Shown here: piece after piece, positions 1 through 64,000 of the stretch
Layout: the number at the start of each line of letters is the position of its first letter
Numbering within the stretch: position 1 is the first letter of the stretch
DNA from: Candidatus Margulisiibacteriota bacterium
GTDB lineage: Bacteria > Margulisbacteria > WOR-1 > O2-12-FULL-45-9
DNA length: 64,000 bases
Reading direction: 5' to 3'
Assembly: GCA_034723395.1 (NCBI GenBank)
Contig: JAYEOW010000024.1
Span: 22,205-86,204 of the forward strand
Program-made: the position numbers and the translations under genes
Notes under the pieces: model-generated
The model's database searches: none
Told to the model about the DNA's origin: nothing
The model's input: only the letters and a program-made list of their open reading frames with translations

Positions 1-39
1 TCCTGATACTATAAAATGTTTTCAGGAGGGTTTTTTTCT

Positions 40-1602
40 ATGTTATTTACGAACTCTTTATATTATAAAAAGTTGAAGGAGCTTGCCGGCTCCTCCAAGC
101 CAGACCGGCCTAAAGGCTTTGATGAAGCTTTCACCGTAAAAACCGAACATGCTTACTTTGACTTTTCCCGCCAGCTTGTCACCTCGGATGTCATGCAATC
201 GCTCTTTGAACTAGCCAAAGAAAGAAATTTAAAAGATAAGATTGAAGCCATGTTTAAGGGTGATAAAATCAACAAAACTGAAAACCGATCGGTTCTTCAT
301 GTTGCCCTGCGTAGTGGAGAAAATCCTGAGGTAGAGGCAGTCCTGGCCAAGATCAAATCCTTTTCCGAAGAAGTTCTATCTGGAAAGAGAACTGGCGCAA
401 CTGGCAAAAAGCTTAAAAATATTGTATCCATTGGCATTGGTGGATCCTATCTTGGACCCGAATACTTCGCGGTTGCCCTTCGGCCATACGCTCAAAAGGA
501 TATGAATCTTATCTTTGTAGCAAACGTTGACGGGACCGATTTTGCCGAAAAAACTGCCGGGTTAGATCCCGCAGAGACACTTATTATTATTGTTTCGAAA
601 ACCTTTACTACTGCAGAAACGATGTTAAATGCAGATACCGCAAAAAAATGGATTCTGGACGGATTAGAAAATCACCCCGAGGCCATAAAAAAACATTTTG
701 CCGCGGTTTCAACTGCCAAGGATAAAGTCAAAGCTTTTGGAATTGATGCAGAAAACATGTTCGGATTCTGGGATTGGGTCGGCGGACGTTTTAGCGCAAC
801 TTCAGCAGTTGGAGCGGTCCCGCTATCGCTTTATCTCGGATTTGATAATTTTAAAAAGATACTCGATGGCGCCAAGTGGATGGATGAGCACTTTAGAAAT
901 GTCCCTTTTGAACAAAATATACCGGTCATTTCGGCCTTAATAGATATCTGGAATATTAATTTCCTGGGATTAAAGACTCGCGCGCTGCTCCCCTATTCCC
1001 AAGGATTGGCAAAACTTCCCGCCCATACCCAACAGGTAGAGATGGAGAGCAATGGAAAACGGGTAGATCTGGAAGGAAATCCAATTGATTTTGATACGGG
1101 AGAGGTTGTTTTTGGAGAGCCGGGAACAAACGGACAACACTCTTTTTATCAATTGCTTCACCAGGGCGCCCAGATCATCCCCTCTGATTTCGTCGGCTTT
1201 ATTAAACCTCAGTATCAACTAGGTAAATCAACTGATAAAACAGTTACTCATCATCAGGAACTTATGACCAATTTTTTGGCACAACCTGACGCTTTAGCTT
1301 TCGGCAAAAAAGATTCCAACCCGGCAAAGGACTTCCCCGGCAACCGGCCTTCGAGTTCCATGCTATTAGAGGAGCTTAATCCGTTTACTGCTGGTCTCCT
1401 CCTTGCCTGGACCGAACATCGAGCCGCGACCAAAGGATTTATTTGGGGGATCAACAGTTTTGATCAGGAGGGGGTTCAGTTAGGTAAAGTTTTAGGTAAA
1501 GATCATCGAAGGAGAATGTTAGAGTTTAATTCATCTGGAAAAGTTGATGTTAAAGGATTAAGCCCATCGACCGCAGCCATGCTTAAGAGGATATTAGCTT
1601 AA
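40..1602 (+). CDS. pgi: glucose-6-phosphate isomerase
   Basis: Motifs IGIGGSYLGP, SKTFTTAET, FWDWVGGRFS, MESNGK, GTNGQHSFYQLLHQG, INSFDQ.GV.LGK. Start moved from 16 to ATG 40 because AGGAGG lies at 24-29. Confidence 0.97.
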   Translation: MLFTNSLYYKKLKELAGSSKPDRPKGFDEAFTVKTEHAYFDFSRQLVTSDVMQSLFELAKERNLKDKIEAMFKGDKINKTENRSVLHVALRSGENPEVEAVLAKIKSFSEEVLSGKRTGATGKKLKNIVSIGIGGSYLGPEYFAVALRPYAQKDMNLIFVANVDGTDFAEKTAGLDPAETLIIIVSKTFTTAETMLNADTAKKWILDGLENHPEAIKKHFAAVSTAKDKVKAFGIDAENMFGFWDWVGGRFSATSAVGAVPLSLYLGFDNFKKILDGAKWMDEHFRNVPFEQNIPVISALIDIWNINFLGLKTRALLPYSQGLAKLPAHTQQVEMESNGKRVDLEGNPIDFDTGEVVFGEPGTNGQHSFYQLLHQGAQIIPSDFVGFIKPQYQLGKSTDKTVTHHQELMTNFLAQPDALAFGKKDSNPAKDFPGNRPSSSMLLEELNPFTAGLLLAWTEHRAATKGFIWGINSFDQEGVQLGKVLGKDHRRRMLEFNSSGKVDVKGLSPSTAAMLKRILA

Positions 1603-1663
1603 TAAACTCGGCCTCCCCCTACGCTCTCCAAGCTCCGGGGGACATGTCGGAGATTATCTTCAG
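1583..1663 (-). pseudogene. relic ligA 3' end no. 1, interrupted by a 33-nt in-frame palindromic insertion
   Basis: Minus strand reads LKIIS[DMSPGAWRA*G]EAEFIKLISS*, versus intact LigA ...[13 protein letters not shown] and relic no. 2 [12 protein letters not shown]. Overlaps the pgi stop. Confidence 0.75.
1615..1646. repeat. short GC-rich hairpin repeat, CCYCC-TWCGCT..AG.T.CGGRGG type
   Basis: ccccc-tacgctctccaagctcc-ggggg-acatg aligns with the infB-internal copy cctcc-ttcgctaaagtttc-ggagg-gtaag at 8517-8541 (- strand). Confidence 0.6.
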
Positions 1664-1665
1664 GT

Positions 1666-1694
1666 TTCCCAAACATGCAGGAATACGCTATAAT
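1666..1694 (+). promoter_or_regulatory. putative sigma70 promoter, probably giving a leaderless transcript for the DUF5674 gene
   Basis: TTCCCA (1666-1671), 17 nt, TATAAT (1689-1694). ATG follows at 1702 with no Shine-Dalgarno in between. Confidence 0.5.
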
Positions 1695-1701
1695 AAGATT
1701 T

Positions 1702-2043
1702 ATGAAAATTGTTAGCAATCCGATAACACTACAAGAGATCAAGCAAATGGCCAAAAGTAAATTTGGCAACTTCGTTAAAGCAGTGGTAGACATCGAGCGT
1801 TCCTTAATTGTACTCGACGCTGAGCTGCATGCCGATGAGGAAGCTCTATTAATTGAAAACGGATCAAAATCTCATGATTTATGGGGTATAAACCTGTATC
1901 CCGATCTCCCATTTGAAGATTTCATTGAATACGATTCTATGATCAACCTTAAGCCTTCAGAGAACAATCGAAGTCGCGGGGTTGAAAGCCCTGAAATAAG
2001 GGAAAAAATAACCCAGATCGTAAGGAAGTTCATCAAACTATGA
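1702..2043 (+). CDS. DUF5674-like conserved protein
   Basis: KAVVDIER...AELHADEE.LLIENGS...LWGINLYP...IEYDSMINLKP..NNRSR, recognised from memory as the DUF5674 pattern. Start placed at ATG 1702. Confidence 0.75.
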   Translation: MKIVSNPITLQEIKQMAKSKFGNFVKAVVDIERSLIVLDAELHADEEALLIENGSKSHDLWGINLYPDLPFEDFIEYDSMINLKPSENNRSRGVESPEIREKITQIVRKFIKL

Positions 2044-2366
2044 CTCCGCAACATCAAGAACTGGCCTCTGGAAAATGGAAATCTTTGAGCTTTGTCGAGC
2101 AAATGGCAAATATCGGAAGCGAGGTAGAAAGGGCTATAAGCTGGCGGAATAAGGCCAATCAAGAATATAGCCGCTTGGCTTTTGAACGATCTCTTGAGCT
2201 TTTGGATTTATCACTTTCCGCCGGACTATCCTTTCCACGATTAAAAGAACTAACTCGCCTCAGAGAAATGCTTGCTGATTATTTTGTTTTCGGGAATAGT
2301 TTTAATTCGACGGACTCCCAGTGGCAGAAATATTTCTTAGCCTTTAACTTTGCGGCCAGAGCCTAA
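2040..2366 (+). CDS. conserved helical hypothetical protein, translationally coupled to the DUF5674 gene
   Basis: ATGA overlap with the upstream stop. Motif [18 protein letters not shown]...ERSLELLDL; 108 aa that look all-helical. Confidence 0.75.
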
Positions 2367-2478
2367 TAAATTCGGCTTCGGAGATAATCTTGAGGCCGAG
2401 TTTTTTTGCCTTCTCAGCCTTCGATCCAGGATCATGCCCTACCACCACATAGTCGGTCTGCTTAGAAACTGACGAAGA
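2344..2478 (-). pseudogene. relic ligA 3' end no. 2 (BRCT tail)
   Basis: Translates [44 protein letters not shown], versus Lig[42 protein letters not shown]. 32 of the first 37 aa identical; no start codon. Confidence 0.92.
2368..2407 (+). terminator. possible intrinsic terminator lying within the ligA relic sequence
   Basis: Stem aaattcggcttc / gaggccgagttt followed by a T7 run, directly after the 2040-2366 stop. Confidence 0.5.
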
Positions 2479-2501
2479 TTGAAAGATGAATTCCCAGGGG
2501 G

Positions 2502-2574
2502 AACCACCCCTTCTGTCCCTCGACCCCTCGACAAGCTCGGGGCTCGGGACATCTTCCCCTTATAAGGGGGAAGA
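2502..2574. repeat. compound REP-like palindrome with a nested hairpin
   Basis: aaccacccc..[gtccctcga(cccctcgacaagctcgggg)ctcgggac]..tcttccccttataagggggaaga. Confidence 0.8.
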
Positions 2575-2820
2575 ACACGAATGCGCTGATATCTCTTTCT
2601 TGATTTGTTTAACAACAAGATCAATGTCTGAAAAGATCTCATCATTTGTACATCTGAAAACCCGAATTCCAATACTTTCGAATATCCTTTGGCGCTCCTG
2701 ATCATAGATCTTTTGGTCTTCATCAAGATGATATCCACCATCAACTTCAATTGCCAATTTTAATTCGGGCGAGTAAAAATCAATCACAAAACCGCCAATA
2801 CTGTTGTCATGTCTTAATAT
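2560..2820 (-). pseudogene. DUF559 / Vsr-like endonuclease, N-terminally truncated
   Basis: SIGGFVIDFYSPELKLAIEVDGGYH...YDQERQ...GIRVFRCTN is the DUF559 core. The usual N-terminal helix and the KFRRQ motif are missing, and an in-frame stop lies just upstream. Confidence 0.75.
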
Positions 2821-2829
2821 AAATAATAG

Positions 2830-2956
2830 TCTCCCCCTTTATAAGGGGGAGATAAAGAGGGGGTCGTTATACTCAAAACCTTCCTTTCCTTTATAAGGGG
2901 GAGATTTAGAGGGGGTTGTTGGAACCACCCTCCCCTCACGATATCAGAGGGGGTCG

Positions 2957-2959
<3 letters not shown>
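2830..2959. repeat. cluster of REP-like palindromes CCCCCTTTATAAGGGGGAGA...AGAGGGGGT
   Basis: Copies at 2830-2869 and about 2884-2916, plus a tail copy at 2940-2959 (gatatcagagggggtcgtta) that contains the ligA stop codon. Confidence 0.8.
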
Positions 2960-4977
<2,018 letters not shown>

Positions 4978-5400
4978 CAGAATTGTACTGGTCGGGATAA
5001 GAACACTCTCCAGCCGCCCTACTTTTGCAAGGGTGATGATTGTGTCCATGTTTACCGCCTGGGTAATATGGAACGGCCGGGCATAGGTTCGCATTAGTTT
5101 CGAAAGGTGCGCGCCGCAACCTAGATCATCACCTATATCAGAAGCCAGCTGGCGAATGTAGGTTCCCTTCGTACACATAACCTCAATCGTCACCTTAGGA
5201 TGTTCCCCTGCCTCGAAGTTGATCAGCTTAATGCTGTGGACCGTTACCTTCCTCGGCTCCCGCTTAACTTCGATCCCCTCCCTAGCTAGTTTATAAAGCC
5301 GTTTCCCTTTAACCTTAACCGCCGAATACATCGGCGGCGTCTGTAGTATTTCACCCTTATATTTTTTTATTATTTCTTCGATTTCTTTGATTGAAGATTT

Positions 5401-5428
5401 ATTTGTAATTTGACATTTGTCATTTGAA
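5401..5428. repeat. four degenerate 7-nt tandem repeats inside truB
   Basis: atttgta atttgac atttgtc atttgaa, encoding SNDKCQITN. Confidence 0.6.
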
Positions 5429-5687
5429 ATTATTTGTCCGTCACTATCCAAAGTATCAGTCCTAATCCCCAAGGTCATTTCGGCAAGATACCCCTTATCT
5501 CCGCTCATAAAATGCTGAATTGACTTAGTCGCTTTTCCAATGAAGATAGGAAGAACACCGGTCGCGTTTGGATCAAGCGTGCCCGAATGGCCTACCTTTT
5601 TAGTTCTAGAGAGGTTCCTGATCTTAGCGCACACGTCAAACGAGGTCCATCCCTGCGGTTTATTTACGATGATTATTCCATCCATAT

Positions 5688-6665
5688 CTACACCAGATAT
5701 TTCATCGCTTTTAAATATTTTGTTACTTCGGCGATGACCTTTTCCTTGGCATCCTCAATATTACCAGAAATTATCGCTCCGGCGGCGCGTATATGCCCGC
5801 CGCCGCCAAATCGCTTGGCAATATCTGACACATTCACTTTTTCCTTCGACCTTAAATTTACCTTGACCTTATTATGATCTTCACGAAATTGGATCGCTAC
5901 CTCTACCCCTTCGATCGATCGGATAATATCCACCAATCCGACCAGGTCCTCCCCCTTTGCTTTTATTCTATCCATCATCTCCTGGGTAACCGTTATCCAG
6001 GCAGCTTTCCGGTCGGGTGATGTCTCTAATGTGGCCAGCGCCAACGCAAGCATGTGGATACTGGCAATGCTTTTTGTATCATAGATCTTTGTTGTTATGT
6101 CATGTGTATCTACACCGGCTTTGATCAGATCCCCCGCCATTTCAAAGGTTGCGGCGGAAGTATTTTCATAGCGGTAATTCCCGGTATCAGTGATCAGGGC
6201 CGCGTAAAGGTTCTCGGCCATCTCTTCAGTGATTTCAACCTCTAAATATTTTGCCAGCCTGTATACCAGTTCTGCGGCAGAGGAACATTTCTCCACAAAA
6301 TTCATATCGCCGTAGTTTGTATTGTCTGGATGATGGTCGATATTTATAACCTTATTGGCAATCTCCCTGATATCAACGTCATCCCCCAAACGGTTTTTGC
6401 TGGATGAATCTACCGCTACCAAAAGATCATAATTAAGATCGTTCCGCAATTCGTTCTTTACTTTTTCCATCCAGGGGAGAAATCGATAGACGCGCGGGAT
6501 GCCGTCTTTGGAATACATGTCGGTATTGATCCCCATGCTGGTCATGATCATCGCCATGCTGATCATCGATCCGATCGAATCTCCGTCCGGATCGACATGG
6601 GAGACGACCAGCGCGGTGCGGGCTCCTTTGAGCGCTTTTTTAATGGTGGCTAGAATTTCTCTCAC
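5688..6665 (-). CDS. nrnA: DHH-family bifunctional oligoribonuclease / pAp phosphatase
   Basis: H..PDGDS.GS, IDHH, TDTG.Y, GGGGH.RAAG; canonical position between rbfA and truB. Confidence 0.9.
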   Translation of the reverse strand: MREILATIKKALKGARTALVVSHVDPDGDSIGSMISMAMIMTSMGINTDMYSKDGIPRVYRFLPWMEKVKNELRNDLNYDLLVAVDSSSKNRLGDDVDIREIANKVINIDHHPDNTNYGDMNFVEKCSSAAELVYRLAKYLEVEITEEMAENLYAALITDTGNYRYENTSAATFEMAGDLIKAGVDTHDITTKIYDTKSIASIHMLALALATLETSPDRKAAWITVTQEMMDRIKAKGEDLVGLVDIIRSIEGVEVAIQFREDHNKVKVNLRSKEKVNVSDIAKRFGGGGHIRAAGAIISGNIEDAKEKVIAEVTKYLKAMKYLV

Positions 6666-6987
6666 GTTTTAGGATACCCAGGACCTTGTCCCCTTTTTCA
6701 AGCGAATCGTCACGGACAAACCGGATGTTGGGGACCTCCCTTAACTCAAGCACATTACCTAATTTACCGCGGATAAAACGGGTCGCGGAAATAAGCCCGG
6801 CCATGCTATCTTTTTTCTGGGATTCATCACCAAGGATACTGACAAAGATCATGGCGTTTTCGAAGTCAGGGGAAATATCGACATTAGTAATGCTGACAAA
6901 ACCGATGCGCGGGTCCGACACATCTTCGCGGATTATTTCGCTGATCTCTTTCCTGATTAATTTACTTAGACGCTCTACCCTGCTCAC
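6640..6987 (-). CDS. rbfA: 30S ribosome-binding factor A
   Basis: RVERL...I..EIS.II...V.DPRIG.V.IT.V..SPD...LR.VP.I.F..D.S. GTG start at 6987 after AGGAGG. Confidence 0.93.
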   Translation of the reverse strand: MSRVERLSKLIRKEISEIIREDVSDPRIGFVSITNVDISPDFENAMIFVSILGDESQKKDSMAGLISATRFIRGKLGNVLELREVPNIRFVRDDSLEKGDKVLGILKRERNSSHH

Positions 6988-8992
6988 TCTTCCCCCTCCT
7001 CTTTTCCCGGATCTCATAGGCTTCTATGCTATCGCCTTTTCTAAATCCAGGGAAACTGGGGATCACGACTCCGCACTCAAAACTCTGATCAACTGATTTG
7101 ACGTCATCCTTAAAACGTTTTAGCGATTCGAGCTTTCCTTCAAACACCTGATCGGCGCCTCTGGAGATACGGACCATCCCTCCCCTAACTAACTTACCAT
7201 CTTTCACAAATGATCCGGCAATAACGCCGACCTTCGATGATTTAAATATAGAACGGACCTCGGCATGGCCAACGACCACCTCTTCGTACTCCGGTTCGAG
7301 CAGCCCCTCCATTGCCAGCTTTACGTCTTCGATCAATTTATAAATAATATTGTAGCGGCGGACCTCGATCCCCTCTTTCTGGGCGACCGCCTCCGCGCTC
7401 CCCTCAAAACCGACATGGAAACCGATCACGATCGCGGACGATGCGCGCGCCAGCATAATGTCCGATTCGGTGATCGGGCCTACGGCGTGATGGATAATAT
7501 TTATATGGATATTCTCAATAACTAATCCGGTCACCGATTGGGAGATAGCATCGATCGATCCCTGGACGTCGGCTTTTAAGATCAGGGCGAGGTCCTTTTT
7601 CTCGCCCTCTTTAACATGTTTGGAGAAGTCTTCCAGAGAGAGGACCTTTCCAGACAATCTCTTTTTCTTTGTTTCCAGTTTCTGCTCGGCCATTTCACGG
7701 GCCACTTTTTCGGAAGAAACAACTCTTAGCGTATCGCCCGCGCCTGGGACTTCGACACACCCCAAAACCTCGACCGGGGTCGACGGGCCTGCCTTTTTCA
7801 TCCGTTCACCCTTATCGTTAAAAAGCGCGCGGACCTTCCCATAAGTGGCGCCGATGTTAAAAACATCACCAATTTTTATGGTACCGTTCTGGATCAATAC
7901 CGAAGCGACCGGGCCACGCCCTTTATCTAACCTGGATTCAATGACCACCCCTGAAACCGTTCCATCCGGATCCGCTTTCAGCTCCTGCATTTCGGCAACC
8001 AATAAGATCATTTCTAAAAGATCGTTAACTCCCTCTCCTTTTAAGGCGGAGGTGTGGACCATAACCGTTTTGCCGCCCCAGTCTTCGGGGACCAACTCTA
8101 ATTCGGATAATTGCTGTTTAACGCGATCGGGATTAGATTCTTCCCGGTCGATCTTATTGATCGCGACAATGATCGGAACCTTGGCCGCTTTGGCGTGGTC
8201 GATCGCTTCTAATGTCTGCGGTTTTACTCCGTCGTCGGCCGCAACCACAAGGATCGCGATATCAGTTACCCTGGCGCCGCGGGCGCGCATCGTAGTAAAA
8301 GCCTCGTGGCCGGGGGTATCAAGGAAAGTTACGTCTTTACCATGTACCTTTACCTGATAAGCTCCGATATGCTGGGTTATCCCTCCCGCTTCACCTTCGG
8401 CAACCCTGGTTTTCCTGATGGCATCGAGCAGTTTTGTCTTACCGTGGTCGACATGCCCCATAACGGTAACGATCGGAGAGCGATGTTTTAAGTTTTCAGC
8501 TTTAACTTTTACCTTACCCTCCGAAACTTTAGCGAAGGAGGATTTCTTGATCGTGATATCTTTTCCGAGGTTACCTGCGATCTCTTTGGCAGTTTCAGCG
8601 TTGATCCGCTGGTTGATATTGGCCATAATTCCCTTCATCATTAATGCCTTGATCAATTCTGAAGGCTTTACTTTTATTTTCTCGGAGAGGTCTTTGACCG
8701 AAATATCATCGGTCTCGATAACCGGCCCTTTTGGAGCTTCAATTTTCTTCTCTTCTTTTATCGGCTCTTCAACAACTTCTTCTATTACTTCTACTTGCCC
8801 CGAGCTCTGTCGAGGGGCTTCAACTTTTTCTTCGGATGGTTTAACAACTTCTCTAACAACTTTAGCCGATTCTTCATCGATCGATGAAGCCGCGGTTTTG
8901 ACTTCGACCCCTAAATCCTTGAGCATTTTTATGAGCTCTTTGGACGCAATTCCAAGCTCTTTTGCTAATGTCCCTACTTTTACTTTTTTCAT
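6962..8992 (-). CDS. infB: translation initiation factor IF-2
   Basis: [28 protein letters not shown]; two IF2_N regions. Start either ATG 8992 or GTG 9013. Confidence 0.97.
8517..8541 (-). repeat. palindromic repeat in frame within infB (encodes SSFAKVSEG)
   Basis: Hairpin cctcc-ttcgctaaagtttc-ggagg; related to the copy at 1615-1646. Confidence 0.65.
8794..8818 (-). repeat. palindromic repeat in frame within infB (encodes APRQSSGQ)
   Basis: gcccctcgacagagctcggggcaag differs by a one-nt indel from the intergenic cccctcgacaagctcggggc at 2524-2543. Confidence 0.85.
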
Positions 8993-9006
8993 TTTTATTA
9001 TTATAT

Positions 9007-9112
9007 CCCTCACCCAATATTTTCTCTATCCTCCGGCCATCCAGACCGTCCCTCTCCCTGTGGGAGAGGGAGTGAATGAAAAACCATTAGACAGATAGCG
9101 CCTGGGTGAGGG
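9007..9112. mobile_element. 106-bp symmetric MITE/REP-like element between nusA and infB
   Basis: Terminal inverted repeats ccctcaccc (9007-9015) and gggtgaggg (9104-9112). Central palindrome ccctctccc-tgt-gggagaggg (9050-9070). Spacers of 34 and 33 nt. Confidence 0.6.
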
Positions 9113-9121
9113 CTGTAAACC

Positions 9122-10276
9122 CTACCCTTTCAACTTTCCCAAAGCTTCTTCCGGCACAATACTATTTGCCGCTTTGACTTCAAACCCGAGTTCCTTTAAC
9201 TTTTCGATCAACTCTTTGCTCTTAATCCCCATTTCTTTTGCAAGAGCACTAACTTTGACCTTTTGTTCTTTCTCTTCTTTTACTTCTTCTATCTTGGCTT
9301 TTGCCTTCACCGGTTTCTTGTCCTTCTCCGAGTCAGGAAGAATATCCAATTTCCATCCGGTAAGCTTTACCGCCAGGCGGACGTTGATCCCTTCCCGGCC
9401 GATCGCTAAAGAAAGCTCTTTATCCGGCACATAGACTTTGGCGGAGGTATCTTCCTCGTTAAGGACGATCTTGCTCGGTTTTGACGGGCTTAAGGCATTG
9501 TTTATAAAGGCGACTGGATCTTTTTTCCATTCGATAATATCGACCCTCTCCGGCCCTAATTCTCTTACGATATTCTGGATCCGGTTTCCCATATGGCCGA
9601 CGCATGTCCCGACCGCTCCGATCTTATTATCGTTTGAATATACTGCTATCTTAGTTCTCTTCCCCGCCTCTCTGGCGATCGCTTTGACCTCCAGCACTCC
9701 ATCTTTTATTTCCGGGACCTCAAGCTCAAAAAGTTTTTTTATTAATCCGGGATGCGATCTGGAAATTACGACGAACGGCCCGCGCGGGGTCTTTTTTGTT
9801 TCGACAATGTAAACTTTCACGCGTTCACGCTCGGAAAGCTGCTCGCCCGGGATCTGTTCCGGCGGAGTTAAGACGGTCTCAATCCGGCCGATGTTCACCA
9901 GATAGCCGCCGTATTCCCTTCGCTGGACCGTTCCGGTTATCAATTCTCCCTGTTTTTTATCGAACTCACTAAAGGTCATTTCTTTTTCCGCTTCCCTGAT
10001 CCTTTGGATGATAACCTGTTTTGCGGTTTGAGCGGCTAATCTGCCGAAATCTTTGGGGGTAACATCCTGCTTCTTTTTCCCTTCCTTGTGGATTATCCTC
10101 ACTTCTCCGTCATCTTTTATCTCCACTTCAAGGTTTTCTTCTTCCTCACCCCTGAAACGTTTTTTGGCAGCAGATAGTAAAGATACTTTTATAGCATCAA
10201 CGAGGACATCCTTGTTGATTCCCCGTTCTTTTTGGATTTCCTCCAACATCTCAGAAAATCGCTCTATTTTCATCAA
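9122..10276 (-). CDS. nusA: transcription termination/antitermination factor NusA with a C-terminal IF2_N-like domain
   Basis: FGRLAAQTAKQVIIQ.IREAE, S1 domain, AREAG.RTKIAV, AIGREG.NVRLA.KLTGWKLDI. Confidence 0.96.
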   Translation of the reverse strand: MMKIERFSEMLEEIQKERGINKDVLVDAIKVSLLSAAKKRFRGEEEENLEVEIKDDGEVRIIHKEGKKKQDVTPKDFGRLAAQTAKQVIIQRIREAEKEMTFSEFDKKQGELITGTVQRREYGGYLVNIGRIETVLTPPEQIPGEQLSERERVKVYIVETKKTPRGPFVVISRSHPGLIKKLFELEVPEIKDGVLEVKAIAREAGKRTKIAVYSNDNKIGAVGTCVGHMGNRIQNIVRELGPERVDIIEWKKDPVAFINNALSPSKPSKIVLNEEDTSAKVYVPDKELSLAIGREGINVRLAVKLTGWKLDILPDSEKDKKPVKAKAKIEEVKEEKEQKVKVSALAKEMGIKSKELIEKLKELGFEVKAANSIVPEEALGKLKG

Positions 10277-10300
10277 AACTCCCTTGCCCCAAGGCTTATT

Positions 10301-10334
10301 AAAAAGACAAAAGTGGGAACTACGCCCACTTTTG
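10301..10334 (-). terminator. rimP/nusA-leader type attenuator hairpin
   Basis: On -: caaaagtggg-cgtagtt-cccacttttg-tcttttt, between the promoter and nusA. The GTGGG/CCCAC stem is characteristic of rimP-nusA leaders. Confidence 0.75.
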
Positions 10335-10346
10335 CTTATCGTTCAG

Positions 10347-10375
10347 ATTATACAGCCGGTGGCTGTACTTGTCAA
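10347..10375 (-). promoter_or_regulatory. consensus sigma70 promoter of the nusA operon
   Basis: TTGACA (10375-10370), 17 nt, TATAAT (10352-10347). Confidence 0.9.
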
Positions 10376-10382
10376 ACCTAGG

Positions 10383-12035
10383 CTACATCATTCCGCCCAT
10401 TCCACCCATGCCTCCCATACCGCCTGGCGGCATTGCCGGAGCAGCCTTTTCTTTATCAGGCTTTTCGGCAATTAATGCCTCAGTGGTAAGGAGCAGTGAT
10501 GCGATAGAAGCGGCATTCTGCAGCGCGGATCGGGTGACCTTTAAAGGATCGACAATGCCAAACTTGAACATGTCGCCATACTCAAAGTTCTGGGCATTGA
10601 ATCCGCTGCCATCCGTCTCTTTCTTGACATTTTCTACAACGACCGAGCCTTCCATGCCAGCGTTGGTGGCGATCTGCTTCAACGGCTCTTCCAGGGAGCG
10701 TCGAACGATCGATATCCCTACTCTTTCATCACCCTGGGTCCCGGCTTCAAGCTTCTCCAACATTGGTAAAATTCTTACAAAGCTCGATCCGCCTCCGGCG
10801 ATGATCCCTTCCTCAACCGCAGCCCTGGTAGCAGAAAGGGCATCTTCGATCCGATGCTTCTTCTCTTTGAGCTCCGTCTCGGTCGGCGCGCCAGCTTTAA
10901 TTACGGCAACTCCGCCGGAAAGCTTTGCTAATCTCTCCTGGAGTTTTTCTTTATCGTAAGAAGAATCAGAAACCTCGATCTCTTTCTTGATCTGCGCAAT
11001 GCGGGATTTTAATGAATCTTCCCGACCGGCGCCTTCAATGATCGTGGTATCTTCTTTCTTGACGATGATCTTTTTGGCCTTTCCGAGCCAATTGTCTTGA
11101 ATCCCTTCGAGGGTCAACCCTTTATCTTCGGATACGACCTCTCCTCCGGTGACAACTGCGATATCTTCGAGCATGGCTTTTCTTCGGTCGCCAAAGCCCG
11201 GGGCTTTAACCGCAACCGCGTTCAAGGTTCCGCGAAGCTTATTAACAACCAGGGTTGCTAATGCTTCTCCCTCGATATCATCAGCGAGGATGAGCAGAGG
11301 TTTGTTTAACTGGACAGTTTTTTCTAGGGTCGGAAGGAGATCTTTAACCGCTGAGATTTTCTTATCAGTGATCAAGATCATTGCGTCTTCCAGCACACAT
11401 TCCATTCTTTCACGGTCAGTGACCATGTAGGGAGAAGCGTAGCCTTTATCAAACTGCATTCCTTCGACAACTTCAAGAGAATTATCAATTCCCTTTGATT
11501 CTTCAACCGTGATAACCCCGTCTTTACCGACTTTTTCCATCGCGTCGGCGATCAGGTCCCCGATCTCAGAATCGTTGTTGGCAGAGATAGAAGCGACCTG
11601 CGCGATTGCCTCTTTACTCTCTACCGGCCGGCTGAGCTTTTTTAGCTCTCCAACCGCAAGCTCAACTGCCTTGTTGATCCCGCGCTTTAATCCCATCGGA
11701 TTAATGCCGGAAACTACTGCTTTGAGCCCTTCTTTAAAAATGATCTGACCTAAAACGGTCGCGGTGGTAGTTCCATCCCCCGCGATATCGTTGGTCTTGG
11801 AAGCGATCTCTTTTAAAAGTTGTGCTCCCATATTTTCAAACGGATCTTCTAGATCTATCTCCTTGGCAATGGTGACACCATCATTGGTGATGGTTGGAGA
11901 TCCCCATTTTTTCTCGAGTACCACGTTCTTACCGCGCGGCCCCAGAGTTATTTTTACGGCGCTGGCTATTTTAGAGACCCCTTTTTCCATCGATCTCCAA
12001 GCGTCATCGCCGAATTTCATTTCTTTACCTGGCAT
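10383..12035 (-). CDS. groL: chaperonin GroEL
   Basis: [32 protein letters not shown] tail. Confidence 0.99.
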
Positions 12036-12052
12036 ATCTAACCTCCTTAATT

Positions 12053-12349
12053 TTAGCTTTTAATCGCTAATATATCTCTTTCTTGTAAAATTACGTACTC
12101 TTCACCTTCGATCTTGACCTCGGTCCCGCCGTATTTGCTGTAGATCACCTTGTCTCCAATCTTTACCTCTAAAGCGATCTTCTGTCCGTTATCCAATACG
12201 CGGCCGGAACCAACGGCAACTATTGCGCCCTCTGAAGGTTTTTCCTTTGCGCTATCAGGAAGTACTATTCCTGATTTAGTTTTCTCTTCTGAAGGGGCTT
12301 GTTTTACAACCACTCTGTCTCCAAGCGGTTTTAGAATCTTATCTACCAT
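12053..12349 (-). CDS. groS: co-chaperonin GroES
   Basis: [37 protein letters not shown]. Confidence 0.98.
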
Positions 12350-12376
12350 TTATTTCACCTCCTGAAATCCGTGTTG

Positions 12377-12403
12377 TTAGCACTCTAACTGCGTGAGTGC
12401 CAA
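12377..12403. promoter_or_regulatory. CIRCE element (HrcA operator)
   Basis: TTAGCACTC-N9-GAGTGCCAA upstream of groES; one mismatch to consensus. Confidence 0.95.
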
Positions 12404-12431
12404 TTGTAGCATGGGGGTTAAAAGTTGTCAA
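12403..12431 (-). promoter_or_regulatory. sigma70 promoter of groESL
   Basis: TTGACA (12431-12426), 17 nt, TACAAT (12408-12403) with an extended TG; abuts CIRCE. Confidence 0.9.
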
Positions 12432-12448
12432 TAGTTTTAAGGTTCCTC

Positions 12449-12672
12449 AGCAAAAAGTGTGCCAACTATACAAGGGGGTTCGGTGTAACCCCACAATGAA
12501 TTGTGGGGAATTTCTCTCTATTATGATTACGGAGAACAGATATTCCACACATTTTAATGTGTGGTTTCAAGTCTATGTTTTGTAGGCACCAAATTATTAG
12601 AAAGGTTAGTAACAGTTTTGCCTGAAATAAAAAGTACATGTTTTTCTTTTAGTTTTTGGCACACTTTTTGCT
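12449..12672. repeat. 17-bp perfect inverted repeats (each a sigma54 -24/-12 match) enclosing two palindromes
   Basis: agcaaaaagtgtgccaa (12449-12465) and ttggcacactttttgct (12656-12672). Internal ccccacaat-ga-attgtgggg (12489-12508) and ccacacatt-tt-aatgtgtgg (12545-12564). Confidence 0.8.
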
Positions 12673-12706
12673 ATAGACCCGGACATATTTGCAGTGCCAT
12701 TGCAAA

Positions 12707-13750
12707 TTATACATCTCTCGAAGAATATACCTTAACCCGAAGGAGAAATGCCCAGGCAAATGCGGTCATGATTGCAAGAATAAGCAATAATGATATGAAT
12801 TGCTGAAAATTGGCGTTGATCATCGATAATGCGATCGCCCCCAGGATCATCTGTACCGCATAGAGGGTTAAAACGGTCATCTTCTGCGAAAAACCCATCA
12901 GATGAATGCGATGGTGCGAATGGTCCTTGCCCGCCGTGCTCATTTTAATGTGATGCAGAAAACGGTTTACAAACACGAAACAGGTATCGAAGATCGGTAT
13001 TCCAAGGATGATCAGCGGCACAACAAACGATATGAATTGAACTCTCGGGATATTCAAGATCAACGCGATGTTCCAGAGTTTAAATATATTTAGTTTTAGA
13101 CTTATGACCGCCAGCAGAAATCCCATCAAGGTAGATCCTCCCTCGCCTAAAAAGATAGATGCGGGATTAAAATTATATCGTAAAAATCCTAACGAAGCGC
13201 CAGCTAGGGCTAATGCAATTAATGCCAGACTGGGCTGGTTATTGTTCATCGCCAGTATACATAAGAATATCGAAGCAATAAAACCGACGCCAGTTACCAA
13301 CCCATCCATTCCATCCAGCATATTCATCGAATTGGTCATAAAGGTTATAAAACAGGCTACGAGGACCCAATTAATAATATCGATCCTGAATAGATTAAAT
13401 GATATACCAGTTACCAATACAAATATAAAAGAGAAGGCCAAATGAGACCAGATCTTATAACGGGCACGGACCTTTATCCCGGCATCGTCTAAGAGACCAA
13501 ATAAAATAAAAAGCAGACCGATTCCGGCAATGCCTAAAAGTTCTCGAACATCGGCCCCAGAGAGCCAGAAAGATCCGATAAAAGCAAAATAGATCGCGAT
13601 TCCCCCGGTCAGAGGGATTGGCTTATCATGGATTTTACGTTCGCCGGGTTTATCGAGGATGTTAAATTTAACCGCTAGCTGTTTTGCGATCGGAGTAAAA
13701 AGCAAAGAAAAAATAAGGCCGATGGTAAAAACAACAAAATAACTAATCAT
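12707..13750 (-). CDS. WecA/TagO-type undecaprenyl-phosphate HexNAc-1-phosphate transferase
   Basis: D.P..RKIH..P.P..GG.AI, GLLDD, NSMN.LDG.DGL, YNFNPASIFLG; multiple TM segments. Confidence 0.9.
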   Translation of the reverse strand: MISYFVVFTIGLIFSLLFTPIAKQLAVKFNILDKPGERKIHDKPIPLTGGIAIYFAFIGSFWLSGADVRELLGIAGIGLLFILFGLLDDAGIKVRARYKIWSHLAFSFIFVLVTGISFNLFRIDIINWVLVACFITFMTNSMNMLDGMDGLVTGVGFIASIFLCILAMNNNQPSLALIALALAGASLGFLRYNFNPASIFLGEGGSTLMGFLLAVISLKLNIFKLWNIALILNIPRVQFISFVVPLIILGIPIFDTCFVFVNRFLHHIKMSTAGKDHSHHRIHLMGFSQKMTVLTLYAVQMILGAIALSMINANFQQFISLLLILAIMTAFAWAFLLRVKVYSSRDV

Positions 13751-14882
13751 TCGTGACTATATTCTCCCAAAGGTGGCTTAATTTGGCCGTGCCGGTAATT
13801 AATTTAACTACCCTATGCGATACATTATCGATCTCATATTCAAAAGGGATCTTATGCTGTTTGGTATTATTCCACTCGGAAGTGACCAGATCAACCGAAT
13901 TATTTATCGTTGCCGGGTCCAGTCCGGTTAAAATTATGTTTCCAGAATCGATCGATTCTGGACGCTCGGTAGTGTTGCGGATCGTGACCGCCGGGAACGA
14001 AAGGATCGATGACTCTTCGCTGATCGTACCGCTATCGGAGATAACGCAAAAGGCGTTCATCTGCAAGTGGACATAATCGAGAAAGCCGAACGGTTTTAAG
14101 AACTTGATCTTGGGATCTATTTTGATCCCTTTTATCTTCTCCAATTGTTTTCTTGTTCTCGGGTGAGTTGAGACAATGATCGGCATTTTATACTCTTTGG
14201 CGAGCTTGTTTAAAGCGGTAAGCAGCGAAAGCAGGTTTTTCTTTAGGTCAATGTTCTCTTCACGGTGCATACTTACCAGCATATACTGTTTTGGTTTTAA
14301 TTTAAGCTTATTTATGATTTTAGAAGCTTTGATCTTATCCAAATTCGCTACCAGGACCTCTTTCATCGGTGACCCGGTCAGGTATATCTGCCGTGGATGG
14401 ATCCCTTCCGCCAATAAATTTCTTCTCGCATGCTCGGTGTATACCAGATTAAAATCGCTGATATGATCGATGATCCGCCGGTTGATCTCTTCGGGCACAT
14501 TGAAATCAAAACATCGATTGCCTGCTTCCATATGATAGATCGGGATCTTCATCCTCTTGGCAATGATCCCGCCGATCGAGCTGTTCGTATCCCCCAGGAT
14601 CAGGACCGCGTCCGGTTTTTCTTTAACTAAGACTTTTTCAACCTCTATGATTATATTCCCATACGCCTTACCGAGAGATGAGCAATCTACGCCAAGAAAA
14701 TAATCCGGTTTTCTAACATTTAAATCCTTAAAGAAGATTTCGTTTAGCTCATAATCGTAATTCTGTCCGGTATGGACAATAACCTGGTTCATGTATTGAT
14801 CGACCAGCGCCATTACCTGCGAAAGGCGGATGATCTCCGGACGAGTACCCAAGATAGTCATTACTTTTAATTTATTTTTCAA
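13743..14882 (-). CDS. fnlC: UDP-sugar 2-epimerase, non-hydrolysing (FnlC/WbjD/CapG)
   Basis: GTRPEIIRLS, HTGQNYDYEL, HMEAGNRCFD..VPEEINR, SDSGTI.EE; follows fnlA and fnlB. Confidence 0.9.
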   Translation of the reverse strand: MKNKLKVMTILGTRPEIIRLSQVMALVDQYMNQVIVHTGQNYDYELNEIFFKDLNVRKPDYFLGVDCSSLGKAYGNIIIEVEKVLVKEKPDAVLILGDTNSSIGGIIAKRMKIPIYHMEAGNRCFDFNVPEEINRRIIDHISDFNLVYTEHARRNLLAEGIHPRQIYLTGSPMKEVLVANLDKIKASKIINKLKLKPKQYMLVSMHREENIDLKKNLLSLLTALNKLAKEYKMPIIVSTHPRTRKQLEKIKGIKIDPKIKFLKPFGFLDYVHLQMNAFCVISDSGTISEESSILSFPAVTIRNTTERPESIDSGNIILTGLDPATINNSVDLVTSEWNNTKQHKIPFEYEIDNVSHRVVKLITGTAKLSHLWENIVTND

Positions 14883-16006
14883 GATTTAAATACCTCCTCG
14901 GGATATGTATCCTTATCATTTGGATCGTAGAGCTCATTGCACCAAAAAAGCGTATAAAGATCATTCTTACCAACGTTTTCAATATGGTGGGTATGGAAGA
15001 TCGGAATGTCAACAAATGCCGGCCTCCCCGACTTGATCTTGAATTCCTTGATCTCCTTGGTCCCGACCCTTCTCATCCGGATAACCGCATCGCCTTCGAT
15101 AACACAGAATTTCTCCGCTTTCCTTATATGGTAATGGTTTCCCCGGATATGTCCAGGTTTTGTTTTGGAGAAAAACACCTGTCCGCCCTGGGCCAGCTTT
15201 AGTATCTCAAAAAGCTCCCCACGCTGGTCGCTATGAACCTGCGGATTATGGTTGAGTTTTTCATACTCTAAATAAGAGAGGAAAACATTATACAAATTTA
15301 CCAAAAAAGGATCGTTAAGTTTTGGAATAATCCCATTCATGAAATAAGATTCTTTAAATTGCTCTAATATCTCCAGCAATTCAGAAACCTTTATTTTCTT
15401 TGTCCCTTTAATCCTAAGATTATCAACTCCCTTAGGAGAAGATAGGACTATTTCATAAATAGTTTCTGTCAGATCATTGATATAGATAAATTCCACTTCG
15501 CGGTCGGCTAGTATTTTTGGCTCTTCGCCGCGGGTTAATTGATAACAAAATGTGGCAACCACCGAATTATAGAAAGGCCGTCCGCGATCGCCAAAAACAT
15601 TAGGGATAATTAGATTGGCCAGTGAAGCATTGTTCTTTTTCGCCCATTTTTCAAATATCGAACATGAGTCCTTTTTTGACCGGCCAAAAGCAGAATCAGT
15701 TGAGCTCAAAATCGAAGAGGCAAATACCAAATTTATTTTCTTCCCACTTTTCTCTATCGCTTTTACTAAGGTATTTGCCAGATCGATATTTGTCTTATAA
15801 ATATCATCCTCATCGCCTCGGTTCATCCCCGCTAACTGGACAATACAATCACATTTTTTTACCGAGTTGAGTAATTCTGACGGTTGTTTAAATGAAGCAT
15901 CTTCGATCGGAATAGCTGTAATATTATTATCACGGGAGAGACGTTCCAGCAGATGCGAGCCGATAAATCCGGAATAACCGGTTACCCCGATAATTTTTTT
16001 ACTCAT
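14879..16006 (-). CDS. fnlB: FnlB/WbjC/CapF reductase-epimerase (SDR plus cupin)
   Basis: TGYSGFIG, PNVFG..GRPFYNSVVATFC, cupin motif RGNHYH..K.EKF.V. Confidence 0.88.
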   Translation of the reverse strand: MSKKIIGVTGYSGFIGSHLLERLSRDNNITAIPIEDASFKQPSELLNSVKKCDCIVQLAGMNRGDEDDIYKTNIDLANTLVKAIEKSGKKINLVFASSILSSTDSAFGRSKKDSCSIFEKWAKKNNASLANLIIPNVFGDRGRPFYNSVVATFCYQLTRGEEPKILADREVEFIYINDLTETIYEIVLSSPKGVDNLRIKGTKKIKVSELLEILEQFKESYFMNGIIPKLNDPFLVNLYNVFLSYLEYEKLNHNPQVHSDQRGELFEILKLAQGGQVFFSKTKPGHIRGNHYHIRKAEKFCVIEGDAVIRMRRVGTKEIKEFKIKSGRPAFVDIPIFHTHHIENVGKNDLYTLFWCNELYDPNDKDTYPEEVFKS

Positions 16007-17007
16007 GAGAGATCGTTCTGTATTTCGGGCAGTGAAAGAAGGAGCTTTTCCATTTCAGGGATACTGAGACGTTGGGTGTTTGAAGAATTATACCCCTCTT
16101 TAGGGATCTTTCCCTCTTGGCCTTTGGTAAAAAATTTATCATAATCAATTTTTCGATCACCTTTAATCCGATAAAATTTATCAAATTCTTCGGAAGCAAA
16201 AAGTTCTTCCTGGGTAACAAGGGTCTCATGCATCTTTTCCCCTTCACGGATACCGACTTCTTTAATTTCATTATCTACTTTAAATATATTTGTCACCGCT
16301 TTGGCCAGATCACCCATCGTAGCAGCTCCCGCTTTTCGTACAAAAATATCACCGTTCACTGCCTTATCCATAGCAAAAATAACTAGCTCCACAGCAACCG
16401 ATAGCGGCAGTAAAAATCTTGTCATGTCCGCATTGGTTACGGTCAGCGGTTTGCCCGATTTTGCCTGTTTTACAAACAGCGGAATAACTGACCCCCTTGA
16501 GTACATAACATTGCCGTAGCGGACCCCGCAAAACGTTGTTTTTGAATGTGCATTATACGAGCGGGCGATCATCAGCTTTTCCATGACCGCTTTGCTCATC
16601 CCCATCGCGTTTATCGGATAAACCGCTTTGTCGGTGCTTAAAACAACAACTTTATTTACTTCGTTGTATTCGGCAGCATCCATTACGTTGTTGGCGCCTA
16701 AAATATTTGTTTTAACGGCTTCAATCGGGAAAAATTCACAAGAAGGAACCTGCTTTAATGCCGCAGCATGAAAAACGTAGTCTACCCCTTTCATTGCACT
16801 AAAGATCGAATCCCGGTCTCGAATATCCCCAACCACGAATTTGAGCACCGGGTTATTAAGAGTAATCCGCATATCGTGTTGTTTTTTCTCATCCCGGCTA
16901 AATATAATGATCTGTTTGGGGGAATACTTCTCTAAGATCGCATGAAAGAAGGCATTACCAAAAGAGCCGGTTCCGCCCGTTACCATTATCGTTTTTTCAT
17001 GAAACAT
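16003..17007 (-). CDS. fnlA: UDP-GlcNAc 4,6-dehydratase/epimerase FnlA/WbjB/CapE
   Basis: TGGTGSFG, FSRDEKKQ, HAAALKQVPSCEFFP, STDKAVYPINAMGMSK, RYGNV..SRGSVIP. Confidence 0.92.
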   Translation of the reverse strand: MFHEKTIMVTGGTGSFGNAFFHAILEKYSPKQIIIFSRDEKKQHDMRITLNNPVLKFVVGDIRDRDSIFSAMKGVDYVFHAAALKQVPSCEFFPIEAVKTNILGANNVMDAAEYNEVNKVVVLSTDKAVYPINAMGMSKAVMEKLMIARSYNAHSKTTFCGVRYGNVMYSRGSVIPLFVKQAKSGKPLTVTNADMTRFLLPLSVAVELVIFAMDKAVNGDIFVRKAGAATMGDLAKAVTNIFKVDNEIKEVGIREGEKMHETLVTQEELFASEEFDKFYRIKGDRKIDYDKFFTKGQEGKIPKEGYNSSNTQRLSIPEMEKLLLSLPEIQNDLS

Positions 17008-18188
17008 TTAAACAGCTCCTCGTACTTTAAAACGGCGTCTTTACGCGAAAAAACGGCTTCTGCCGCTTTACGTCCGTTTCTACCCATTTTCTCGCACAAC
17101 GGTCTATCATTATATAATTTTAGAATTGATTTTGCAAGGTTATCCGGCTCTCCGGCTCCGACGTATACTCCACAATTATACTGTTCAAGTTTCTTGGGAA
17201 CATCACCACTTAGAGGGACACTGGCAACGATCGGCTTTTCGGCCGCCATAATGCTTAAAACCTTGCCCGGGATCGAGGCAACGGTAAGCTCTTTTCGTAA
17301 AGTAACCAGACAAGCATCGGAAGCGTTGAGGATCTGCGGATAAATATCCAATGGCTGGGTATTAATAAATTTAATATTCCCGATCCTCTCCTTATGAACC
17401 CGTTCCTCTAACAATTTTCTCTCAACTCCGTCCCCTACGAGAACAAACTGGATATCTTTGTTATCTTTTAATAGTTTTGCCGCGTCGATTACGCAGCCAA
17501 GGTCCTGCGCAAAGCCCATGGTCCCGGCAAAAGAGATAATAAATTTATCCAGCAGCTTATATTTCCTGCTGAAATCGTTATCCCTGTTTCCCGGCTTAAC
17601 CATTTCGGGATCGACCCAATTATAAACAACTTCGGTCCGGTCAGCTTTTGCCCCTTTAGATACCACATACTCCTTATTCCCTTCGGTATGCACCGTGATC
17701 ATATCTGATCTTCGATAGATAAAAGACTCCATCATCCGGGATATTTTGATCAACAGCTTATTCTTTAAAAGACCCAGGTCAATTACTCCCTGCGGCAGCG
17801 GATCTTGAATATTAACAATAGAGGGCGTCTTCCTTAAACGGCCGAGCCAGTAACCGGTGATCCCCAGGGGAAGCGGTGGAGAATAAACTAGAATAACATC
17901 TACATTCTTTACCCTTAATGCTCCAAAAAAGAAAATTATCGCCATTAGAAAGTGCTCGAATCCACGGATAAAGGGAATATGCCGGGCTAACTTGGGCATT
18001 TTAACGCGGTAAACTTCGATTCCCGACATCTCTTTGGCCGGTTCGCTGGTAAGATTGTATTGCGGCATCCGGGTTACTACCGATACTTTATTTCCCCGTT
18101 GAACTAAAGATTCAGCTAATTCAAAAAACAAAGTTGAAGCCGACTTAGTTTCGGGAGGGAACGATTCGGTAATGATCAGAATATGCAT
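16986..18188 (-). CDS. GT4 glycosyltransferase, WbuB-like (putative L-FucNAc transferase)
   Basis: FPPE, SPPL, QD..P, NWVD, AGTMG.AQ, PGK..SIMA; adjacent to fnlABC. Confidence 0.8.
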   Translation of the reverse strand: MHILIITESFPPETKSASTLFFELAESLVQRGNKVSVVTRMPQYNLTSEPAKEMSGIEVYRVKMPKLARHIPFIRGFEHFLMAIIFFFGALRVKNVDVILVYSPPLPLGITGYWLGRLRKTPSIVNIQDPLPQGVIDLGLLKNKLLIKISRMMESFIYRRSDMITVHTEGNKEYVVSKGAKADRTEVVYNWVDPEMVKPGNRDNDFSRKYKLLDKFIISFAGTMGFAQDLGCVIDAAKLLKDNKDIQFVLVGDGVERKLLEERVHKERIGNIKFINTQPLDIYPQILNASDACLVTLRKELTVASIPGKVLSIMAAEKPIVASVPLSGDVPKKLEQYNCGVYVGAGEPDNLAKSILKLYNDRPLCEKMGRNGRKAAEAVFSRKDAVLKYEELFKCFMKKR

Positions 18189-18191
18189 CGG

Positions 18192-19001
18192 TTAAAGCGC
18201 CTCTCTGCAAGGAACAAAATTAAAATCGTTTATTAACCGAGTAAATCTTTTTTCGGTTAACTTTAAGTTAGCATAATGTTTAATATTTTGCGGGAAAGGA
18301 AGCTTAACTTTTGGCTGTTTAGGATCAAATTCCCAACTGTGATAATTCAGCGTAGCCCCGATCCCTTTATTATTCAAACGTTTAACCGCCCATTTGGTTA
18401 TTAAATATGGGAATAATCTGAAGTAAGAAGTCGTTGCTATCGGAACTTTGATGCCAAACAGATCGGTGGTAATAAGCGGAAATTCCTTTAATCCTTCCCT
18501 GATCTGAAAATGTTTTTGCGGAAATCCGGCAACTCCCCCCCTGGTGAATAGCCTCAAAGATACCGGATAGATGCTCGAATCATATTTTAATCCGCAATCT
18601 TTTATAATATCCAGTGCCCAGAGTGTATCTTTGGTGATCGTATAGCCGGGGGCCCGGAAACCCAATACATCTTTCCCGGTAATATCTTTTAACACTTTTA
18701 TCGAACGCAACAGGTCCTCCTTAAATTCTTCGGGTGAAAGAGAAGATACCGGCTTGTGAGAATAACTGTGGCTGGCAACTTCATGCCCCGCGTTATCGAT
18801 CATTTTTACGATCTCCGGATCCTCTTCGGCTAATTTCCCGACAATAAAGAAGGTCGCTTTTATCTGCTTAGGCTCTAATAATTCGAGGATTTTTTTAACT
18901 CCGATCTCTACCCTATTCCCTTCCTTAAGCAACTCGTCCTTATTTTTTACAAAAAAGGAATCACACCACGCTTCAACATCAAAAGACAAAATATTTTTCA
19001 T
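18192..19001 (-). CDS. polysaccharide deacetylase (CE4, DUF3473-type)
   Basis: SFDVE.W, ATFFIVG, GHEVASHSYSH, GFRAP, YDSSI.P, YHSWEFDP. Confidence 0.88.
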   Translation of the reverse strand: MKNILSFDVEAWCDSFFVKNKDELLKEGNRVEIGVKKILELLEPKQIKATFFIVGKLAEEDPEIVKMIDNAGHEVASHSYSHKPVSSLSPEEFKEDLLRSIKVLKDITGKDVLGFRAPGYTITKDTLWALDIIKDCGLKYDSSIYPVSLRLFTRGGVAGFPQKHFQIREGLKEFPLITTDLFGIKVPIATTSYFRLFPYLITKWAVKRLNNKGIGATLNYHSWEFDPKQPKVKLPFPQNIKHYANLKLTEKRFTRLINDFNFVPCREAL

Positions 19002-19960
19002 CTTACGTCAAAATTCGATAAATTAACGTTCCAGTTGTTTATATCGAAGACCCTTTCGTCTATTTTGGAATCGATCAATATCCTGCCGGACATCCTGACC
19101 GCCTTTGGCTCGAATCGTTTCGGTACTTTCACTAGATTGATCGGGCGTTTATTTAATTTCCCGAGATAAGCGATTGCATCGATATCTTTTTCGTTATTAA
19201 ATATATATTTGACCGCGCCCTCTAACAATCTTTTATCTAATGGATAAAAATCGATCACAAAAGCGGTCCTTGCTCCATTCTCTATATCTATTTTATAAAC
19301 AAAGAAGGCTCCATCAGCCGCTTTAACTTTTTTATAAGAATCATCATATCGGTAATTTATAAATTCTTCACTGTTTATTTTTTCAATATTGCGATCGGAC
19401 ATTGTCCCCATCTTGTATGAATCAATATCTTTAGCTAGTTTATTGGCCAATCCAGCGATAACAGCCGAACAAGGATTTAATAGCTTCAGCTTTCTTTTAA
19501 TCGCGCCGATCATTAATGGGAGGATAAAATAATCTAATTCACCGATATCGATCCATCTCAGCATCTTTTTCCTGACCAAGTAGACATTTTCGTTGGGAAA
19601 ACCAAAAACAAATGGAATGTTATCTTTAATCAGATTTTCGTAGACTGGATTCGCCATCTTTTTGATATTTGCAGGTTTTCCGCGGTAATCCTTATGGATC
19701 ATCGTATCCACCGACAGGGCAAAAACATACTCTTTACCAAAATATTTATATTTAAAAGGGATGGAGGTGTAACTGCCTACGATCTTTCCGTCCGCAAGCA
19801 TCAATCCATGATAGGAATATCCGAGGGTTGTATTTAAAAATTGCTGATCGAACTTATCGACCGTCTTCGCTTTGTTGAAAACATTCGCAAAGAGATCGCA
19901 GATCTGCTGTTTTTCTTCCGCAGTCAATTCATTGGTTTTTTTATGAATAAATGTCAGCAA
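18998..19960 (-). CDS. GNAT-family acyltransferase
   Basis: SVDTMIHKDYRG and FVFGFPNEN. Confidence 0.75.
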   Translation of the reverse strand: MLTFIHKKTNELTAEEKQQICDLFANVFNKAKTVDKFDQQFLNTTLGYSYHGLMLADGKIVGSYTSIPFKYKYFGKEYVFALSVDTMIHKDYRGKPANIKKMANPVYENLIKDNIPFVFGFPNENVYLVRKKMLRWIDIGELDYFILPLMIGAIKRKLKLLNPCSAVIAGLANKLAKDIDSYKMGTMSDRNIEKINSEEFINYRYDDSYKKVKAADGAFFVYKIDIENGARTAFVIDFYPLDKRLLEGAVKYIFNNEKDIDAIAYLGKLNKRPINLVKVPKRFEPKAVRMSGRILIDSKIDERVFDINNWNVNLSNFDVR

Positions 19961-20935
19961 CTAATCGTCATCCTTTACCGGCCGCTCGCGGAAGGTGTAC
20001 ATGATCTTATGCAGGATATCGGCAAACATCGATTCATAAAAGAAATGGCTGATCGCCGGATGGAGCCAGGACGAAAGCGCCAGATAACTCCACATATCCC
20101 TTTTGAGGAAAAATTTATCTGAAACAAATGGCTTATAGTCCTGATTTAGCTCTATCTCGCCCTCCTTGGGAACTAATCCGTTTTTATATGCTAAGCGATA
20201 GTGCTTGATCGTTTTTAAATCTACTTTCATTAATTTGGCGGCTATCAAATCCGCAGCCTCAAAGCTTGTCGAAGCAATTAACCAGCCTAGATCGATCGCA
20301 TCCCCGGCCATCGGTCCGCTGCGGGTCAATCCATAAGTTCCATCAACGATCGAAATCTTATTCTTTAATTCCTGATTGATCGCGTAAATAGCCTCATTAA
20401 ATACGGAATGATAGCGCAGCCGCATAACGTTTGGCACACAACCCCACTGGTTCTTGTAAGAGAGACTTATTTTAGTCATCGCGTGTACTTTCGGGACCGG
20501 AAGGGTTATAAAAGAGTCGGTCTCATATCTTAAGATATTCGGCATCTCGATATTAAAATCCTTGCCGAACTTGCGTATTTTTATATATTCATACGGGAGT
20601 TTGGATAAATTGACAACCCTGATCCCATATTTTTTCTCAAGCTCAGGAAGACCGAAATCGTGAAAGACATCTTTAACCTCGTGGGAATTGTAGCCGCCGT
20701 CTGATTCACCGACCACGATCTGGCAGTTGTGATCTTTTAAAACTTTTATTAACGCTTCCAATAATTGCGGGGTTGTGGTTACGCCAGCTTTAAACCTGGG
20801 ATAAGTAAGGTTCGGCTTTATAAATACACTGCTTCCCGCTTTTAAAAATGATTCCACATTTAGCCATTTAAAAGCATTGGCGATCTTTTCCTGATATTTG
20901 TTCTCTATGCGGTCGATAAATACTTTTTGTTTCAC
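19961..20935 (-). CDS. DUF362 domain protein
   Basis: VFIKPNL, TTTP, VGES, LPVPKVH......SYKN.WG, IVDG...GP..G. Confidence 0.8.
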   Translation of the reverse strand: MKQKVFIDRIENKYQEKIANAFKWLNVESFLKAGSSVFIKPNLTYPRFKAGVTTTPQLLEALIKVLKDHNCQIVVGESDGGYNSHEVKDVFHDFGLPELEKKYGIRVVNLSKLPYEYIKIRKFGKDFNIEMPNILRYETDSFITLPVPKVHAMTKISLSYKNQWGCVPNVMRLRYHSVFNEAIYAINQELKNKISIVDGTYGLTRSGPMAGDAIDLGWLIASTSFEAADLIAAKLMKVDLKTIKHYRLAYKNGLVPKEGEIELNQDYKPFVSDKFFLKRDMWSYLALSSWLHPAISHFFYESMFADILHKIMYTFRERPVKDDD

Positions 20936-22065
20936 TTTTTTGCCACCTTTCTGTAAACCTGCTCATACCGTTCGATGATCTTTTCCCAGGCAAAGAGCTC
21001 TTTGACCATCTCTTCTCCGTTACAGCCGTATTTTTTTCTTAATTCCTCATTGGTTAGCAGTTTTTCCATCGCTTTTGAAAGTTCCTCATGGTCGAACGGG
21101 ATAACCTCCCCCGCTCTCCCCTTAATGTAGCTGGCGACTCCCTGATTCTTAGTTACGATCACCGGGGTACCGCAGGCACAGGCTTCAAGCACCGATATGG
21201 CAAAGATCTCATACCAGGAAGGAAGCACGTATATATCCGAATCCCTTAAAGCAGAAAATTTGTCCTCGTCATACAAGGGACCGGTAAATATTACATGTTC
21301 TTTAATGTTTAGCGCGTTGATCTGCTCCTTGATCTGGTCAAGATATTCCTCATCCGGCCCCACTATAACCAGTTTTACGTTAGAAACGTGCTTTAAAAGA
21401 TCGTGAAATGCACGGATCAATAGATCGATCCCTTTTATCGGGTGGATCCTGCCCAAGAAAAGGATGATCTTCTCGCCTTCGCTGATATTATTTTTTCTGC
21501 GGAATTGCCCTTTTTCGTGGAATTTTATCGAGTCGAGATCGACCGCGTTTGGGATAACGGTTACTTTATTTGGATCGATATTATGCTGTTTTACCTGATC
21601 GCTCTCCATATTACTGACCGCGATGATCTGCGACGCGTTCTTGATGATCTTTTTACCAAACATCGCTTCAAACAGATATTTCCTCCCATACCCCTTCATC
21701 ATGATCGGCAGCGATCCATGGGGAGAAAGGATGTAAGGAACGTTATTCTTGACCGCGGCATTTGATGCGATTATATTCTGGTATGACCAATAATTGTTCA
21801 TATGGACCACGTCGTAATTTAATATTTCACGTTCAAGCGCCCGTTTCATTGCCGGAGAATATCTTAGAAACCCTAACTTACTCGGGAACGCGATTACTTT
21901 TGCCGGGGCAACCAGATCGGCATAATCCGCGTCGTAAGCGTCGTCGGTAGTAAAAATAGTCACTTCGTGGTCTTTTTTCAATAGCTGTTTGACCAGATTG
22001 TATACGTAATTAACGGTCCCGCCCCGCTTCGGGCTGAAATATTGGATAACTTGTAATATTTTCAT
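20932..22065 (-). CDS. GT4 glycosyltransferase
   Basis: SPHGSL, LFLGRIHPIKG.D.L, LPS.YE.F..SVLEA.ACG.P. Confidence 0.9.
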   Translation of the reverse strand: MKILQVIQYFSPKRGGTVNYVYNLVKQLLKKDHEVTIFTTDDAYDADYADLVAPAKVIAFPSKLGFLRYSPAMKRALEREILNYDVVHMNNYWSYQNIIASNAAVKNNVPYILSPHGSLPIMMKGYGRKYLFEAMFGKKIIKNASQIIAVSNMESDQVKQHNIDPNKVTVIPNAVDLDSIKFHEKGQFRRKNNISEGEKIILFLGRIHPIKGIDLLIRAFHDLLKHVSNVKLVIVGPDEEYLDQIKEQINALNIKEHVIFTGPLYDEDKFSALRDSDIYVLPSWYEIFAISVLEACACGTPVIVTKNQGVASYIKGRAGEVIPFDHEELSKAMEKLLTNEELRKKYGCNGEEMVKELFAWEKIIERYEQVYRKVAKK

Positions 22066-23288
22066 TAGGCCAGTACCTTATTAAATAGATATTCGTATCG
22101 CTCTGCCGCCGATTGGACCGTAAGATTTCTTAATATATACTCTCTCCCGTTCTTTCCGTATTGTTCCCGAAGCTGCGGATCGCTATAAAGCCTTAAGATC
22201 GCGTTATGAAATGCCTCTTCGTCGCCCGCACCAACAACTATTCCGCATTTTGCCCGATTGATCAATTTTGGAGCGTCTCCGCCGATCGGAAAACTTGCCA
22301 AAACCGGCCGTCCGGCCGACATGATACTTTTAATCTTTGACGGTACGGTCGGGGTCGCCACCTTTGGATTTAATGTAACCATTCCAACGTCCGAAGCCGC
22401 TAATAGATTAACATATTTGTCCCGCGGCTGGATAGGAATAACTTTAACATTCTTTAATTCCATTTTCTTGATCTTTTGCATCGTTTCCTCATAACGCGGA
22501 CCATTCCCCGCGATCAGAAATAATATATCATCGTTCTGCTCTAATTTCTTCGCGCTGTTGAGGATGATATCCATATCTTGAGAATCGGCGATACAGCCAG
22601 CGAAGGATAAGATGAAATTGTCGCCAATACCAAATTCTTCTCTAAAGGCATTATTTTTTCCCCCCGGAACTATATAATCGGCATCGATCCAGTTTTCTAC
22701 CACAGATACGATCTCTGGTTTATTTGAAGTCCGATCAACGATCTTCTTATTACCTTCCGACATAACAGTTAAAAGATCAGATCGCCGATAAATATCCTTT
22801 TCCAGAAAACGGCTAAAGGAAATCAGCAGCTTATTTTTCATGCCCCCCAGGTCCACCAGGTTTTGCGGAAAAATATCCTGCACGTTCAAAATCATTTTAT
22901 TGCGGTGGAAAAACCTGGTCAGTACGCCGGCATACCCCATCACCAGCGGCGGCGAAGAAGTCAGGATTACATCCGCCCTGCCCGCCTTTAACGAAGCAAT
23001 GAAAAGAAAAACGATATGCAACAAATAATCCAGCTCCCTCATCAACGGTATTTTCCGGCTGAATTCCGGGATGTTTATCCTGGTGATTTTTATGCCGCCC
23101 TGATCTTCTTTCACCAACCACCCTCGACTGGTCTTCGGGGCGATCTCTTCCGGCAAATGGCGCGGGAACCTGGTCACGACCGAAATCGAATGCCCCCTGG
23201 CCTTTAATGCGTGGGCCAGCTCCGAACAGAGATTGGCCGCCCCTCCGATTTCCGGAGGATAAGCGTTAGTTAAGAGCAGGATTTTCAT
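22065..23288 (-). CDS. GT4 glycosyltransferase, WbuB-like
   Basis: YPPEIG, SSPPL, NVQDIFP, ENW.D, PSKI..IM.AG.P; paralog of 16986-18188. Confidence 0.82.
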   Translation of the reverse strand: MKILLLTNAYPPEIGGAANLCSELAHALKARGHSISVVTRFPRHLPEEIAPKTSRGWLVKEDQGGIKITRINIPEFSRKIPLMRELDYLLHIVFLFIASLKAGRADVILTSSPPLVMGYAGVLTRFFHRNKMILNVQDIFPQNLVDLGGMKNKLLISFSRFLEKDIYRRSDLLTVMSEGNKKIVDRTSNKPEIVSVVENWIDADYIVPGGKNNAFREEFGIGDNFILSFAGCIADSQDMDIILNSAKKLEQNDDILFLIAGNGPRYEETMQKIKKMELKNVKVIPIQPRDKYVNLLAASDVGMVTLNPKVATPTVPSKIKSIMSAGRPVLASFPIGGDAPKLINRAKCGIVVGAGDEEAFHNAILRLYSDPQLREQYGKNGREYILRNLTVQSAAERYEYLFNKVLA

Positions 23289-24729
23289 GCCGCTCTCCTT
23301 CCAAAGATTTATTATAAATAATTACCGTCACCCCCATGAAAGTCCAAAACACCGATGCCTCTTCGAAAGAAGCCCCCACCCCGGTGAAAAATCCGGAAAA
23401 AAGAAAGGTAAAGGTGGCGATAATAAAACCGTTGATCAATTGTTTAAAATACGGGTCCTTCGTTTTCCTTTCGGTAATAAACAGTAATTTTAAATAACAG
23501 CACATCACCCAAAGAAAACACCCCAGCCCGATGATCCCGATATCGTTATACAGCTCCAGGTAATAGAAATCTATAAAACCACTTTTTAGGTCCTCTGAGG
23601 CCAAAGCCTCGGGGACCGCGCCGGTCGTCCCCAATCCCTGGCCGAATAAAAAATCTTTCATGTTATCTGTTTTAAATGCGTAAACGCTGAACGCCTTCTC
23701 AAACCGGCTCTGTTTTGAAATATCTTCTTCATCAAAGATCGATTGGAATCTAAGCATCAGCAACGGGGAACTTAATACCATTAATGCCGCAAGCACAGCT
23801 ACGATCACGATCAGCCAAGCCCTTTTCAATAAATACTTATATTTGATAATGCCCCAAATAGCCGTTCCGGCCACAATCGCTATCCAGGCTCCCCTGGAAA
23901 GAGTGAACAGCAGAGCCACCATAAATGCCATCAATATGACCGAACAAATGATCAGCTGTTTTTTGTCCTTTTCCATAAATATCGAAGCAATTAACACAGA
24001 AGCTAAGAAAGCAAGATAAAAACCTAAAACATTTGCGCTCTGGAAAAATGAGGCTGCCCTGCTTACACTAATATCGTATCCATATAGCCCACCGGAAGCA
24101 AGGGTAGCGGAATGCAGAAGATTTGGAAAAAAGAGCCACTGTATGATAGCCCCTATGGCCAAAATAAAACCCACAGCAAGCACTATGTTCACTAATATTT
24201 TTATATCCTCTTTGCTTTTTATTAATGATCCGGTTAAAAAGAACATAAAGGTAAAAATGATCGTTTTACGGAAACCGATTAAACCGGCAATCAAACTACT
24301 TGAATTTGTCAGGAACAAAATCACATTTAGCGCAATAAATATCAAGACTGGTTTATACATTCTTGAAAGCTTAAAATTATACTGTTTTTTTGTGATGATC
24401 ACCGCCATAGTTGACCCGAGCAGAGAAAAAAGCAATAGATCCTTGTAGATCCCGATGACCGAAGCCAATAATCCGGGCAGGAACAACGACAACACCAGTT
24501 TTAAGAAAAAGCTAAAGGGGATCAATAGGATCAAAAGAAAAAACGTTTTCTTCTTATTAAGAAAGACCAGCAAACAGGCGATAAAAATAATGACTAACAC
24601 AAGAATCATATAATTTTGTTTCACGATCCCTAATCCAATCTGGTAAAGAACTAACGCAAGCCCCGCATACAAGATGATGTCAATCCGTTGCTTAATAATA
24701 TTTAGAATATAATTAATCCTATTTTTCAT
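23266..24729 (-). CDS. O-antigen ligase/polymerase (Wzy_C) family membrane protein
   Basis: About 12 hydrophobic segments; RA.SFF..AN, FTLSRGAW, FGQGLG, YLELY.D.GIIG. Confidence 0.8.
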   Translation of the reverse strand: MKNRINYILNIIKQRIDIILYAGLALVLYQIGLGIVKQNYMILVLVIIFIACLLVFLNKKKTFFLLILLIPFSFFLKLVLSLFLPGLLASVIGIYKDLLLFSLLGSTMAVIITKKQYNFKLSRMYKPVLIFIALNVILFLTNSSSLIAGLIGFRKTIIFTFMFFLTGSLIKSKEDIKILVNIVLAVGFILAIGAIIQWLFFPNLLHSATLASGGLYGYDISVSRAASFFQSANVLGFYLAFLASVLIASIFMEKDKKQLIICSVILMAFMVALLFTLSRGAWIAIVAGTAIWGIIKYKYLLKRAWLIVIVAVLAALMVLSSPLLMLRFQSIFDEEDISKQSRFEKAFSVYAFKTDNMKDFLFGQGLGTTGAVPEALASEDLKSGFIDFYYLELYNDIGIIGLGCFLWVMCCYLKLLFITERKTKDPYFKQLINGFIIATFTFLFSGFFTGVGASFEEASVFWTFMGVTVIIYNKSLEGERHENPALN

Positions 24730-25894
24730 TCAAGGCAACCAAGCTATGTATTTTATCGATCCTCTTTTGCCAGGAATTATTCCTTGCAATTATCTTACGT
24801 TTACTTATTAATTCATCACTATCGTTGTTTAAACTCTTTTCGATCATCTCGATAAAAAGCTCTCTATTTTCCGTTGTCCTAACAACACTTTCATCATATT
24901 CCATTGCGCCCCGCAAAATAACGTTTGAAACGATCGGTCTCCCGGCCGCTAGATATTCATAAAATTTAAGCGGCACCCAAAACATCCGGCTGAACGCACT
25001 CTTTTTATAAGGAAGCAAACAAACATCTAATGCTTTTATATAATTCGGCAGCTCTTCCGGAGCTTTGTTTCCTAAAAAATGAACATTAGGACGCTCTTTT
25101 AATTTTTCGATCCATTGCCGATGGATCTGATCGGCCTCCGCAACCGGCCCGATCAGAACGATCTCCCAATCGCCCCTTCGTTCAGCCACATAATCGATAA
25201 GCTCGTAATCCAATTTCCCACCCAAGACCCCTACAAATCCGATCCTTGGAGAAGAGATCTGTTCATATTCAGTTGGCACAATGGAGCCAGCGTTATTAAA
25301 AAGATCGATGCGTACCCCATGCGGGATCAGATGGGTACTCTTGTTAAATACTTTTTTTTCTTCTACCAGAGTATGAGAAACTGCAAATACAAAATCAACT
25401 TTCTTTATAAGCTCCTGCTCAATTTTTATTATGCCTTCCCTTTTCTTCCCAGCCGGGGCAAACAGATAATGAGGATCATTGCAAAAATAAATACTCACTT
25501 TTTCCTTAAATCTGCCGACTAATTCCCCTGCCGGAAAAGCAAAGACCCACAATATAGGATTTTTCAGCTTAAGCATAGCCACAGCAACTTTGACAAACAG
25601 TAATAGAATTTTTTGATTAACCCAATTTATCCATGGTATCCAGTCCCCTCCCGGAAATATTGGCGGTGGAGCATATAAATACAAGTTATCTTGCTTATGC
25701 CTTATTCCTTTAAAAACCTTTGACAATCTTTTCCATTCAGAAAATCCCTTTAACAAAAGAAACAAATTGACTGGGCGTTCAACAAATAAGACCTTATTAT
25801 CCTTAGCCAATACAGACATTAAATGATGCCGACAGCGCTTAGCCTCATCCCAATCAGACATTGTTATACAAATAATATCTTGATTTTTAAACAT
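24719..25894 (-). CDS. GT-B glycosyltransferase (TuaH-like)
   Basis: R.HHL...LA....VLFVE, IGFVG, PLKFYEYLAAGRPIVS. Confidence 0.82.
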   Translation of the reverse strand: MFKNQDIICITMSDWDEAKRCRHHLMSVLAKDNKVLFVERPVNLFLLLKGFSEWKRLSKVFKGIRHKQDNLYLYAPPPIFPGGDWIPWINWVNQKILLLFVKVAVAMLKLKNPILWVFAFPAGELVGRFKEKVSIYFCNDPHYLFAPAGKKREGIIKIEQELIKKVDFVFAVSHTLVEEKKVFNKSTHLIPHGVRIDLFNNAGSIVPTEYEQISSPRIGFVGVLGGKLDYELIDYVAERRGDWEIVLIGPVAEADQIHRQWIEKLKERPNVHFLGNKAPEELPNYIKALDVCLLPYKKSAFSRMFWVPLKFYEYLAAGRPIVSNVILRGAMEYDESVVRTTENRELFIEMIEKSLNNDSDELISKRKIIARNNSWQKRIDKIHSLVALNEK

Positions 25895-25895
25895 A

Positions 25896-27050
25896 CTAAT
25901 TAGCCCCTAATAACACGTACATCTCTTCAAGTTTATTAAAATTCTTATCCCAATCGGCTCTCTCTTGCGCTATTTGATAGTTTTTCTCGCCAAACTGCTT
26001 CTGTTTCGCATCGTTCTTTAATAGATCAATTATTCTATTCGCCAGCAGCTGCGAGTTTTTACGCGGCACTATGTATCCGTTTTGGTTATTAACTACCCAT
26101 TCCAGATATGAAGGGACATCTGACAGAACCATCGGCAAAGCAGAGGCCATCGCTTCTAAAAGTGCGAGCGAAGTCCCGTCACTCAGCGAGCTAGAAATAT
26201 AGATATCCGCGGCATTCAGATATTCCGGAAGCTCTTCATTTTTTATAAACCCTGCAAAGTGAACATGGTCCTTCAGCTTGTAACTATTAATGATCTTTTC
26301 GAAGTCGTCTTTTAACGGACCATCACCGCATAATATTACCCTTGTCTCCGGACACGATTCGACAACCTTTGGCAAGGCATGGAGAAAATATTCCACTCCG
26401 TATACCGGCCGAAATGAACGGGTCATTAAGAGGATCTTATTTTTCGCCCACCCCAACCGTTCACGGATCCGGTTATTCTCCCTTTTTGAATAAAACAGCT
26501 TCAGGTCAATCCCCCGCGGAAAAACAACGATCTTCTCTGCAGGAAAATTAACGTAATCGATTATTCTGTTTTTAACATTTTCGCAATCACAGGTTATCAT
26601 GTCAGCTTTTGATAAAGCGTATTTTGTTTTCAACATCATCCCCCTACTCTTTTTGGGGACGATCAGGATATCCGATCCCCAGGGCATTAAAAGCAGTGGA
26701 CGGAATCCTGAAAGAGCGGCCATAAATCCATCAGCCTGTGTCCAGCCGGCATGGATCACATCCGGTTTTATCTTTTTCATATCTCTTCTTAACCTAAAAA
26801 TACTCTTTAAGAACGCAAACCAACATCTTATCTTCCGCGTGAATATCGAATACTTTTCCGCCCCGGAAGCGAAAGCGAGCGGATTTTTGTAATGGATCTT
26901 ATTTATCCCCTTAAGCTCCTGAATATATGAAGGAAGCTTTTCCCCGTCATAATGGGTGATCAAAAATACTTCATGATCGGAATCGGAGAGTTTTTTTAAG
27001 AAACGATGGTCATGAATACTCAGATTCGATGATAAATAGATTATCCGCAT
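25896..27050 (-). CDS. GT4 glycosyltransferase
   Basis: PWGSDIL, GIDL, SSLSDGTSL.LLEAMA. Confidence 0.88.
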   Translation of the reverse strand: MRIIYLSSNLSIHDHRFLKKLSDSDHEVFLITHYDGEKLPSYIQELKGINKIHYKNPLAFASGAEKYSIFTRKIRCWFAFLKSIFRLRRDMKKIKPDVIHAGWTQADGFMAALSGFRPLLLMPWGSDILIVPKKSRGMMLKTKYALSKADMITCDCENVKNRIIDYVNFPAEKIVVFPRGIDLKLFYSKRENNRIRERLGWAKNKILLMTRSFRPVYGVEYFLHALPKVVESCPETRVILCGDGPLKDDFEKIINSYKLKDHVHFAGFIKNEELPEYLNAADIYISSSLSDGTSLALLEAMASALPMVLSDVPSYLEWVVNNQNGYIVPRKNSQLLANRIIDLLKNDAKQKQFGEKNYQIAQERADWDKNFNKLEEMYVLLGAN

Positions 27051-27051
27051 C

Positions 27052-27894
27052 CTATCCCCACTCTTTTAAATACTCCTTAAGCGCCGCTTTCCATCCCTGC
27101 ATCGGATTGATCTCCATCAGGTCTAATTTATAATTCCTCATCGCCTCGGACGCTGCCCGCGGAGCAGGAAGAGGAAAACGATCGGAGGTAACCGGCTTTA
27201 CCTTTGCTTTCGATCCTAATATCTTAACTATTTCTACTGCGATATCGTAACGGGTGCAGGAACCGCTGTTTACCAAATGATAAAGACCGTAATTCCCAGT
27301 TTTAACGATCTTCTTTATACCGCTGACCAGGTCCCGGGCAAAGGTCGGACTCCCATATTTGTCATCTACCGCTTCCAGCTTATCCCTTGTTTTAAGCAGT
27401 TCAACAATCTTACCCACAAACTTTTTATCCCGCTTTGGCCCTCCGCCGATCATCCATCCCGCTCTGAATATGCAATATTTATTTAAAAGGTCCTGGACGA
27501 TCTTCTCCCCTTCATATTTCGCTTTACTATATACATTCACTGGATCAGGGGTGTCGAATTCAGTATGGATCTGCTTTTCTTTACCGTTAAATACACCGCC
27601 GGTGCTGATATAAACCATCTCCGCGTTAAACTTTTGGCACGCAAGCGCAACATTATAAGTGCCGATCGTGTTCGTCTTATAAGCGTGGTCCACCTCGCTT
27701 TCGCAGGCGTCGACATTGGTCTCCGCCGCGAGATGCAGGACCAGCGATGGTTTATTCTCCGCTACTGCCGCAAAAACCAGCTTCTTATCCCTGATATCCA
27801 TTTCGGGGACATCGGTTAAAACCAGTTTTTCGTCCGCAAATACATCCTGAACATACGAACCTACCATCCCTTTTGCTCCGGTAACTAAGATCAT
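27052..27894 (-). CDS. rfbD: dTDP-4-dehydrorhamnose reductase family protein
   Basis: VTGAKGMVG, HLAA.TNVD.CE, YS.AK..GE, GSPT, A.R. Confidence 0.8.
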   Translation of the reverse strand: MILVTGAKGMVGSYVQDVFADEKLVLTDVPEMDIRDKKLVFAAVAENKPSLVLHLAAETNVDACESEVDHAYKTNTIGTYNVALACQKFNAEMVYISTGGVFNGKEKQIHTEFDTPDPVNVYSKAKYEGEKIVQDLLNKYCIFRAGWMIGGGPKRDKKFVGKIVELLKTRDKLEAVDDKYGSPTFARDLVSGIKKIVKTGNYGLYHLVNSGSCTRYDIAVEIVKILGSKAKVKPVTSDRFPLPAPRAASEAMRNYKLDLMEINPMQGWKAALKEYLKEWG

Positions 27895-28805
27895 CTTATT
27901 TTCTCCTTTCCTAACATCGTTTTTAACGTTATCTTCGCGACCTTAATATATAAAGAAATAAACAATGGATCTGCCTTAAATGACTTCCATAAATATTTCA
28001 AAAACGGTTTTCTTAAACAAAATCGGTAATATGCCCAGTTATAATAAATGTTCGCTTTCGTTCTTCTAAAACGAAACCAGTCGGAGAGTTTTCTCTTCTC
28101 AAGCCGGCAATAATGGTCATCTATAATATTAATTACGCTTTGGAACATCTCTTCCCTGCTTGAATTCGTAAAATTATTTTCATGCAGCGTATAGCCGCCC
28201 AGTATCTCCGGAATAAAATGGAAAAGATGGCCGGCCTTTGCCGCCCTTAACCACAGGTCATAATCTTCACAAAGATAGGTTAACTTGCTTTCAGAGAAAT
28301 ACCCTACGTCCTCCATTATCTTTTTCTTAAAAGTTACGGCCGGAGTTGACAATAAATTTCCGGAATAAAGCAGCGCACGGTGCATATCTTTCGCTCCAGG
28401 GCCATTTTTCCGTATCCCAGATATCTCTCCATCTTTATGGTCGTGTAGATCGTGGCTGATGATTGCTATGTCCGGATGGTTCTTAAATGCTTGTATCGTT
28501 ATTTCAAGCTTATCTGAATACCAGATATCATCCTGATCGAGGATCGCAATAACCTCACCGGATGCCTGCCTGACCCCGCTATTTCTAGCCCCACCCAATC
28601 CTTTATTTTTCTGTTCAATATAAACAAAGTCCGTCTCTTGATGCTTCTCCATATATTCATTAACTACTTCTCCAACATTATCCGGCGATTCATCGTTCAC
28701 CAGAATGATCTCGTAATCTTTGTAGGTTTGCGCCAAAACACTATCGAGCGTTCGCTCAATCAGTTTTGCCCCGTTATATAAAGGTATGATCACTGATACT
28801 TTCAT
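27891..28805 (-). CDS. GT2 glycosyltransferase
   Basis: VSVIIPLYN, VND.S.D, ARN.G, LDQDD.W, EDYDLWLR. Start at ATG 28805, overlapping the upstream stop. Confidence 0.92.
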   Translation of the reverse strand: MKVSVIIPLYNGAKLIERTLDSVLAQTYKDYEIILVNDESPDNVGEVVNEYMEKHQETDFVYIEQKNKGLGGARNSGVRQASGEVIAILDQDDIWYSDKLEITIQAFKNHPDIAIISHDLHDHKDGEISGIRKNGPGAKDMHRALLYSGNLLSTPAVTFKKKIMEDVGYFSESKLTYLCEDYDLWLRAAKAGHLFHFIPEILGGYTLHENNFTNSSREEMFQSVINIIDDHYCRLEKRKLSDWFRFRRTKANIYYNWAYYRFCLRKPFLKYLWKSFKADPLFISLYIKVAKITLKTMLGKEKIR

Positions 28806-30601
28806 AAAAATACCGCTAAACTTTCTTCGTTGACCGGGGAGAAGCATTGGGCAATTAATTCTCTCCCCTTTTCACGCAGTTTTATCTCCTTTGCTTGATC
28901 GATGCTTTTTATTTTCTCAATCTCTGCCGCGATCTCTTCCGTAGTTCGGGCGGTAAACTGAAAATCGTCTTTGGAGAACCAGTCCATCGGATCGAGGCTG
29001 ATATCAAGATCGCTACGCACTCTTATCACAGGCACCCCCCACGCCAAAGCATCAAATATCGTAGCAGAAGCAGTAGCTATCAACATTGTCGCATTTGGCA
29101 AAACGTCGCTCATTCCTCCGCCAACAAGCTCATATTCATCTGTTTTTAAACCGGCTAAATTTATTATTTCACTAAGATCTTCTTTGGCCATCATTGGATG
29201 CGGTTTGAGCACCAGCTTCATATGCTTGGTATTCCTAAGTGCTGACCAGCTCTTTGAAAGAAGTTCCAGCGCGTTCGGTTTCGCTAGCGGAAGGGTGATT
29301 AAAACAGTATTTTGGGGCCTATCCCCTCTCCCATATTGTCTTATTAGATATTGGAAACGCAGAGCCGGGCCATCGACTAAACACTCTGAGGAAAATCCTT
29401 CTTTAGATAAAATCTCTCTAAAATAACTGCCGGAGCAAATAATCTTATTCGGTGTCGGCAGCACACCCGCCTCATTTTTTGAGGCATAACAGCTTAGAAG
29501 TAATGGAAACAGAGAGGCGTGCTGAAAACCTAGTATAGTAGCATCCGGCAAGTATTTTTCTGCTCCTAGAAGAATCGGCTTCTCAGGAAACATATTTTCA
29601 AAAGTGATAATGATACGTTCGATTTTAACTCCCTTTTCGCTCAGCCTTTCCATTAAATAGTAATGCATCACAACCTCAAAAGCCGATCCGCCGGCAAATG
29701 CAGTTCTTCTCGCCTCTTCCCGGTAGATCAGCCCAAGTTCGTGCCCTTGAAAAACGAAAGATCCCTTGAAAAATGTCAGCGACCGAAACATAACATATAG
29801 TCCCTTAAAATAATCGGTAATTCGATAATAATCGTCCGCAATAATAAAGTTTTCCTTTGCCTGCCTGAGCCAAGCAAAAGTCTCTCTGATCGACCGCCTT
29901 AAATTGTAAAATATCGGGAGAATAGCGACCGTTTCCCCTTTTCCCCTTAATTCACCAGCTAAATTAGCAAAATAACTATCCTTAAATTCCCCGTTTTGGC
30001 TTAAATGTTTATCTCCAATCCAGGTCCTTAGAATAGTTAACGGTTTATTATCACTAATTGATGGTTTTCGCGCCCATAACTTTCTGGTAAAAGCTTGTTT
30101 AAGCGACAAAAAGAATCGTGCTGCCGCACGCAAATATGATTTAAAAGCATTAGTCTTATATAGTTTTATATTTTTATATCCATTGAATAGATCAGACCTT
30201 GATATGGTCTCTAATACCGCCGTGCTCTCCGAAAAGATGCAGACATTTTTCCCGGAAAGTTCCTTTTTTAACCGATTCACAACTTCAAGATAACAAATAT
30301 AAAGATACACCGGGCTGTCCATCACATTTTTTTCCGCTATCTTTGAGCACCACCATGCCAATGAGTTAAAGCAGACGCTCAACTCTCCGACGTAATCCAA
30401 ATAAGACCGCCGCAGGTCATTGGCCGCATCTTCTAACAACGAACCAATTTCTACATAGTGCCAATTAGCGGGAGCTTGGTTTTTTAATTCTAAAAGCCGC
30501 TTATAATCCCTTCCTAAAAAAACCCAGTAATGGTGTTCACTGAATTCCCTTTTAGCGGGAAAACCTTTGTCAGCCTGAATTAATCTAATCGTATTAGGCA
30601 T
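28802..30601 (-). CDS. uncharacterised glycan biosynthesis protein, candidate CMP-ulosonate transferase
   Basis: FEN..PEK, GFQH, G..RF, LKPHP, SAT.FDA...G.PV give a GT-B-like C-terminal pattern; directly after kdsB. Confidence 0.5.
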   Translation of the reverse strand: MPNTIRLIQADKGFPAKREFSEHHYWVFLGRDYKRLLELKNQAPANWHYVEIGSLLEDAANDLRRSYLDYVGELSVCFNSLAWWCSKIAEKNVMDSPVYLYICYLEVVNRLKKELSGKNVCIFSESTAVLETISRSDLFNGYKNIKLYKTNAFKSYLRAAARFFLSLKQAFTRKLWARKPSISDNKPLTILRTWIGDKHLSQNGEFKDSYFANLAGELRGKGETVAILPIFYNLRRSIRETFAWLRQAKENFIIADDYYRITDYFKGLYVMFRSLTFFKGSFVFQGHELGLIYREEARRTAFAGGSAFEVVMHYYLMERLSEKGVKIERIIITFENMFPEKPILLGAEKYLPDATILGFQHASLFPLLLSCYASKNEAGVLPTPNKIICSGSYFREILSKEGFSSECLVDGPALRFQYLIRQYGRGDRPQNTVLITLPLAKPNALELLSKSWSALRNTKHMKLVLKPHPMMAKEDLSEIINLAGLKTDEYELVGGGMSDVLPNATMLIATASATIFDALAWGVPVIRVRSDLDISLDPMDWFSKDDFQFTARTTEEIAAEIEKIKSIDQAKEIKLREKGRELIAQCFSPVNEESLAVFL

Positions 30602-31331
30602 ATAAGCTTTTGGTTTTATCCTTTTTCATTAGATCTACAACTATTTCCAGATCGGCCGGTGTATCTACGCTGATCTTCGCTCCCTCAATCTTAACCGCTT
30701 TCATCTTCACCCCGTGCTCTAAAACCCGTAAATATTCGTTATACTCGATAGTTTCTAAGGGAGTCGGTTCCCATGAGGTATATTTGAGCAAAAACTCCTT
30801 ACGAAACGGAACAATAAAGCACATTTTTAACAGTCCATTAACCGGTGTCCGCGCATCACTAGGCAGATCGGTTCTTGAACAGTAAAGAATATTTCCATTC
30901 AGGTCTAATACTGCTTTTATATCTGAATGACTATTCTTACCAGCATACGGAGTAACCCCAACCGAAATCTGGATATTTTGATCTTTCTTTAGTGGTGCAA
31001 CGATTTGATTAATATGTTCTGGATCAACTAACGGTTCATCTCCCTGGATATTTACTACGATGTCGCAATCGACTTTCTGGGACGCTTCGGCTAAACGGTC
31101 GGACCCGGTTTTATGATGATTTCCAGTCATGATTACTTTTATTCCATGCTTTTCACCGGCACTTTTAATTTTTTCATTATCGGTCACCAAATAAACCTCA
31201 TCTAAAGCCTCCGCTAACAAAGAACGCTTACAAGTGTGGATCACCATCGGCAATCCTTCGATCTCAATCAATGCTTTGCCGGGTAAACGGCTCGACTCTA
31301 ATCTTGCCGGAACCATTCCTACAGTTTTCAT
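30594..31331 (-). CDS. kdsB: 3-deoxy-manno-octulosonate cytidylyltransferase family
   Basis: PARL.SSRLPGK.L..I.G.PM, TGSDR.AE, VNIQGDEP, LE.IE..E.LR.LE.G, SVDTP.DL. Confidence 0.88.
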   Translation of the reverse strand: MKTVGMVPARLESSRLPGKALIEIEGLPMVIHTCKRSLLAEALDEVYLVTDNEKIKSAGEKHGIKVIMTGNHHKTGSDRLAEASQKVDCDIVVNIQGDEPLVDPEHINQIVAPLKKDQNIQISVGVTPYAGKNSHSDIKAVLDLNGNILYCSRTDLPSDARTPVNGLLKMCFIVPFRKEFLLKYTSWEPTPLETIEYNEYLRVLEHGVKMKAVKIEGAKISVDTPADLEIVVDLMKKDKTKSLYA

Positions 31332-31332
31332 C

Positions 31333-32100
31333 TTAAGATTTAAACTCCTTGATCGTATGCTTAAAGCTGCGGCACAATTCAGTCGCATCCAAAGAGTATG
31401 TTATAAATTGGATCCCGATCTCTTTGAACCAGCGAAGCTGTTCCATGCTTGCGGTAAAAGCACCGGCCGCCTTGTTCTTGGTTCTAACCTTTTTTACACA
31501 TTCCTCAACATATTCCTTTAGTTTTGGGCTCTCCAGCTCTCCAGGGATCCCCAACGCTTGGGATAGATCACATAAACCGAAATAGACCACGTCAATATTT
31601 TCGTCATCAATGATCGCGTCGATATTTTTAACTCCCTGCTCTCCCTCTACAATTAAAATAGTCATCGTTTCATCATTTTCTTTTCTAGTATGCTCATCGG
31701 TCTTTTCGGGAGCATATCCAGCGGCGCGAGTAAACGGAGAGAATCCTCTCTCCCCGATTGGCGCATACTTCATCCCCTTGATCGCCAGTTTTCTCTGCTC
31801 AACCGATTCGATATGCGGAACCACAATCCCGTGTGCTCCGATATCCAATCCGCGCAGTATTTCCGCTTCATCATTGCGGGGAACGCGAATAATCGGAGTG
31901 CAATCTTCCAATTCCGCGGCACGCACCATATCTTCGGCAGTCTCATAGCTGATAGGACCATGCTCCATATCAATGACCACAAAATCCAATCCGGCGGCTC
32001 CTAAAACATTAACTGCTGAAGCGGACGGGAGGATACACCAGGTTCCCAGCACGGATTCCCCTTCTTTTAACATCCGCTTTAATTTATTTAGTTTTCTCAT
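31333..32100 (-). CDS. HpcH/HpaI-family class II pyruvate aldolase
   Basis: GLDFVVIDMEHG, RVP, LDIGAHGIVVP, Y.P.G.RG, G..DLSQ.LG.PG. Confidence 0.88.
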   Translation of the reverse strand: MRKLNKLKRMLKEGESVLGTWCILPSASAVNVLGAAGLDFVVIDMEHGPISYETAEDMVRAAELEDCTPIIRVPRNDEAEILRGLDIGAHGIVVPHIESVEQRKLAIKGMKYAPIGERGFSPFTRAAGYAPEKTDEHTRKENDETMTILIVEGEQGVKNIDAIIDDENIDVVYFGLCDLSQALGIPGELESPKLKEYVEECVKKVRTKNKAAGAFTASMEQLRWFKEIGIQFITYSLDATELCRSFKHTIKEFKS

Positions 32101-32111
32101 CGTTTACTCCT

Positions 32112-32867
32112 TTAGACCACCTTTATTTGTGATACATCATCAATCACGTAGTTAGTCAGATTTTGTAGTTGTTCTCTCGGCGTTATCCCGGAACAGACCG
32201 CGATACTAGCTTTAACTTTGGCGTTATTCCCCATTTTAATATCAGTTTCAGCATCACCCACCATGACCATCCGATTCTTAGCAATTTTAAGCTCTTGCGA
32301 GATCAAATCGATCATATCCGGAGCAGGTTTTGAGAGCTCAACTCCATCTGCTCCGATTACAAATGACATCTTTTCGGAAAGCCCAAGAAAATCCATCGAA
32401 AGTTTAGCCCTTTCTGTTTTATCAGTCGTTGCGATCGCCGTTTTACATCCTTTGGCATGTAAAGTATCGATCAAGTCGTATGTCCCATCGATTACTTTTA
32501 TAAGGGTGTCCAGCATATCTCTTGATATTTCATCAACCTTACTAAATGCTTCAAGACAAGCCGTTCGCCCGTCTTTTATCCCAAACTGATGCAGATAATC
32601 GATTGCCGCCTGCATAACCACCTCGCGCTTTTTAATTCCGACCGGTCCTTCCGAACGCAGTTTTTTGTTCTCTAAATCTACCCCCATCTCAAACATCATC
32701 TTTTGCCTATGATCCCCGTCCAAATTGAACTTTTCGCAGATCAACTCTGCCCTTTTGCCAATCATTTGCGACCAGTAATGGTAGAGATCAATCAGTGTAC
32801 CGTCGCGATCGAAGATCACCAGATCAATATCTTTTATTACCTGACCATTAACTTTAATATCAGCCAC
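32112..32867 (-). CDS. HAD-superfamily phosphatase
   Basis: IFDRDGTLID, KP.PD, MVGD..TDI.MG. Confidence 0.88.
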   Translation of the reverse strand: MADIKVNGQVIKDIDLVIFDRDGTLIDLYHYWSQMIGKRAELICEKFNLDGDHRQKMMFEMGVDLENKKLRSEGPVGIKKREVVMQAAIDYLHQFGIKDGRTACLEAFSKVDEISRDMLDTLIKVIDGTYDLIDTLHAKGCKTAIATTDKTERAKLSMDFLGLSEKMSFVIGADGVELSKPAPDMIDLISQELKIAKNRMVMVGDAETDIKMGNNAKVKASIAVCSGITPREQLQNLTNYVIDDVSQIKVV

Positions 32868-33864
32868 GGATGTCCTCCAGGTTTTCTTTCACTAATTTCT
32901 CCGCAACCGTAACTGCTTTACCGATCAGATCGAGATCGTTCTCAAAATTATCCTTATTAATATAATCTGCGACTAATTTACGCGCAAAAGTACCGATCGA
33001 AACCCCATTAATGTCTACGCCGCACAACTTTGCCAGATTTCCGGTTTTACTATTCGTTCCTCCCGAAGCTAGGATCATCACTGGCACATTGCTTTTCCGC
33101 ACGATATCCGAAATAGCGATCGTTTGCAGAGTTGTATTATAATCGTCTTTACCACCGCTCATCGGTACTCCATCCGCTTGCACGATCATTCGCTCACCCG
33201 TGATCTCATACGCGGCTTTGATCCTCCTGATCACTTCGGTATCGGACAACTGCGATCGGTCAAGACACATGCTTATATAATTATCAGCAAGAAACTTGTT
33301 AACTAGTTTCCAGTCTGCCATTACCGATTCCTCATCGGGGATAATTGCATGGAGTTCAAATGTTTCCGTTCCGTTCGCCAGGCAATCGGGCAGGATCTTT
33401 TTCAATTCATTCCTCTTATCGAAGAAACTAACCGCATTAGCCGGACATACGCGGCCGCATTCGCCGCAGCCGATACAGCGTTTCTCGATTACTTGAAAAT
33501 CATTGGTAATCGCCTTTTGCAGGCAATATTCAAGACAGCTACCGCAAGAGGAACAAATATCAGCGTCTATTTTTGCCTTCCGGATATGCGGATCCCCCCG
33601 CATCCCGATACTTACATTAATAAATGGCCTGGTTTTAAGCTTTTTACCAAGCTTAGGCGCTAATTCAAAAGCTTTATTAACTCCCAGCACCGAATTCTTA
33701 ACCACATCTACGTTTGCTGATACATCGATCCCTAGTGCTCCTGCGAGTGTATATACCAGAGAGAGCTTTCGTACTTCGTCAGCATCCTCGTTACCCGCGC
33801 CGCAAACGATCTTAAAATACTCTCGATCCCTCAATATCTGCCTTAATTCTTCAAATCTGCTCAT
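32860..33864 (-). CDS. LdpA-like iron-sulfur protein (two 4Fe-4S)
   Basis: FKIVCGA...L.LVYTLAGA..IDV.A, DPH.RKA, CxxCxxCxxxC and CIGCGECGRVCP, QADG.PMSG, GGTN match the cyanobacterial LdpA pattern. Confidence 0.75.
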   Translation of the reverse strand: MSRFEELRQILRDREYFKIVCGAGNEDADEVRKLSLVYTLAGALGIDVSANVDVVKNSVLGVNKAFELAPKLGKKLKTRPFINVSIGMRGDPHIRKAKIDADICSSCGSCLEYCLQKAITNDFQVIEKRCIGCGECGRVCPANAVSFFDKRNELKKILPDCLANGTETFELHAIIPDEESVMADWKLVNKFLADNYISMCLDRSQLSDTEVIRRIKAAYEITGERMIVQADGVPMSGGKDDYNTTLQTIAISDIVRKSNVPVMILASGGTNSKTGNLAKLCGVDINGVSIGTFARKLVADYINKDNFENDLDLIGKAVTVAEKLVKENLEDIRG

Positions 33865-35579
33865 ATGTAATTCTTCATCCCCTTATAAAATTCCTTGTAA
33901 TTCGTTGGGGTTAGGATATGCAACCCTTCTCCTCCACGGTTTTCCAAATATTGATTGATCTCTTTTAAATAGCGAAGATTCCAGTTATGCTTTTCTTTAA
34001 TATCTTCAAGTTTTTCCGCCTCGTTGGCCTCATTATAGAAATGGTGAATCCCATCTTTTGACGTCCCCATATATCCATCCATCCCCGCGATAAATACTCT
34101 TTCTCCGCCCATTACTAACGCTAAACCAGCCAAAAGAACAGAAACCGTCCTGCAGCTTGATGAAATAATCCCATTTTCGATATTAAATGGATTTTCTAAA
34201 GAATCTTCATAATAAATAATTTCGTAATCACGGTTAACATATTCTCTGATCATCTCTTCTGAAATATGCTGACCAATTAACAATTTTGATTCAGGACTTA
34301 CTTTATCGACATAATCTGTAAATCGCCTTTTATTAGTAAAAGCATGATAATGTGGAACGAATAATCCCCCGAGATAATTTCCTCCCAAGACTATCGGATC
34401 GTACTTCTTTATAAATGCTAAGATCTTATCCTGGTTTTCTTTTAAGCTGGGACCGTTGGCCAGGACTAAAAAGTCCCGTCTTTTATAGCGATTAATATAC
34501 GGAACATCAATTTTTTTATCGTTTACATTTTCATCTTTTTTGACACCCGATATTGTTTTAACTTTCTTACCAAACAACCCTTTTCTTAAAACATCTTCAA
34601 TCAGCTCTTTATTGAATCCTACCGGATTGTTCATTTTAATGACTTCAAATATATTCCAGATATCTTCGATATCGTACTCTTTGCGGTCAACCAGGTTTTT
34701 AGCGTATGTCGGATGGCAGCCATAAGTGCCGGAAAGCATGTACGGGAGGTTATATCCCCAGTTAAACTTTTTGTGCAGATCGGTATAATAATGATCGATG
34801 ATATTTAGAACCGGTATAACGTTATAGCGATCCGGATCTTGATGGTGCAGATAAGCGAGCATGATCTCGGTCGGGAGGTTCCCCGCACCACGCCCCATCC
34901 CAAAGATCGAACCATCAACTATCCTCGCCCCGGCATCGATCGCAGCTAAAGAATTAGCAAAGGCCATCTGCAGGTTATTATGCGGATGAAAGCCCCATTT
35001 AATATGTTTTATTTCTAATAACGGCTTATAGAAATCGGCAAGCTGATTAGGGAACATCGATCCGTACGAATCGGCAACGTAAGCATAATCCAGTGGAAGA
35101 TCTTTAAGGATCGACAAGAGCTCCTGCTTTTCTTTATCTGAATAAGCAGAAAAGCCCATCAGATTGACTGAGGTTTTTAATCCAAGCTCTTTTATTTTTG
35201 CCGTATCAATTAAAGCATCCCTTAATTTATCTTTATGAAATGCAACTCTGATCAGATCAACCGGGGTCTCCTGGTATTGTTTAAGGTCCTCCAGATCGTA
35301 TTTGCCATGGTCGACCATTAAAGCAACCTTTGAACCGTCAATTCCTTTGGTTGCCGCTAGAATCTCATCGGCAGAGCTAAAGCGGTAAGCTCCGAATTTA
35401 TCTTTATTAAAATACTTTTCTGTGCCGTGATAACCCAGCTCAACATAGTCCACTCCCGCTTTGGAGAGCGCCCGGTAAGTCTCGCGGACCAGTTTCTTAT
35501 CAAAATCCCAATTATTCACATATCCGCCGTCACGGATCGTGCAATCGAGGATTTCCAGATTATGCGGCTTCTTTTGCAT
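33861..35579 (-). CDS. DRE-TIM (HMGL/DmpG-like) aldolase fused to a Maf/DUF115-like domain
   Basis: LDCTIRDGGY.N.W.F, DSYGS, GFH.HNN.Q.AFAN, GMGRGAGN.PTE; C-terminal LVLANGPSL and IAGMDGY. Confidence 0.75.
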   Translation of the reverse strand: MQKKPHNLEILDCTIRDGGYVNNWDFDKKLVRETYRALSKAGVDYVELGYHGTEKYFNKDKFGAYRFSSADEILAATKGIDGSKVALMVDHGKYDLEDLKQYQETPVDLIRVAFHKDKLRDALIDTAKIKELGLKTSVNLMGFSAYSDKEKQELLSILKDLPLDYAYVADSYGSMFPNQLADFYKPLLEIKHIKWGFHPHNNLQMAFANSLAAIDAGARIVDGSIFGMGRGAGNLPTEIMLAYLHHQDPDRYNVIPVLNIIDHYYTDLHKKFNWGYNLPYMLSGTYGCHPTYAKNLVDRKEYDIEDIWNIFEVIKMNNPVGFNKELIEDVLRKGLFGKKVKTISGVKKDENVNDKKIDVPYINRYKRRDFLVLANGPSLKENQDKILAFIKKYDPIVLGGNYLGGLFVPHYHAFTNKRRFTDYVDKVSPESKLLIGQHISEEMIREYVNRDYEIIYYEDSLENPFNIENGIISSSCRTVSVLLAGLALVMGGERVFIAGMDGYMGTSKDGIHHFYNEANEAEKLEDIKEKHNWNLRYLKEINQYLENRGGEGLHILTPTNYKEFYKGMKNYI

Positions 35580-37401
35580 ATCCAACCCCTTCCTTTTCAG
35601 TATTTTTTATCTGCGTATTATATAGACTCCAATAGTGTCTGCCTTTTTCCATTAACTCTTCGTGGTTTCCTGATTCGATCACTTTCCCCTTATCAAGCAC
35701 GATAATCTTATCTGCATTAATGATCGTACTTAAGCGATGGGCAATAACAATTAAGGTATGGTCTTTGGATAATGCATTGATTGTCTGCTGAATTATCTTT
35801 TCTGAAACGTTATCTAAGGCGCTGGTCGCCTCGTCAAAGATAAGGATCTCTGGCTTGCGATAGATCGCCCGGGCAATCGCGATCCGCTGGCGCTGCCCGC
35901 CCGATATCTTCATCCCCCGGTCACCGACAACCGTATTATATCCATCCGGAAATTCAGAAATAAACTCGTGGGCATGCGCTACTTTAGCAGCTTCAACCAC
36001 CTCATCCATTTTCTCAGCGGTATCTCCGCCAAAAGTAATGTTTTCTGCAATGGTTGCATTAAAAATAAATGTATCCTGGGTAACGAATCCGATCTTTTTC
36101 AACCAGGACGATATCCTGCTAATATTTAACTCAATACCATCAATTAATATTTTCCCGTCCTGCGGCACAAATACCCTGACGATCAAATCCGCAATGGTAG
36201 ATTTTCCTGCACCGGAAGAACCAACGATCGCAGTCGTCTCCCCCTTCTTGAAGATCGAATTAATTTTATTAATGACCCTATCCCTTCCCGGATAAGAAAA
36301 ACTGACGTTTTCAAAACGGATCCCTTCTGAAAATGATTTAATCTCTTTTTCACCATCTTTTATCTTGTTTGAATCTTCATGCAAAACGTAGTAAAGCAAT
36401 TCTAAAGTGGGCAAAATCCCCATAAACTGGATCCTAAAATTACCCAAGATCGCCATTGAAGGAGTCACTTTTTGGAACGCATAAGCAAAAACTCCTAAAA
36501 TCGGCAGTAGGCTCATATAGCTGGTTGGCAGCAATAATTTCACTACAATCAGCAATACTGCCAATAATATAACCGAGAGTGATTCCAACAATACTTTAGG
36601 AAGGTTTTTCCAGATAACATCTCTTCGGGCGAGGTTAAAATATTGCTTCATCGCTTTGACGAATTCGGTTACCCACCGATTTTGTGAATTATATACTTTG
36701 ATCTGCCGGATCCCGCTTACACTTTCATTGGCTAAAACATTCATCCGCTCCCCGGCATATATTCGCCCCTTCCCTAAATTATAAGATATGTTGGTAGCGA
36801 TGTATTTTGTTAAATAATAATACAATCCTCCGATAACGATAATTCCGATCGAGGCATACATATGAATGTTAAGTAGAACCAGCCCAACGACCGCCAATCT
36901 TACTATTTCGGTAAGCATACGCGGAATATAGTCAAATATCGCGCCCGCCGATGAAGGAGCCGATATTATCCGATAGATCAGCTCTCCCTGTTTATGATCA
37001 AGAAAAAATTGATAATCAGCACTGATGTATTTATTAAAGATCCCTTTCTGCGTGTCTGCCCAAATATGATAAGCAGCAAACATCCCGTAGATCACGTTCC
37101 AGTAAGCAAATACACCTTTTAAGACAACAGATAATATTAAAAGTACCGCAGATGCAACCATCTTATCCTGGATCGGAACGATCCCGATCAGGCCTTCTGT
37201 GAATTTTATAAAACTACCTCCGACCGTACCGGTCATCCCGGACGGCAGCATTTCACTTAATACGGTAAAGAGAATCGCCAGATTCAATCCGTCAAAGACT
37301 GAAGCCAAAAATGCCAATAGGATGATCCCAAGCACGTATACCGGATGCTGTCTGATAAAATACCAGATGATCTGAAACTTTGTAATGCTGTTATTCTTCA
37401 A
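35560..37401 (-). CDS. ABC transporter permease/ATPase, PglK/MsbA-like glycan flippase
   Basis: 6 TM segments plus GSSGAGKST, ISGGQRQRIAIARA, DEATSALD, AHRLST. Confidence 0.85.
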   Translation of the reverse strand: MKNNSITKFQIIWYFIRQHPVYVLGIILLAFLASVFDGLNLAILFTVLSEMLPSGMTGTVGGSFIKFTEGLIGIVPIQDKMVASAVLLILSVVLKGVFAYWNVIYGMFAAYHIWADTQKGIFNKYISADYQFFLDHKQGELIYRIISAPSSAGAIFDYIPRMLTEIVRLAVVGLVLLNIHMYASIGIIVIGGLYYYLTKYIATNISYNLGKGRIYAGERMNVLANESVSGIRQIKVYNSQNRWVTEFVKAMKQYFNLARRDVIWKNLPKVLLESLSVILLAVLLIVVKLLLPTSYMSLLPILGVFAYAFQKVTPSMAILGNFRIQFMGILPTLELLYYVLHEDSNKIKDGEKEIKSFSEGIRFENVSFSYPGRDRVINKINSIFKKGETTAIVGSSGAGKSTIADLIVRVFVPQDGKILIDGIELNISRISSWLKKIGFVTQDTFIFNATIAENITFGGDTAEKMDEVVEAAKVAHAHEFISEFPDGYNTVVGDRGMKISGGQRQRIAIARAIYRKPEILIFDEATSALDNVSEKIIQQTINALSKDHTLIVIAHRLSTIINADKIIVLDKGKVIESGNHEELMEKGRHYWSLYNTQIKNTEKEGVGYAKEAA

Positions 37402-37405
37402 TATC

Positions 37406-38776
37406 TCATGCTCCTTTTCTTTCCAGTGTTTTCAATGACTCTAATATCCTCCGGGAATATGACCTCTCATCATGATAAACAATATGCGCCAAGCTATCTT
37501 TTATCTTTTGCCTAATGCCCTTTTCCTGGGAGATCTTCAATACCTTGTTGATCTCTTCCAAAAATCTATCCTTTTCTTTGCATTCTACAAACCACGGAAA
37601 TTTCTTTAAATACGTAAAATGTTCTCTTTTTGACATTTCCTGCACAGAATTTGGGCCCGCATGTACACCATCGCTGCATGCCAATCCTAATATTAGATTG
37701 CCAAAAAGGCCCGCCTCGACCATTACCGAAGAGAACGGTGAAATGATGAAGTCAATCGCATTATACAGATCGAGGAAATTACGCAGGTCCGGGATGTATC
37801 CGCTCTTATGATTCAGGTACGCTCCCCGCATCTCCCCGTCAAAAGTGACGTTTTCGAACTTGCAATCAAAAAACGACTTTTCCTTTATTCTGGCATCGCG
37901 CTCCGGATGCGGCCGGTATATCACATGAGCATCCTTTAACAATCCCCTGGCGATCAGATCATCGAGCATTATAAGGAAGGAGGTTTCATCGAAGGGACGC
38001 AACGATCCCCCCAGTAGAATGACCACTTTATCCGCCGGAATACCCAGCCTGCCGAGGTATTCCTTCCTTTTCTTTTCGCGGTCGGTTTTCTTCTGAAATT
38101 CATAATACATTTCGTAATGGGGCACCCCTATACGGAAAATTCTTTCTCTCTTCAGCCCGAAGATCTTCTCACATATATCCTTATTCTGCGTTCCCCTCTC
38201 CAAAATAACGTCCGGCGGCAGGTAAAGGAAAAGCTTGCTACTGGCGTTATCCCATCCGGTGGGAATTACGACGCTTAAAATACCCAGTTCCCTGCATATT
38301 TTGATCAGGTCGATCCCGATATTCCCCGGCGTGGCAATGGGGATGATCATATATTTAAGGCCCAGAGGCTTTAGTTTTTCTTTCAATTCTTTGTCCAACG
38401 GGATCATCTTTTCGGCCAAATATACCAATACTCTATAAATATAATCGTTAAACAATAGCCGGTACAAATAATATTTTTTCCGTGGTCGGCCGTCCGGCGC
38501 AAAATAACCCCGCGCATAAGTGGAAGAATGCTTTGCCGCCCTAGCAACGAACAACTTAACCAAATATTTCCTGATCTTATCTTTAAAGCGGCTTAATTTT
38601 GGATCGTACGTTATCGTTTTCCCCTGGAGCAATCCCAGAATCTTGTCGTTCCTGGAATTATTCTCCAGCAAATAATAAACGTCATATTCCCCCTCTAGGG
38701 CGGCAAAGGCCTTCGTCTGGACATATTTCTTATAGATCTCCTCTCCAGACAGATATATCAGTATTTTATTTTTCAT
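37406..38776 (-). CDS. uncharacterised GT-B-like protein, candidate CMP-ulosonate transferase
   Basis: GWDN.SSK, G.PHY, YRPHP, SS..VEA...G; directly after a NeuA-family gene. Confidence 0.5.
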   Translation of the reverse strand: MKNKILIYLSGEEIYKKYVQTKAFAALEGEYDVYYLLENNSRNDKILGLLQGKTITYDPKLSRFKDKIRKYLVKLFVARAAKHSSTYARGYFAPDGRPRKKYYLYRLLFNDYIYRVLVYLAEKMIPLDKELKEKLKPLGLKYMIIPIATPGNIGIDLIKICRELGILSVVIPTGWDNASSKLFLYLPPDVILERGTQNKDICEKIFGLKRERIFRIGVPHYEMYYEFQKKTDREKKRKEYLGRLGIPADKVVILLGGSLRPFDETSFLIMLDDLIARGLLKDAHVIYRPHPERDARIKEKSFFDCKFENVTFDGEMRGAYLNHKSGYIPDLRNFLDLYNAIDFIISPFSSVMVEAGLFGNLILGLACSDGVHAGPNSVQEMSKREHFTYLKKFPWFVECKEKDRFLEEINKVLKISQEKGIRQKIKDSLAHIVYHDERSYSRRILESLKTLERKGA

Positions 38777-39528
38777 GCGCTCTCCGGCATAGGGAACGGT
38801 TTTTTATCGATCTGCGGCAGATGCGCTTCGCCGTTTTTTAGCATAATATCCGCCAGGGCCCAATCTCTTTCATAATCGATCACAAAACCTTCTTCTTTAC
38901 TGGTGAGAAACGGTGCGATTATCTTTCCCTCTCTTGAATTATGCTCCCAAACCACTCGGACCCAGGCTATCTCCAGCGAGCTATTTTGTACGTGAACTTT
39001 GGGCAGCGCTTGATATTGGCCCGCATGCCAAGGTTTCTCCAGGTGCGATTGGTCCAATAATGGCCTCATCCTGTTCCCTTCAAGAACCCACATTTTACCC
39101 GGATGTTGTGAACAAAGCTCAACTGCACGCAAAGAATCTATCCCCTCATTGCCCACAAATTCTTTCCAGGCCCGCTTTACAGTTTCCACCGTGCGGAACG
39201 GGCTGGTCGGCCGGATAATACTAAATGCTCCATCTTTTATATCGAGCTCGGTCAATGCATGTTTTATCCATTCGATCCCCGGAGAGGTTGCCGTTGCGTA
39301 CTCAGCCGGCCGCAGAAAAGGCGCTTCTGCCCCATAATAAAGCGCGATCTCTCTAAATAACTCGGAATCAGTAGATACGATCACCCGATCAAAAAGATTG
39401 CTTTGGATCGCAGTTTGAATAGAATAAGCAATTAGCGGATGTCCGCCCAGATAGCGGATATTTTTATTTTTTACCCGCTGCGATCCCGCACGTGCAGGAA
39501 TTAATGCAACTACTTTACTCTTTTTCAT
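38773..39528 (-). CDS. acylneuraminate cytidylyltransferase family (NeuA-like)
   Basis: LIPAR.GS.RV.NKNI..L.GHPLIAY, VSTDS, PFLRP, RPTSPFR. Confidence 0.9.
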   Translation of the reverse strand: MKKSKVVALIPARAGSQRVKNKNIRYLGGHPLIAYSIQTAIQSNLFDRVIVSTDSELFREIALYYGAEAPFLRPAEYATATSPGIEWIKHALTELDIKDGAFSIIRPTSPFRTVETVKRAWKEFVGNEGIDSLRAVELCSQHPGKMWVLEGNRMRPLLDQSHLEKPWHAGQYQALPKVHVQNSSLEIAWVRVVWEHNSREGKIIAPFLTSKEEGFVIDYERDWALADIMLKNGEAHLPQIDKKPFPMPESA

Positions 39529-40436
39529 CCATTTTCCCTACTTTCTATCATTTCGATCATACTTTTTATTACAGGAGAATTAAGTCCATACTTTTCACCG
39601 GTCCTAACCACCGCTCCGGCGATCGCATCGATCTCTGAAGGTCTCCCGGCCAAAACATCACGCTGCATCGAAGTACCTAAGGTCTCAGGCATTGAATCGA
39701 TCTTCTTCATCTCTGCAATCGGATCGATCGTTACTCCATCTTTCGCCGCAATCGATGCTCCTTCTTTAATGCTCCCCTCCAACTTTTCCCGCCAAGCACT
39801 ATCGCTGCGGATAAATCCAAGCATTTTTTTAGAAGCAGCCGTGGTACAAGCAAGCGCATTAAGCCTAACTAATTTTCTCCAAACTACTTCTGCCTCTGAA
39901 CCTAAAACAGCAGCATCGATCCCGACCTCGGTTAAAATATTTTTAACTTCATCTGCTCCCGTTTTTTTTGCTAATTCGATCCTCACCGTTTTTGTAGTAT
40001 GTTGAATATGGTTGGCTGATATTCGTTTTAATTCAACATTCCCAATCGTTGCGGCAATTATCCGATCGCCAAAGATTGATCTTAAGTATTCATTATGTTC
40101 AATCCCGTTTAACAGCGGGACAATAACTGCATTCTTTGTTCGCTCTGGTTTTATCCGTTTTACCGCATTCTTTAGATAAGTAGCTTTGGTTGTGATAAAG
40201 ATAATATCAGCATCAGTATCAAGCTCACTGATAACTTTTGGCTTAACCGTAAAATCACCAAACACTTTACTCTCAAGCCTGATACCTTTTTCTTCAATCT
40301 CTTTGCCTGAGGTCTCTTCATCAATACAGACCACATTATAACCATACTTTATCAGCAAAGCCGTCAGGAAACCCCCTACCGCTCCCGGACCTAAAATCGC
40401 GATTGATATATCCTTATTTTTCCCAGGGATGGGCAC
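39525..40436 (-). CDS. ketopantoate reductase (PanE/ApbA) family 2-keto acid reductase
   Basis: GPGAVG, TTKA, LLNG, W.KL..LN, TSMQRD...GR.SEIDAI.G. GTG start after GAGGAGG. Confidence 0.85.
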   Translation of the reverse strand: MPIPGKNKDISIAILGPGAVGGFLTALLIKYGYNVVCIDEETSGKEIEEKGIRLESKVFGDFTVKPKVISELDTDADIIFITTKATYLKNAVKRIKPERTKNAVIVPLLNGIEHNEYLRSIFGDRIIAATIGNVELKRISANHIQHTTKTVRIELAKKTGADEVKNILTEVGIDAAVLGSEAEVVWRKLVRLNALACTTAASKKMLGFIRSDSAWREKLEGSIKEGASIAAKDGVTIDPIAEMKKIDSMPETLGTSMQRDVLAGRPSEIDAIAGAVVRTGEKYGLNSPVIKSMIEMIESRENG

Positions 40437-41589
40437 GAATAACCTCCTCATTCAGCTCTAATCCCCAGCCGGGTCGCTGAGGAACGGTCATATAGCCATC
40501 TCTGATCTCCGGAACTTCGGTCACGATCTCATCTTTCCAGGGGACATCATCAATATCCACTTCAAGGATCTTAAGATTTGGTATCGCCGCGCAAAACTGG
40601 GCGCTAATAAACGTGGAGAGATGGCTATAATAATTATGCGGAGTAACATTTATCTCATAAAGCTCTGCCATATCAGAAATCTTCTTCGACTGGATAAAAC
40701 CGTTCCAGATAATATCTATACTACAGACATCCATCGCATGTTTTTCCAGGTAAGGGCGATAATCTCTGGTTGTATATAGATTTTCACCGGAACAGATCGA
40801 AGTTCTGGCCGATTGTTTAATCTTCAACAACGCATTTGGATCGTAGGAGTCGATCTCCACCCAGAAAAGATTATATTTCTCTAACGCTTGGGCTATTTTA
40901 ATATACCCTTCGGTTTTAAAATTAAAATTCAGGTCGAGGATTATTCCAACATCATCTCCGGTCCCCCTGCGAAACGCGCTGATCTGTGAATTAATCGTGT
41001 CAATTATCTTATTGTTCACGTTAAGCTCAGGGCTGCCTAATCCACCCTTAAATCCAGGCATATAGACTGTTGGATTTTCTCCCGTAAAAATAATATTAGT
41101 TTTTAGCGCGGTAAACCCTCTGGTTTTAACTTCATTCCCCAACTTTTCTATATCGCCTAGTGTCTTTAATGGATCTTTACCGACCATCTGCCATGCTCTG
41201 GCTCTGGTTGTGCCGCAATGCGACCAATAGACTTGCACTTTGTCCCTGATCGGACCGCCAAACAGTTCATATACCGGAACTCCTAAAGCCTTCGCTTTAA
41301 TATCTAATAAAGCATTTTCTATGCCACCAATTGCCTTTTGGATAATACTTCCAGGACTTTGACGTGTTATCGAATACAAATCCCAGTATATTTTCTCTAC
41401 CGGCCGTGGATCTTTACCAATTAAGTGCTTTTTTAAATTCTCTATTACTCCTTTAATTCCTAATGGCGAACCATGCGAATCTGTACATTCACTGTAACCG
41501 ACAATACCTTCATCAGTTGTTATTTTAATAAATAACCAAGGTCTCCATCCAGCATCACACTGTAGTAACTCAACATCTTTTATTTTCAT
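40414..41589 (-). CDS. enolase-superfamily (mandelate racemase / acid-sugar dehydratase) enzyme
   Basis: TDEG.VG.SE, IGKDP, ENAL.DIK.KALG.PVY.LFGG, GENL, PHN, PG.G.E. Confidence 0.88.
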   Translation of the reverse strand: MKIKDVELLQCDAGWRPWLFIKITTDEGIVGYSECTDSHGSPLGIKGVIENLKKHLIGKDPRPVEKIYWDLYSITRQSPGSIIQKAIGGIENALLDIKAKALGVPVYELFGGPIRDKVQVYWSHCGTTRARAWQMVGKDPLKTLGDIEKLGNEVKTRGFTALKTNIIFTGENPTVYMPGFKGGLGSPELNVNNKIIDTINSQISAFRRGTGDDVGIILDLNFNFKTEGYIKIAQALEKYNLFWVEIDSYDPNALLKIKQSARTSICSGENLYTTRDYRPYLEKHAMDVCSIDIIWNGFIQSKKISDMAELYEINVTPHNYYSHLSTFISAQFCAAIPNLKILEVDIDDVPWKDEIVTEVPEIRDGYMTVPQRPGWGLELNEEVIRAHPWEK

Positions 41590-42527
41590 AGTTTACCTCC
41601 GCAAAGGTTAACAACCTCATCAACAATTTTCTTAATCGTTAATCCTTCTTCTTCCATAAGGCAAGTTGCGGAACCAACCCCGCAGAATTTATCATTAATT
41701 CCTATTCGTTTTACTTTCGCATTCCCTTGTTCCGCAACAACTTCACAAACTGCTCCACCTAATCCGCCTAAAAGATTGTGTTCTTCAACGGTAATAATTT
41801 TTCCAGTCTCTTCGGCTGCTTTCTGAACAGATATTTCATCCAAAGGTTTTACCGAAGCCATTTGTAGCACTCTAACATTTAACCCATGCTCTTTTTTAAG
41901 GATATCAGCCGCCTGCATACCTTCATACATCATAATTCCAGTGGTAATGATCGTCGCATCATTCCCTGATCTTATTTCAGTTGCTTTCCCGATCTCGAAC
42001 TTATCTTTCTCAGTATAAATATCCCAGGCATCCCCTGCACCTAAACGAATATAAACTGGCCCATTATGTTTAAAAGCAGCTTCAACAACCTGTTTCATCT
42101 CTGCAACATCACCAGGAACCAACACGGTCATATTTGGAATCGAACGCATAATTGCAATATCTTCGATCGCATGATGAGTTGTTCCTGCCGTACCTGTGCT
42201 TATCCCTCCATGAGTAACAAGAAATTTAACATTAAGATTCGGATAAGCAATTGTTGTCCGCACCTGTTCACAAGATCGCATTGAAATAAAACAGGCAAAC
42301 GAATGGGCAATGGGAATCTTGCCAGCCAGAGATAGTCCAGCCGCAATCCCAACCATGTTCTGCTCGGCAATCCCAACTTCGACATATCTTTCGGGATACG
42401 CTCTTTGAAATTGAATCGATTGCGTTGACTCTTTCAAGTCAGCCTCAAGTGCAACAATATTTTTATTTTTATTTGCTAATTCAACAATATATTTTCCATA
42501 TTCGTTTCTCATGCCCTGCATAGCCAT
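41586..42527 (-). CDS. transketolase, C-terminal subunit
   Basis: GIAEQNMVG.AAGL, R..EQ.R, THH..ED, VEEH...GGLG. Confidence 0.92.
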   Translation of the reverse strand: MAMQGMRNEYGKYIVELANKNKNIVALEADLKESTQSIQFQRAYPERYVEVGIAEQNMVGIAAGLSLAGKIPIAHSFACFISMRSCEQVRTTIAYPNLNVKFLVTHGGISTGTAGTTHHAIEDIAIMRSIPNMTVLVPGDVAEMKQVVEAAFKHNGPVYIRLGAGDAWDIYTEKDKFEIGKATEIRSGNDATIITTGIMMYEGMQAADILKKEHGLNVRVLQMASVKPLDEISVQKAAEETGKIITVEEHNLLGGLGGAVCEVVAEQGNAKVKRIGINDKFCGVGSATCLMEEEGLTIKKIVDEVVNLCGGKL

Positions 42528-43366
42528 TATTCGTGCTCCTTGATCAATACCGCAGCCTCTTTTTTAGCAACCTCGGCGTCTTCACCCTTAAGCCCGCCGC
42601 CATGCCACTTATGGGTATCTTCCATAAAAGAGATCCCTTTACCTTTTACCGTATTAGAAATTATTAATGACGGCTTACCACTTTCAAATGGAATCTTTTT
42701 TAGTGTAGGAAGAATCTGCTCAAAGTCGTGCCCATCGATTTCGACTACGTTCCAGCCAAACGCTTTCCATTTTTCAACATACGGTTCTAAATCCATTACA
42801 TCTTCAGTTCTTCCATCGATTTGGATCATATTCCGGTCAACAATGCCAATTAGGTTATCCAACTTATAATGCGCTGCCGACATTGCTGCTTCCCAGATCG
42901 ATCCCTCCTGGGTTTCGCCATCGCCCATCAATACATAAGTTTTATAATCTTTTTTATCCATCTTGGCCGCTAATGCTAGACCGATTCCGACCGAAAGCCC
43001 GTGGCCTAAAGAACCGGTACTCATTTCTACCCCAGGAACTTTATGCATATCGGGATGGCCGCCTAAAATACTATTATCCTGCCTAAAAGTTAGTAACGTC
43101 TCCTTATCAAAGAATCCTCTAAAATGCATTACCGCATACAATCCGATAGAAGAATGTCCTTTACTTAAGATAAAGCGATCCCGCTCATCCCAATCCGGAT
43201 TTTTTGGATCGATCTTTAACTGGTCAAAGAAAAGGGCGGTCATCATATCGACACTCGACATCGCTCCCCCCGGATGGCCGCAGCCGGCGCAGATCAGCAT
43301 ATCGACCATCGCATGCCTGGCTTGGGCCGAAAGTTTTTTTAGCTCTTTTATTTTACTTTTATCCAT
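42527..43366 (-). CDS. transketolase, N-terminal ThDP-binding subunit
   Basis: GHPGG.MS, DRFILSKGH, STGSLGHGL, GDGE.QEG..WEA, DGHD, KGKG. Confidence 0.92.
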   Translation of the reverse strand: MDKSKIKELKKLSAQARHAMVDMLICAGCGHPGGAMSSVDMMTALFFDQLKIDPKNPDWDERDRFILSKGHSSIGLYAVMHFRGFFDKETLLTFRQDNSILGGHPDMHKVPGVEMSTGSLGHGLSVGIGLALAAKMDKKDYKTYVLMGDGETQEGSIWEAAMSAAHYKLDNLIGIVDRNMIQIDGRTEDVMDLEPYVEKWKAFGWNVVEIDGHDFEQILPTLKKIPFESGKPSLIISNTVKGKGISFMEDTHKWHGGGLKGEDAEVAKKEAAVLIKEHE

Positions 43367-43376
43367 CAAATACTCC

Positions 43377-44834
43377 CTACTTCATCTTATATTGTGACTG
43401 CTGCGCGATACCGCTGTAATCGATATAAATGGTTTTCCATTCTGAGAATACATCGACCGCTTGCGTTCCCGGCTCCCGATGGCTATTGCCCGATTTTTTT
43501 AGCCCGCCAAAAGGCATATGCGGTTCAGAGCCAAAGGTCGGTCCGTTAATATAACAACAGCCGGCCTCCAGCTTATCCATTGCATGGACAGCTGAATCAA
43601 CATCTTTGGTAAATATCGAAGCGGTCAAACCATAATCAACTGAATTGACCATTTTAATTCCTTCCCCCAGCGATTTTATTTTAAATACGCACAATACCGG
43701 TCCAAAAATCTCTTCCTGGGCAAGCTTTGAATTGTGATTAACATCGGTAAAGATTGTCGGTTCAATATAATATCCTTTGGCATATTTTCCTTCAGCAAGC
43801 GCGTTCCCTCCATAGGCAAGCTTCGCCCCTGACTTCTTACCCTCTTCAATATATGAGAGGATGCGATCAAATTGCCGTTTATTAATGATCGGGCAAGAGA
43901 TCGAATCGGCTTTCGCTTCGGCCAGTAAAAGCTCCATAAACATTTCATAAACTTGTTCATGGATAAAAACACGGCTGGTCGCCGCACATCTTTGTCCGGC
44001 GGTTGAAAATGCTCCCGCAGCCACCGCTTTTGCCGCCGTTTTAAGATCGGCATCCGGCATAACGATCAATCCGTTTTTACCGCCCATCTCTAAAGAACAG
44101 GTTTTATTCTGTTTACCGCACTCCTCCGATATTTTTACCCCAACCTGGCTGGAACCGGTAAATGAAACTAATTTAACATCCTGATTTTTTACCAATGCCT
44201 CACCAGTTCCCGGACCGCTGCCGTATACTATATTAACCACTCCGTCAGGGATCCCCACTTCTTTTACCAACTCACCAAAATAATGGGCGGTTAGCGGCGT
44301 ATCTTCTGATGGCTTTAATACAACCGTATTGCCGCAGATAAGGGCCGGGAATAATTTCCAGGTGATAATCGCCATCGGCGCGTTCCAAGCGGTGATTAGG
44401 CCGCAAACTCCTACCGGATAACGTTTGGTCAACGCCCAACGCCTGGGGAGCGATGAATATGTAGTCTGCCCATACATTCTTCGCCCTTCTCCAGCCATAA
44501 AGTAAGCTACATCGGCGCTTGACTTAATGTCCCCCATCGCGGCCGGTGTCGGTTTGCCGTTTTCGTGAACAATAATTTCGGCTAGTTTTTTTTGGTCCCT
44601 CATCAACAGCTCCCCAACCTTATAGATCAATTCCCCTCTTCTAGGTGGCGGCATGTCGCTCCATTCCGCGTAAGCATTTTTAGCGGCTTCAATCGCTGCC
44701 TCAACATCTTTAGCATTAGATTTTGGAAATTTTCCGACTATATCCGATTTATCTGCTGGATCTATATTATCGAAATATTCCCCCGAACTTGGTTCAATTA
44801 GCTTTCCCCCGATTAGATTCTTGTACTTATCCAT
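43377..44834 (-). CDS. aldehyde dehydrogenase (2,5-dioxopentanoate dehydrogenase-like)
   Basis: [41 protein letters not shown]. Confidence 0.93.
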
Positions 44835-44845
44835 TATTTATCCTC

Positions 44846-45616
44846 CTACCAGGCGGTTAAACCGCCGTCGATTATAATATTTGATCCGGTAACATAAGAC
44901 GATGCGTTAGAAGCGAGAAAGATCACTGCTCCGTTGTATTCATCTTCGTTGGCCATCCGACCTAATGGAACCTTATTACAGTAGCCTTCAAGAAACTTTT
45001 CATCCTGTCCGTTAAATACCCCGCCCAATGACAATGTGTTGACTCTGACTCCCTTCTTTGCCCAGTAAGTAGAAAGATAGCGGGTTAGGTTTAATACCGC
45101 TGATTTAGTAACCGAATAACTGACCGGCTTATAAAAGTTATTCCGGTATTCGTAAATTCTCTGGTCTGGAGAAACATTCCCATAGATCGATGAGATATTA
45201 ATGATACTTCCTCCGCCATTCTCTGCCATGTGCTTCCCGATTACCTGGCAGCAAAAGATCATCCCTTTTAAATTAACATTATAGGTTTGATCAAGCGAAC
45301 TTTCGGGATAATCTTCAAACGGGCCATTTTCATCGGCAGAAGCATTTGGCGGCGCGTCCAACGCTGCGTTGTTAATTAGAATTGTCGGCGAACCTAGATC
45401 GTTCACTGCTTTATCCAACGCTTCTTTAATCGAGCTTTTTTTTGTAATATCTACTTTATAAGAAGCGTAGTTTTCGCTATTTTCCTTCTCAGCATCGGTC
45501 CGAATATCAAAAACAGCAACTTTAGCTCCAGCATCAAGCAAAGCTTTTGTATATTGAGATCCCAATTGACCCAAACCTCCGGTCACGATCGCTATTTTAT
45601 TTTTTAAGTTAAACAT
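44846..45616 (-). CDS. short-chain dehydrogenase/reductase (PtmA-like)
   Basis: TGG.G.LG, NNAA, SSIYG..SPD...Y, YSVTK, P.GRMA...E. Confidence 0.88.
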   Translation of the reverse strand: MFNLKNKIAIVTGGLGQLGSQYTKALLDAGAKVAVFDIRTDAEKENSENYASYKVDITKKSSIKEALDKAVNDLGSPTILINNAALDAPPNASADENGPFEDYPESSLDQTYNVNLKGMIFCCQVIGKHMAENGGGSIINISSIYGNVSPDQRIYEYRNNFYKPVSYSVTKSAVLNLTRYLSTYWAKKGVRVNTLSLGGVFNGQDEKFLEGYCNKVPLGRMANEDEYNGAVIFLASNASSYVTGSNIIIDGGLTAW

Positions 45617-46100
45617 TTTCTATCACCTTAACTGCAGCAATCATGTCACACACTTCTCTAACCGCACCACAACCACCTTTGTTTTTGGTCGTATATTTCG
45701 CATATCCCAAAACATCCTTATGAGCATCTGCTACAACAATTGGTAATCCAACCGATTTTAAACATTCAAGATCATTTATATCATTTCCCATAAAAGCAAC
45801 TTCTTCCATCGTCAAGAATTTTTTCTGAACCTCTTCCTCTAGTTTATTTAATTTATCTTCGCATGCATTTACACAATATATCTTTAATTTTTCAGCCCTC
45901 TTTTTAACTACTCCATTTACTTCAGTAGATAAAATCATTAGATCAATACCAATGTTTTTCAATTTTGACAAGCCGATCCCGTCCGATCTATTACAAACAA
46001 CCGACTCTTCACCCTTCTCGCTAACCATCACTAAATTATTTGTAAACACACCATCAAAATCAAATACGACAAATTTAATTTTAGAAAAATCCAAAGTCAT
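45609..46100 (-). CDS. KdsC/YrbI-type ulosonate-phosphate phosphatase
   Basis: FDFDGVFT, R.DG.G, GNDIND, GG.GAVRE. Confidence 0.88.
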   Translation of the reverse strand: MTLDFSKIKFVVFDFDGVFTNNLVMVSEKGEESVVCNRSDGIGLSKLKNIGIDLMILSTEVNGVVKKRAEKLKIYCVNACEDKLNKLEEEVQKKFLTMEEVAFMGNDINDLECLKSVGLPIVVADAHKDVLGYAKYTTKNKGGCGAVREVCDMIAAVKVIENV

Positions 46101-46103
46101 TTT

Positions 46104-47156
46104 TTATTGCTCCAAATACTCAAAGGATAAGAGAGCTTCTTCTTCCAGGTCCTGTTTAATCTTCTTCCCAATTACGTCATGTATTCGCGAAGGCGGGATC
46201 CCCGATCCCGGGCTCTTGTAAACGATCAGCTCCTCAGATATTACAGTCCCTTTTTTAAGATCATTCTTTAACATAATACTTTTACCCATTTTCTCTTTAG
46301 CTGACCGCTCAAAATCGTGGCATTTTTTCTCATATGAGCCAAAAGCCTCCCTGATTCGGTTAAGGTCACGGACCATTTTTCTTAAACCTTGCGGTTCAAG
46401 CGAAAATTTATGGTCGGTCCCTTTCATCGTTCGATTTAAGGTGAAGTGTTTTTCGACCATTCTCGCGCCTAATACATAGGCAACGACCGGAATAACGATC
46501 CCGTTATCATGGCCCGAATAGCCGATAATCGCTTCAGGGAACTCCTCCTTCAATGTCTTTATAACATTAAGGTGAATATCCTCAGGTTTTGCCGGATAGG
46601 ATGCGGTACATTGCATAATACATATCTGGTCGGTATGTTTTCTTAAGATTACGTAAGCAGCTTTTACCTCCTCCAGATCACAAGCCCCGCTTGAAATAAT
46701 TACCGGCTTCTTCTTGCTTCCCACATAATCGAGCAGTGGATGGTTAGTTATATCTCCAGAAGCAATCTTATAGGCGGGGACGCCGATCTCCTCAAGAAAA
46801 TCTACACTCTCAAAATCGAAAGCGGTGGCAAAAAAGATCAGCCCTTTATCTTCCGCATACTTTTTTAGCTCCAGATATTCAGCCTTGCCAAATTCCAGCG
46901 CCTCCCGGTGAGCGCCATAGGTCAGACCGAAGCTATTCTCATTCTCATATGGTTTGTTAAACATCGCCGTGGTATAAAGCGATCGATTGGCTCTCTTTTG
47001 CAGTTTTACTGCCTGGGCGCCGCAAAAGGCCGCTTCATCGATCATCTTCTTGGTGGTCTCGATATTCCCCTGATGGTTGTGTCCGATCTCGACGATCACG
47101 AAACAGGGGGAATCGTCAGATATTATCTTACTTCCTATTTTAATTTCCTTTTTCAC
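46104..47156 (-). CDS. NeuB-family ulosonate(-phosphate) synthase with SAF domain
   Basis: EIGHNHQG, KLQKR, KIASGD, GYSGH, EKHFTL.R...GTDH..SLEP. Confidence 0.9.
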   Translation of the reverse strand: MKKEIKIGSKIISDDSPCFVIVEIGHNHQGNIETTKKMIDEAAFCGAQAVKLQKRANRSLYTTAMFNKPYENENSFGLTYGAHREALEFGKAEYLELKKYAEDKGLIFFATAFDFESVDFLEEIGVPAYKIASGDITNHPLLDYVGSKKKPVIISSGACDLEEVKAAYVILRKHTDQICIMQCTASYPAKPEDIHLNVIKTLKEEFPEAIIGYSGHDNGIVIPVVAYVLGARMVEKHFTLNRTMKGTDHKFSLEPQGLRKMVRDLNRIREAFGSYEKKCHDFERSAKEKMGKSIMLKNDLKKGTVISEELIVYKSPGSGIPPSRIHDVIGKKIKQDLEEEALLSFEYLEQ

Positions 47157-47878
47157 GAAATGCCTCCTTGTCGTAGTATTTCAAACACCTCAGCATGCTT
47201 AAAATCTTTATTTTTTGCCCTCATTTCTGATAGCTCAAAAACAGATTGAGGAGAAAGAGACGCTGGATACTCCCGTAGCTCACTTTTATAAGCTCTTAGA
47301 GCCTCAAGCTTTAACTGAATGGAAATTGTAATGTCAACAAAATGATTGGGCTTAATATTATTTACAGCTTTTGGAGGCAACACATCTATATTCCCCGGTA
47401 TTTCATAACAATATATCGACTCTGCCTCTTTGCTTATTTGACGACTCTTCCTAAATGCAGTTATGGTTGCCTCACAGCATACTCGATGATCCTTGTTCAG
47501 ATCACCCCAGTGGTGCGTATAAACTATATTAGGCGGAAAGTCTTGAGCAACATATTCTATTTTTTTAACTATATCAAGTAATGGAAACTGGTCTAAGCGT
47601 TGGTCAGGCAAACCAAAATAATGAATATCATCTTTCTGCAAACCTATGATCTTGGCTGCCTCATAAAGTTCGTTCTTTCGTGTTTCTATTTGATCATGTG
47701 CTATTTTATTAAGTTCCACATTCTGCATCCCAGGAGAATAAAAACGTGAAGTCACCCCATCTGCGACAATAACAACGCGTACTTTATCTCCGCCTCGATA
47801 ATGCTTGGCAATTGTTCCTCCGCAGCCTAATATCTCGTCATCGGGATGAGCTGCAATAACTAATACATTTTTACTCAT
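47153..47878 (-). CDS. PIG-L/LmbE-family N-deacetylase
   Basis: AAHPDDE.LG.GG, YTH..GD...DH. Confidence 0.88.
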   Translation of the reverse strand: MSKNVLVIAAHPDDEILGCGGTIAKHYRGGDKVRVVIVADGVTSRFYSPGMQNVELNKIAHDQIETRKNELYEAAKIIGLQKDDIHYFGLPDQRLDQFPLLDIVKKIEYVAQDFPPNIVYTHHWGDLNKDHRVCCEATITAFRKSRQISKEAESIYCYEIPGNIDVLPPKAVNNIKPNHFVDITISIQLKLEALRAYKSELREYPASLSPQSVFELSEMRAKNKDFKHAEVFEILRQGGIS

Positions 47879-48569
47879 TATCTTCTCCAGCTAAACTGAT
47901 TTTTACCTTTGCATCAATATAATGATCCTTAAACTTTGCCTGAGAAAACTCAATTTTTACGTTTTTATTCTTTAAAAATGCTGCAGGATAGCCCTCTGCG
48001 TCTAACATCCTGATATGATCATATATTTCCATTAAGGAATTTAACGCGGCAATACTGCTCTCTTCCGGTTTTCTTCGCTTAAATATTGTCACTTCTCCTA
48101 CTTGCTTTTTTGGAGCCGGACTATGCTCAATTATCTGCGGGATCATTTCTTCGAATATAGTTTTACTAGCACGCCGATAGATTTCTCCGGCCGAACCAGC
48201 TAAATCCAGCTCTTTTTTTAAATATACCGGTCCCGCATCCAATTCTTCCACAACTTTAATCGCAGATATTTTAGTGTTACGAATCCCCCGTTGAATTAAA
48301 TTTTGCAACGGGCTTCCGCCTCTACCAAAAGGAAGATCGGTCATGTGGAATAAAATACATTCCCAGTGATTATATACTTCGTTCGGGATCTTCCAGGACC
48401 AATGCGGAAAAAATATATATTTTGGATTTATTTTTTCTAAATACTCCTTCGACAACATAGATTTTTCAGACACAACAAAAACATCATAGCCGATCTGTCC
48501 TCCGATTTTATTCGCATAGTCGATGTTCCACGATTTTATTGTAGCGATCACAATACTGCCTTTGCCCAC
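47871..48569 (-). CDS. sugar N-formyltransferase
   Basis: FPHWSW, FHMTDLP.GRGGSPLQN, LDAGP, IRMLDAEGYP.AF. Confidence 0.82.
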   Translation of the reverse strand: MGKGSIVIATIKSWNIDYANKIGGQIGYDVFVVSEKSMLSKEYLEKINPKYIFFPHWSWKIPNEVYNHWECILFHMTDLPFGRGGSPLQNLIQRGIRNTKISAIKVVEELDAGPVYLKKELDLAGSAGEIYRRASKTIFEEMIPQIIEHSPAPKKQVGEVTIFKRRKPEESSIAALNSLMEIYDHIRMLDAEGYPAAFLKNKNVKIEFSQAKFKDHYIDAKVKISLAGEDNE

Positions 48570-49205
48570 CTAAGCCTCCTCCTTATATATCTTCAATAAG
48601 TATTTTTTGCCTTTATTCGAGAAAAAGGCAGGGTAACGGTCGTTATCAACTACCCTCAGCCTGTTAAATAAATCTTTCAAAGGAACATCAATTGGCAACT
48701 CACTGTCCCTTGGGCCTCTCCTAGGATAAAAACTTTCGCTGCCTTCTTGTTTTTTACGGACATTATCTGGATAATCTTTAAAGAACCTGCATACCAACTC
48801 AACAGTTTTTTTTCCTTGTTTTTCCCTAAGCTCACCTATAAGTTCATGCCCCTCGAATACTATTTCGTCTTTCAGATAAATATCCCCACTATCAACATCA
48901 GCATTAGCTCCAAATAACACTATTGGAACCCTGTTTTTCCCCTCAATAATTTGCCAAGTTAATGGGGACCAGCCTTTACCCGACGGCAAATCGCTCTCAT
49001 GCACAACTAGATTATGTTTATTTCTATCAAGAATTGACTGAGGAATTATTTTTTCATAACCCAAAATAACTAAACATCCCCCTCTTATAACATCATTATG
49101 ATCATAAAAAACTTGCACAGCATGCTCCCGGTTCAGCTTTTCGCGAATCTGCTCTACAAAAGGCCTAATCCAGCTCTTTTTTTCAGTAAGAATTGATACA
49201 ATCAT
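48570..49205 (-). CDS. sugar N-formyltransferase
   Basis: VVHESDLP.GKGWSPL.WQI, VDSGDIY, LRVVDN..YPAFF. Confidence 0.82.
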   Translation of the reverse strand: MIVSILTEKKSWIRPFVEQIREKLNREHAVQVFYDHNDVIRGGCLVILGYEKIIPQSILDRNKHNLVVHESDLPSGKGWSPLTWQIIEGKNRVPIVLFGANADVDSGDIYLKDEIVFEGHELIGELREKQGKKTVELVCRFFKDYPDNVRKKQEGSESFYPRRGPRDSELPIDVPLKDLFNRLRVVDNDRYPAFFSNKGKKYLLKIYKEEA

Positions 49206-49206
49206 C

Positions 49207-50256
49207 TCAGCTATACATGCTCCTACCTAAAGGCGTGCCGGCCTTAACCGTTTTACGAGCTTTTCTTCCTAATATCGCCTCATAATGCTTTGGTTTCATC
49301 CCATTTGAAGGGCGCACAATACGCAAATTTCCTTCATTAAACAATTCCCCTTTTTGCGTATCCTTTACGATAAATATTGACCTTCTAAATACTTTACTCA
49401 TCTTCTCTTTTTGTGTTAACCCATAAAACCTTTTACCAATTGCTTTCTCCACCAATCTGACATTTTTTACGAGGTCTCCCATTTCTCCCGGTTCAATAGA
49501 GAAGAATGAGTCAGGGTTTTTTATCTTTCTCGATATTGTAAAGTGCTTCTCGATTACTTTTGCGCCTAAAACTACTGATGCTATAGCCACCCCTATCCCC
49601 AAACTATGATCCGACAGACCAACATGGACCTTAAAACGTTCTCTAAGGTCTTCAATTGTCTTAATGTTCATGTCGGAAGGATCAGCAGGATAACTACTGA
49701 CACATTTTAAAAGGACCAAGTCCTCACAGCCATGCTTCCTTAAGGCGGCCACGGCTTCCTTGATTTCTTGTAAATTCGCCATCCCCGTAGACATAATTAC
49801 TGGTTTCCCCGTCTGAGCAATGTATTTAAGAAGAGGAATGTCTACCAGCTCAAATGAAGCAACCTTATAAACAGGAACATCCTGCTCTTGAAGAAAATCT
49901 ACCGCACTTTTATCAAAAGGCGTAGAAAACAAGGCTACCCCTTCATCTTCCGCTACTTTCTTTAAATCTTTATGCCATTTCCACGGGGTATAGGCCTTTT
50001 TATATAAATCATACAAGCTTTGACCACCCCATTTTGGGTGCTTAACCATAAACCACTTCCGCTTCGAAGGAATAGTCATCGTATCCGGCGTATAAGTTTG
50101 GATCTTTACCGCATCCGCCCCCGATTTTTTAGCCGCACGGATAATCTTTTTTGCAATCTTTAGATCTTGTGCATGATTTGCCGACATCTCCGCAATGATA
50201 AAGCACGGCTCTTTCTCTCCGATATATTTATTTTTTCCGATTTTTATCTTCTTCAT
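49207..50256 (-). CDS. pseI: pseudaminic acid synthase
   Basis: IAEMSANH, K.QTYTPDTMT, LY.LY..AYTPW.WH, KVASFE..D, GLSDH, DS.FS.EP. Confidence 0.9.
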   Translation of the reverse strand: MKKIKIGKNKYIGEKEPCFIIAEMSANHAQDLKIAKKIIRAAKKSGADAVKIQTYTPDTMTIPSKRKWFMVKHPKWGGQSLYDLYKKAYTPWKWHKDLKKVAEDEGVALFSTPFDKSAVDFLQEQDVPVYKVASFELVDIPLLKYIAQTGKPVIMSTGMANLQEIKEAVAALRKHGCEDLVLLKCVSSYPADPSDMNIKTIEDLRERFKVHVGLSDHSLGIGVAIASVVLGAKVIEKHFTISRKIKNPDSFFSIEPGEMGDLVKNVRLVEKAIGKRFYGLTQKEKMSKVFRRSIFIVKDTQKGELFNEGNLRIVRPSNGMKPKHYEAILGRKARKTVKAGTPLGRSMYS

Positions 50257-51284
50257 TCACTCATCTCCCGCATCTCAGATACTACTCTTTTTCTCCCTTC
50301 TCCATCCACTAAATTACCGAAATTATCCGCAAGCTGATGCCTAAATATTTTGTCTTTATAAATCCTTTTAATCATCTCAACCATTCCATCCGTATTCAGC
50401 TGGTCCAACCAGCCCATATTTACGCAACATTTTTTCTGGTCCAAACTTTCTGCAATGGGTAATTGGTTTTGTGCAATTACTACGGTCAGTGTAGGAACTT
50501 TGAAATAAGCTAGCTCCCACAGTGTGCTTCCCGCCGCGCTGATGGCCATGTCTGCATTTCTTTCTATTTCTGGCGAGAACTTATCAGCGCCAATAAAACG
50601 AATCTTATGCTTGGAGCGGCTTTTCATCTTTTCTAAGTTATCCATCAACATACCGTTCATTCCAGTTAGCACGTCGATCTCAATTTTTTCCTCTATTGCC
50701 TGATCAATTGCAGATACTAGAGCAATTATCCCTTCTGCGGTAGCCATCCCTGCGCCAAGATTTACTAGAACCTTTCGAATATCTCCATTTTTTTCTCCAG
50801 GACTTAAGTGCAAAAACTCGTTCCGGACCAATGCATATTTTGTTCCTAACAACATTTTAGAGCCGTCATGCTGATAATCTGAAACATCCACCCAAGGATT
50901 TTGATTTACCACTATATCCGTTACGTATTTTGTTTCAGCAATATCATCAATGCATAACAGTTTGTATCCGGCTCCTTTTATCTCCTTCTGATACGTATCA
51001 ACAAAGCGATAACCATCGAGAACAACCCACTCGACCTCAAAAGATTTAGCGATAGCAATTGTCTCCTTTGCATCAGCCAACAAATCATCGGATTCGATCA
51101 TCTTGCAAGATATTCCGTTATTCGCTAAGTTCAACTCCATTTGCGCAAACAAATGTCTGGCCACAAAAATAATATCGAATCCCTGCAGCTTTAACTCCTG
51201 GGCCAGCGCTATGCAGCGCATAACATGTCCTCCGCCAATTTTTGAACTTGCATCCGCCCTAAATAATACTTTTAGTTTGCTCAT
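50253..51284 (-). CDS. pseG: UDP-2,4-diacylamido-trideoxy-altropyranose hydrolase
   Basis: FRADA...IG.GHVMRC.ALA, DGY, IDD, G..YAL.R.EF, AAGST.WE, A.NQ. Confidence 0.85.
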   Translation of the reverse strand: MSKLKVLFRADASSKIGGGHVMRCIALAQELKLQGFDIIFVARHLFAQMELNLANNGISCKMIESDDLLADAKETIAIAKSFEVEWVVLDGYRFVDTYQKEIKGAGYKLLCIDDIAETKYVTDIVVNQNPWVDVSDYQHDGSKMLLGTKYALVRNEFLHLSPGEKNGDIRKVLVNLGAGMATAEGIIALVSAIDQAIEEKIEIDVLTGMNGMLMDNLEKMKSRSKHKIRFIGADKFSPEIERNADMAISAAGSTLWELAYFKVPTLTVVIAQNQLPIAESLDQKKCCVNMGWLDQLNTDGMVEMIKRIYKDKIFRHQLADNFGNLVDGEGRKRVVSEMREMSE

Positions 51285-51285
51285 T

Positions 51286-53064
51286 TTATTTACTAATCGT
51301 TGTATTGGCCTTTATTCTGGCAATTAAATCTTTATCCGTATGATATTTAACGATACAATTATTATTAATATCCGCAAGCTGAGGATTTTGGTCTAAATAC
51401 TCAAAAATGTCAGTTATCTTATACTGCTCTTCTTGCCCGGAAAAATACTCTTCGATAATGCGAAATAGTTTTAGATCGTCTTCATAATCGAGCGTAAGCC
51501 TATAATCTCGTATCAGGTCATCTGGCAAGTCAACATAATTCAGATTAAAATGAGAAGGATTATTTTGAAAATAATATGTCATATATTCAGAATAATTTGC
51601 TGATGGAAAATATTCGCTTACTCTGCGCAAAGCCTCTGCATTGATAATTTCCAGGTTCGTCCCAATTGCCGCTTTACGCGCTGCCGTATAATCTGCGCCA
51701 TTTCTAAAATGAGATTCTAACAATACCTGCAGAATATCATTACAAATATATGGCATGTCAGCGGTGACCCGCACAAAAACGTCAATATCTAACTCATTAA
51801 TGATCCCCAAGTATCGATTAATTACGTCCTCAGGATGACCAGTATGGAATATTACATCCTTATGATAGGTATAATCTTTCAAAACAGAATCTTCTTCTAA
51901 ATACGAAGTGGCCAATACAGTATGATTGATCCCTTTGAATTTTAAGGCATTTTTTATGCATAATTCTACAGAAGCGATCTCCCCGATCTTAAGCGTTGCT
52001 TTTTTAGGCAATCTGCTTGATTTCATCCGGCAAGCAATAATCGTAGCAATTTTTGCTTTTTTAAAATCGCTTTTCATCAAAGTGCGATTGCCTTCTTTGG
52101 CATTGGCCAAAATAAAACGCTGATTTGCTGGCTGATTTAACGAATAAATATCTAGGCCTGGCATATCTGTCCTTTTAAAATCCAAGTCCTTCTTTAAATC
52201 AACCAGCATCCCTTTATTTTTTGGCTTATTAAGGACAGGCTTTTGAACGCTCTTTAATAGATATTTGCGCTCTTTTTCGCTTACAAAAGGAGCTAAGAGG
52301 ATCTGCTGATAGTTGTTCTGGACACTTAAGTATTTCGAATACTTTTCAAAAGTCAAACTCGAATAATGGTCATATTTAGTTTCTAAGGTTGAATGCATTA
52401 TATGCTTTTCAATTATCGAAGCGCCCAGAACAGCTGCCATCACGGGAAGATGCAGTGCGTACTCATCATTACCATCAACGTGGTCCGCAAAGGAAATTCG
52501 ATGCGAGAAATTCTCGCTCAATACTTTTATTTTACCCAAGCCGGAATCGGATATCTCCGTCGGATAATCCTGAAAACCAACCTGAAGGATAACTTCCTTT
52601 GCCTTTAAATATTGACCGCACTGCTTAATAACTTCATTTATCTCATCAACGGCAAAAGAGGCAATATTAATGATTGCAATTTTATCTGACAAATCAACTT
52701 TGCTTAGCGCCGTTAATAAATTAAAATTATTTACAACAGAAGCTTGAAGCTTAATTCCAGTAATATTCGGAAGGTTTTCGCGCAGGATTTGGACAGAATA
52801 AACATCAAACATATCAAGCCAAACATCTTTTGTCTCCGACGCCTTAGTTATTATTTGCTTCCACGAATCAGGGTCAAAAAACAACTCCTTATAAACAGGA
52901 AACCAAGAATAATCCTTTAAGGCAATTTCATCGCACTTAAAAGGCTGGAATTTAATGCCGAAACCCGACTTAAATGATTCAAATTGTTTGAGCAAAGAAA
53001 AAACGTACCCTTTGCTCCCGCCGTGCGTATTGGCAATTTCCATTAGGTTATATATTTTGTTCAT
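51286..53064 (-). CDS. fusion of a divergent NeuB-like domain and an SpsF/PseF-like cytidylyltransferase
   Basis: N-terminal EIANTH.G, KFQ, FADH, IEKH; C-terminal ACRMKSSRLP.K, EDV..R, RVTAD.P, RLTLDY.DD. Confidence 0.78.
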   Translation of the reverse strand: MNKIYNLMEIANTHGGSKGYVFSLLKQFESFKSGFGIKFQPFKCDEIALKDYSWFPVYKELFFDPDSWKQIITKASETKDVWLDMFDVYSVQILRENLPNITGIKLQASVVNNFNLLTALSKVDLSDKIAIINIASFAVDEINEVIKQCGQYLKAKEVILQVGFQDYPTEISDSGLGKIKVLSENFSHRISFADHVDGNDEYALHLPVMAAVLGASIIEKHIMHSTLETKYDHYSSLTFEKYSKYLSVQNNYQQILLAPFVSEKERKYLLKSVQKPVLNKPKNKGMLVDLKKDLDFKRTDMPGLDIYSLNQPANQRFILANAKEGNRTLMKSDFKKAKIATIIACRMKSSRLPKKATLKIGEIASVELCIKNALKFKGINHTVLATSYLEEDSVLKDYTYHKDVIFHTGHPEDVINRYLGIINELDIDVFVRVTADMPYICNDILQVLLESHFRNGADYTAARKAAIGTNLEIINAEALRRVSEYFPSANYSEYMTYYFQNNPSHFNLNYVDLPDDLIRDYRLTLDYEDDLKLFRIIEEYFSGQEEQYKITDIFEYLDQNPQLADINNNCIVKYHTDKDLIARIKANTTISK

Positions 53065-54837
53065 TTATTTCTCACCAGTTATAATACTTCTATATCTATC
53101 CAAAGATAACTCATCGTTATAATAATCGTATTCTTTCAATATATTATCCGGCACTATCGTCGAGGCCCCTTCCTCTAACATTCCAGTTATTTTGTTCAAT
53201 ATCTCATCAGCATTATCAAAAACAATCTCTCCTGCAAATTGGCCTGCAAAAGGATGGTCATAGTTTGCCTGATCAAAATACAGTCCGTTTATTCCACTTA
53301 CTATTGCTATGGTCGAAGAACTTGTCATACCTTGAGTAACCACAATATCTGATACTCCGATCACTTCAATAAACGACACCTCCTTATCTATGAGTATATT
53401 TACATTTGCCATCTTCTCTAACTCTTGCTTAATCAACACAAATCTATCGATCAATTCTTTTGGCAAACCCAAATATCTTTTAATCTCCTTTGGCTTTACT
53501 ATTATTAACTTATCTTTCTGTTCTTTGGCGCATTTTAATATTAGTTCCCAAAAAGAGACATAATTCTCGGCCGTCATTTTGCACGTCCCGCCAAATGTCT
53601 CATCAAAAAATGAAATTACTTTACTCGAATCATTAATGCCTAATTTATGTAAATAACTAGACTTATCGATTTTTACATTGTTTATAGCTTCTTTGAACAA
53701 ATATCCCACCCGCTGATAAATATCCGGAGGCCCTTCAACCCCCCGAATATGCGCATCTCCCCATACGAGATATTTATCACATCCCAAAAATGCACTAATG
53801 TAACGATTTATTTTTAAGGAATGATCTGACCAATGCATCAAATAGTATTTCGTCCCATAGTTTTGACATACGATCGCTTCTGCAATATGGCTGGCCGAAA
53901 AATAATTATGTCCCAGCTCCGCATTCAACTTATAGTTAGAAAATATCTTCTCATATGGAATCGCATAAGATACATAATTATAATTAATACTAGAAAACAG
54001 GCAAAAACACGGTGATAACAGGTTCCTCATCAAAATAAAAAATAAATAAACAAAATACTTTGGCATTATCCTTTTAAGCAATACACGCACACTAATTGGC
54101 AGTTTATTTATGTCAATGTGGTTATAACCAAAGGCTTTCGCATCACTATACGCTTGTAGTCTTCCTTCTTCAGTTGGTAGACCCCGCGAATACAGCAATA
54201 ATTCGTCTTTCTTAATCAATTTACCATCTACAATAAAATCGTCGCAAAAATACCGTCCTCGAGAATTTATCCCCCAAATCGCCTCCCTCATCACTTTATA
54301 GTTTTCTTTTCTTCTAGACAGCTTTAGCCCGCTTATCATACTTATTAGTAAAACATAAACCCCTTTAATAAAAACGTTCAAAAAACGTTCAACTATATTT
54401 TGTGATTTTAACCATATTACTTTCAGCATCCTTGTTTTTTCATACTGTTTGAATTTATCAACGGCATATCTGTTAATTATATTATCAACCAAATAAACTG
54501 ATTGCGGCTGAAGTGAATCGCCATTAACAACCTCATAAAAATACGTTAATATCTTTTGAAAATATTCAATCAACATTTTTCTTAACAATAGATTAAAACG
54601 AGAGGTCTTAAATATATTATTCATGCCCAATATATATTTAGAATTGTCAAGATTGTTCATTTCAACAAATTCTTTAGCAAATTCAATTAACCCCATATCT
54701 AGCCATTGAATGAATTGGGGTGATTGTTGGATTCCACAGATTGAAAATAAACCCACTTGCACCCTCATCTCACCTACTAAATACTTATTTAAATATTGCA
54801 TTAAATCTGTTTTTATTTTTCTAATATAACTATTCAT
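53065..54837 (-). CDS. uncharacterised polysaccharide biosynthesis protein, candidate nonulosonate transferase
   Basis: 590-aa AT-rich ORF inside the pse block; VWG, ISFFDE, IVKPK, SDIVV....TS pattern. Confidence 0.5.
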   Translation of the reverse strand: MNSYIRKIKTDLMQYLNKYLVGEMRVQVGLFSICGIQQSPQFIQWLDMGLIEFAKEFVEMNNLDNSKYILGMNNIFKTSRFNLLLRKMLIEYFQKILTYFYEVVNGDSLQPQSVYLVDNIINRYAVDKFKQYEKTRMLKVIWLKSQNIVERFLNVFIKGVYVLLISMISGLKLSRRKENYKVMREAIWGINSRGRYFCDDFIVDGKLIKKDELLLYSRGLPTEEGRLQAYSDAKAFGYNHIDINKLPISVRVLLKRIMPKYFVYLFFILMRNLLSPCFCLFSSINYNYVSYAIPYEKIFSNYKLNAELGHNYFSASHIAEAIVCQNYGTKYYLMHWSDHSLKINRYISAFLGCDKYLVWGDAHIRGVEGPPDIYQRVGYLFKEAINNVKIDKSSYLHKLGINDSSKVISFFDETFGGTCKMTAENYVSFWELILKCAKEQKDKLIIVKPKEIKRYLGLPKELIDRFVLIKQELEKMANVNILIDKEVSFIEVIGVSDIVVTQGMTSSSTIAIVSGINGLYFDQANYDHPFAGQFAGEIVFDNADEILNKITGMLEEGASTIVPDNILKEYDYYNDELSLDRYRSIITGEK

Positions 54838-55963
54838 TTACTAATTCCTTAATCAATTCTATTACATACTTTTGTTCTTCATCACTCATCTTGGGATACA
54901 TCGGAATCGACATAGCCCTTTTATAATACGCCTCAGCATTAGGACAAACTACATCCTTATACCCGCTCCTCTGATAATACGGCTGTTTATATACCGGGAT
55001 ATAATGGACATTCACAATAATATTTTTTTCTCTTAACGCTTCAAATATCCGCTTACGCTCATCAATTTCAATAACATAAAGATGCCAGGATGATTTACCA
55101 TCTTTGGTTTCCGCAAGACACCTAACTTTATCTGATCCTGAGAAAGCTTGGTTATATATTTCAGCGATCTCTTTTCTCCTTACTACAAACTTATCAAGTT
55201 TTTTTAGTTGACTGATCCCTAAAGCACTTTGAATATCTGTCAAACGATAGTTATAACCTAATTCGTGCATTTCGTAATACCAGGCCCCTGGATTTGTTTT
55301 CATATACTTTTCATTTCGCGTAATACCATGGGAACGATGAAATATCAGTTTATCCCTTAATTCCGGATCATTAGTAAGAACCATCCCTCCCTCTCCCGTA
55401 GTAATATGTTTGACTGCGTGAAAACTTAAGATCGTCATATCCGAATATTGACAGCTACCAATCTTGATCCCTTTATATTCTGCGCCAATCGCATGCGCGG
55501 CGTCTTCGATCAGGGTAAGATTATTTTCTTTCGCGATACTTGAGATCTCTTCCATACGGCAGGGATTTCCCGCAAAGTGAACCGGAATAATTGCCTTGGT
55601 TTTTGCATTAACTTTAGCCTTAATCTCTTTCGGATCAATATTGATCGTATCTTCTTCCACATCCGCAAAAACTGGTTTACCACCGCAATACAAAACCGAA
55701 TTGGAAGAAGCGGTAAAGGTGATTGGAGAAGTGATAACTTCATCCCCTTCAGATATCCCGGCAGCTAAGGTCGCGATATGCAGCGCTGAAGTTCCGCTGT
55801 TTACCGCCACTCCATATTTAGCGCCGGAATATTGGGCAACTTTTTCTTCAAATTCAGCGGTCTTGGGCCCCTGGGTCAGCATATCCGACTTCAAAACGTC
55901 GACTACCGCTTTTATATCATCATCTTCGATCCATTGTGTCGCGTAAGGAATTCTATCGTTCAT
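54830..55963 (-). CDS. pseC: UDP-4-amino-4,6-dideoxy-AltNAc transaminase
   Basis: IPY..Q.I..DDI.AV..VL.SD.LTQGP, SFH.VK.ITTGEGG, RSHGI, LGYNYR.TDIQ.ALG, VHYIPV. Confidence 0.9.
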   Translation of the reverse strand: MNDRIPYATQWIEDDDIKAVVDVLKSDMLTQGPKTAEFEEKVAQYSGAKYGVAVNSGTSALHIATLAAGISEGDEVITSPITFTASSNSVLYCGGKPVFADVEEDTINIDPKEIKAKVNAKTKAIIPVHFAGNPCRMEEISSIAKENNLTLIEDAAHAIGAEYKGIKIGSCQYSDMTILSFHAVKHITTGEGGMVLTNDPELRDKLIFHRSHGITRNEKYMKTNPGAWYYEMHELGYNYRLTDIQSALGISQLKKLDKFVVRRKEIAEIYNQAFSGSDKVRCLAETKDGKSSWHLYVIEIDERKRIFEALREKNIIVNVHYIPVYKQPYYQRSGYKDVVCPNAEAYYKRAMSIPMYPKMSDEEQKYVIELIKELVNE

Positions 55964-57091
55964 TTAATTTACCGCCTCAGCTACGATCTCCCAAAAATAT
56001 TTATTTGGAGAGCTCGCCTTTTTGATATATTTCTCTTTAAACCGTACATACATTTTATTATCAATATTGCGCTCTTTATTAATATCTAGCTCAGTGATCG
56101 AATCCAAGTCAAATGGTGATTTTCCAAATTGTTTCGCGTAGTTAGAAATATAGGAACCGTAGTATCCACCCTTCACCTTTTCCGGCATCAAAAAAACGAT
56201 CGGTTTTTTAAAAAGGACCGCATAGTTAATGGAAGTGCTGCCATGGGCGAGCGCGCAATCCGCATGCGACACTAAATTTATCGTATTATTTTTCATGATT
56301 TTTCTCCCATTAAATATGCCGGGCATCTCTTCATAATTTGACCGTGGATGTGCGGTAATTACTACCGGAATTCCAGTTTTTTTCTCAAATTGGCCAAAGA
56401 TCTTATTCATTTCGGTAAAATACTCATCGGGATCATGATACGGATTTTTCCTAGCCCCGCTGACTAAATGGTCAGGATGAAGTGGAAAATATTCATCCAG
56501 AAAGACCGCATATTTCCCTTCAACCTCAGATCTATCATCCTCTGACCGATGATCCAGATAGAGATCGTAATCCAGAGTGTGCGCCCATATAAATTTAGTG
56601 TGTTTATCCGGCGAAGGTCTTTTGTTCAGGTATTTATCTCCTCCCGCTAAAACATAGCTTGGAGCATACATTTTTGGCTGGAGGTTAATAACTTTACTTT
56701 TTATTCTTCGCAGCAGGGATCTGATGCTGATGTTTTCAGGCAATGCAGGAATAGCGTTCGCGCAGAAACTGGCATACTTTATCCTATAGTTCTCTAATAT
56801 ATGGTAAATAAAATAAGAATTATTCCGCGCGCCGATCAGATCAATAAAAAGAACATCATCCTTATCACATTTTTTGACTAGTAGTTCAAAATCCATCTCT
56901 GATTTTATTAGATCTACCATTTCATACTGCGACCTTTTAACCTTATGATTTTTTATATACTCCGGATTTAATAATGGGGTCATATCCGCAAAAGAGACTT
57001 CGATCCCGCGGGATCCCAACAGTTCGACCCCGAACCGTTTATAATCCCTCTCCGTTAAAGGAGTCTGCAATAAGATCTTTAACTTGTTCAT
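55964..57091 (-). CDS. uncharacterised glycan biosynthesis protein, candidate nonulosonate transferase
   Basis: H.LDYD, VFLD.Y.P.HPD, AHPRS, H.STS..YAV.F.KP; last gene of the neu/leg block. Confidence 0.5.
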   Translation of the reverse strand: MNKLKILLQTPLTERDYKRFGVELLGSRGIEVSFADMTPLLNPEYIKNHKVKRSQYEMVDLIKSEMDFELLVKKCDKDDVLFIDLIGARNNSYFIYHILENYRIKYASFCANAIPALPENISIRSLLRRIKSKVINLQPKMYAPSYVLAGGDKYLNKRPSPDKHTKFIWAHTLDYDLYLDHRSEDDRSEVEGKYAVFLDEYFPLHPDHLVSGARKNPYHDPDEYFTEMNKIFGQFEKKTGIPVVITAHPRSNYEEMPGIFNGRKIMKNNTINLVSHADCALAHGSTSINYAVLFKKPIVFLMPEKVKGGYYGSYISNYAKQFGKSPFDLDSITELDINKERNIDNKMYVRFKEKYIKKASSPNKYFWEIVAEAVN

Positions 57092-58263
57092 TTACCTATC
57101 TTTTCCCGGTTTAGATATATTCTTTCCAACGCCGAACATACTTTTTTAACATCATCAATAGATATATGTGAGAAGAGAGGCAGGCTTAACGCATTATCGG
57201 CAACGCTAATCGTATGCTTTAGGTCATTCTGCACCTGATAATTTGCAAATGCCTTCTGCTTATGTACCGGTGGATAAAAATATTTCTTTACTACGATATT
57301 CTCTTTTAAAAGCGCGTCAGATAATTTATCCCTGCTCATTCCAAATTTATCCTGATCAACCAGTATTGAAAAATCTTTAAAACTGCTTTGATCATTCCGG
57401 TCGATCTTTTGAAACCCGATCCCCGGCAGATTCGATAATAGCTTTTTATACAATCTCACCGCTCGATTCCTCTTTTTTACGTTCTTATCAAGGTGTTTGA
57501 GGCTTTCGATGCCAAGCAGTGCGTTAAATTCGCTCATCCGCGCGTTAAAACCGGAAAATTCACAGTCGTAGTTACCTGCATCACCGTAGTTCCTGCCCAC
57601 TCTGATGCTTGCGGCAAGCTCATCATTGTTGGTCGCAACAATCCCACCCTCTCCCGCAGTTAAAAGTTTCGTAGGACTCAAGCTGAAAGATTCAGCATCG
57701 CCAAATCCTCCTATTGCTTTTCCATTCCGCTTTGCGCCAAAACCGTGGGCAGCGTCAAACATCAATCTGAGATCATTTTCCTCTGCAATTATTTGAAGCT
57801 CTTCAACCTTAGCTGGGTTTCCAAAAATATGGACCCCAATGATTGCCGACGTGTCAGGAGTTATTGCTTTTTTAATCGCTTCTGGATCAATATTGTAGGT
57901 AACTGGTTCACAATCAACAAAAACCGGTTTTAATCCGTTCCAAACCACTGCATGTGCTGTAGCATGAAAAGTAAAACTGGGTAAAATAACTTCCCCTTTT
58001 AGTCCCATTATTTTCATAAGAAGCATTAGGCCGCTTGTACACGAATTGGTAGCTACCGCGTTCTTTACTCCCAAATATTCAGCAACGTTTTTCTCAAACT
58101 CCCTTACATTCTCCGCATTAGTGATCATTCCGCTCTTTAACACCTGCTGATACCTCTTTTTCAATCCGCTAATTGGCGGCATCGTAGGTTTAGTGATCGG
58201 GATCGGGGTATCAAATACCGGTTCTCCTCCTAAAATTGCTGGTACATTTTTATTGTTTTCCAT
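57088..58263 (-). CDS. DegT/DnrJ-family sugar aminotransferase (VioA-like)
   Basis: PSFTF.AT, FDAAH.FG, FSL.PTK...GEGG, N.RMSE. Confidence 0.88.
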   Translation of the reverse strand: MENNKNVPAILGGEPVFDTPIPITKPTMPPISGLKKRYQQVLKSGMITNAENVREFEKNVAEYLGVKNAVATNSCTSGLMLLMKIMGLKGEVILPSFTFHATAHAVVWNGLKPVFVDCEPVTYNIDPEAIKKAITPDTSAIIGVHIFGNPAKVEELQIIAEENDLRLMFDAAHGFGAKRNGKAIGGFGDAESFSLSPTKLLTAGEGGIVATNNDELAASIRVGRNYGDAGNYDCEFSGFNARMSEFNALLGIESLKHLDKNVKKRNRAVRLYKKLLSNLPGIGFQKIDRNDQSSFKDFSILVDQDKFGMSRDKLSDALLKENIVVKKYFYPPVHKQKAFANYQVQNDLKHTISVADNALSLPLFSHISIDDVKKVCSALERIYLNREKIGK

Positions 58264-59624
58264 TAGTAACACTCCACGTTATAATATTTTGGATCATCTA
58301 ACTTATCGACTTCTTTATTTATAATCGCATCCTTTATTCTTAAAACCGATCGACCGATCTCCATTCCAACATTAAAACCCAACAAACTCTCGATCTTGCT
58401 AAAAGAGACCACATAATTCCGCACATCCATAGTCTCTCCTTCTACGATCAAATCGGCGGTGGGGATATGCTCTTTTACCGTTTTTCCGATCTGGATTATC
58501 TGGTAGTTTTGTTTACTCGAACCTACATTAAATATTTGACCTTTGATCTTACCTAATGGTGCTTCCAAACATTTAATATATGCCTCCGCTGCATCATCCA
58601 CGTGCAGTAATGGGCGCCACTGTTTTCCCCCTCCATGTACGGAAATGGTTTTATCAATAATCGCATTTTTTGTCATGGTATTAACCACCAGGTCAAAACG
58701 CATCCTTTGGGAAAATCCGTACAGGGTACTCATCCTTAAGATAGTTGGAGAAAAGTTCTCATCCTCGAGAGAAAGAATCCCTTCTTCTGACTGGATCTTT
58801 GATCTGGCATAGAGAGAAACCGGATTTAAAGGGGCGTTCTCATCCAATTCGCTATCGCCGTCCATCTGTCCATAGACACTGCAGGTTGAGGCATAGATGA
58901 ATCTATTGATCTGGTGGTATTTGCAGGCTTCGGCCAGCGCTTTATTGGCTAAATAATTTGTTTCAATGGTCGTCTCCGGCCCCTTGTTACAAGCCGGATC
59001 ACCAACTACTGCCGCTAAATTAATCACCGCGTCAATATCGGCCAACGCTCTTACCAAAGTTGAAATATTCCGCATATCCCCCTTGATGAGTTCAAATTTT
59101 TTATTCTCCAGAAGATCTTCAATCGGTTCGATACCAAACATAAGAACATCCAGCACTTTTACCCCATAACCCTTAGCCAACAACTTTCTCACCAAAATAG
59201 ATCCCAGATATCCAGCCCCCCCTACAACCAACACACTTCTGGTAACGCTGTGGTTTTCAACATCTTTCTTAAGCAACTCCGAAAACATACTCAATTTTAA
59301 CGGTCGGTCATCATTATCCAATACAAGAATATAACGGCTATCGGGCATTAACTGCTGCAATTTTCCGATCCGCTCACTAACCGCCACCATGTCGCTTAGT
59401 TCATTTTTTCTTAATAGGATAGGATTGGGATTAACAATATCCTTGACCGGTTGTTTAATATCTTTTCCCTTTAAAATCGCTTTCCTGATTTCGCTGTCAC
59501 TAACTACCCCGCTTAATTTATTGGCTTCATCCACTATGTAGGCTACCCTTAAGCCCGAATGATCGATCAGCCTCATTACTTCTTTGATCGGAGAATTTTC
59601 AGATATCAATACTTTATTTAGCAT
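58263..59624 (-). CDS. CBS-like domain fused to an NAD-dependent sugar epimerase/dehydrogenase
   Basis: N-terminal IVD....L.GVVSD..IR.AIL.G; GGAGYLGS, ASTCSVYG, YARSK, RMRFDLVVN, QWRP..HV.D. Confidence 0.82.
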   Translation of the reverse strand: MLNKVLISENSPIKEVMRLIDHSGLRVAYIVDEANKLSGVVSDSEIRKAILKGKDIKQPVKDIVNPNPILLRKNELSDMVAVSERIGKLQQLMPDSRYILVLDNDDRPLKLSMFSELLKKDVENHSVTRSVLVVGGAGYLGSILVRKLLAKGYGVKVLDVLMFGIEPIEDLLENKKFELIKGDMRNISTLVRALADIDAVINLAAVVGDPACNKGPETTIETNYLANKALAEACKYHQINRFIYASTCSVYGQMDGDSELDENAPLNPVSLYARSKIQSEEGILSLEDENFSPTILRMSTLYGFSQRMRFDLVVNTMTKNAIIDKTISVHGGGKQWRPLLHVDDAAEAYIKCLEAPLGKIKGQIFNVGSSKQNYQIIQIGKTVKEHIPTADLIVEGETMDVRNYVVSFSKIESLLGFNVGMEIGRSVLRIKDAIINKEVDKLDDPKYYNVECY

Positions 59625-60249
59625 TCTTTATCACCTTTGCCGGCACACCAACTGCCGTTACCCCATCGGCCAAATCATTTAAAAGCACCGCTCCAGCTCC
59701 AAGCATAACTTCTTTGCCAATATTAATATTCTGGATGACCGATGCTCCAGTTCCCACGTAAGATAACCTTCCAACCCTAACCGTTCCCGCCAAAACCGCA
59801 CCCGGCCAGATCTGGCAAAAAGCACCAAGCTGGCAATCGTGATCGACTGAGGCTCGAGTGTTAATTACTGCGCCCGCATCGATAACGACACCGGGATTAA
59901 CGATCGCACCGGGCATGATCGTTACTCCATCCGCGACCTGAACATCCCGTGAAACGATCGCTTTTGGGTGAATTGCTGAAACTACTTTGATCCCTTTAGC
60001 TTTTGCTTTTTTATAAATACGTTCGCGTATCTTATTATTGCCAATCCCCAAAGCGATCAGTGTCGAATCTTTGTTCCCGGTTAATTGATCAAGATTACCG
60101 AATATCTCAAATGCGCCAACTTTTTGCCCTTTTCTTTCGGCATTGTCATCCAGGAATCCTGCAACTTCGCGGCCAGATTCTAATAAAATATCCAGCACAA
60201 CCTTACCGTGCCCACCGGATCCATAAATATATATTTTTTCTTTACTCAT
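59614..60249 (-). CDS. NeuD/PglD-family hexapeptide acetyltransferase
   Basis: G.GGHGKV, IG.N..R, IHP.A, INT.A.VDHDC, GVPA. Confidence 0.9.
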   Translation of the reverse strand: MSKEKIYIYGSGGHGKVVLDILLESGREVAGFLDDNAERKGQKVGAFEIFGNLDQLTGNKDSTLIALGIGNNKIRERIYKKAKAKGIKVVSAIHPKAIVSRDVQVADGVTIMPGAIVNPGVVIDAGAVINTRASVDHDCQLGAFCQIWPGAVLAGTVRVGRLSYVGTGASVIQNINIGKEVMLGAGAVLLNDLADGVTAVGVPAKVIKNAK

Positions 60250-61396
60250 AACTTAGCTGTTTCTGCAGCATATCCTTATTAATTTCTACTTCACTTAACA
60301 CTTTAGCTATTTTTTTGCCCGCTTTCCCTTTTCCATACGGATTTTTACATTTAACAACTCTTTTTCTATATCTTTTGTCGGAAAACGCTTTTTTAATAGC
60401 CCGCTTTATCTCTTTCTCATCATGGCCGACGTCAATCACATTTACGCTTCGCTCCCGGCAATCCTGGCGGATCCCGATATTAATGACCGGCAGCTTAAAG
60501 GAAGAAGATTCGATGATCCCGCTGCTTGAATTACCGATCAAAAGCTCCGCATGTTTTAAAAGACTTAAATAATGCTTATGGGGGAAATTTTTATGAATCC
60601 TGATAAACGGAAGCCCTTTTAGCGCCTCGATCTCCCGGATAATCACCCTCCCCCCCGCATCAGAATTCGGGTAGATAACAAGGGTCGTCATTTTTAGCCC
60701 TTTAATTACCCGTAAAGTTTTTTGTATTTGGGAGCGGGCATCTTCGATCTGGGTAGTGACCGAATGCTGCAGCAACACAATATATGGTTCAGCTGAATTT
60801 ATATTTAATACTTTTAACAATTCTTTTTTTGATAAATGTTTTTCATTTAATATACTGTCCAAGCCCGGGGCGCCGGTTAAATGAACATTTTTCGGATTCT
60901 CTCCCATCTTCAATATCCTCTGTTTGCTTGTTTTTGTAGCCGCAAAATGGATATGGGCAAGCTTAGTGATCGCATGCCGCGCCGATTCGTCCAGCCCCGC
61001 TTTACTGATATCCCCGCCATGGATGTGGGCAACCGGGATATTCAGATAAGCGCTGGCAATCGCCCCCGCCAAAGCTTCTGTCCTATCACCTAATATCAAA
61101 CAAATATCCGGCCTCTTTTTCTCAAAAGCCTTGGTTATTTCTACAATCCCCCGTCCGATCGCTTTAGCCATCGATCCAGCCTTATCTTTTTTAGGATGCA
61201 TCTTTACTTTGTATGCGATCTTAAAGCCATCTTTTCTAATAAGATCTACCGTTTTACCGAACTCATTGGAAAAATGCATGCCAGTAACCATCAACAACAG
61301 TTCCAGGTCTTTATGCTCGTTGATCGCCCGCATTACCGGCCTTAAAAGACCGTATTCTGCCCTGGTTCCGCTAATTACACATACTTTTCTTCTCAT
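60242..61396 (-). CDS. neuC: hydrolysing NDP-HexNAc 2-epimerase (NeuC/LegG)
   Basis: GTRAEYG, TGMH, LGDR.E, HIHGG, DE..RHAITKL.H.HF, GNSSSGI.E, IG.RQ..R. Confidence 0.9.
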   Translation of the reverse strand: MRRKVCVISGTRAEYGLLRPVMRAINEHKDLELLLMVTGMHFSNEFGKTVDLIRKDGFKIAYKVKMHPKKDKAGSMAKAIGRGIVEITKAFEKKRPDICLILGDRTEALAGAIASAYLNIPVAHIHGGDISKAGLDESARHAITKLAHIHFAATKTSKQRILKMGENPKNVHLTGAPGLDSILNEKHLSKKELLKVLNINSAEPYIVLLQHSVTTQIEDARSQIQKTLRVIKGLKMTTLVIYPNSDAGGRVIIREIEALKGLPFIRIHKNFPHKHYLSLLKHAELLIGNSSSGIIESSSFKLPVINIGIRQDCRERSVNVIDVGHDEKEIKRAIKKAFSDKRYRKRVVKCKNPYGKGKAGKKIAKVLSEVEINKDMLQKQLSYE

Positions 61397-62151
61397 TGTT
61401 CAATATCCTGCAGTTCTGCTTTCCAGATCACCAATTTTTTATTACCTTTTTTTATATAAGCCCCGCGATATGGCTTGGATAAACTTCTGATCTTGTTATA
61501 AATTGCTTCTAAATCCTCATTCTCAAGATCGATTTCATTATTTTTTAGCGATGGTTTATCAAATAGAATTGCTTGCTCATGATTTTGCGGAATTCTAGGG
61601 GCTTTCCCTTTAATAACTAATGGCAGATATTGCTTGACCAATTTTTTACCGTTTTTTATCAGATATTTATAAACATCCGGAGTGTGGTCGCTTTTTTTGA
61701 TCCGATATTCTTCCTGGCCAATAATATCCCCGTCATCCAATCCCTCAGACAAATAGAACATAGTCAATCCGGACTTTTTTCTCCCTTTCTGGATTGTATT
61801 AATTATCGGAGCGGGACCTCTGCCATACGGCAATAAAGTCGGATGAAAGCCGATCACTCCCTGAGTAGGGACATTAAGAATAGCTTTATCAATTAGCTGG
61901 CGCCAGCCGCACATTATAATTAAATCGGGATCCAGGCTCTTGATTAAATCTTTTTCTTGATTAATCTGTTCGATCTCAAATGTTTTGATGCCTAACTCTT
62001 TCCATTTTTTGTTTTTAACGCCATCATACATAACAGTCTTTGCTTTTTCACTTAAGGTTATGACCGCAGCAATCTCAACGTCTTCGATCTTTAACGCTTC
62101 CTTAAGCAGTTCATAACCCAATTTATTAGCCGACAGCCAGATGATTTTCAT
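61393..62151 (-). CDS. sugar N-formyltransferase
   Basis: GW.QL, GFHPTLLP..RG.AP, D.GDI, IR.L..PY.GA. Confidence 0.85.
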   Translation of the reverse strand: MKIIWLSANKLGYELLKEALKIEDVEIAAVITLSEKAKTVMYDGVKNKKWKELGIKTFEIEQINQEKDLIKSLDPDLIIMCGWRQLIDKAILNVPTQGVIGFHPTLLPYGRGPAPIINTIQKGRKKSGLTMFYLSEGLDDGDIIGQEEYRIKKSDHTPDVYKYLIKNGKKLVKQYLPLVIKGKAPRIPQNHEQAILFDKPSLKNNEIDLENEDLEAIYNKIRSLSKPYRGAYIKKGNKKLVIWKAELQDIEQ

Positions 62152-62796
62152 TTAGTTTTGAATATCCTTTATCAGCATAAACGCTTCCGCATATTCCACA
62201 CAGATCTCGGAACCGCGCTTCTTTGCCAACACTCTAATTCCTTCTCCGCTCCTTGGATGCGGCCATTTTTTAACTTCTGATTTATAGATCTCAAATGCTT
62301 TGACCTTATTGTCAATTTGATCTTTAATTTCGTTCCAAACATTTGGCAGAAAAGGTTTGTTGTTCCACTCTGTTTCAGATACTGTTTCATAAGATAATAG
62401 CTTGATCCGCTTAGGCGGTCGGGTTGCAACCAGACAAGCACGGAAGATAATGGTGTGGTCGTAATTTAGGTCGTTTTCGAAATGGGTGTAAATGACGTCC
62501 GGGTTAACCTCATCAACCACACCAGTTATTTTCTTATTTAACTCACCGTGTGGAATCGTATTCAATTTAGTGGTCATCAGGTCGAGATTATATCGTTTTT
62601 TAATTCCGACCAGTTTATCAACTTCCGCCTGTTCTTTTATCTTTGTCTCCATATACTCTTTTGACCATTGCGGCTCAAAGGCTTTAGTCACGATACAAAC
62701 AAATACTTCGTCTCCCTTTGAAGCATGCCTTAATAATGTCCCGCCGACTCCTAATATTTCATCATCCGGATGGGCTGCCACAACTAATATTTTCAT
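62152..62796 (-). CDS. PIG-L/LmbE-family N-deacetylase
   Basis: AAHPDDE.LG.GG, YTH...D...DH, YET.SETEW, PHPRS, A..RG, AEAF. Confidence 0.9.
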   Translation of the reverse strand: MKILVVAAHPDDEILGVGGTLLRHASKGDEVFVCIVTKAFEPQWSKEYMETKIKEQAEVDKLVGIKKRYNLDLMTTKLNTIPHGELNKKITGVVDEVNPDVIYTHFENDLNYDHTIIFRACLVATRPPKRIKLLSYETVSETEWNNKPFLPNVWNEIKDQIDNKVKAFEIYKSEVKKWPHPRSGEGIRVLAKKRGSEICVEYAEAFMLIKDIQN

Positions 62797-63806
62797 CTTT
62801 TCACCTTATCCCAGGTTAATACCTGGTCTTTTTTTATATTTTTGTTAGCCAATTTCCCAATTATTTTATTCATAAATCTTGGCTCAATTCCACTCCCCGG
62901 CCGTTTTACTCCTATTTTCCTCAATACGATCTTTTCTCCTCGTGCAATATCAGACAAAGCAATTAGGCTCTTGCGGATAACTCTACTTACCCCTTTTTCC
63001 GCAATCCGGGGGCGTTTTATCCCGTCACCTAATGATTTTTCAACATTCCTGATCGCTCGAACCATTGCCGCTAATTCAACTGGTGATAATGATGCTTTAT
63101 GATCCGGCCCCGCCATTTTTTTATCCAACGTAAAATGCTTTTCGATCACTGCGGCTCCCATCGCGACCGCGGCTACCGAGACTTCTATCCCCTCAGTATG
63201 ATCTGAGTACCCAACTGGAACATTAAACTTGGTTTTTAATGTCAGCATTGCTTTTAAATTAACGTCATCATATTTTGTCGGATAATTCGAGGTGCAATGG
63301 AGTAAAGTTAACTTTCTATTGCCTGCAGCATATATAGCCTGTAGCGCACGCTTAACTTCATCAATTGTTGACATCCCAGTGGACAGAATAATCGGTTTTT
63401 TATATTTCGCAATTTTAGTCAATAAAGGAATGTTCGTTATCTCCCCGGAGCTGATCTTGAACAAGGGAAGCTTTAATCCGTTTAAAAAATCAGCGCTTTG
63501 TAGATCGAACGGGGTTGAGAGGAACATTATCTTCTTTTTCCTGCAATATTTTGAAAGGTCATCGAATTCTTCTCTTGAAAGCTCTAGCTCCTTGAGCATG
63601 GCAAGCTGTGACTTTCGGGGAACGGTCTTTTTTTGATAGGCGGCTTTGGGAGCGCTGGCGGTTACCAGTTCTTCGGAATTAAAGGTCTGGAACTTAATTG
63701 CGTCCGCTCCCGCAGATTTTGCGGCATCCACCATCTTTTTAGCCAGCTTTAAACTGCCGTTATGGTTAACTCCCGCTTCTGCGATAATAAATACTTTTTT
63801 ACCCAT
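62793..63806 (-). CDS. neuB: N-acylneuraminate/legionaminate synthase (NeuB/LegI)
   Basis: IIAEAGVNHNG, KFQTF, FLSTPFD, KI.SGEITN, HCT..YP, GYSDHT.G, GPDHKASL. Confidence 0.92.
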   Translation of the reverse strand: MGKKVFIIAEAGVNHNGSLKLAKKMVDAAKSAGADAIKFQTFNSEELVTASAPKAAYQKKTVPRKSQLAMLKELELSREEFDDLSKYCRKKKIMFLSTPFDLQSADFLNGLKLPLFKISSGEITNIPLLTKIAKYKKPIILSTGMSTIDEVKRALQAIYAAGNRKLTLLHCTSNYPTKYDDVNLKAMLTLKTKFNVPVGYSDHTEGIEVSVAAVAMGAAVIEKHFTLDKKMAGPDHKASLSPVELAAMVRAIRNVEKSLGDGIKRPRIAEKGVSRVIRKSLIALSDIARGEKIVLRKIGVKRPGSGIEPRFMNKIIGKLANKNIKKDQVLTWDKVKR

Positions 63807-64000
63807 GATTCCTCTTTAAAACCTGCTCCGCCATCCAAAATTCAAATTCATCATCGATTTCAACATTCTGGTCTTTCGATATTTCAAATCTCTCTGCTCT
63901 ATCCCCGTGCATCTTTCCATTGCGTATTTGATCAGCTTTTATAACATAAACATTTCCATCGTCATAAAAGAATCCCTCTAACTCCTGCCTCCGCTGTGTA
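63799..64000 (-). CDS. acylneuraminate cytidylyltransferase, C-terminal part (cut by window edge)
   Basis: My translation (not in the ORF track): TQRRQELEGFFYDDGNVYVIK...QNVEIDDEFEFWMAEQVLKRNHG*. RRQ.L, G..Y and EID...F..AE are NeuA C-terminal motifs. Confidence 0.8.
   Translation of the reverse strand, partial: TQRRQELEGFFYDDGNVYVIKADQIRNGKMHGDRAERFEISKDQNVEIDDEFEFWMAEQVLKRNHG

What the first reader, a model, noticed from the sequence alone, without database searches (positions are those of the whole stretch)
8512..8818. Two different intergenic palindrome families lie in frame inside the essential infB gene
Seen: IF2 linkers contain APRQSSGQ (8794-8818), whose DNA matches the intergenic hairpin at 2524-2543 except for one extra base, and SSFAKVSEG (8517-8541), whose DNA is a hairpin related to 1615-1646. 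The 1616-1648 insertion is itself frame-preserving (33 nt) in the oldest ligA tail. Established: Rickettsia palindromic elements insert into coding regions, but are much longer. Inference: very short hairpin elements of several families add peptides to low-constraint linkers of core proteins in this lineage.
Basis: partly seen in the sequence, partly recalled or inferred. Interest (0 to 1): 0.75.

Follow-up and report, generated by a model that had tools for sequence, protein, structure and literature searches.

The report
REP-like hairpin repeats inside infB
Two tiny GC-rich hairpin repeats that are scattered through this bacterium's genome also sit, in frame, in the flexible linkers of its translation initiation factor IF2, a new example of a phenomenon already known from REP and Rickettsia palindromic elements.

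Summary
infB (window 6962-9013, minus strand) carries copies of two dispersed hairpin families in frame.

**Family A.** Window 8795-8818 encodes APRQSSGQ. Its core is a conserved loop, TCGAC-N2-5-GCTC, between a covarying 5-bp stem. The genome holds about 40 copies against 0-1 in reversed-pattern controls. The infB copy matches two other loci over 25 nt.

**Family B.** Window 8516-8542 encodes SSFAKVSEG. It matches another locus at 24 of 25 nt. The family is smaller, about 15 clear copies.

Both elements lie in hypervariable, low-confidence linkers between Pfam domains.

The strongest evidence for insertion is in another gene. A family-A copy in YchF is a clean 24-nt (8-codon) insertion, missing from all 28 ortholog rows. 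Other copies sit in RnfC, NusG and several C-terminal tails. All 6 internal copies have the loop length that gives a 22-nt hairpin. Two relatives carry other palindrome families in their IF2 linker.

The B copy adds only 2 residues compared with orthologs, so it is not a simple addition.

The family occurs in many phyla (451 copies in one genome) and resembles CGTC-tagged REPs. No flanking Y1 transposase was found. Intragenic REPs are already published, so this is a new member of a known kind.

The parts
6962..9013 (-). infB (IF2), a 683-aa ORF. The likely true start is the ATG at 8992.
   Evidence: the Atlas record starts at residue 8.
8795..8818 (-). Family-A hairpin copy in frame, in sense orientation. 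It encodes APRQSSGQ (aa 66-73) in linker 1, between the two IF2_N repeats. Stem GCCCC/GGGGC, loop TCGACAGAGCTC.
   Evidence: Identical over 25 nt to C28 and C55 copies. Model pLDDT is below 50 across residues 53-88.
8516..8542 (-). Family-B hairpin copy in frame. It encodes SSFAKVSEG (aa 158-166) in linker 2, between IF2_N and the GTPase domain. Stem CCTCC/GGAGG, inner part TTC-GC-TAAA-G(T)-TTC.
   Evidence: Model pLDDT is below 50 across residues 150-171.
2515..2550 (+). Intergenic composite hairpin. A family-A core (2524-2543) sits inside the loop of a second, outer A-like hairpin: GTCCC TCGAC [..] GCTC GGGAC.
   Evidence: Fold of -17.4 kcal/mol, z -2.2. The same composite recurs at C24:19152, C50:27115 and C50:28547.
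1616..1648 (+). A 33-nt hairpin insertion of a third type (CCCCC TACGCTCTCCAAGCTCC GGGGG plus tail). Two paralogous sequence copies lack it.
   Evidence: gap-free 33-nt gap in both pairwise alignments. Fold.

Best explanation
The two infB segments are copies of dispersed REP-like hairpin repeats that became part of the coding sequence. They persist because they fall in disordered inter-domain linkers and keep the reading frame.

Family A is a 21-23 nt stem-loop. It has a conserved 11-13 nt loop (TCGAC-N2-4-GCTC), a variable 5-bp GC-rich stem that covaries, and often a 3' AAG. It spreads as a discrete unit by an unidentified copy mechanism. That unit is 24 nt for the 22-nt hairpin forms.

Most surviving copies lie between genes in the sense orientation. 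Copies that land inside genes survive only where the peptide is tolerated and the length is a multiple of three.

**Shown:** repeat membership, hairpin covariation, one exact 24-nt insertion in a conserved gene, and linker location.

**Inferred:**
- that the infB A copy arose the same way;
- that the B copy arose by insertion with compensating loss, or by patch replacement;
- that the peptides have no role of their own;
- that mobilisation works on single-stranded hairpins, as proposed for REPs.
For: **Family size and controls**
- 28 exact copies against 0 for the reversed pattern.
- 40 copies with up to 1 substitution against 1.

**Unbiased loop-only scan**
- 79 hits. Of these, 26 have 5 of 5 and 17 have 4 of 5 complementary flank pairs.
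- None of 28 control hits exceeds 3 pairs, and 1 of 79 does when the partner is slid by 2.
- The 26 perfect hairpins use 12 different stems.

**Location and orientation**
- 22 of 40 copies are intergenic, although called ORFs cover 93.5% of the genome.
- Orientation is sense in 24 of 28 informative copies.

**Insertion in YchF**
- The insert is 24 nt (8 aa) and is present only in G000 among 29 rows, covering 28 genomes including G000.
- It lies after helix 15-23, with pLDDT below 50 at residues 28-33.

**Frame selection**
- All 6 internal genic copies have a 3-nt variable loop, against 15 of 34 other copies. Fisher one-sided p = 0.014.
- The codon-shuffle control is exceeded.

**infB itself**
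- Without its 8 residues, linker 1 has the same length (28 aa by my count) as the G013 linker and resembles it.
- None of the ortholog IF2 sequences printed carries either peptide.
- IF2 linker 1 of G011 contains GCCTGCCGGCAGGC, which has 32 copies in that genome against 0 for the control.
- IF2 linker 1 of G002 contains a B-type core identical to a second G002 locus.

**Other filled and empty sites**
- The 33-nt insertion is a filled site beside two empty paralogous copies.
- One hairpin is nested in another's loop.
Against: - **No empty infB allele.** The nearest orthologs share at most 69% protein identity and the linker cannot be aligned.
- **B is not additive.** Linker 2 has 21 residues against 19-21 in orthologs.
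- **Possible constraint on B.** In contigs of a relative about 90% identical (run X2), window 8510-8563 shows no difference. Flanks differ at about 10% (8300-8509) and about 17% (8564-8645). This hints at nucleotide-level constraint rather than neutrality.
- **No mobilising enzyme.**
  - G000 has only a 79-aa Y1_Tnp fragment, flanked by unrelated hairpins.
  - Y1_Tnp counts do not track element counts in 31 genomes.
  - None of 12 Y1_Tnp loci in 4 element-rich genomes is flanked by the element.
- **Unexplained biases.** The sense-strand bias, and reading frame 0 in 5 of 6 internal copies, are not explained by stop codons. The element is open in all six frames by my reading.
- **Method limits.** The gene calls come from a crude ORF and codon-usage caller of my own. 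The 'internal' class was defined after I had seen the data.
Confidence: 0.75

Rival explanations
1. The hairpins are selected RNA (or single-stranded DNA) signals. The infB copies would be kept for a function in the mRNA, such as pausing ribosomes between domains, stabilising or processing the transcript, or binding a protein through the conserved loop.
For: - The loop is conserved while stems covary: 12 stems among 26 perfect hairpins.
- Orientation is sense in 24 of 28 informative copies.
- By my reading of the listed flanks, about ten copies sit directly 5' of a Shine-Dalgarno-like AAGGAGG or just after stop codons.
- The B region is invariant between G000 and an X2 relative about 90% identical, while its flanks differ.
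- Both infB copies fall exactly between domains.
- The published REP literature proposes RNA-level roles (PMC3733652 and PMC12306157, passages read).
Against: - The YchF copy is unique to one genome among 28, so it is recent and not a conserved feature.
- Copy number ranges from 0 to 28 among genomes of one order.
- Some genic copies have decayed stems, namely NusG, RnfC and L3.
- No RNA data were available.
- Linkers are simply where any insertion would be tolerated.
Confidence: 0.15
2. The matches reflect convergence or selection on the peptides (PRQSSGQ-like, SFAKxSEG-like) or on local composition, not copying of DNA.
For: The same reading frame (P-R-Q/L-...) recurs in IF2, NusG, L3, M20, YchF, RnfC, L31 and the amino-acid kinase.
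Against: - The matches are identical at the codon level over 24-25 nt.
- Synonymous-codon shuffles give about 0.05 exact sense hits per shuffle, against 10 observed.
- Most family members are intergenic.
- The ortholog IF2 sequences printed lack the peptides.
Confidence: 0.03
3. Assembly artefact: repeats were wrongly joined into infB in a metagenome-assembled genome.
For: - The genome is a 55-contig assembly.
- Independent Logan contigs of run X1 break at 8557-8569, near the B copy.
Against: - Two Logan contigs of X1 cover 8300-8569 and 8557-9100 with 0 differences and no indels.
- The ORF stays open with full-length homology to 29 orthologs.
- X1 is probably the source sample, so this support is not fully independent.
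Confidence: 0.02

Closest known systems
CGTC-tagged REPs (Di Nocera, De Gregorio & Rocco 2013, PMC3733652), which include Neisseria dRS3 and Rickettsia RPE-4 and RPE-6
   Same: - Both are short GC-rich stem-loops dispersed in tens to hundreds of copies and found in several phyla.
- Most copies lie near gene ends.
- Head-to-head doublets occur in other phyla.
- No dedicated transposase is known for either.
- In both, some units lie in frame inside genes for known proteins, in linkers, loops or termini (passages read).
- In other phyla, the AT-stem form of this hairpin carries a CGTC, TGTC or CCTC tag in 13 of 20 copies.
   Different: - In G000, 0 of 43 hairpins carry the tag, and only 3 of 43 start with A-T and T-A pairs.
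- The simple fold is a 5-bp variable stem with an 11-13 nt conserved loop, not an 8-9 bp stem with a 4-5 nt loop.
- I could not see the paper's Figure 2 consensus sequences or its .xls supplements, so homology to the CGTC families is untested.
GTAG REPs / REPINs mobilised by RAYT (Y1, PF01797) transposases
   Same: Both have a size of 20-40 nt and a hairpin shape, are multicopy, occur as doublets in some genomes, and are proposed to be mobilised as single-stranded hairpins.
   Different: - There is no GTAG tag.
- The only Y1_Tnp in G000 is a 79-aa fragment flanked by unrelated hairpins.
- Y1_Tnp counts show no correlation with element counts in 31 genomes.
- None of 12 Y1 loci in element-rich genomes is flanked by the element.
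Rickettsia palindromic elements, RPE-1 type (Ogata et al. 2000; recalled, and cited in PMC3733652)
   Same: Palindromic repeats inserted in frame into genes that still encode functional proteins, adding surface peptides.
   Different: RPE-1 is about 100-150 bp by my recall, against 24 nt here. It comes from a different lineage and has a different sequence.

Membership tests
REP (generic definition as given in the PMC12306157 introduction) | Short (about 14-40 nt) palindromic stem-loop | tested here: met
   The hairpins are 21-23 nt. 43 of 79 loop matches have at least 4 of 5 complementary flank pairs, against 0 of 28 control hits.
REP (generic definition) | Many copies per genome that share a consensus | tested here: met
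   28 exact copies and 40 with up to 1 substitution in G000, against 0 and 1 for the control. One Chloroflexota genome holds 451 copies.
REP (generic definition) | Mostly extragenic, close to gene ends | tested here: met
   22 of 40 copies are intergenic although ORFs cover 93.5% of the genome. Several more overlap the last codons of genes.
REP (generic definition) | Transcribed | not testable with these tools
   No RNA run holds the stretch.
GTAG REP / RAYT system | Terminal GTAG tetranucleotide | tested here: not met
   The commonest flanking tetranucleotides are CCTT, GCTT and ACTT. GTAG is not among the eight commonest flanking tetranucleotides on either side.
GTAG REP / RAYT system | A Y1 (RAYT) gene flanked by the repeats | tested here: not met
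   None of 12 Y1 loci in 4 element-rich genomes has a flanking hairpin within 1.5 kb.
CGTC REP | Terminal CGTC, TGTC or CCTC tag | tested here: not met
   G000: 0 of 43 hairpins. Other phyla, AT-stem form: 13 of 20.
CGTC REP | Stem of 8-9 bp beginning with A-T and T-A pairs; loop of 4-5 nt; short unpaired tail | tested here: inconclusive
   Only 3 of 43 stems begin with AT. The simple register gives a 5-bp stem and an 11-13 nt loop. A bulged register gives about 7 bp and a 6-nt loop (my reading). A 3' AAG tail is common.
In-frame intragenic palindromic element (RPE-like behaviour) | A discrete insertion, absent from orthologs, that preserves the frame of a functional gene | tested here: met
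   YchF has a 24-nt insertion absent from 28 ortholog rows. For infB itself the test is inconclusive, because the linker cannot be aligned.
MITE | 70-300 bp with terminal inverted repeats and a target-site duplication | tested here: not met
   The unit is 24-33 nt. Only a 2-nt boundary ambiguity is seen at the two filled sites.

The most novel reading that the evidence does not exclude
The TCGAC-N-GCTC hairpin is a pan-bacterial REP lineage without a transposase of its own. Its conserved loop is the recognition site of an unknown, widely conserved host factor. Its 23-24 nt unit would then be among the smallest DNA units that still spread, able to remodel essential proteins (IF2, YchF) and to insert into its own loop. 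The variable stem and fixed loop, the sense-strand bias and the lack of any RAYT link would all follow from recognition of the loop in single-stranded nucleic acid.
Probability: 0.25. Interest if true: 0.7.

Novelty: new member of a known kind. Interest (0 to 1): 0.42.

Why it matters
**Protein evolution.** A 24-nt hairpin repeat can be fixed inside highly conserved translation GTPases: IF2 linkers, and YchF directly after the P-loop helix. The linker of one essential gene has been hit independently by different palindrome families in three genera.

**Annotation.** These repeats create lineage-specific peptides, extended C-terminal tails and spurious N-terminal extensions. Such features should not be read as functional motifs.

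**REP biology.** The family is well suited to asking what mobilises or binds REPs that have no RAYT. It has a conserved loop and a free stem, it lacks the tags of published REP superfamilies in this genome, and it reaches hundreds of copies in unrelated phyla.

Tried and rejected
- **Rfam.** A scan of window 1-20000 at E up to 1 gave no relevant family.
- **Mismatch-only search.** A search for the intergenic 19-mer found only that 19-mer itself, because the infB copy differs by an inserted base.
- **Fuzzy-regex script.** It timed out and was replaced by blastn-short.
- **Folding energies.** For the two infB copies they are not significant against shuffles, so structure rests on family covariation.
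- **Strict family-B pattern.** It barely exceeds its control in relatives: 10 hits in 6 of 31 genomes against 3 control hits. The looser pattern gives 33 against 8 in G000. A still looser first attempt gave 19 against 12.
- **Hairpin in G014's IF2 linker.** GGCAGAG..CTCTGCC is single-copy, so it is not a repeat family.
- **P2 palindrome GCCTGCCGGCAGGC.** It has no convincing internal genic copy in G000.
- **RnfC.** The linker is too variable for a clean indel.
- **Sequencing runs.** No RNA holder is listed. Only X1 holds the stretch. Contigs show no indel variant. The X2 relative gives no cover over 8651-8812, so the state of the A site there is unknown.
- **Genome-contig scan.** Only the flank-pairing excess is usable: 49 of 135 hits have at least 2 extra complementary pairs.
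- **Protein Atlas.** It did not reveal the taxon.
- **Paper searches.** The search for four 14-nt motif strings found nothing. The keyword search did not turn up this motif either.
Full report
**What is at the coordinates.** The window is G000:C24:22205-86204. infB is the minus-strand ORF at 6962-9013, 683 aa. Pfam finds two IF2_N stretches (the best at aa 102-150), GTP_EFTU at 180-338, EF-G_D2 and IF-2.
- APRQSSGQ is aa 66-73, window 8795-8818, DNA GCCCCTCGACAGAGCTCGGGGCAA.
- SSFAKVSEG is aa 158-166, window 8516-8542, DNA TCCTCCTTCGCTAAAGTTTCGGAGGGT.

**Family A in the whole genome.** The assembly has 1.68 Mb in 55 contigs and 45% GC.
- The core CCTCGAC-N2-5-GCTCGGG occurs 28 times exactly, and the reversed pattern 0 times. 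With up to one substitution the counts are 40 and 1.
- The infB copy, with its flanks, is identical over 25 nt to copies at C28:24521 and C55:14207.
- I then searched for the loop alone (TCGAC-N2-4-GCTC), which does not presuppose a stem. Of 79 hits, 26 have 5 of 5 and 17 have 4 of 5 complementary flanking positions. None of 28 reversed-control hits exceeds 3, and only 1 of 79 reaches 4 when the partner is slid by two bases.
- The 26 perfect hairpins use 12 different 5-bp stems, such as GCCCC/GGGGC, ATCCC/GGGAT, GTCCT/AGGAC and GCATC/GATGC. The loop is therefore the constant part and the stem covaries.
- An A-A-G tail follows the stem in about half of the copies.
- Individually, the infB hairpins do not fold better than shuffles (z -1.0 and -1.2). 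The case for structure rests on the family.

**Where the copies lie.** I used a crude ORF and codon-usage gene caller of my own, which gave 1599 ORFs covering 93.5% of the genome.
- 22 of 40 copies are fully intergenic.
- Among informative copies, 24 are in the sense orientation of the surrounding genes and 4 are antisense.
- By my reading of the listed flanks, about ten sit just upstream of an AAGGAGG-like ribosome-binding site or just after a stop codon.
- Hosts of genic copies were checked with Pfam:
  - Internal copies lie in IF2, YchF, RnfC, NusG (in the N-terminal extension before the NusG domain) and two ORFs without a Pfam family.
  - Copies in the last codons lie in ribosomal proteins L3 and L31, an amino-acid-kinase-family protein, an M20 peptidase and a glycosyltransferase. 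A sugar epimerase/dehydratase has a copy 28 codons from its end. Looser matches lie in the tails of argininosuccinate synthase and trigger factor.
- Within ORFs of at least 100 aa there are 10 sense and 1 antisense exact matches. Forty synonymous-codon shuffles gave 2 and 3 in total. With one substitution the counts are 15 and 2, against means of 0.97 and 1.18.

**Direct evidence of insertion.** YchF of G000 reads LSKA-PRLRSGRA-TAEVSNYPF. All 28 ortholog rows from the same order (27 genomes, since one gene appears twice) read LS(K/R)-AKA(E/N)VSNYPF with no gap elsewhere.
- At DNA level, 24 nt (CCT CGA CTT CGC TCG GGG CGA GCA, placement ambiguous by 2 nt) are added between codons that orthologs share.
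- In an AlphaFold2 model (19 sequences, mean pLDDT 81.5) the insert follows helix 15-23 and has pLDDT below 50 at residues 28-33.
- All 6 internal genic copies have a 3-nt variable loop, giving a 22-nt hairpin that matches the 24-nt unit seen in YchF. Only 15 of 34 other copies do, and 18 of those have a 2-nt loop. Fisher one-sided p = 0.014. The class was defined after inspection and the numbers are small.
- The RnfC copy lies in a linker that is 5-8 residues longer than in most orthologs, by my count, but too variable for a clean indel.

**infB itself.** The nearest IF2 orthologs share at most 69% identity, and linker 1 cannot be aligned with confidence.
- Without its 8 residues, linker 1 of G000 has 28 residues, the same as the G013 linker by my count. 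The two then resemble each other: [15 protein letters not shown] against KPVE-KVEEVVEEVKEEP.
- Neither peptide occurs in any of the ortholog sequences printed.
- The A copy is the only 20-nt window with GC of 75% or more in the N-terminal 196 codons.
- An AlphaFold2 model of IF2 is poor overall (7 sequences, pLDDT 63, pTM 0.30). It still gives two confident helical IF2_N domains separated by non-regular segments with pLDDT below 50, at model residues 53-88 and 150-171. These contain the A copy (model 59-66) and the B copy (model 151-159).
- Two relatives show the same thing with other repeats:
  - IF2 linker 1 of G011 contains GCCTGCCGGCAGGC (encoding MPAGRQA), a palindrome with 32 copies in that genome and 0 in the control.
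  - IF2 linker 1 of G002 contains CGAAGCTCGAAGAGCGAAGG, a B-type core identical to a second locus in G002.

**Family B.** The infB copy matches C29:35811-35835 at 24 of 25 nt and C17:7305-7327 at 22 of 23 nt.
- The strict pattern gives 4 copies in G000 and 6 more in 5 of 30 relatives, against 3 control hits overall.
- The generalised form CCTTCGC-N3-12-GCTTCGG gives 33 hits with up to one substitution, against 8 for the control. About 15 of these carry the outer CCTCC/GGAGG stem, and several lie in acidic or basic protein tails.
- B is therefore a real but smaller family.
- The infB copy does not lengthen the linker by its own size. Linker 2 has 21 residues, against 19-21 in orthologs. It either replaced earlier sequence or was followed by a deletion.
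- In contigs of a relative about 90% identical in run X2, window 8510-8563 shows no difference. Flanks differ at about 10% (8300-8509) and about 17% (8564-8645). This weak hint of nucleotide-level constraint speaks for the functional rival.

**Third element and nesting.** Window 1590-1700 carries a gap-free 33-nt insertion, a CCCCC..GGGGG hairpin plus tail, relative to both 2355-2440 and the ligA 3' end at 2958-3045. It is a second filled-versus-empty pair. The intergenic element at 2515-2550 is a family-A core lying in the variable loop of an outer A-like hairpin. The same composite recurs at three other loci.

**Wider distribution and known relatives.**
- The core occurs in 22 of 31 genomes of the order, with 0 to 28 copies and 0 for the control everywhere.
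Chance hits are expected in GC-rich genomes. Even so, 49 of 135 matches have two or more extra complementary flank pairs.
- One form, GATCCCTCGAC-N-GCTCGGGATGAC, recurs in unrelated phyla, sometimes as inverted doublets.
- Counts in four such genomes are 47, 59, 451 and 6 copies, all with 0 for the control.
- PMC3733652 (abstract, section 6 and found passages read) describes GTAG- and CGTC-tagged REPs of 20-40 bp. It reports intragenic units in linkers, loops and termini, and no transposase for the CGTC class. It equates Rickettsia RPE-4 and RPE-6 with CGTC REPs.
- In other phyla the AT-stem form of this hairpin has a CGTC, TGTC or CCTC tag in 13 of 20 copies. In G000, 0 of 43 hairpins have it and 3 of 43 start with AT.
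- Y1_Tnp (PF01797) is present in G000 only as a 79-aa fragment flanked by unrelated hairpins.
- Y1_Tnp counts do not follow element counts across 31 genomes. For example, there are 9 and 6 elements with no Y1, and 0 elements with 4 Y1.
- None of 12 Y1 loci in the four element-rich genomes has the hairpin within 1.5 kb.
- No Rfam family matches. A search of the paper library for four motif strings found nothing.

**Reading.**
- Best supported (0.75): these are REP-like repeats that spread as discrete short units. They are retained in genes only where frame and structure allow. The infB A copy is one such insertion, and the B copy is an older or remodelled one.
- Main rival (0.15): the hairpins act as RNA or single-stranded DNA signals, and the infB copies are kept for that reason.
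- Peptide convergence (0.03) and misassembly (0.02) are disfavoured.
- The mobilising mechanism is unknown. A 2-nt boundary ambiguity at both filled sites (GC and TC) is too little to call a target duplication.

**Novelty.** The kind of event is published, so I file this as a new member of a known kind. The particular family appears undescribed in the two searches I made. Its features here are a fixed loop, a free stem, no tag in this genome and hundreds of copies elsewhere. I could not see the figures or the .xls supplements of PMC3733652, which may list related consensus sequences or hosts.

Noticed in passing
window 2369-2478 vs 2973-3082, and 1590-1700: The 3' end of ligA (ORF 2957-4921, minus strand) has two diverged extra copies upstream. 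Identity between 2369-2478 and 2973-3082 is 77%. On the plus strand, the copy at 2355-2420 looks like an intrinsic terminator (stem followed by a T-run) after the ORF that ends at 2366.
   Followed up: partly
window 2836-2868 and 2888-2920; also 2555-2575: Another short repeat, CCTTTATAAGGGGGAG.., built around a CCCCTTATAAGGGG palindrome, occurs twice in tandem-like spacing next to the family-A hairpin.
   Followed up: no
G000 genome-wide (12-mer counts): Several more GC-rich repeat families have 13-18 copies: GATGGAGAGGGG hairpins, TTGGGTGAGGGC, GGGAGAGGGAGT and GGGGAATGAAT. They often adjoin family-A hairpins in composite units, which read-through ORFs translate as PSPxxMERG-like tails.
   Followed up: no
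L031 (G000:C19:36334-39558), about 1225-1790: A truncated 79-aa Y1_Tnp (IS200-like) ORF is flanked by its own hairpins of the form GTCCCGACAAT..ATTGTCGG(T/G)TCC, which differ from families A and B.
   Followed up: partly
L228 (G004 RnfC) and L212 (G008 RnfC): The same RnfC linker carries long lineage-specific inserts in two other genera. In G004 the insert folds strongly (-45 kcal/mol over 171 nt). Neither was checked for repeat membership.
   Followed up: no
G033 (Chloroflexota MAG reached through L120): This genome holds 451 copies of TCCCTCGAC-N-GCTCGGGA, many as inverted pairs about 54 nt apart (REPIN-like doublets). Its two Y1_Tnp genes are not flanked by them.
   Followed up: partly
window 8557-8569: Independent Logan contigs of run X1 break here, and those of X2 break inside the B copy (8514-8541). 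This is as expected if the B element is a repeat in those samples too.
   Followed up: no

Follow-up and report, generated by a model that had tools for sequence, protein, structure and literature searches.

Four putative ulosonic acid modules along one surface-glycan locus of a Margulisiibacteriota bacterium

Layout of the array and of the surrounding glycan locus

We propose that four gene modules along one locus of an uncultured Candidatus Margulisiibacteriota bacterium supply CMP-activated 3-deoxy-2-ulosonic acids, the substrates, products and transfer steps being predicted from the genes. We lean towards the view that separate modules yield at least three different CMP-ulosonates; that all four modules lead to four distinct products is a nearly balanced, slightly doubtful proposition. 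The window analyzed is a stretch of 64,000 nt of contig JAYEOW010000024.1 (C24), and all features described below are on its minus strand. Family assignments were made by Pfam and NCBIfam/TIGRFAM profile searches, bit scores being compared with the equivalog cut-offs, and the E-values of the key genes of the array were far beyond chance. All 48 genes of the 12707-63806 interval lie on the same strand, with 47 intergenic distances between -56 and +11 nt. These intact, tightly packed genes showed no broken frames. Encoded in the array are three full NeuB synthases, a cytidylyltransferase with a weak NeuB-like domain fused to it, and two pyruvate-type aldolases; its CTP_transf_3 genes number four.

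Four CMP-activating enzymes had been annotated, and four CTP_transf_3 genes are indeed present, but the 66-aa fragment at 63802-63999 had no family match of its own, and was recognized as a CTP_transf_3 C-terminus only after C24 was joined to contig C42 by an exact 126-nt overlap plus 42 identical residues. This join completes the first cytidylyltransferase, that of module 1. The array also reaches past the modules first noted, down to 12707 and upstream onto C42. The region of the modules would lie in the middle of a single co-directional surface-glycan locus of some 60 kb. Genes for Wza- and Wzz-like export proteins on C42 would open this locus, and a WecA-like initiating transferase (12707-13750, profile match) would close it. 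Profile matches in the 12707..28847 region account for a GT2, RmlD, GT4s, a Wzy/O-antigen-ligase-like protein, DUF362, GNAT, a polysaccharide deacetylase, a WbcJ-like reductase and WecB. An ABC exporter of the MsbA/PglK/HepA type (35560..37401; NF045513 428 bits, cut-off 725) has homologues upstream of the aldolase fusion described below in five other loci (L018, L022, L025, L035 and L038). The host, known from a 1.68-Mb metagenome-assembled genome (MAG) from brine, is a small-genome diderm bacterium that encodes LpxC. The closest named relatives of one of its proteins are Margulisiibacteriota / WOR-1 / Saganbacteria. No KdsA, KdsD (KpsF/KdsD) or WaaA was found in the genome, and its single DAHP_synth_1 protein is the DAHP synthase.

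The three full NeuBs share 35-38% pairwise identity and fall into three classes, both by profile models and in the tree, and the cytidylyltransferases of the array are 22-37% identical in pairs or show no detectable identity. Each module has one or more condensing enzymes and a cytidylyltransferase of its own, and a transferase candidate unrelated to those of the other modules, as had been annotated. In one relative (G145) we observed modules 1, 2 and 4 in identical order, without module 3.

Leg/Neu-type and Pse-type modules

Module 1 (55964 to beyond 64000) would encode a legionaminic/neuraminic-type route. The cytidylyltransferase that opens it is NeuA/PseF-like, with its C-terminal end at 63802..64000 and its N-terminal 138 aa, which scored 114 bits on the PseF model, encoded on C42. 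It is followed by a NeuB/LegI-type nonulosonate synthase with NeuB and SAF domains (62793..63806; TIGR03569 480.7 bits, cut-off 399.65; Pfam NeuB 1e-103), a NeuC/LegG-type hydrolysing 2-epimerase (60242..61396; TIGR03568 440.1 bits, cut-off 235.9) and a NeuD/PglD-type N-acetyltransferase (59614..60249; TIGR03570 223.7 bits, cut-off 160.8). A LegB-like role is suggested for a protein with a CBS domain and an SDR dehydratase/epimerase domain (58263..59624; PF01370 172.9 bits, CBS 36.1 bits; LegB model 95.5 bits, cut-off 475), and a LegC-like role for a DegT-family aminotransferase (57088..58272; PF01041 362.5 bits; LegC model 198.5 bits, cut-off 420); the proteins assigned LegB-, LegC-, PseB- and PseF-type roles all scored under the equivalog cut-offs. 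Dehydratase, aminotransferase, PglD-type acetyltransferase, NeuC-type epimerase, NeuB-type synthase and NeuA-like activator would act as one route, with the N-acyl group probably swapped or removed by a PIG-L family deacetylase (62152..62796; PF02585 82.1 bits) and a formyltransferase-fold protein with N and C domains (61393..62151; PF00551 82.8 bits, PF02911 29.4 bits). The latter carries the HPTLLPYGRG motif and lacks the Asn two residues before the His. The transferase candidate of this module is a 375-aa protein (55964..57091) with no Pfam or NCBIfam match and only weak Atlas leads (33% of one cluster labelled A-2_8-polyST, score 0.93); a relative 37% identical to it occupies the equivalent place in G145.

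Module 2 (47153-55963) would follow a pseudaminic-type route, in which PseC (54830..55963; TIGR03588 524.8 bits, cut-off 423.5), PseG (UDP-sugar hydrolase, 50253..51284; TIGR03590 206.5 bits, cut-off 153.55) and PseI (pseudaminic acid synthase, 49207..50256; TIGR03586 473.7 bits, cut-off 340.25) are joined by an SpsF-like fusion. This PseI clusters with PseI-like genes of L033, L121 and L022 (clade support 99/99). The fusion (51286..53064), which belongs to a family of at least 965 members, combines a weak partial NeuB-like barrel (residues 53-247, 61.8 bits) with an SpsF-like CTP_transf_3 domain (residues 340-531, 65.3 bits), and is the activation candidate. Its NeuB-like half was rejected as a synthase on account of the weak, partial match, so that the four NeuB-family domains of the initial annotation are reduced to three full synthases. 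The transferase candidate, of GT-B type, is a 590-aa PFTS-motif-like protein (53065..54837; TIGR04417 37.7 bits, cut-off 100), whose Atlas neighbours carry Glyphos_transf, Capsule_synth or Epimerase_2, with a 'sialyltransferase family' cluster at TM 0.54.

The module is not self-contained, as it lacks its own PseB or PseH: a search of 23266-64000 at E <= 1e-5 turned up no PseH, and the sole PseB-class match in the genome, an FnlA/PseB-like dehydratase at 16003-17007 (336 bits, cut-off 407.75), lies outside the module. This dehydratase probably supplies the 4-keto sugar. PseH-type acetylation is probably replaced by a PIG-L family deacetylase (47153..47878; PF02585 94.2 bits) and two formyltransferase-fold paralogues (48570-49205 and 47871-48569; PF00551 partial, PF21553 77.1 bits), which align to one and the same stretch of the profile and therefore are not halves of one gene. 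Such paralogues were found with PseG and PseI in L033, where a PIG-L gene lies between them, and with PseI in L121. The four consecutive blocks of the initial annotation are real units, two of which recur in unrelated genomes and metagenomes and three of which keep their order in G145; module 2 borrows its first, PseB-like enzyme.

The Asn that is part of the formyltransferase catalytic triad is absent from all three formyltransferase-fold proteins of modules 1 and 2, and hence their acyl donor is uncertain. A precedent is found in the SugarBase preprint (10.64898/2026.04.20.719630), according to which a Leg-type cluster of Ca. Kuenenia includes a deacetylase and a formyltransferase, and this organism makes CMP-nonulosonates with a free amine and with a formylated amine.

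Modules 3 and 4 and their recurrence

Module 3 (37406-47156) begins with the third-class NeuB synthase, NeuB3 (46104..47156; Pfam NeuB 277.9 bits, 8.5e-83), which scored below both equivalog cut-offs (NeuB model 316.6, cut-off 399.65; PseI model 250.6, cut-off 340.25), as do its relatives in L108 and L121. NeuB3 forms a clade with the NeuBs of L108, L140 and L121 (support 99/98). This synthase would probably use a non-amino sugar phosphate as the acceptor for PEP in its condensation; a phosphatase of the KdsC/YrbI sugar-acid phosphate family (45609..46100; TIGR01670 109.3 bits, cut-off 106.95; KDN-9-P phosphatase model 97.3, cut-off 180) would then release the acid, and a dedicated cytidylyltransferase (38773..39528; PF02348 72.6 bits; PseF model 119 bits, cut-off 205.7) would activate it. 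The unusual acceptor would be made, or the side chain oxidised, by an SDR oxidoreductase (44846..45616; PF13561 143.8 bits), an aldehyde dehydrogenase (43377..44834; PF00171 527 bits; alpha-ketoglutaric semialdehyde dehydrogenase model 472 bits, cut-off 770), a split transketolase-like ThDP enzyme (41586..43369, with the N part at 42527-43369 and the C part at 41586-42527; profile matches), an enolase-superfamily acid-sugar dehydratase (40414..41589; MR_MLE_C 142 bits) and a PanE/ApbA-family 2-oxoacid reductase (39525..40451; TIGR00745 182.3 bits, cut-off 141.35). The transferase candidate is a Glyphos_transf-like protein (37406..38776; PF04464 36.3 bits), with 27%-identical relatives in L101, L104 and L105.

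NeuB3-like and/or SDR, aldehyde dehydrogenase, PanE, cytidylyltransferase, enolase-type and transketolase genes occur together in L108, L121, L140, L104 and L105. In such block-3-like loci the relatives of the SDR are 53-64% identical, those of the dehydratase 58-69% and those of the cytidylyltransferase 50-66%, and the transketolase-like enzyme is a single fused gene of 630-640 aa in L108 and L121. These metagenome loci were chosen by their enolase-type gene, so that its link to the other genes is partly one of selection; most loci at 51-57% enolase-type identity were without the other module 3 genes, and the dehydratase was found in 0 of the 145 other genomes of the phylum. Module 3 appears to be a portable cassette that recurs as a set in metagenomes.

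Module 4 (28802-35585) appears to be a second portable cassette, without a PEP-dependent synthase, and both pyruvate-type aldolases of the initial annotation are present in it. One is an HMGL/DmpG-like barrel fused to a Maf/sialyltransferase-fold domain (33861..35585; PF00682 95.4 bits; PF01973 34.3 bits, cut-off 34.6), with residues R18, D19, H200 and H202 invariant in 15 sequences; the other is an HpcH/HpaI class II aldolase (31333..32100; PF03328 90.9 bits; HpaI model 160.4 bits, cut-off 368.8; PDB 4b5s, E 8.7e-36). The best match among 48,161 chains for the model of the C-terminal domain of the fusion was Maf 5mu5 (Z 15.0, rmsd 3.2 over 189 residues), followed by GT42 (Z 12.1) and GT29 sialyltransferases (Z 7.7-9.8). 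An LdpA-like protein with two [4Fe-4S] motifs (32860..33864; NF045992 148.8 bits, cut-off 450), whose PDB matches are confined to the ferredoxin part, a HAD-IA phosphatase (32112..32867; PF00702 94.7 bits), a KdsB-like cytidylyltransferase (30594..31388; TIGR00466 158.5 bits, cut-off 155.2; NF003952 227.7 bits, cut-off 193; PDB KdsB/KpsU 1gq9, E 1.6e-38) and a TIGR04326-like transferase candidate (28802..30601) complete the module. The last has a predicted GT-B fold at residues 184-599 (model pLDDT 87.7; Z 13-15 to GT4-type transferases). From pyruvate and a (phospho)aldehyde, one or both aldolases would assemble the keto-deoxy acid; the HAD enzyme would strip off a phosphate, the KdsB-like enzyme would form the CMP ester, and transfer of the activated acid would fall to the Maf-like domain, the GT-B protein or both.

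The order aldolase fusion, LdpA-like, HAD, HpcH, KdsB-like, TIGR04326-like is kept in MAGs of Scalindua, Deltaproteobacteria, Bdellovibrionales, Omnitrophota and Elusimicrobia, and also in two archaeal MAGs, with KdsB-like identities of 55-76% across the cassette loci. A CTP_transf_3 gene was present within 5 kb in 21 of the 36 loci with the two-domain fusion, versus 6 of the 44 aldolase-only hits. No KdsB-like gene was detected in the fusion loci L039-L042, L048 and L055, though LdpA-like, HAD and HpcH genes are present, which suggests that CMP activation may not be obligatory.

Number of products and alternative readings

The modules could converge on one or two nonulosonic acids, with module 3 merely tailoring or re-routing Leg/Pse intermediates, so that there are fewer sugars than modules; for example, an acidic N-acyl or side-chain group could come from the module 3 enzymes, NeuB3 and its cytidylyltransferase being redundant isozymes. 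The reliance of module 2 on an outside enzyme, the resemblance of the module 3 SDR to the flagellin-modification protein PtmA (115.5 bits, cut-off 350), and the PseI-type and formyltransferase-like genes that adjoin the module 3 set in L121 are in line with such convergence. However, module 3 has no aminotransferase or acyltransferase/ligase and has its own phosphatase, NeuB and cytidylyltransferase, the fetched part of L108 has the set without Pse or Leg genes, and the NeuB3-type genes form a clade of their own outside both equivalogs, so that we consider convergence improbable. Slightly less improbable, yet still unlikely, is that module 4 makes no glycan ulosonic acid, its KdsB-like enzyme activating another acid or phosphorylated compound, or that the aldolases, the Fe-S protein and an MptE-like domain of pyrophosphokinase fold form a cofactor-like or small-molecule pathway within glycan loci. 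MptE, a pterin pyrophosphokinase of archaea (Z 12.4), and SteA (Z 12.1) are indeed further fold matches of the C-terminal domain of the fusion, some fusion loci show no KdsB-like gene, and no characterised example of the module was found in print. Nevertheless, the KdsB-like protein scores above the kdsB equivalog cut-off and has CMP-Kdo synthetases of known structure among its matches (E 1e-38), its gene lies within glycan loci that also encode GT2 proteins and ABC exporters and is followed by the GT-B protein in 13 loci, and the top fold match is a nonulosonate transferase, followed by sialyltransferases.

That the array is an assembly chimera, in which a single contig strings together the alternative cassettes that several co-existing strains carry in a hypervariable glycan island, seems very improbable. 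The GC content does range between 0.36 and 0.45 over the array, C24 departs from C42 in its last 33 nt, which marks a branch of the assembly graph, a second assembly breaks at 36524-36607, and module 3 is unique within the phylum. Yet the contigs of the second assembler, drawn from the same sample and hence not an independent sampling, together cover 28600-48500 with an even depth of 16-17; the junction of modules 3 and 2 lies within one of them, and the whole of module 4 within another. In addition, single long contigs of relatives carry several of the modules in this order, and all junctions are tight or overlapping gene boundaries.

The initial statement that the array exceeds the one or two acids typical of studied loci was overstated: at least four NeuB-family matches occur in 17 of the 146 genomes of this phylum, so that multi-NeuB genomes are common in it and the NeuB count is less exceptional than claimed. 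Campylobacter jejuni reportedly displays Neu5Ac, Pse, Leg and Kdo. Two of the four putative kits of the array, modules 3 and 4, are widespread but unstudied.

The array and its continuation on a second contig

All 48 ORFs between 12707 and 63806 lay on the minus strand, none of them interrupted, and the 47 gaps between them measured -56 to +11 nt. The initial annotation had divided this region into four consecutive ulosonic acid modules, and every element that it named was confirmed by Pfam and NCBIfam scans of the window. These modules are of Leg/Neu type (module 1, from 55964 to past 64000), of Pse type (module 2, 47153-55963), a set with a third-class NeuB and a KdsC-type phosphatase (module 3, 37406-47156) and a cassette with an aldolase fusion and a KdsB-like gene (module 4, 28802-35585). 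On the minus strand, Pfam and NCBIfam detected three full NeuB-family synthases (at 62793, 49207 and 46104), a CTP_transf_3 domain fused to a weak NeuB-like domain (51286) and two CTP_transf_3 genes (38773 and 30594), and Pfam detected an HMGL-like aldolase (33861) and an HpcH/HpaI aldolase (31333), both also on the minus strand.

The fragment of 66 aa at the window end, which had been called NeuA, gave by itself no family match in Pfam or NCBIfam. The contig that carries the window (C24, window at 22205-86204) terminates 161 nt past the window end, and its last frame had 42 residues identical to those of the N-terminal PseF/NeuA-like fragment that ends a second contig, C42; C24:86207-86332 matched the reverse-complemented C42 exactly over its positions 1-126. 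This overlap (126 nt, 42 aa) completes a PseF/NeuA-like protein, so that the NeuA is real and the array runs on upstream into C42. The final 33 nt of C24 (86333-86365) differ from C42 after the exact overlap, probably because of a branch in the assembly graph or a strain variant at the array start. The C42 part of the array carries, in order, a Wza-like gene, a Wzz-like gene, a UDP-glucose dehydrogenase, a Gfo/Idh/MocA oxidoreductase, an acetyltransferase, two DegT aminotransferases and an Fe-ADH. Downstream of the modules are GT2 and GT4 transferases, a Wzy/O-antigen-ligase-like gene, an FnlA/PseB-like dehydratase and a WecA-like initiating transferase; the array ends at 12707, with groEL directly beyond, and spans about 60 kb in total. 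Within it, 18192-20935 encodes a polysaccharide deacetylase of the XrtA type (253.4 bits against a cut-off of 276.2), a GNAT protein of 320 aa and a DUF362 protein.

C42 also holds a second sugar cluster (L014:4153-16013) that runs opposite to the main array. It encodes a glucose-1-phosphate cytidylyltransferase, a CDP-glucose 4,6-dehydratase, an RfbH-type dehydrase, an acetolactate-synthase-like ThDP enzyme, an SDR, an FkbM methyltransferase, a radical SAM protein and a 494-aa NeuB-like protein that scored 132.8 bits, far under the cut-off; NeuB-like proteins of 505-520 aa were found in at least eight genomes of the phylum. From its gene content this cluster looks like a branched 3,6-dideoxyhexose route, and it presumably resembles the yersiniose genes.

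The MAG has 1.68 Mb in 55 contigs and is 97% complete. The named relatives nearest to one of its proteins were Candidatus Saganbacteria, WOR-1 and Margulisiibacteriota (62-72% identity), and the sole sequencing run that matched the DNA was a DNA run of a brine metagenome, which may be the source sample; no RNA run was among the matches. Contigs built from the same sample by a second assembler tiled 28600-48500 at an even depth of 16-17, which argues against a strain chimera, with the sampling being the same and not independent. One of these contigs spanned the border between modules 3 and 2, and another covered module 4 and ended at 36524 inside an ABC gene, with the next beginning at 36607. 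At this break, in the gene of the ABC exporter (36524-36607), the end of one contig doubles back onto 36535-36564, and positions 36360 and 46283 are linked, through 26 other letters, by a contig of low depth; the cause may be an inverted repeat of short length or else a minor variant. The GC content falls to 0.36 at 52000-56000 (PFTS-like gene and SpsF-like fusion), against 0.40-0.45 elsewhere in the array, which fits a mosaic origin.

Modules 1 and 2, probable variants of the Leg and Pse routes

In module 1, the NeuB/LegI-type synthase (NeuB1, 62793-63806; TIGR03569, 480.7 bits, cut-off 399.65) and the hydrolysing 2-epimerase NeuC/LegG (TIGR03568, 440.1 bits, cut-off 235.9) passed their thresholds, and the CBS-SDR and the DegT aminotransferase were matched at family level (95.5 bits on the LegB model, cut-off 475, and 198.5 bits on the LegC model, cut-off 420, respectively). 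The CMP-nonulosonate synthetase is split over the two contigs, and its N-terminal 138 aa alone scored 114 bits with the PseF model. The module also carries a NeuD/PglD-type acetyltransferase, a PIG-L deacetylase and a formyltransferase-fold protein. In all three formyltransferase-fold proteins of modules 1 and 2 the H-x-S/T-x-L-P-x-G-R/K-G motif is kept, and the Asn two residues before the His, which we take to be catalytic in formyltransferases, is missing. The nearest precedent for the tailoring pair is the Leg-type cluster of Ca. Kuenenia stuttgartiensis, where, in the accessible part of the 2026 SugarBase preprint, a deacetylase and a formyltransferase are placed between the leg-type genes and neuB, and the measured products are given as CMP-nonulosonates whose amine is free in some and formylated in others (10.64898/2026.04.20.719630). 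The likeness is one of description, and the window differs in having the pair twice, in modules 1 and 2, and in the missing Asn of its formyltransferase-fold proteins.

Module 2 encodes PseC (524.8 bits, cut-off 423.5), PseG (206.5, cut-off 153.55) and PseI (473.7, cut-off 340.25), together with a second PIG-L protein and two formyltransferase-fold paralogues. Among the proteins of 23266-64000 no PseH was matched at E ≤ 1e-5, and the formyltransferase-fold proteins are found there instead. The two formyltransferase-like genes are not a split pseudogene, since both match the same profile region and they are separate genes also in an Elusimicrobia MAG (L033), in which the sub-set PseG, formyltransferase-like b, PIG-L, formyltransferase-like a and PseI recurs. 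No PseB lies within module 2. The sole PseB-class protein of the genome is encoded at 16003-17007 (PseB, 336.2 bits, cut-off 407.75; FnlA, 411.8 bits, cut-off 730), followed by a WbcJ-like reductase and then WecB, so that the Pse block would rely on an array gene located 30 kb farther downstream; this dehydratase may act in the Pse route as well as in a route to an L-sugar.

The activating enzyme of module 2 would be the fusion at 51286-53064, whose C-terminal domain matched CTP_transf_3 (65.3 bits) and gave no match to the PseF model at E ≤ 1e-5. Its barrel is very divergent (22-30% identity to full NeuBs), and a complete PseI lies two genes away. The fusion belongs to a large, unnamed family of at least 965 proteins, the top 120 of which were full-length with 50-58% identity; in one variant a GNAT domain is inserted, and the relatives go under the database name SpsF/sialic acid synthase. 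The nearest known counterparts are the SpsE/SpsF-type genes of Bacillus subtilis (PMC7439481), which the two parts resemble in being a NeuB/SpsE-like barrel and an SpsF-like CTP_transf_3 domain, but in the window they are fused.

Modules 3 and 4 and the transferase candidates

The synthase of module 3 (NeuB3, 46104-47156) and its relatives in two metagenome loci, L108 and L121, fell under both the NeuB and the PseI cut-offs, and in searches of the PDB NeuB3 scored nearly equally with NeuB, PseI and SpsE structures. In a 12-row tree of window and locus sequences, NeuB3 grouped with the NeuBs of L108, L140 and L121 (support 99/98), apart from the PseI clade (99/99) and from NeuB1. The loci were collected through the enolase-superfamily dehydratase of the module, which had no match in the other 145 genomes of the phylum at E ≤ 1e-40 and 430 relatives in a metagenome scan, with 80 loci kept. 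The other genes of module 3 recur in loci with 58-69% dehydratase identity: L108 has a NeuB3-like gene (52%), SDR, ALDH, a PanE-like gene, cytidylyltransferase (64%), dehydratase (65%) and a fused transketolase; L121 has this set and a KdsC-like phosphatase; and L140, L104, L105, L101 and L106 have parts of it. Among the 80 loci, PanE was present in 12, the N part of the transketolase and the cytidylyltransferase in 10 each, SDR and ALDH in seven each, NeuB3 in three and KdsC in one; most loci at 51-57% identity lacked other module 3 genes, and many of the contigs are short. Because the loci were picked through the dehydratase, this linkage is partly a matter of selection; the single clade of the module 3 NeuBs is not a product of it.

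In the Kdn/Neu5Ac-9-phosphate route, as in Bacteroides thetaiotaomicron, PEP is condensed with a sugar 6-phosphate, and a YrbI/KdsC-family phosphatase and a CMP synthetase follow. Module 3 shares with it, at family level, a NeuB-family synthase, a KdsC/YrbI phosphatase (TIGR01670, 109.3 bits, cut-off 106.95; KDN-9-P phosphatase model, 97.3 bits, cut-off 180) and a cytidylyltransferase, with the synthase and the activator both under the equivalog cut-offs. However, it has five more conserved redox, ThDP and dehydratase enzymes that have no place in the Kdn route. For module 3, we favour either a condensation of the Kdn type, with an unusual sugar phosphate that lacks an amino group, or an oxidation of the side chain at a later stage.

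The condensing candidates of module 4 are of another kind. The aldolase half of the fusion (33861-35585) matched PF00682 (95.4 bits), and R18, D19, H200 and H202, presumably equivalent to the catalytic Arg and the metal ligands of DmpG, were invariant in 15 of 15 aligned sequences; the HpcH/HpaI aldolase (31333-32100) matched PF03328 (90.9 bits) and PDB 4b5s (E 8.7e-36). The KdsB-like protein (30594-31388) passed the cut-offs of TIGR00466 (158.5 bits, cut-off 155.2) and NF003952 (227.7, cut-off 193), and the LdpA-like protein (32860-33864) matched the PDB only through ferredoxin motifs. Among 48,161 solved chains, the best match to the C-terminal part of the fusion (residues 300-574; AlphaFold model, pLDDT 79.7) was the Maf glycosyltransferase 5mu5 (Z 15.0, rmsd 3.2 over 189 residues), followed by archaeal pterin pyrophosphokinase MptE (Z 12.4), the Campylobacter jejuni sialyltransferase Cst-I and SteA (both Z 12.1) and animal sialyltransferases (Z 7.7-9.8); the DUF115/MptE-like PF01973 scored 34.3 bits in the fusion, just under the cut-off of 34.6. 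Transfer of Neu5Ac and of Kdo by Maf enzymes is reported in a preprint (10.1101/2020.06.03.131540). The modelled domain would share the fold of the Maf nonulosonate transferases, a fold that MptE and SteA have as well; it differs from them in being fused to an aldolase barrel and in having no evident flagellin context, and its transferase role is putative.

This cassette is widespread. Relatives of the aldolase fusion number more than 1,786, with at least 597 loci in species-representative genomes, and among the 80 loci kept the cassette recurred in the order aldolase fusion, LdpA-like, HAD, HpcH, KdsB-like and TIGR04326-like, or the same with HpcH moved. The MAGs with the cassette, in which KdsB-like identity was 55-76%, are labelled Scalindua, Deltaproteobacteria (four), Bdellovibrionales, Omnitrophota (three), Elusimicrobia, Methanobacteriota and 'archaeon'. 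A CTP_transf_3 gene lay within 5 kb in 21 of 36 loci with the two-domain fusion, compared with six of 44 aldolase-only matches, and within 300 nt in eight of the 36. In the phylum itself, full-length orthologues of the fusion were found in only four of the 145 other genomes. Nearly all matches in 51 other phylum genomes at E ≤ 1e-60 were a stand-alone aldolase of about 320 aa, about 40% identical to the aldolase half and similar to PDB 3dxi, a structural-genomics 'putative aldolase' (E 3e-64). A variant cassette (LdpA-like, HAD, aldolase fusion, HpcH) was observed in L039-L042, L048 and L055, from MAGs labelled Planctomycetales, Aquicultor, Gastranaerophilales, Elusimicrobiales, Microgenomates and Omnitrophota, and no KdsB-like gene was detected in these loci.

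Module 4 has in common with the canonical Kdo pathway a cytidylyltransferase of the KdsB family and a phosphatase, and by analogy it would end in a CMP-activated keto-deoxy acid. Synthesis of Kdo itself from arabinose 5-phosphate was considered and set aside, since no KpsF/KdsD was found in the genome (no KpsF match above cut-off in the 97%-complete MAG). Furthermore, no KdsA was found: the sole DAHP_synth_1 protein of this MAG scored 513.8 bits with the model for DAHP synthase (cut-off 335) and 135 bits with that for KDO8P synthase (cut-off 314), and it is a DAHP synthase. LpxC is present, and WaaA (Glycos_transf_N) had no match in the same MAG; at 97% completeness, none of these three absences is proven. 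With no KdsA, KdsD or WaaA found, the KdsB-like gene stands without detected canonical Kdo partners. In contrast to the Kdo pathway, the condensing candidates of module 4 are pyruvate aldolases and not a PEP-dependent synthase, its phosphatase (32112-32867) is HAD-IA and not KdsC-type, and the cassette occurs also in archaeal MAGs. We favour that a Kdo-like acid would be made by way of pyruvate aldolases, because module 4 holds no PEP-dependent synthase and has these aldolases as its only condensing candidates, and because the last genes of the module are those of an enzyme of the KdsB family and of a transferase candidate; this assignment is read from the genes and stays a proposal. An RmlD-like gene (27052-27894) was also considered for module 4, as it follows the cassette in two metagenome loci (L020 and L031) and in a related genome (G145); the presence of RmlC in the genome counts against a firm assignment.

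The four proposed orphan transferases were unrelated to each other by BLASTP. The module 4 candidate (TIGR04326-like) has a predicted GT-B fold at residues 184-599 (pLDDT 87.7; Z 13-15 to many GT4-type transferases) and relatives in 13 cassette loci. The module 3 candidate (Glyphos_transf-like) gave no PDB sequence match at E ≤ 1 and has relatives in three module-3-like loci. The module 2 candidate has relatives in L033 and L018, and its position near Glyphos_transf/Capsule_synth-type clusters in the Atlas is a lead only. For the module 1 candidate no relatives were found in the fetched metagenome and genome loci, and a 37%-identical relative occupies the same place in G145; it lies near unnamed Atlas clusters, with a weak polysialyltransferase lead.

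Stacked modules in the lineage

In G145, a genome of the same phylum, the order is the same for a NeuB1-like gene (54%), NeuC, CBS-SDR (63%), DegT (65%), a 375-aa protein (37%), PseC (64%), a PFTS-like protein (41%) and a further NeuB, and then comes a complete module 4 (HMGL fusion 68%, LdpA 71%, HAD 61%, HpcH 69%, KdsB 73%, GT-B 48%), with the RmlD-like gene and a GT2 after it; module 3 is absent. In another genome (G089), modules 1 and 2 are accompanied by a reduced form of module 4, and a third (G103) has four NeuB-family matches within 85 kb in a different layout. The lineage thus habitually stacks several ulosonate modules in a single glycan locus, and it gains and loses them as whole units. 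The initial annotation had held four modules to be more than is typical. By table count, a NeuB-family match was present in 120 of 146 phylum genomes, one match per genome often being a weak cross-match to DAHP synthase, and the genome studied here is near the top of the range; it is not alone, since 17 of the 146 have at least four matches.

Campylobacter jejuni has three neuB paralogues, with the Neu5Ac genes in the LOS locus and those for Pse and Leg in the locus for flagellar glycosylation. There too several NeuB classes occur in one genome, each with a cytidylyltransferase and tailoring genes, and with Maf-type transferases alongside. However, its routes are split over loci, for flagellin and LOS, whereas in the window all four modules share a single co-directional array with polysaccharide genes of the Wza/Wzy/WecA type, and two of the modules have no counterpart in C. 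jejuni. Strain 11168 makes both Pse and Leg derivatives, according to the accessible part of the source (10.64898/2026.04.20.719630), and that of PMC8208679 contains no statement on NeuB copy number. CMP-activated C10 ulosonic acids without assigned genes are described in Magnetospirillum in the same part of the former (10.64898/2026.04.20.719630), so such chemistry exists, with no link to the genes of the window.

Taken from the genes, with several roles assigned by sub-threshold profile matches, the locus most likely encodes four separate CMP-ulosonate supply lines that feed one polysaccharide or glycoconjugate; modules 1 and 2 would most likely be variants of the known Leg and Pse routes, and modules 3 and 4 are conserved cassettes with putative products. 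No description of either of these two cassettes was found in the open literature. To our knowledge, all known ulosonic acid routes use a PEP-dependent synthase. A joint reading, which we consider possible rather than probable, is that module 4 would be a widespread undescribed route to a CMP-3-deoxy-2-ulosonic acid, common to several bacterial phyla and archaea, in which pyruvate-dependent class II aldolases (one fused to a Maf/sialyltransferase-fold domain), and not a KdsA/NeuB-type PEP synthase, would build the skeleton, a KdsB-like enzyme would activate it and a dedicated GT-B enzyme would transfer it; with module 3, whose product may be an oxidised or chain-altered nonulosonate, this would place four different ulosonic acids, two of them new sugars, on the surface of one small genome's cell.

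The locus offers two compact, portable gene sets, one of eight to ten genes and the other of six, that are transferable to a laboratory host. Ulosonic acids (sialic, legionaminic and pseudaminic acids, and Kdo) shape how cells are recognised by phages, predators and hosts, and here a 1.7-Mb genome devotes about 60 kb to one glycan, in a lineage that exchanges whole ulosonate modules.

Follow-up and report, generated by a model that had tools for sequence, protein, structure and literature searches.

Six co-directional open reading frames occupy positions 28802-35585 on the minus strand of the window, as we call the 64,000-nucleotide stretch of a Candidatus Margulisiibacteriota contig analysed here (Table 1). 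A preliminary description had recognized six tightly coupled genes, which is borne out by the domain matches and by overlapping or near-abutting junctions throughout: the fusion and LdpA-like genes overlap by 4 nt (33861-33864), the LdpA-like and HAD genes by 8 nt (32860-32867) and the KdsB-like and TIGR04326-like genes by 8 nt (30594-30601), with an 11-nt gap (32101-32111) between the HAD and HpcH genes. The HpcH and KdsB-like frames overlap by 56 nt as called, and a start of the latter at an internal Met near 31331 would probably remove this overlap. The outer boundary previously placed at 35579 does correspond to an ATG, but the reading frame begins two codons earlier with a TTG. The module is embedded in a variable, O-antigen-like surface-sugar cluster of about 51 kb. 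The adjoining ABC exporter (NF045513, 428 bits, under the cut-off of 725; PglK-like, 265 bits) is possibly a flippase for a lipid-linked glycan, and four other loci (L009, L020, L058, L106) have an ABC homologue upstream of the fusion gene as well. In two relatives (L104, L106), RmlD (68-71% identity) and GT2 (35-55%) genes adjoin the TIGR04326 gene.

Table 1. Genes of the module and related features of the window
Feature	Coordinates	Strand	Matches or position
ABC exporter (HepA/MsbA/PglK-like)	35560-37401	-	NF045513, PglK-like; directly upstream of module
Aldolase-MptE/Maf/GT42-like fusion, 574 aa	33861-35585	-	Pfam and NCBIfam matches
LdpA-like protein, 334 aa	32860-33864	-	LdpA_C and 4Fe-4S families
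HAD-IA hydrolase, 251 aa	32112-32867	-	Pfam HAD families
HpcH/HpaI-family class II pyruvate aldolase, 255 aa	31333-32100	-	PF03328
KdsB-like cytidylyltransferase	30594-31388 (probable start near 31331)	-	CTP_transf_3, TIGR00466
TIGR04326-like protein, 599 aa	28802-30601	-	weak TIGR04326
GT2 glycosyltransferase and RmlD-like reductase	27052-28847	-	Pfam; directly downstream of module
PseF-like cytidylyltransferase	38773-39528		same window
KdsC-family phosphatase	45609-46100		10 kb upstream of module
Divergent NeuB (NeuB_1)	46104-47156		10 kb upstream of module

The first gene encodes an aldolase joined to a Maf/DUF115-like domain, as previously claimed, with HMGL-like and MptE-like matches in a single reading frame. 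The N-terminal domain (HMGL-like, residues 10-250, E 4.8e-27) carries the RDGGY and HPH motifs of DRE-TIM metal-dependent aldolases; its best PDB match is 3dxi, the N-domain of a putative Bacteroides aldolase (E 6.6e-50), followed by the DmpG/BphI 4-hydroxy-2-oxovalerate aldolases as the closest characterised structures. The domain remains under all NCBIfam aldolase cut-offs (137.4 vs 229 and 123.6 vs 286 bits). It retains the RD...HxH positions that we take to be the metal ligands of DmpG-type enzymes, whereas an invariant Tyr occupies what is presumably the position of the catalytic His of DmpG, which may mean a chemistry other than that of a straightforward pyruvate aldolase. Like DmpG/BphI with the dehydrogenase DmpF, the module's aldolase has a redox protein as its translationally coupled partner, namely the LdpA-like one; unlike them, it has no acylating dehydrogenase partner, lies in a biosynthetic context and is fused to a transferase-like domain.

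The C-terminal domain is MptE-like (residues 364-503), with 34.3 bits against a cut-off of 34.6 in the full-length scan and 37.3 bits when scanned by itself. Its NGPS and GMDGY motifs (G-x-D-x-Y type), its profile matches to the sialyltransferases Cst-II and Cst-I (E 6e-4 to 6e-3) and its structural neighbours in the Atlas, which are MptE-like (TM 0.72-0.81) with some clusters carrying WaaZ_KDO_III, relate it to the GT42, Maf and WaaZ families, in keeping with the role in CMP-sugar transfer earlier suggested for the Maf-like part. PF01973 is matched by 15 of 18 such C-domains and CST-I by the other three. The similarity to GT42 is nevertheless weak (E about 1e-3), and the Cst-II His that we assume to be the catalytic base has no clearly conserved counterpart. 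Since the Pfam family of the domain includes a pterin diphosphokinase, a kinase role is possible. We know of no aldolase fusion in the GT42, Maf or WaaZ families. The architecture is nonetheless widespread: among the best 150 representatives at 50% identity, 102 have at least 480 aa and both domains, and 22 fusion homologues are strongly conserved in both.

The LdpA-like protein matches LdpA_C (45.3 bits, cut-off 22.2) and 4Fe-4S families. Its model (pLDDT 90) is a (beta/alpha)8 TIM barrel with a ferredoxin-like insertion bearing both CxxCxxCxxxC motifs of the translation, and the C-terminal region contains a conserved SGGTN / GxxAR segment. Fold matches are confined to generic phosphate-binding TIM barrels (Z 15-17.5), with a TM of about 0.5 to class II FBP aldolases. 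The cyanobacterial circadian protein LdpA likewise has LdpA_C and a pair of 4Fe-4S motifs, but the score against NF045992 is far lower than the cut-off (148.8 vs 450 bits), and the gene, found only beside the fusion gene, belongs to a sugar operon in a lineage that does not photosynthesize, a context that implies an enzymatic rather than a clock role. We propose a ferredoxin-linked enzyme that would tailor a sugar phosphate. The HAD-IA hydrolase (HAD families at 94 bits; FDRDGT motif of the DxDGT type) has PpaX and phosphoglycolate-phosphatase-like models as its nearest NCBIfam relatives, all under cut-off; from family and synteny it may be the phosphatase for a phosphorylated ulosonate. The HpcH protein (PF03328, 90.9 bits) aligns over residues 5-246 with PDB 4b5s (E 8.7e-36) and is far under the cut-offs of the equivalogs HpaI, GarL and RhmA.

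The fifth gene does encode a CMP-Kdo synthetase homolog, as had been noted. It matches CTP_transf_3 (150.4 bits) and PDB 1gq9 (KpsU, E 1.6e-38), retains the QGDEP motif, narrowly exceeds the TIGR00466 kdsB cut-off (158.5 vs 155.2 bits) and exceeds one KdsB subfamily model (227.7 vs 193), while scoring 161.7 bits against a cut-off of 281 for the NF003948 equivalog. In place of KHVGIY it has KMCFIV, with Met and Val where the aligned E. coli KdsB has H181 and Y185; the KdsB genes in housekeeping context in two loci (L033, L035) have His and Tyr there. PMC12199768 describes Y185 as hydrogen-bonding the Kdo C5-OH and H181 as an active-site residue. The module's enzyme is a member of this family that, judged from its sequence, would activate an ulosonic acid with CMP. 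The TIGR04326-like protein is a candidate glycosyltransferase for the activated sugar: TIGR04326 is matched with just 53.3 bits (cut-off 250), the C-terminal part gives weak BFO_1060 glycosyltransferase and DUF6716 matches, a PDB search returned no sequence match, and the nearest named Atlas clusters, which provide a lead only, carry Capsule_synth (in 30-42% of their members) and Glyphos_transf. In seven loci (L008, L014, L015, L060, L104, L106, L107) a homologue comes after the cytidylyltransferase, and distant ones do so in L020 and L009. Synthesis and transfer may be united in one polypeptide, as was suggested, but the TIGR04326-like protein is a second transferase candidate.

KdsA and KdsD, reported missing from the module, were found neither in the window nor over cut-off in the whole 1.68-Mb genome (97.24% complete), where the best KdsD score is 32.1 vs 203.7 bits. 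The single KdsA-like match (134.9 bits, cut-off 314) was rejected as KdsA, being a DAHP synthase (NF006421, 513.8 bits, cut-off 335). The genome has no match to WaaA (PF04413), although LpxC is present (297.7 bits); likewise, none of five module- or fusion-bearing relatives has KdsA over cut-off or any WaaA match. Ten kilobases upstream of the module, and absent from the preliminary description, lie a KdsC-like phosphatase and a divergent NeuB. With the PseF-like enzyme they probably form a set of the Kdn/Neu5Ac-9-phosphate type, routes that employ a NeuB-type synthase, a KdsC-type phosphatase and a NeuA-type CMP-synthetase. Altogether there are three NeuB-type synthases in the window and, besides the module's own, two cytidylyltransferase genes, so that cross-talk inside the cluster is possible.

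The gene set proved to be conserved together. The six-gene order is identical in three genomes (G109, G019, G011) and one metagenome locus (L008), and four further loci (L015, L060, L067, L020) hold all module genes, interrupted or with HpcH elsewhere; the set recurs in many uncultured bacteria and, by source names, archaea, which is not chance. Among 121 genomes of the phylum, the LdpA-like gene is present in five, adjacent to the fusion every time; exactly those five have the close KdsB clade (at least 57% identity), and nine have any fusion. The KdsB proteins of the metagenome loci are 53-76% identical to that of the window where LdpA is present, and at most 49% where it is missing. Neighbours within 6 kb were counted in 35 fusion-type loci. 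A CTP_transf_3-type cytidylyltransferase accompanies the fusion in 33, the exceptions being L018, which ends 435 nt after the fusion, and L025, and some loci, such as L012, consist of this pair only. NeuB is near the fusion in just one of the 35, which leaves the fusion as the sole candidate synthase for the cytidylyltransferase's substrate. Either a phosphatase (13 loci; HAD in 11, IMPase-like in 2) or a PfkB kinase (10 loci) joins the pair in 23, never both, implying phosphorylated intermediates. The kinases are KDG/KDGal-kinase-like, and in one relative the fusion and TIGR04326 genes are kept while KDG-kinase-like, SDR and NeuA-like genes replace those in the middle. The SDR scores 135.7-138.2 bits against KduD models, under their cut-offs (338.85-369) and below several generic SDR models; together with the kinases it provides leads to 2-keto-3-deoxy sugar acid intermediates. 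The invariant core is the fusion and the cytidylyltransferase. HpcH and the LdpA-like protein, previously listed as parts of the module, do not belong to this core and each occur in just 7 of the 35 loci; HpcH is an accessory member. The accessory genes come in at least three interchangeable sets, one of them being LdpA/HAD/HpcH together with the KdsB clade that matches it.

These data can be read in several ways. Near-identical fusions stand beside different cassettes and cytidylyltransferase clades (L058 vs L060; G065 vs L008, from a quick tree only), so the fusion may act at a late common step and not as a synthase. It could then tailor a sugar already linked to CMP, with a sialyltransferase-like domain that simply binds the CMP-sugar and a DRE-TIM domain that attaches a pyruvate-derived unit to the side chain or takes one off; the cytidylyltransferase would work ahead of the fusion and not after it. 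This would suit the family-wide fusion of a CMP-binding-type domain even beside separate transferases (TIGR04326-like; MptE-like, standalone, in 7 of 35 loci; polysialyltransferase-like in 4 of 35), the frequent B12-radical SAM genes nearby, and the TPP enzyme of L025, which we take to be of a side-chain-extending type. We consider it unlikely, as nothing else would make the sugar, given NeuB near one locus in 35 and no KdsA in six genomes, and two-gene loci such as L012 would be without a substrate source; nor do we know of a precedent for an aldolase acting on a CMP-sugar. In support of such tailoring, a preprint (bioRxiv 10.64898/2026.04.20.719630) reports CMP-linked ulosonic acids with extended carbon chains, their origin unexplained.

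A route that makes Kdo itself, or a close epimer, without KdsA and supplies a lipid A core or a Kdo-containing polysaccharide would account for LpxC in a lineage where KdsA, KdsD and WaaA were not found, for the kdsB models exceeded, and for the Atlas neighbours of the TIGR04326-like protein (Capsule_synth) and of the C-domain (WaaZ_KDO_III), presumably both Kdo-transferase families. A lipid A core role would be general, though, whereas the LdpA/KdsB clade and the fusions are rare in the phylum; the replacement of H181 and Y185, the lack of a detectable arabinose-5-phosphate isomerase in the genome, the archaeal homologues and the location in a variable cluster also make this reading decidedly improbable. 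A third possibility is that the aldolases serve catabolism, perhaps by cleaving 2-keto-3-deoxy acids in the manner of the Entner-Doudoroff pathway, or have no link to their neighbours, and that the cytidylyltransferase belongs to a NeuB-type pathway of the same cluster; we regard this as very improbable indeed. HpcH and DmpG-type enzymes are classically catabolic, the KDG-kinase-like genes would fit, and NeuB-type synthases and a KdsC-like phosphatase are at hand in the window; but nearly all fusion loci have a cytidylyltransferase nearby and just one has a NeuB, no fewer than 102 separate clusters at 50% identity have the aldolase covalently joined to a glycosyltransferase-like domain, the junctions are tight all along the module, and across the 121 genomes the LdpA gene and the KdsB clade never occur apart from each other or from the fusion.

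A real, conserved and KdsA-free gene set, a Met/Val site and a transferase-like C-domain make a pyruvate-aldolase route to a non-Kdo CMP-ulosonic acid the best reading. The undescribed pyruvate-based route envisaged earlier is thus partly supported, as a probable route to an ulosonic acid, while nothing indicates an ulosaric (dicarboxylic) product; literature searches returned no description of this module or route. The canonical Kdo pathway proceeds through KdsD, KdsA, KdsC and KdsB to WaaA or KpsS/KpsC. The proposed order is alike in passing from a phosphorylated 3-deoxy-2-ulosonate through a phosphatase and a KdsB-family CMP-transferase to a transferase, but differs in its metal-dependent DRE-TIM aldolase instead of a PEP-dependent synthase, its HAD-IA instead of KdsC-type phosphatase, and its additional Fe-S TIM barrel and second aldolase. 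The three-step synthase, phosphatase and CMP-transferase cassette in glycan clusters is also that of the Kdn/Neu5Ac-9-phosphate routes, from which the module departs in having no NeuB-fold synthase and, as proposed, in using pyruvate and not PEP as carbon donor. Several points speak against this best reading. Pyruvate aldolases are reversible and mostly catabolic, a second pyruvate aldolase in one route has no explanation, and the kinase-bearing variants without a nearby phosphatase are not covered by a simple scheme; the aldolase scores under cut-off, the invariant Tyr, the generic fold matches of the LdpA-like protein, the near-identical fusions beside different cassettes and the possible cross-talk weigh on the same side.

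In the scheme that we favour, the fusion would act as the ulosonic acid synthase, its second domain binding the CMP-sugar or transferring it, and would join pyruvate and an aldose phosphate into a phosphorylated 2-keto-3-deoxy sugar acid. The LdpA-like barrel and HpcH might serve to prepare the aldehyde or else to modify the phosphorylated intermediate, the weakest step, likely yielding a less hydroxylated product; the HAD enzyme would remove the phosphate, and the KdsB-like enzyme would form the CMP-sugar. The TIGR04326-like protein, the sialyltransferase-like domain of the fusion or both would transfer it to a lipid-linked glycan built by the surrounding cluster, and the neighbouring ABC transporter would take part in its export. 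We give an even chance to the conclusion that the six genes form a self-contained cassette that makes, activates and attaches a non-Kdo 3-deoxy-2-ulosonic acid without a PEP-dependent synthase of the KdsA or NeuB kind.

The window carries a co-directional array of about 50 genes whose content, comprising a WecA-type initiating transferase, a Wzy-like polymerase, many glycosyltransferases, three NeuB-type synthases, aminotransferases, deacetylases and formyltransferases, identifies it as a very large surface-glycan cluster. Embedded in this array is a module of six genes with overlapping or near-abutting reading frames, which encode a fusion protein (an N-terminal DRE-TIM aldolase domain followed by a C-terminal MptE/Maf/GT42-like domain), an LdpA-like protein, a HAD protein, an HpcH aldolase, a KdsB-like cytidylyltransferase and a TIGR04326-like protein. 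The family assignments, based on Pfam- and NCBIfam-type matches, agree with those of the preliminary description, which had proposed for the KdsA-free module a pyruvate-based route to a non-Kdo ulosonic or ulosaric acid, possibly with synthesis and transfer in one polypeptide. The KdsA-free part of this proposal holds for the genome as a whole (G000; 1.68 Mb, estimated 97% complete): the sole KdsA-like match stays below its cut-off (134.9 bits against 314) and is identified by NF006421 as a DAHP synthase (513.8 against 335), no KdsD is found over cut-off, and WaaA has no match whatever, while LpxC is present. Likewise, none of five fusion-bearing relatives (G011, G019, G109, G065 and G072) has a KdsA over cut-off or any WaaA match. 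Lipid A may be built without a Kdo core in this lineage.

Location of the module, its surroundings and related loci (window positions unless a locus is named)
Feature	Position	Strand
Co-directional array	12707-63806	-
Six-gene module	28802-35585	-
TIGR04326-like protein (599 aa)	28802..30601	-
KdsB-like cytidylyltransferase	30594..31388	-
HpcH aldolase	31333..32100	-
HAD protein	32112..32867	-
LdpA-like protein	32860..33864	-
Fusion (574 aa)	33861..35585	-
Dehydratase set	37406-41589	-
Split-transketolase set	41586-47156	-
Deacetylase-formyltransferase set with PseI	47153-50256	-
NeuB-like and CTP_transf_3 fusion (592 aa)	51286-53064	-
Deacetylase-formyltransferase set with NeuB	61393-63806	-
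Exchanged cassette, L105 (G065:C2)	2968-10774	
B12-radical SAM, L015	12715-15634	
B12-radical SAM, L060	4455-5990	
B12-radical SAM, L020	2307-3743	
B12-radical SAM, L011, L016, L018, L009, L025		

Homologues of the fusion are numerous, with 1786 matches in a word-indexed search; among the best 120 of these, nearly all are 567–593 aa long with 53–88% identity, and one is a 486-aa partial sequence. Their source names include Saganbacteria/WOR-1, Scalindua, Omnitrophota, Parcubacteria and Euryarchaeota, and by such names the fusion also occurs in candidate phyla, anammox bacteria, archaea and gut-type loci. Since 102 of the best 150 representatives at 50% identity contain both domains and measure at least 480 aa, the fused architecture is common. 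A split form is seen at one locus (L022), where an MptE-like gene lies immediately upstream of an aldolase-only gene.

The genomic surroundings of these proteins were analyzed in 82 loci, gathered in part through an alignment-based metagenome scan, against which the window proteins were compared. Fusion-type loci (n = 35) were defined as those in which the best match begins by query residue 30 and extends at least to residue 420; the 45 other matches are aldolase-only relatives and were left out of the partner counts. Within 6 kb of the fusion (E ≤ 1e-5, query cover at least 50%), a CTP_transf_3-type cytidylyltransferase is encoded in 33 of the 35 loci, in 21 of them as the KdsB-like subset, and the two loci where it is missing are L018, which ends 435 nt past the fusion, and L025. 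On the basis of these counts, the fusion and a CMP-type cytidylyltransferase constitute an invariant unit. The other partners are a HAD protein (11/35), a PfkB kinase (10/35), LdpA-like, HpcH and standalone MptE-like proteins (7/35 each), a polysialyltransferase-like protein (4/35), an IMPase-like protein (2/35) and NeuB (1/35); a kinase and a phosphatase co-occur in none of the 35. B12-binding radical SAM enzymes, encoded by one or two genes, adjoin the module in 9/35 fusion loci and are absent from the window; in the organisms that have them, the sugar may be C-methylated or otherwise altered by these enzymes. The polysialyltransferase-like gene (PF07388) accompanies the fusion in distant gut- or marine-type loci (L068, L071, L075, L072), and in L072 the fusion has a BNR/sialidase-like neighbour, which hints at a polymer built from the acidic sugar and at a polymer-cleaving enzyme.

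Among the 121 genomes of the phylum that were searched, to which the absences reported here refer, a close full-length fusion (at least 60% identity) occurs only in G000, G109, G011, G065 and G019, and distant fusions in four further genomes. An LdpA-like gene was found in five of the 121 (G000, G011, G019, G109 and G072), always adjoining the fusion, and exactly the same five encode a KdsB-like protein with at least 57% identity to that of the window; in 15 other genomes of the phylum KdsB-like genes reach just 31–43%. The metagenome loci follow the same division, with KdsB-like identities to the window protein of 53–76% where LdpA is present and at most 49% where it is not. With the order of all six genes identical in G109, G019 and G011, the gene set delineated in the preliminary description proves to be a conserved one.

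A natural exchange of genes separates the components of this set. At the L105 locus of G065, the fusion (68% identity) and the TIGR04326-like gene (45%) are retained, and the place of LdpA, HAD, HpcH and KdsB is taken by genes for an SDR, an uncharacterised 237-aa protein, a PseF/NeuA-like cytidylyltransferase, a PfkB kinase resembling KDG/KDGal kinases and a GalE-like enzyme. In a quick tree, the G065 fusion is sister to the WOR-1 fusion that has the LdpA cassette (SH-aLRT 97), and L058, which lacks LdpA, stands beside L060, which has the LdpA cassette, on very short branches. On this evidence, LdpA, HAD, HpcH and the KdsB clade form a single cassette that can be exchanged, with the fusion and the transferase staying constant. 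That the alternative cassettes encode KDG-kinase-like enzymes suggests 2-keto-3-deoxy sugar acids as intermediates shared by all of them, and the KduD-like scores of the SDR in the exchanged cassette lend weaker support in the same direction.

The aldolase domain of the fusion has an HMGL-like Pfam match and the DRE-TIM fold, and the structure closest to it is 3dxi, an unpublished N-terminal domain from a putative Bacteroides aldolase, with pyruvate aldolases of the DmpG type coming next (Foldseek probability 1.00 for both). All NCBIfam aldolase models remain under cut-off, including those for DmpG/BphI (TIGR03217, 123.6 against 286; NF006049, 137.4 against 229). Residues D19, H200 and H202, which we take to be the Asp and two His metal ligands of DRE-TIM enzymes, are invariant in 22 fusion homologues, as is the Tyr that follows RDG-G in the RDGGY motif and presumably occupies the place of the DmpG catalytic His. 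No DmpF-like acylating aldehyde dehydrogenase is encoded next to the fusion. By these sequence characters, the domain is assigned to a distinct DRE-TIM subfamily. Most genomes of the class, among them 9 of the 10 belonging to the same family, encode a standalone paralogue of about 320 aa (37–43% identity), which was not found in G000 with the query used. At the two loci examined (L099, L103) its neighbours are of the housekeeping type (genes for an outer-membrane efflux protein, a MetH-like protein or NDK) and give no clue to function.

Since the fold search with the whole fusion was filled by TIM-barrel matches, the relatives of the C-terminal domain were established from a sequence profile and from the Atlas. 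The whole fusion scores 34.3 against PF01973 (gathering score 34.6) and the C-terminal domain alone 37.3; of 18 family members tested, 15 match PF01973 and three match CST-I (PF06002). The profile of the domain aligns with the Campylobacter jejuni sialyltransferases Cst-II and Cst-I at E-values of 6e-4 to 6e-3 across the G-x-D-x-Y motif; the conserved segments NGPS and GMDGY align with SGIDFY of Cst-II, and no clearly conserved equivalent of the catalytic His was identified. Its structural neighbours in the Atlas are MptE-like (TM 0.72–0.81); that some nearby Atlas clusters carry WaaZ_KDO_III is a lead only.

The KdsB-like protein scores just over the cut-off of one CMP-Kdo synthetase (KdsB) equivalog (TIGR00466, 158.5 against 155.2) and far under that of another (NF003948, 161.7 against 281), with subfamily models NF003952 at 227.7 against 193 and NF009905 at 247.9 against 255. 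Alignments with KpsU and 13 homologues show that the nucleotide and metal motifs PAR..S.R.PGK, QGDEP and the C-terminal VDT.DL are kept. Where Escherichia coli KdsB has H181 and Y185, the KdsB-like protein has Met and Val (KMCFIV against KHVGIY), the correspondence being placed by aligning with KpsU and by the H-x3-Y spacing; KpsU and two KdsB genes in a housekeeping context beside pyrG (L033, L035) have His and Tyr. In the E. coli enzyme, Y185 and Q98 hydrogen-bond the C5 hydroxyl of Kdo, H181 belongs to the active site, and 5-deoxy-Kdo does not serve as a substrate (PMC12199768). The Met/Val pair suggests a more hydrophobic pocket, which would suit a less hydroxylated sugar.

For the LdpA-like protein, the structure model (pLDDT 90) consists of a TIM barrel with a ferredoxin-like insert at residues ~95–150. 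No specific fold family is assigned to the barrel, since both Foldseek and VIA-align returned only generic phosphate-binding TIM barrels. The protein matches LdpA_C (PF12617, 45.3 against 22.2), does not reach the circadian LdpA equivalog NF045992 (148.8 against 450) and contains two 4Fe-4S motifs (CxxCxxCxxxC); eight Cys (24 sequences) and an SGGTN segment are invariant in its family. HpcH is placed by family PF03328 (90.9 against 25), without a substrate assignment, because the HpaI, GarL and RhmA equivalogs are far under cut-off; it matches 4b5s over residues 5–246 (E 8.7e-36). A phosphonate pathway, in which HpcH would be a PEP-mutase relative acting with the cytidylyltransferase, was rejected, as no PEP mutase in G000 passes the cut-off (26.1 bits against 31.5). 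The TIGR04326-like protein is only a distant relative of TIGR04326 (53.3 against 250), and a PDB sequence search returned no solved relative. As a lead only, its nearest named Atlas clusters carry Capsule_synth (30–42% of members) and Glyphos_transf; distant homologues follow the cytidylyltransferase in L020 (E 8e-11) and L009 (E 3e-11).

The synteny is most likely accommodated by a five-step scheme, which builds on the family memberships, the absence of Kdo genes, the gene linkage and the changed active-site residues observed here. The aldolase domain would join pyruvate to an aldose phosphate; LdpA-like and HpcH would prepare or tailor the intermediate, with a putative redox step; HAD would remove the phosphate; the KdsB-like enzyme would form the CMP-sugar; and the TIGR04326-like protein, the fused C-terminal domain, or both, would carry out the transfer. 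The logic parallels that of the Kdo and Kdn routes, from which the module departs by using a synthase of another superfamily and no PEP-dependent enzyme. Because NeuB is almost missing from the neighbourhood, and KdsA missing from all six genomes, no source other than the fusion is apparent for the substrate of the cytidylyltransferase. The main rival explanation, that the fusion tailors a sugar already linked to CMP, was retained because the CMP-binding-type domain is always fused, even when other transferase candidates are present; we nevertheless judge it unlikely. A more far-reaching reading is tentative and on balance doubtful: the module may represent a third, widespread route to ulosonic acids beside the KdsA- and NeuB-type PEP synthases, based on a DRE-TIM pyruvate aldolase fused to its own sialyltransferase-like domain, and coupled here to an LdpA-family Fe-S TIM barrel that would reductively tailor a sugar phosphate, the product being an unseen deoxy-ulosonic acid in the form of a CMP-sugar.

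Several other gene sets of the array were also noted. Just upstream of the module, an enolase-superfamily acid-sugar dehydratase (galactonate/mannonate-dehydratase-like, under cut-offs) is grouped with a ketopantoate-reductase-like enzyme, a PseF-like cytidylyltransferase and a TagF-like (Glyphos_transf) protein, a set possibly responsible for the synthesis and attachment of a further activated deoxy sugar acid or a hydroxy acid. Further upstream lie a transketolase split into separate genes for its N- and C-terminal halves, an SDR, an aldehyde dehydrogenase closest to 2,5-dioxovalerate/alpha-ketoglutarate-semialdehyde dehydrogenases, a KdsC-family phosphatase (TIGR01670, 109.3 against 106.95) and a NeuB homologue that reaches neither the NeuB nor the PseI cut-off, which together may constitute a Kdn-like 9-phosphate route; L015 has a comparable trio (cytidylyltransferase, phosphatase and NeuB) upstream of its module. 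In two further sets, a NeuB-type synthase (PseI, 473.7 bits, with PseG; NeuB, 480.7 bits) is accompanied by a PIG-L-type deacetylase and a formyltransferase, a gene content that resembles the Kuenenia cluster proposed in a preprint for nonulosonic acids with free or formylated amines (10.64898/2026.04.20.719630). Finally, one protein fuses a weak NeuB-like domain (61.8 bits with Pfam, 56 bits with the NeuB equivalog) to CTP_transf_3, and its synthase half may be degenerate.

To our knowledge, ulosonic acids (Kdo, sialic, pseudaminic and legionaminic acids) have so far been shown to arise only through PEP-dependent synthases of the KdsA or NeuB type, and genome mining for these sugars relies on the corresponding markers. 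No published description of the fusion, the module or the family identifiers was found in full-text searches of the literature outside subscription journals and supplements. A 2026 preprint (10.64898/2026.04.20.719630) describes ulosonic acids that are linked to CMP, have extended carbon chains and are assigned to no genes; it shows that unexplained CMP-ulosonic products exist and does not mention the module genes. If the proposed route is correct, an aldolase-based cassette would have been invisible to KdsA/NeuB mining even though at least 102 distinct clusters at 50% identity carry the fusion, and some of the unassigned CMP-linked keto acids seen by mass spectrometry, as reported in that preprint (10.64898/2026.04.20.719630), could be explained. 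The natural swap, in which the fusion and the transferase stay constant and the middle genes are exchanged, makes differences in product directly testable. For the LdpA-like Fe-S proteins, the route would provide an enzymatic context and, on the more far-reaching reading, the first enzymatic function for the LdpA family.
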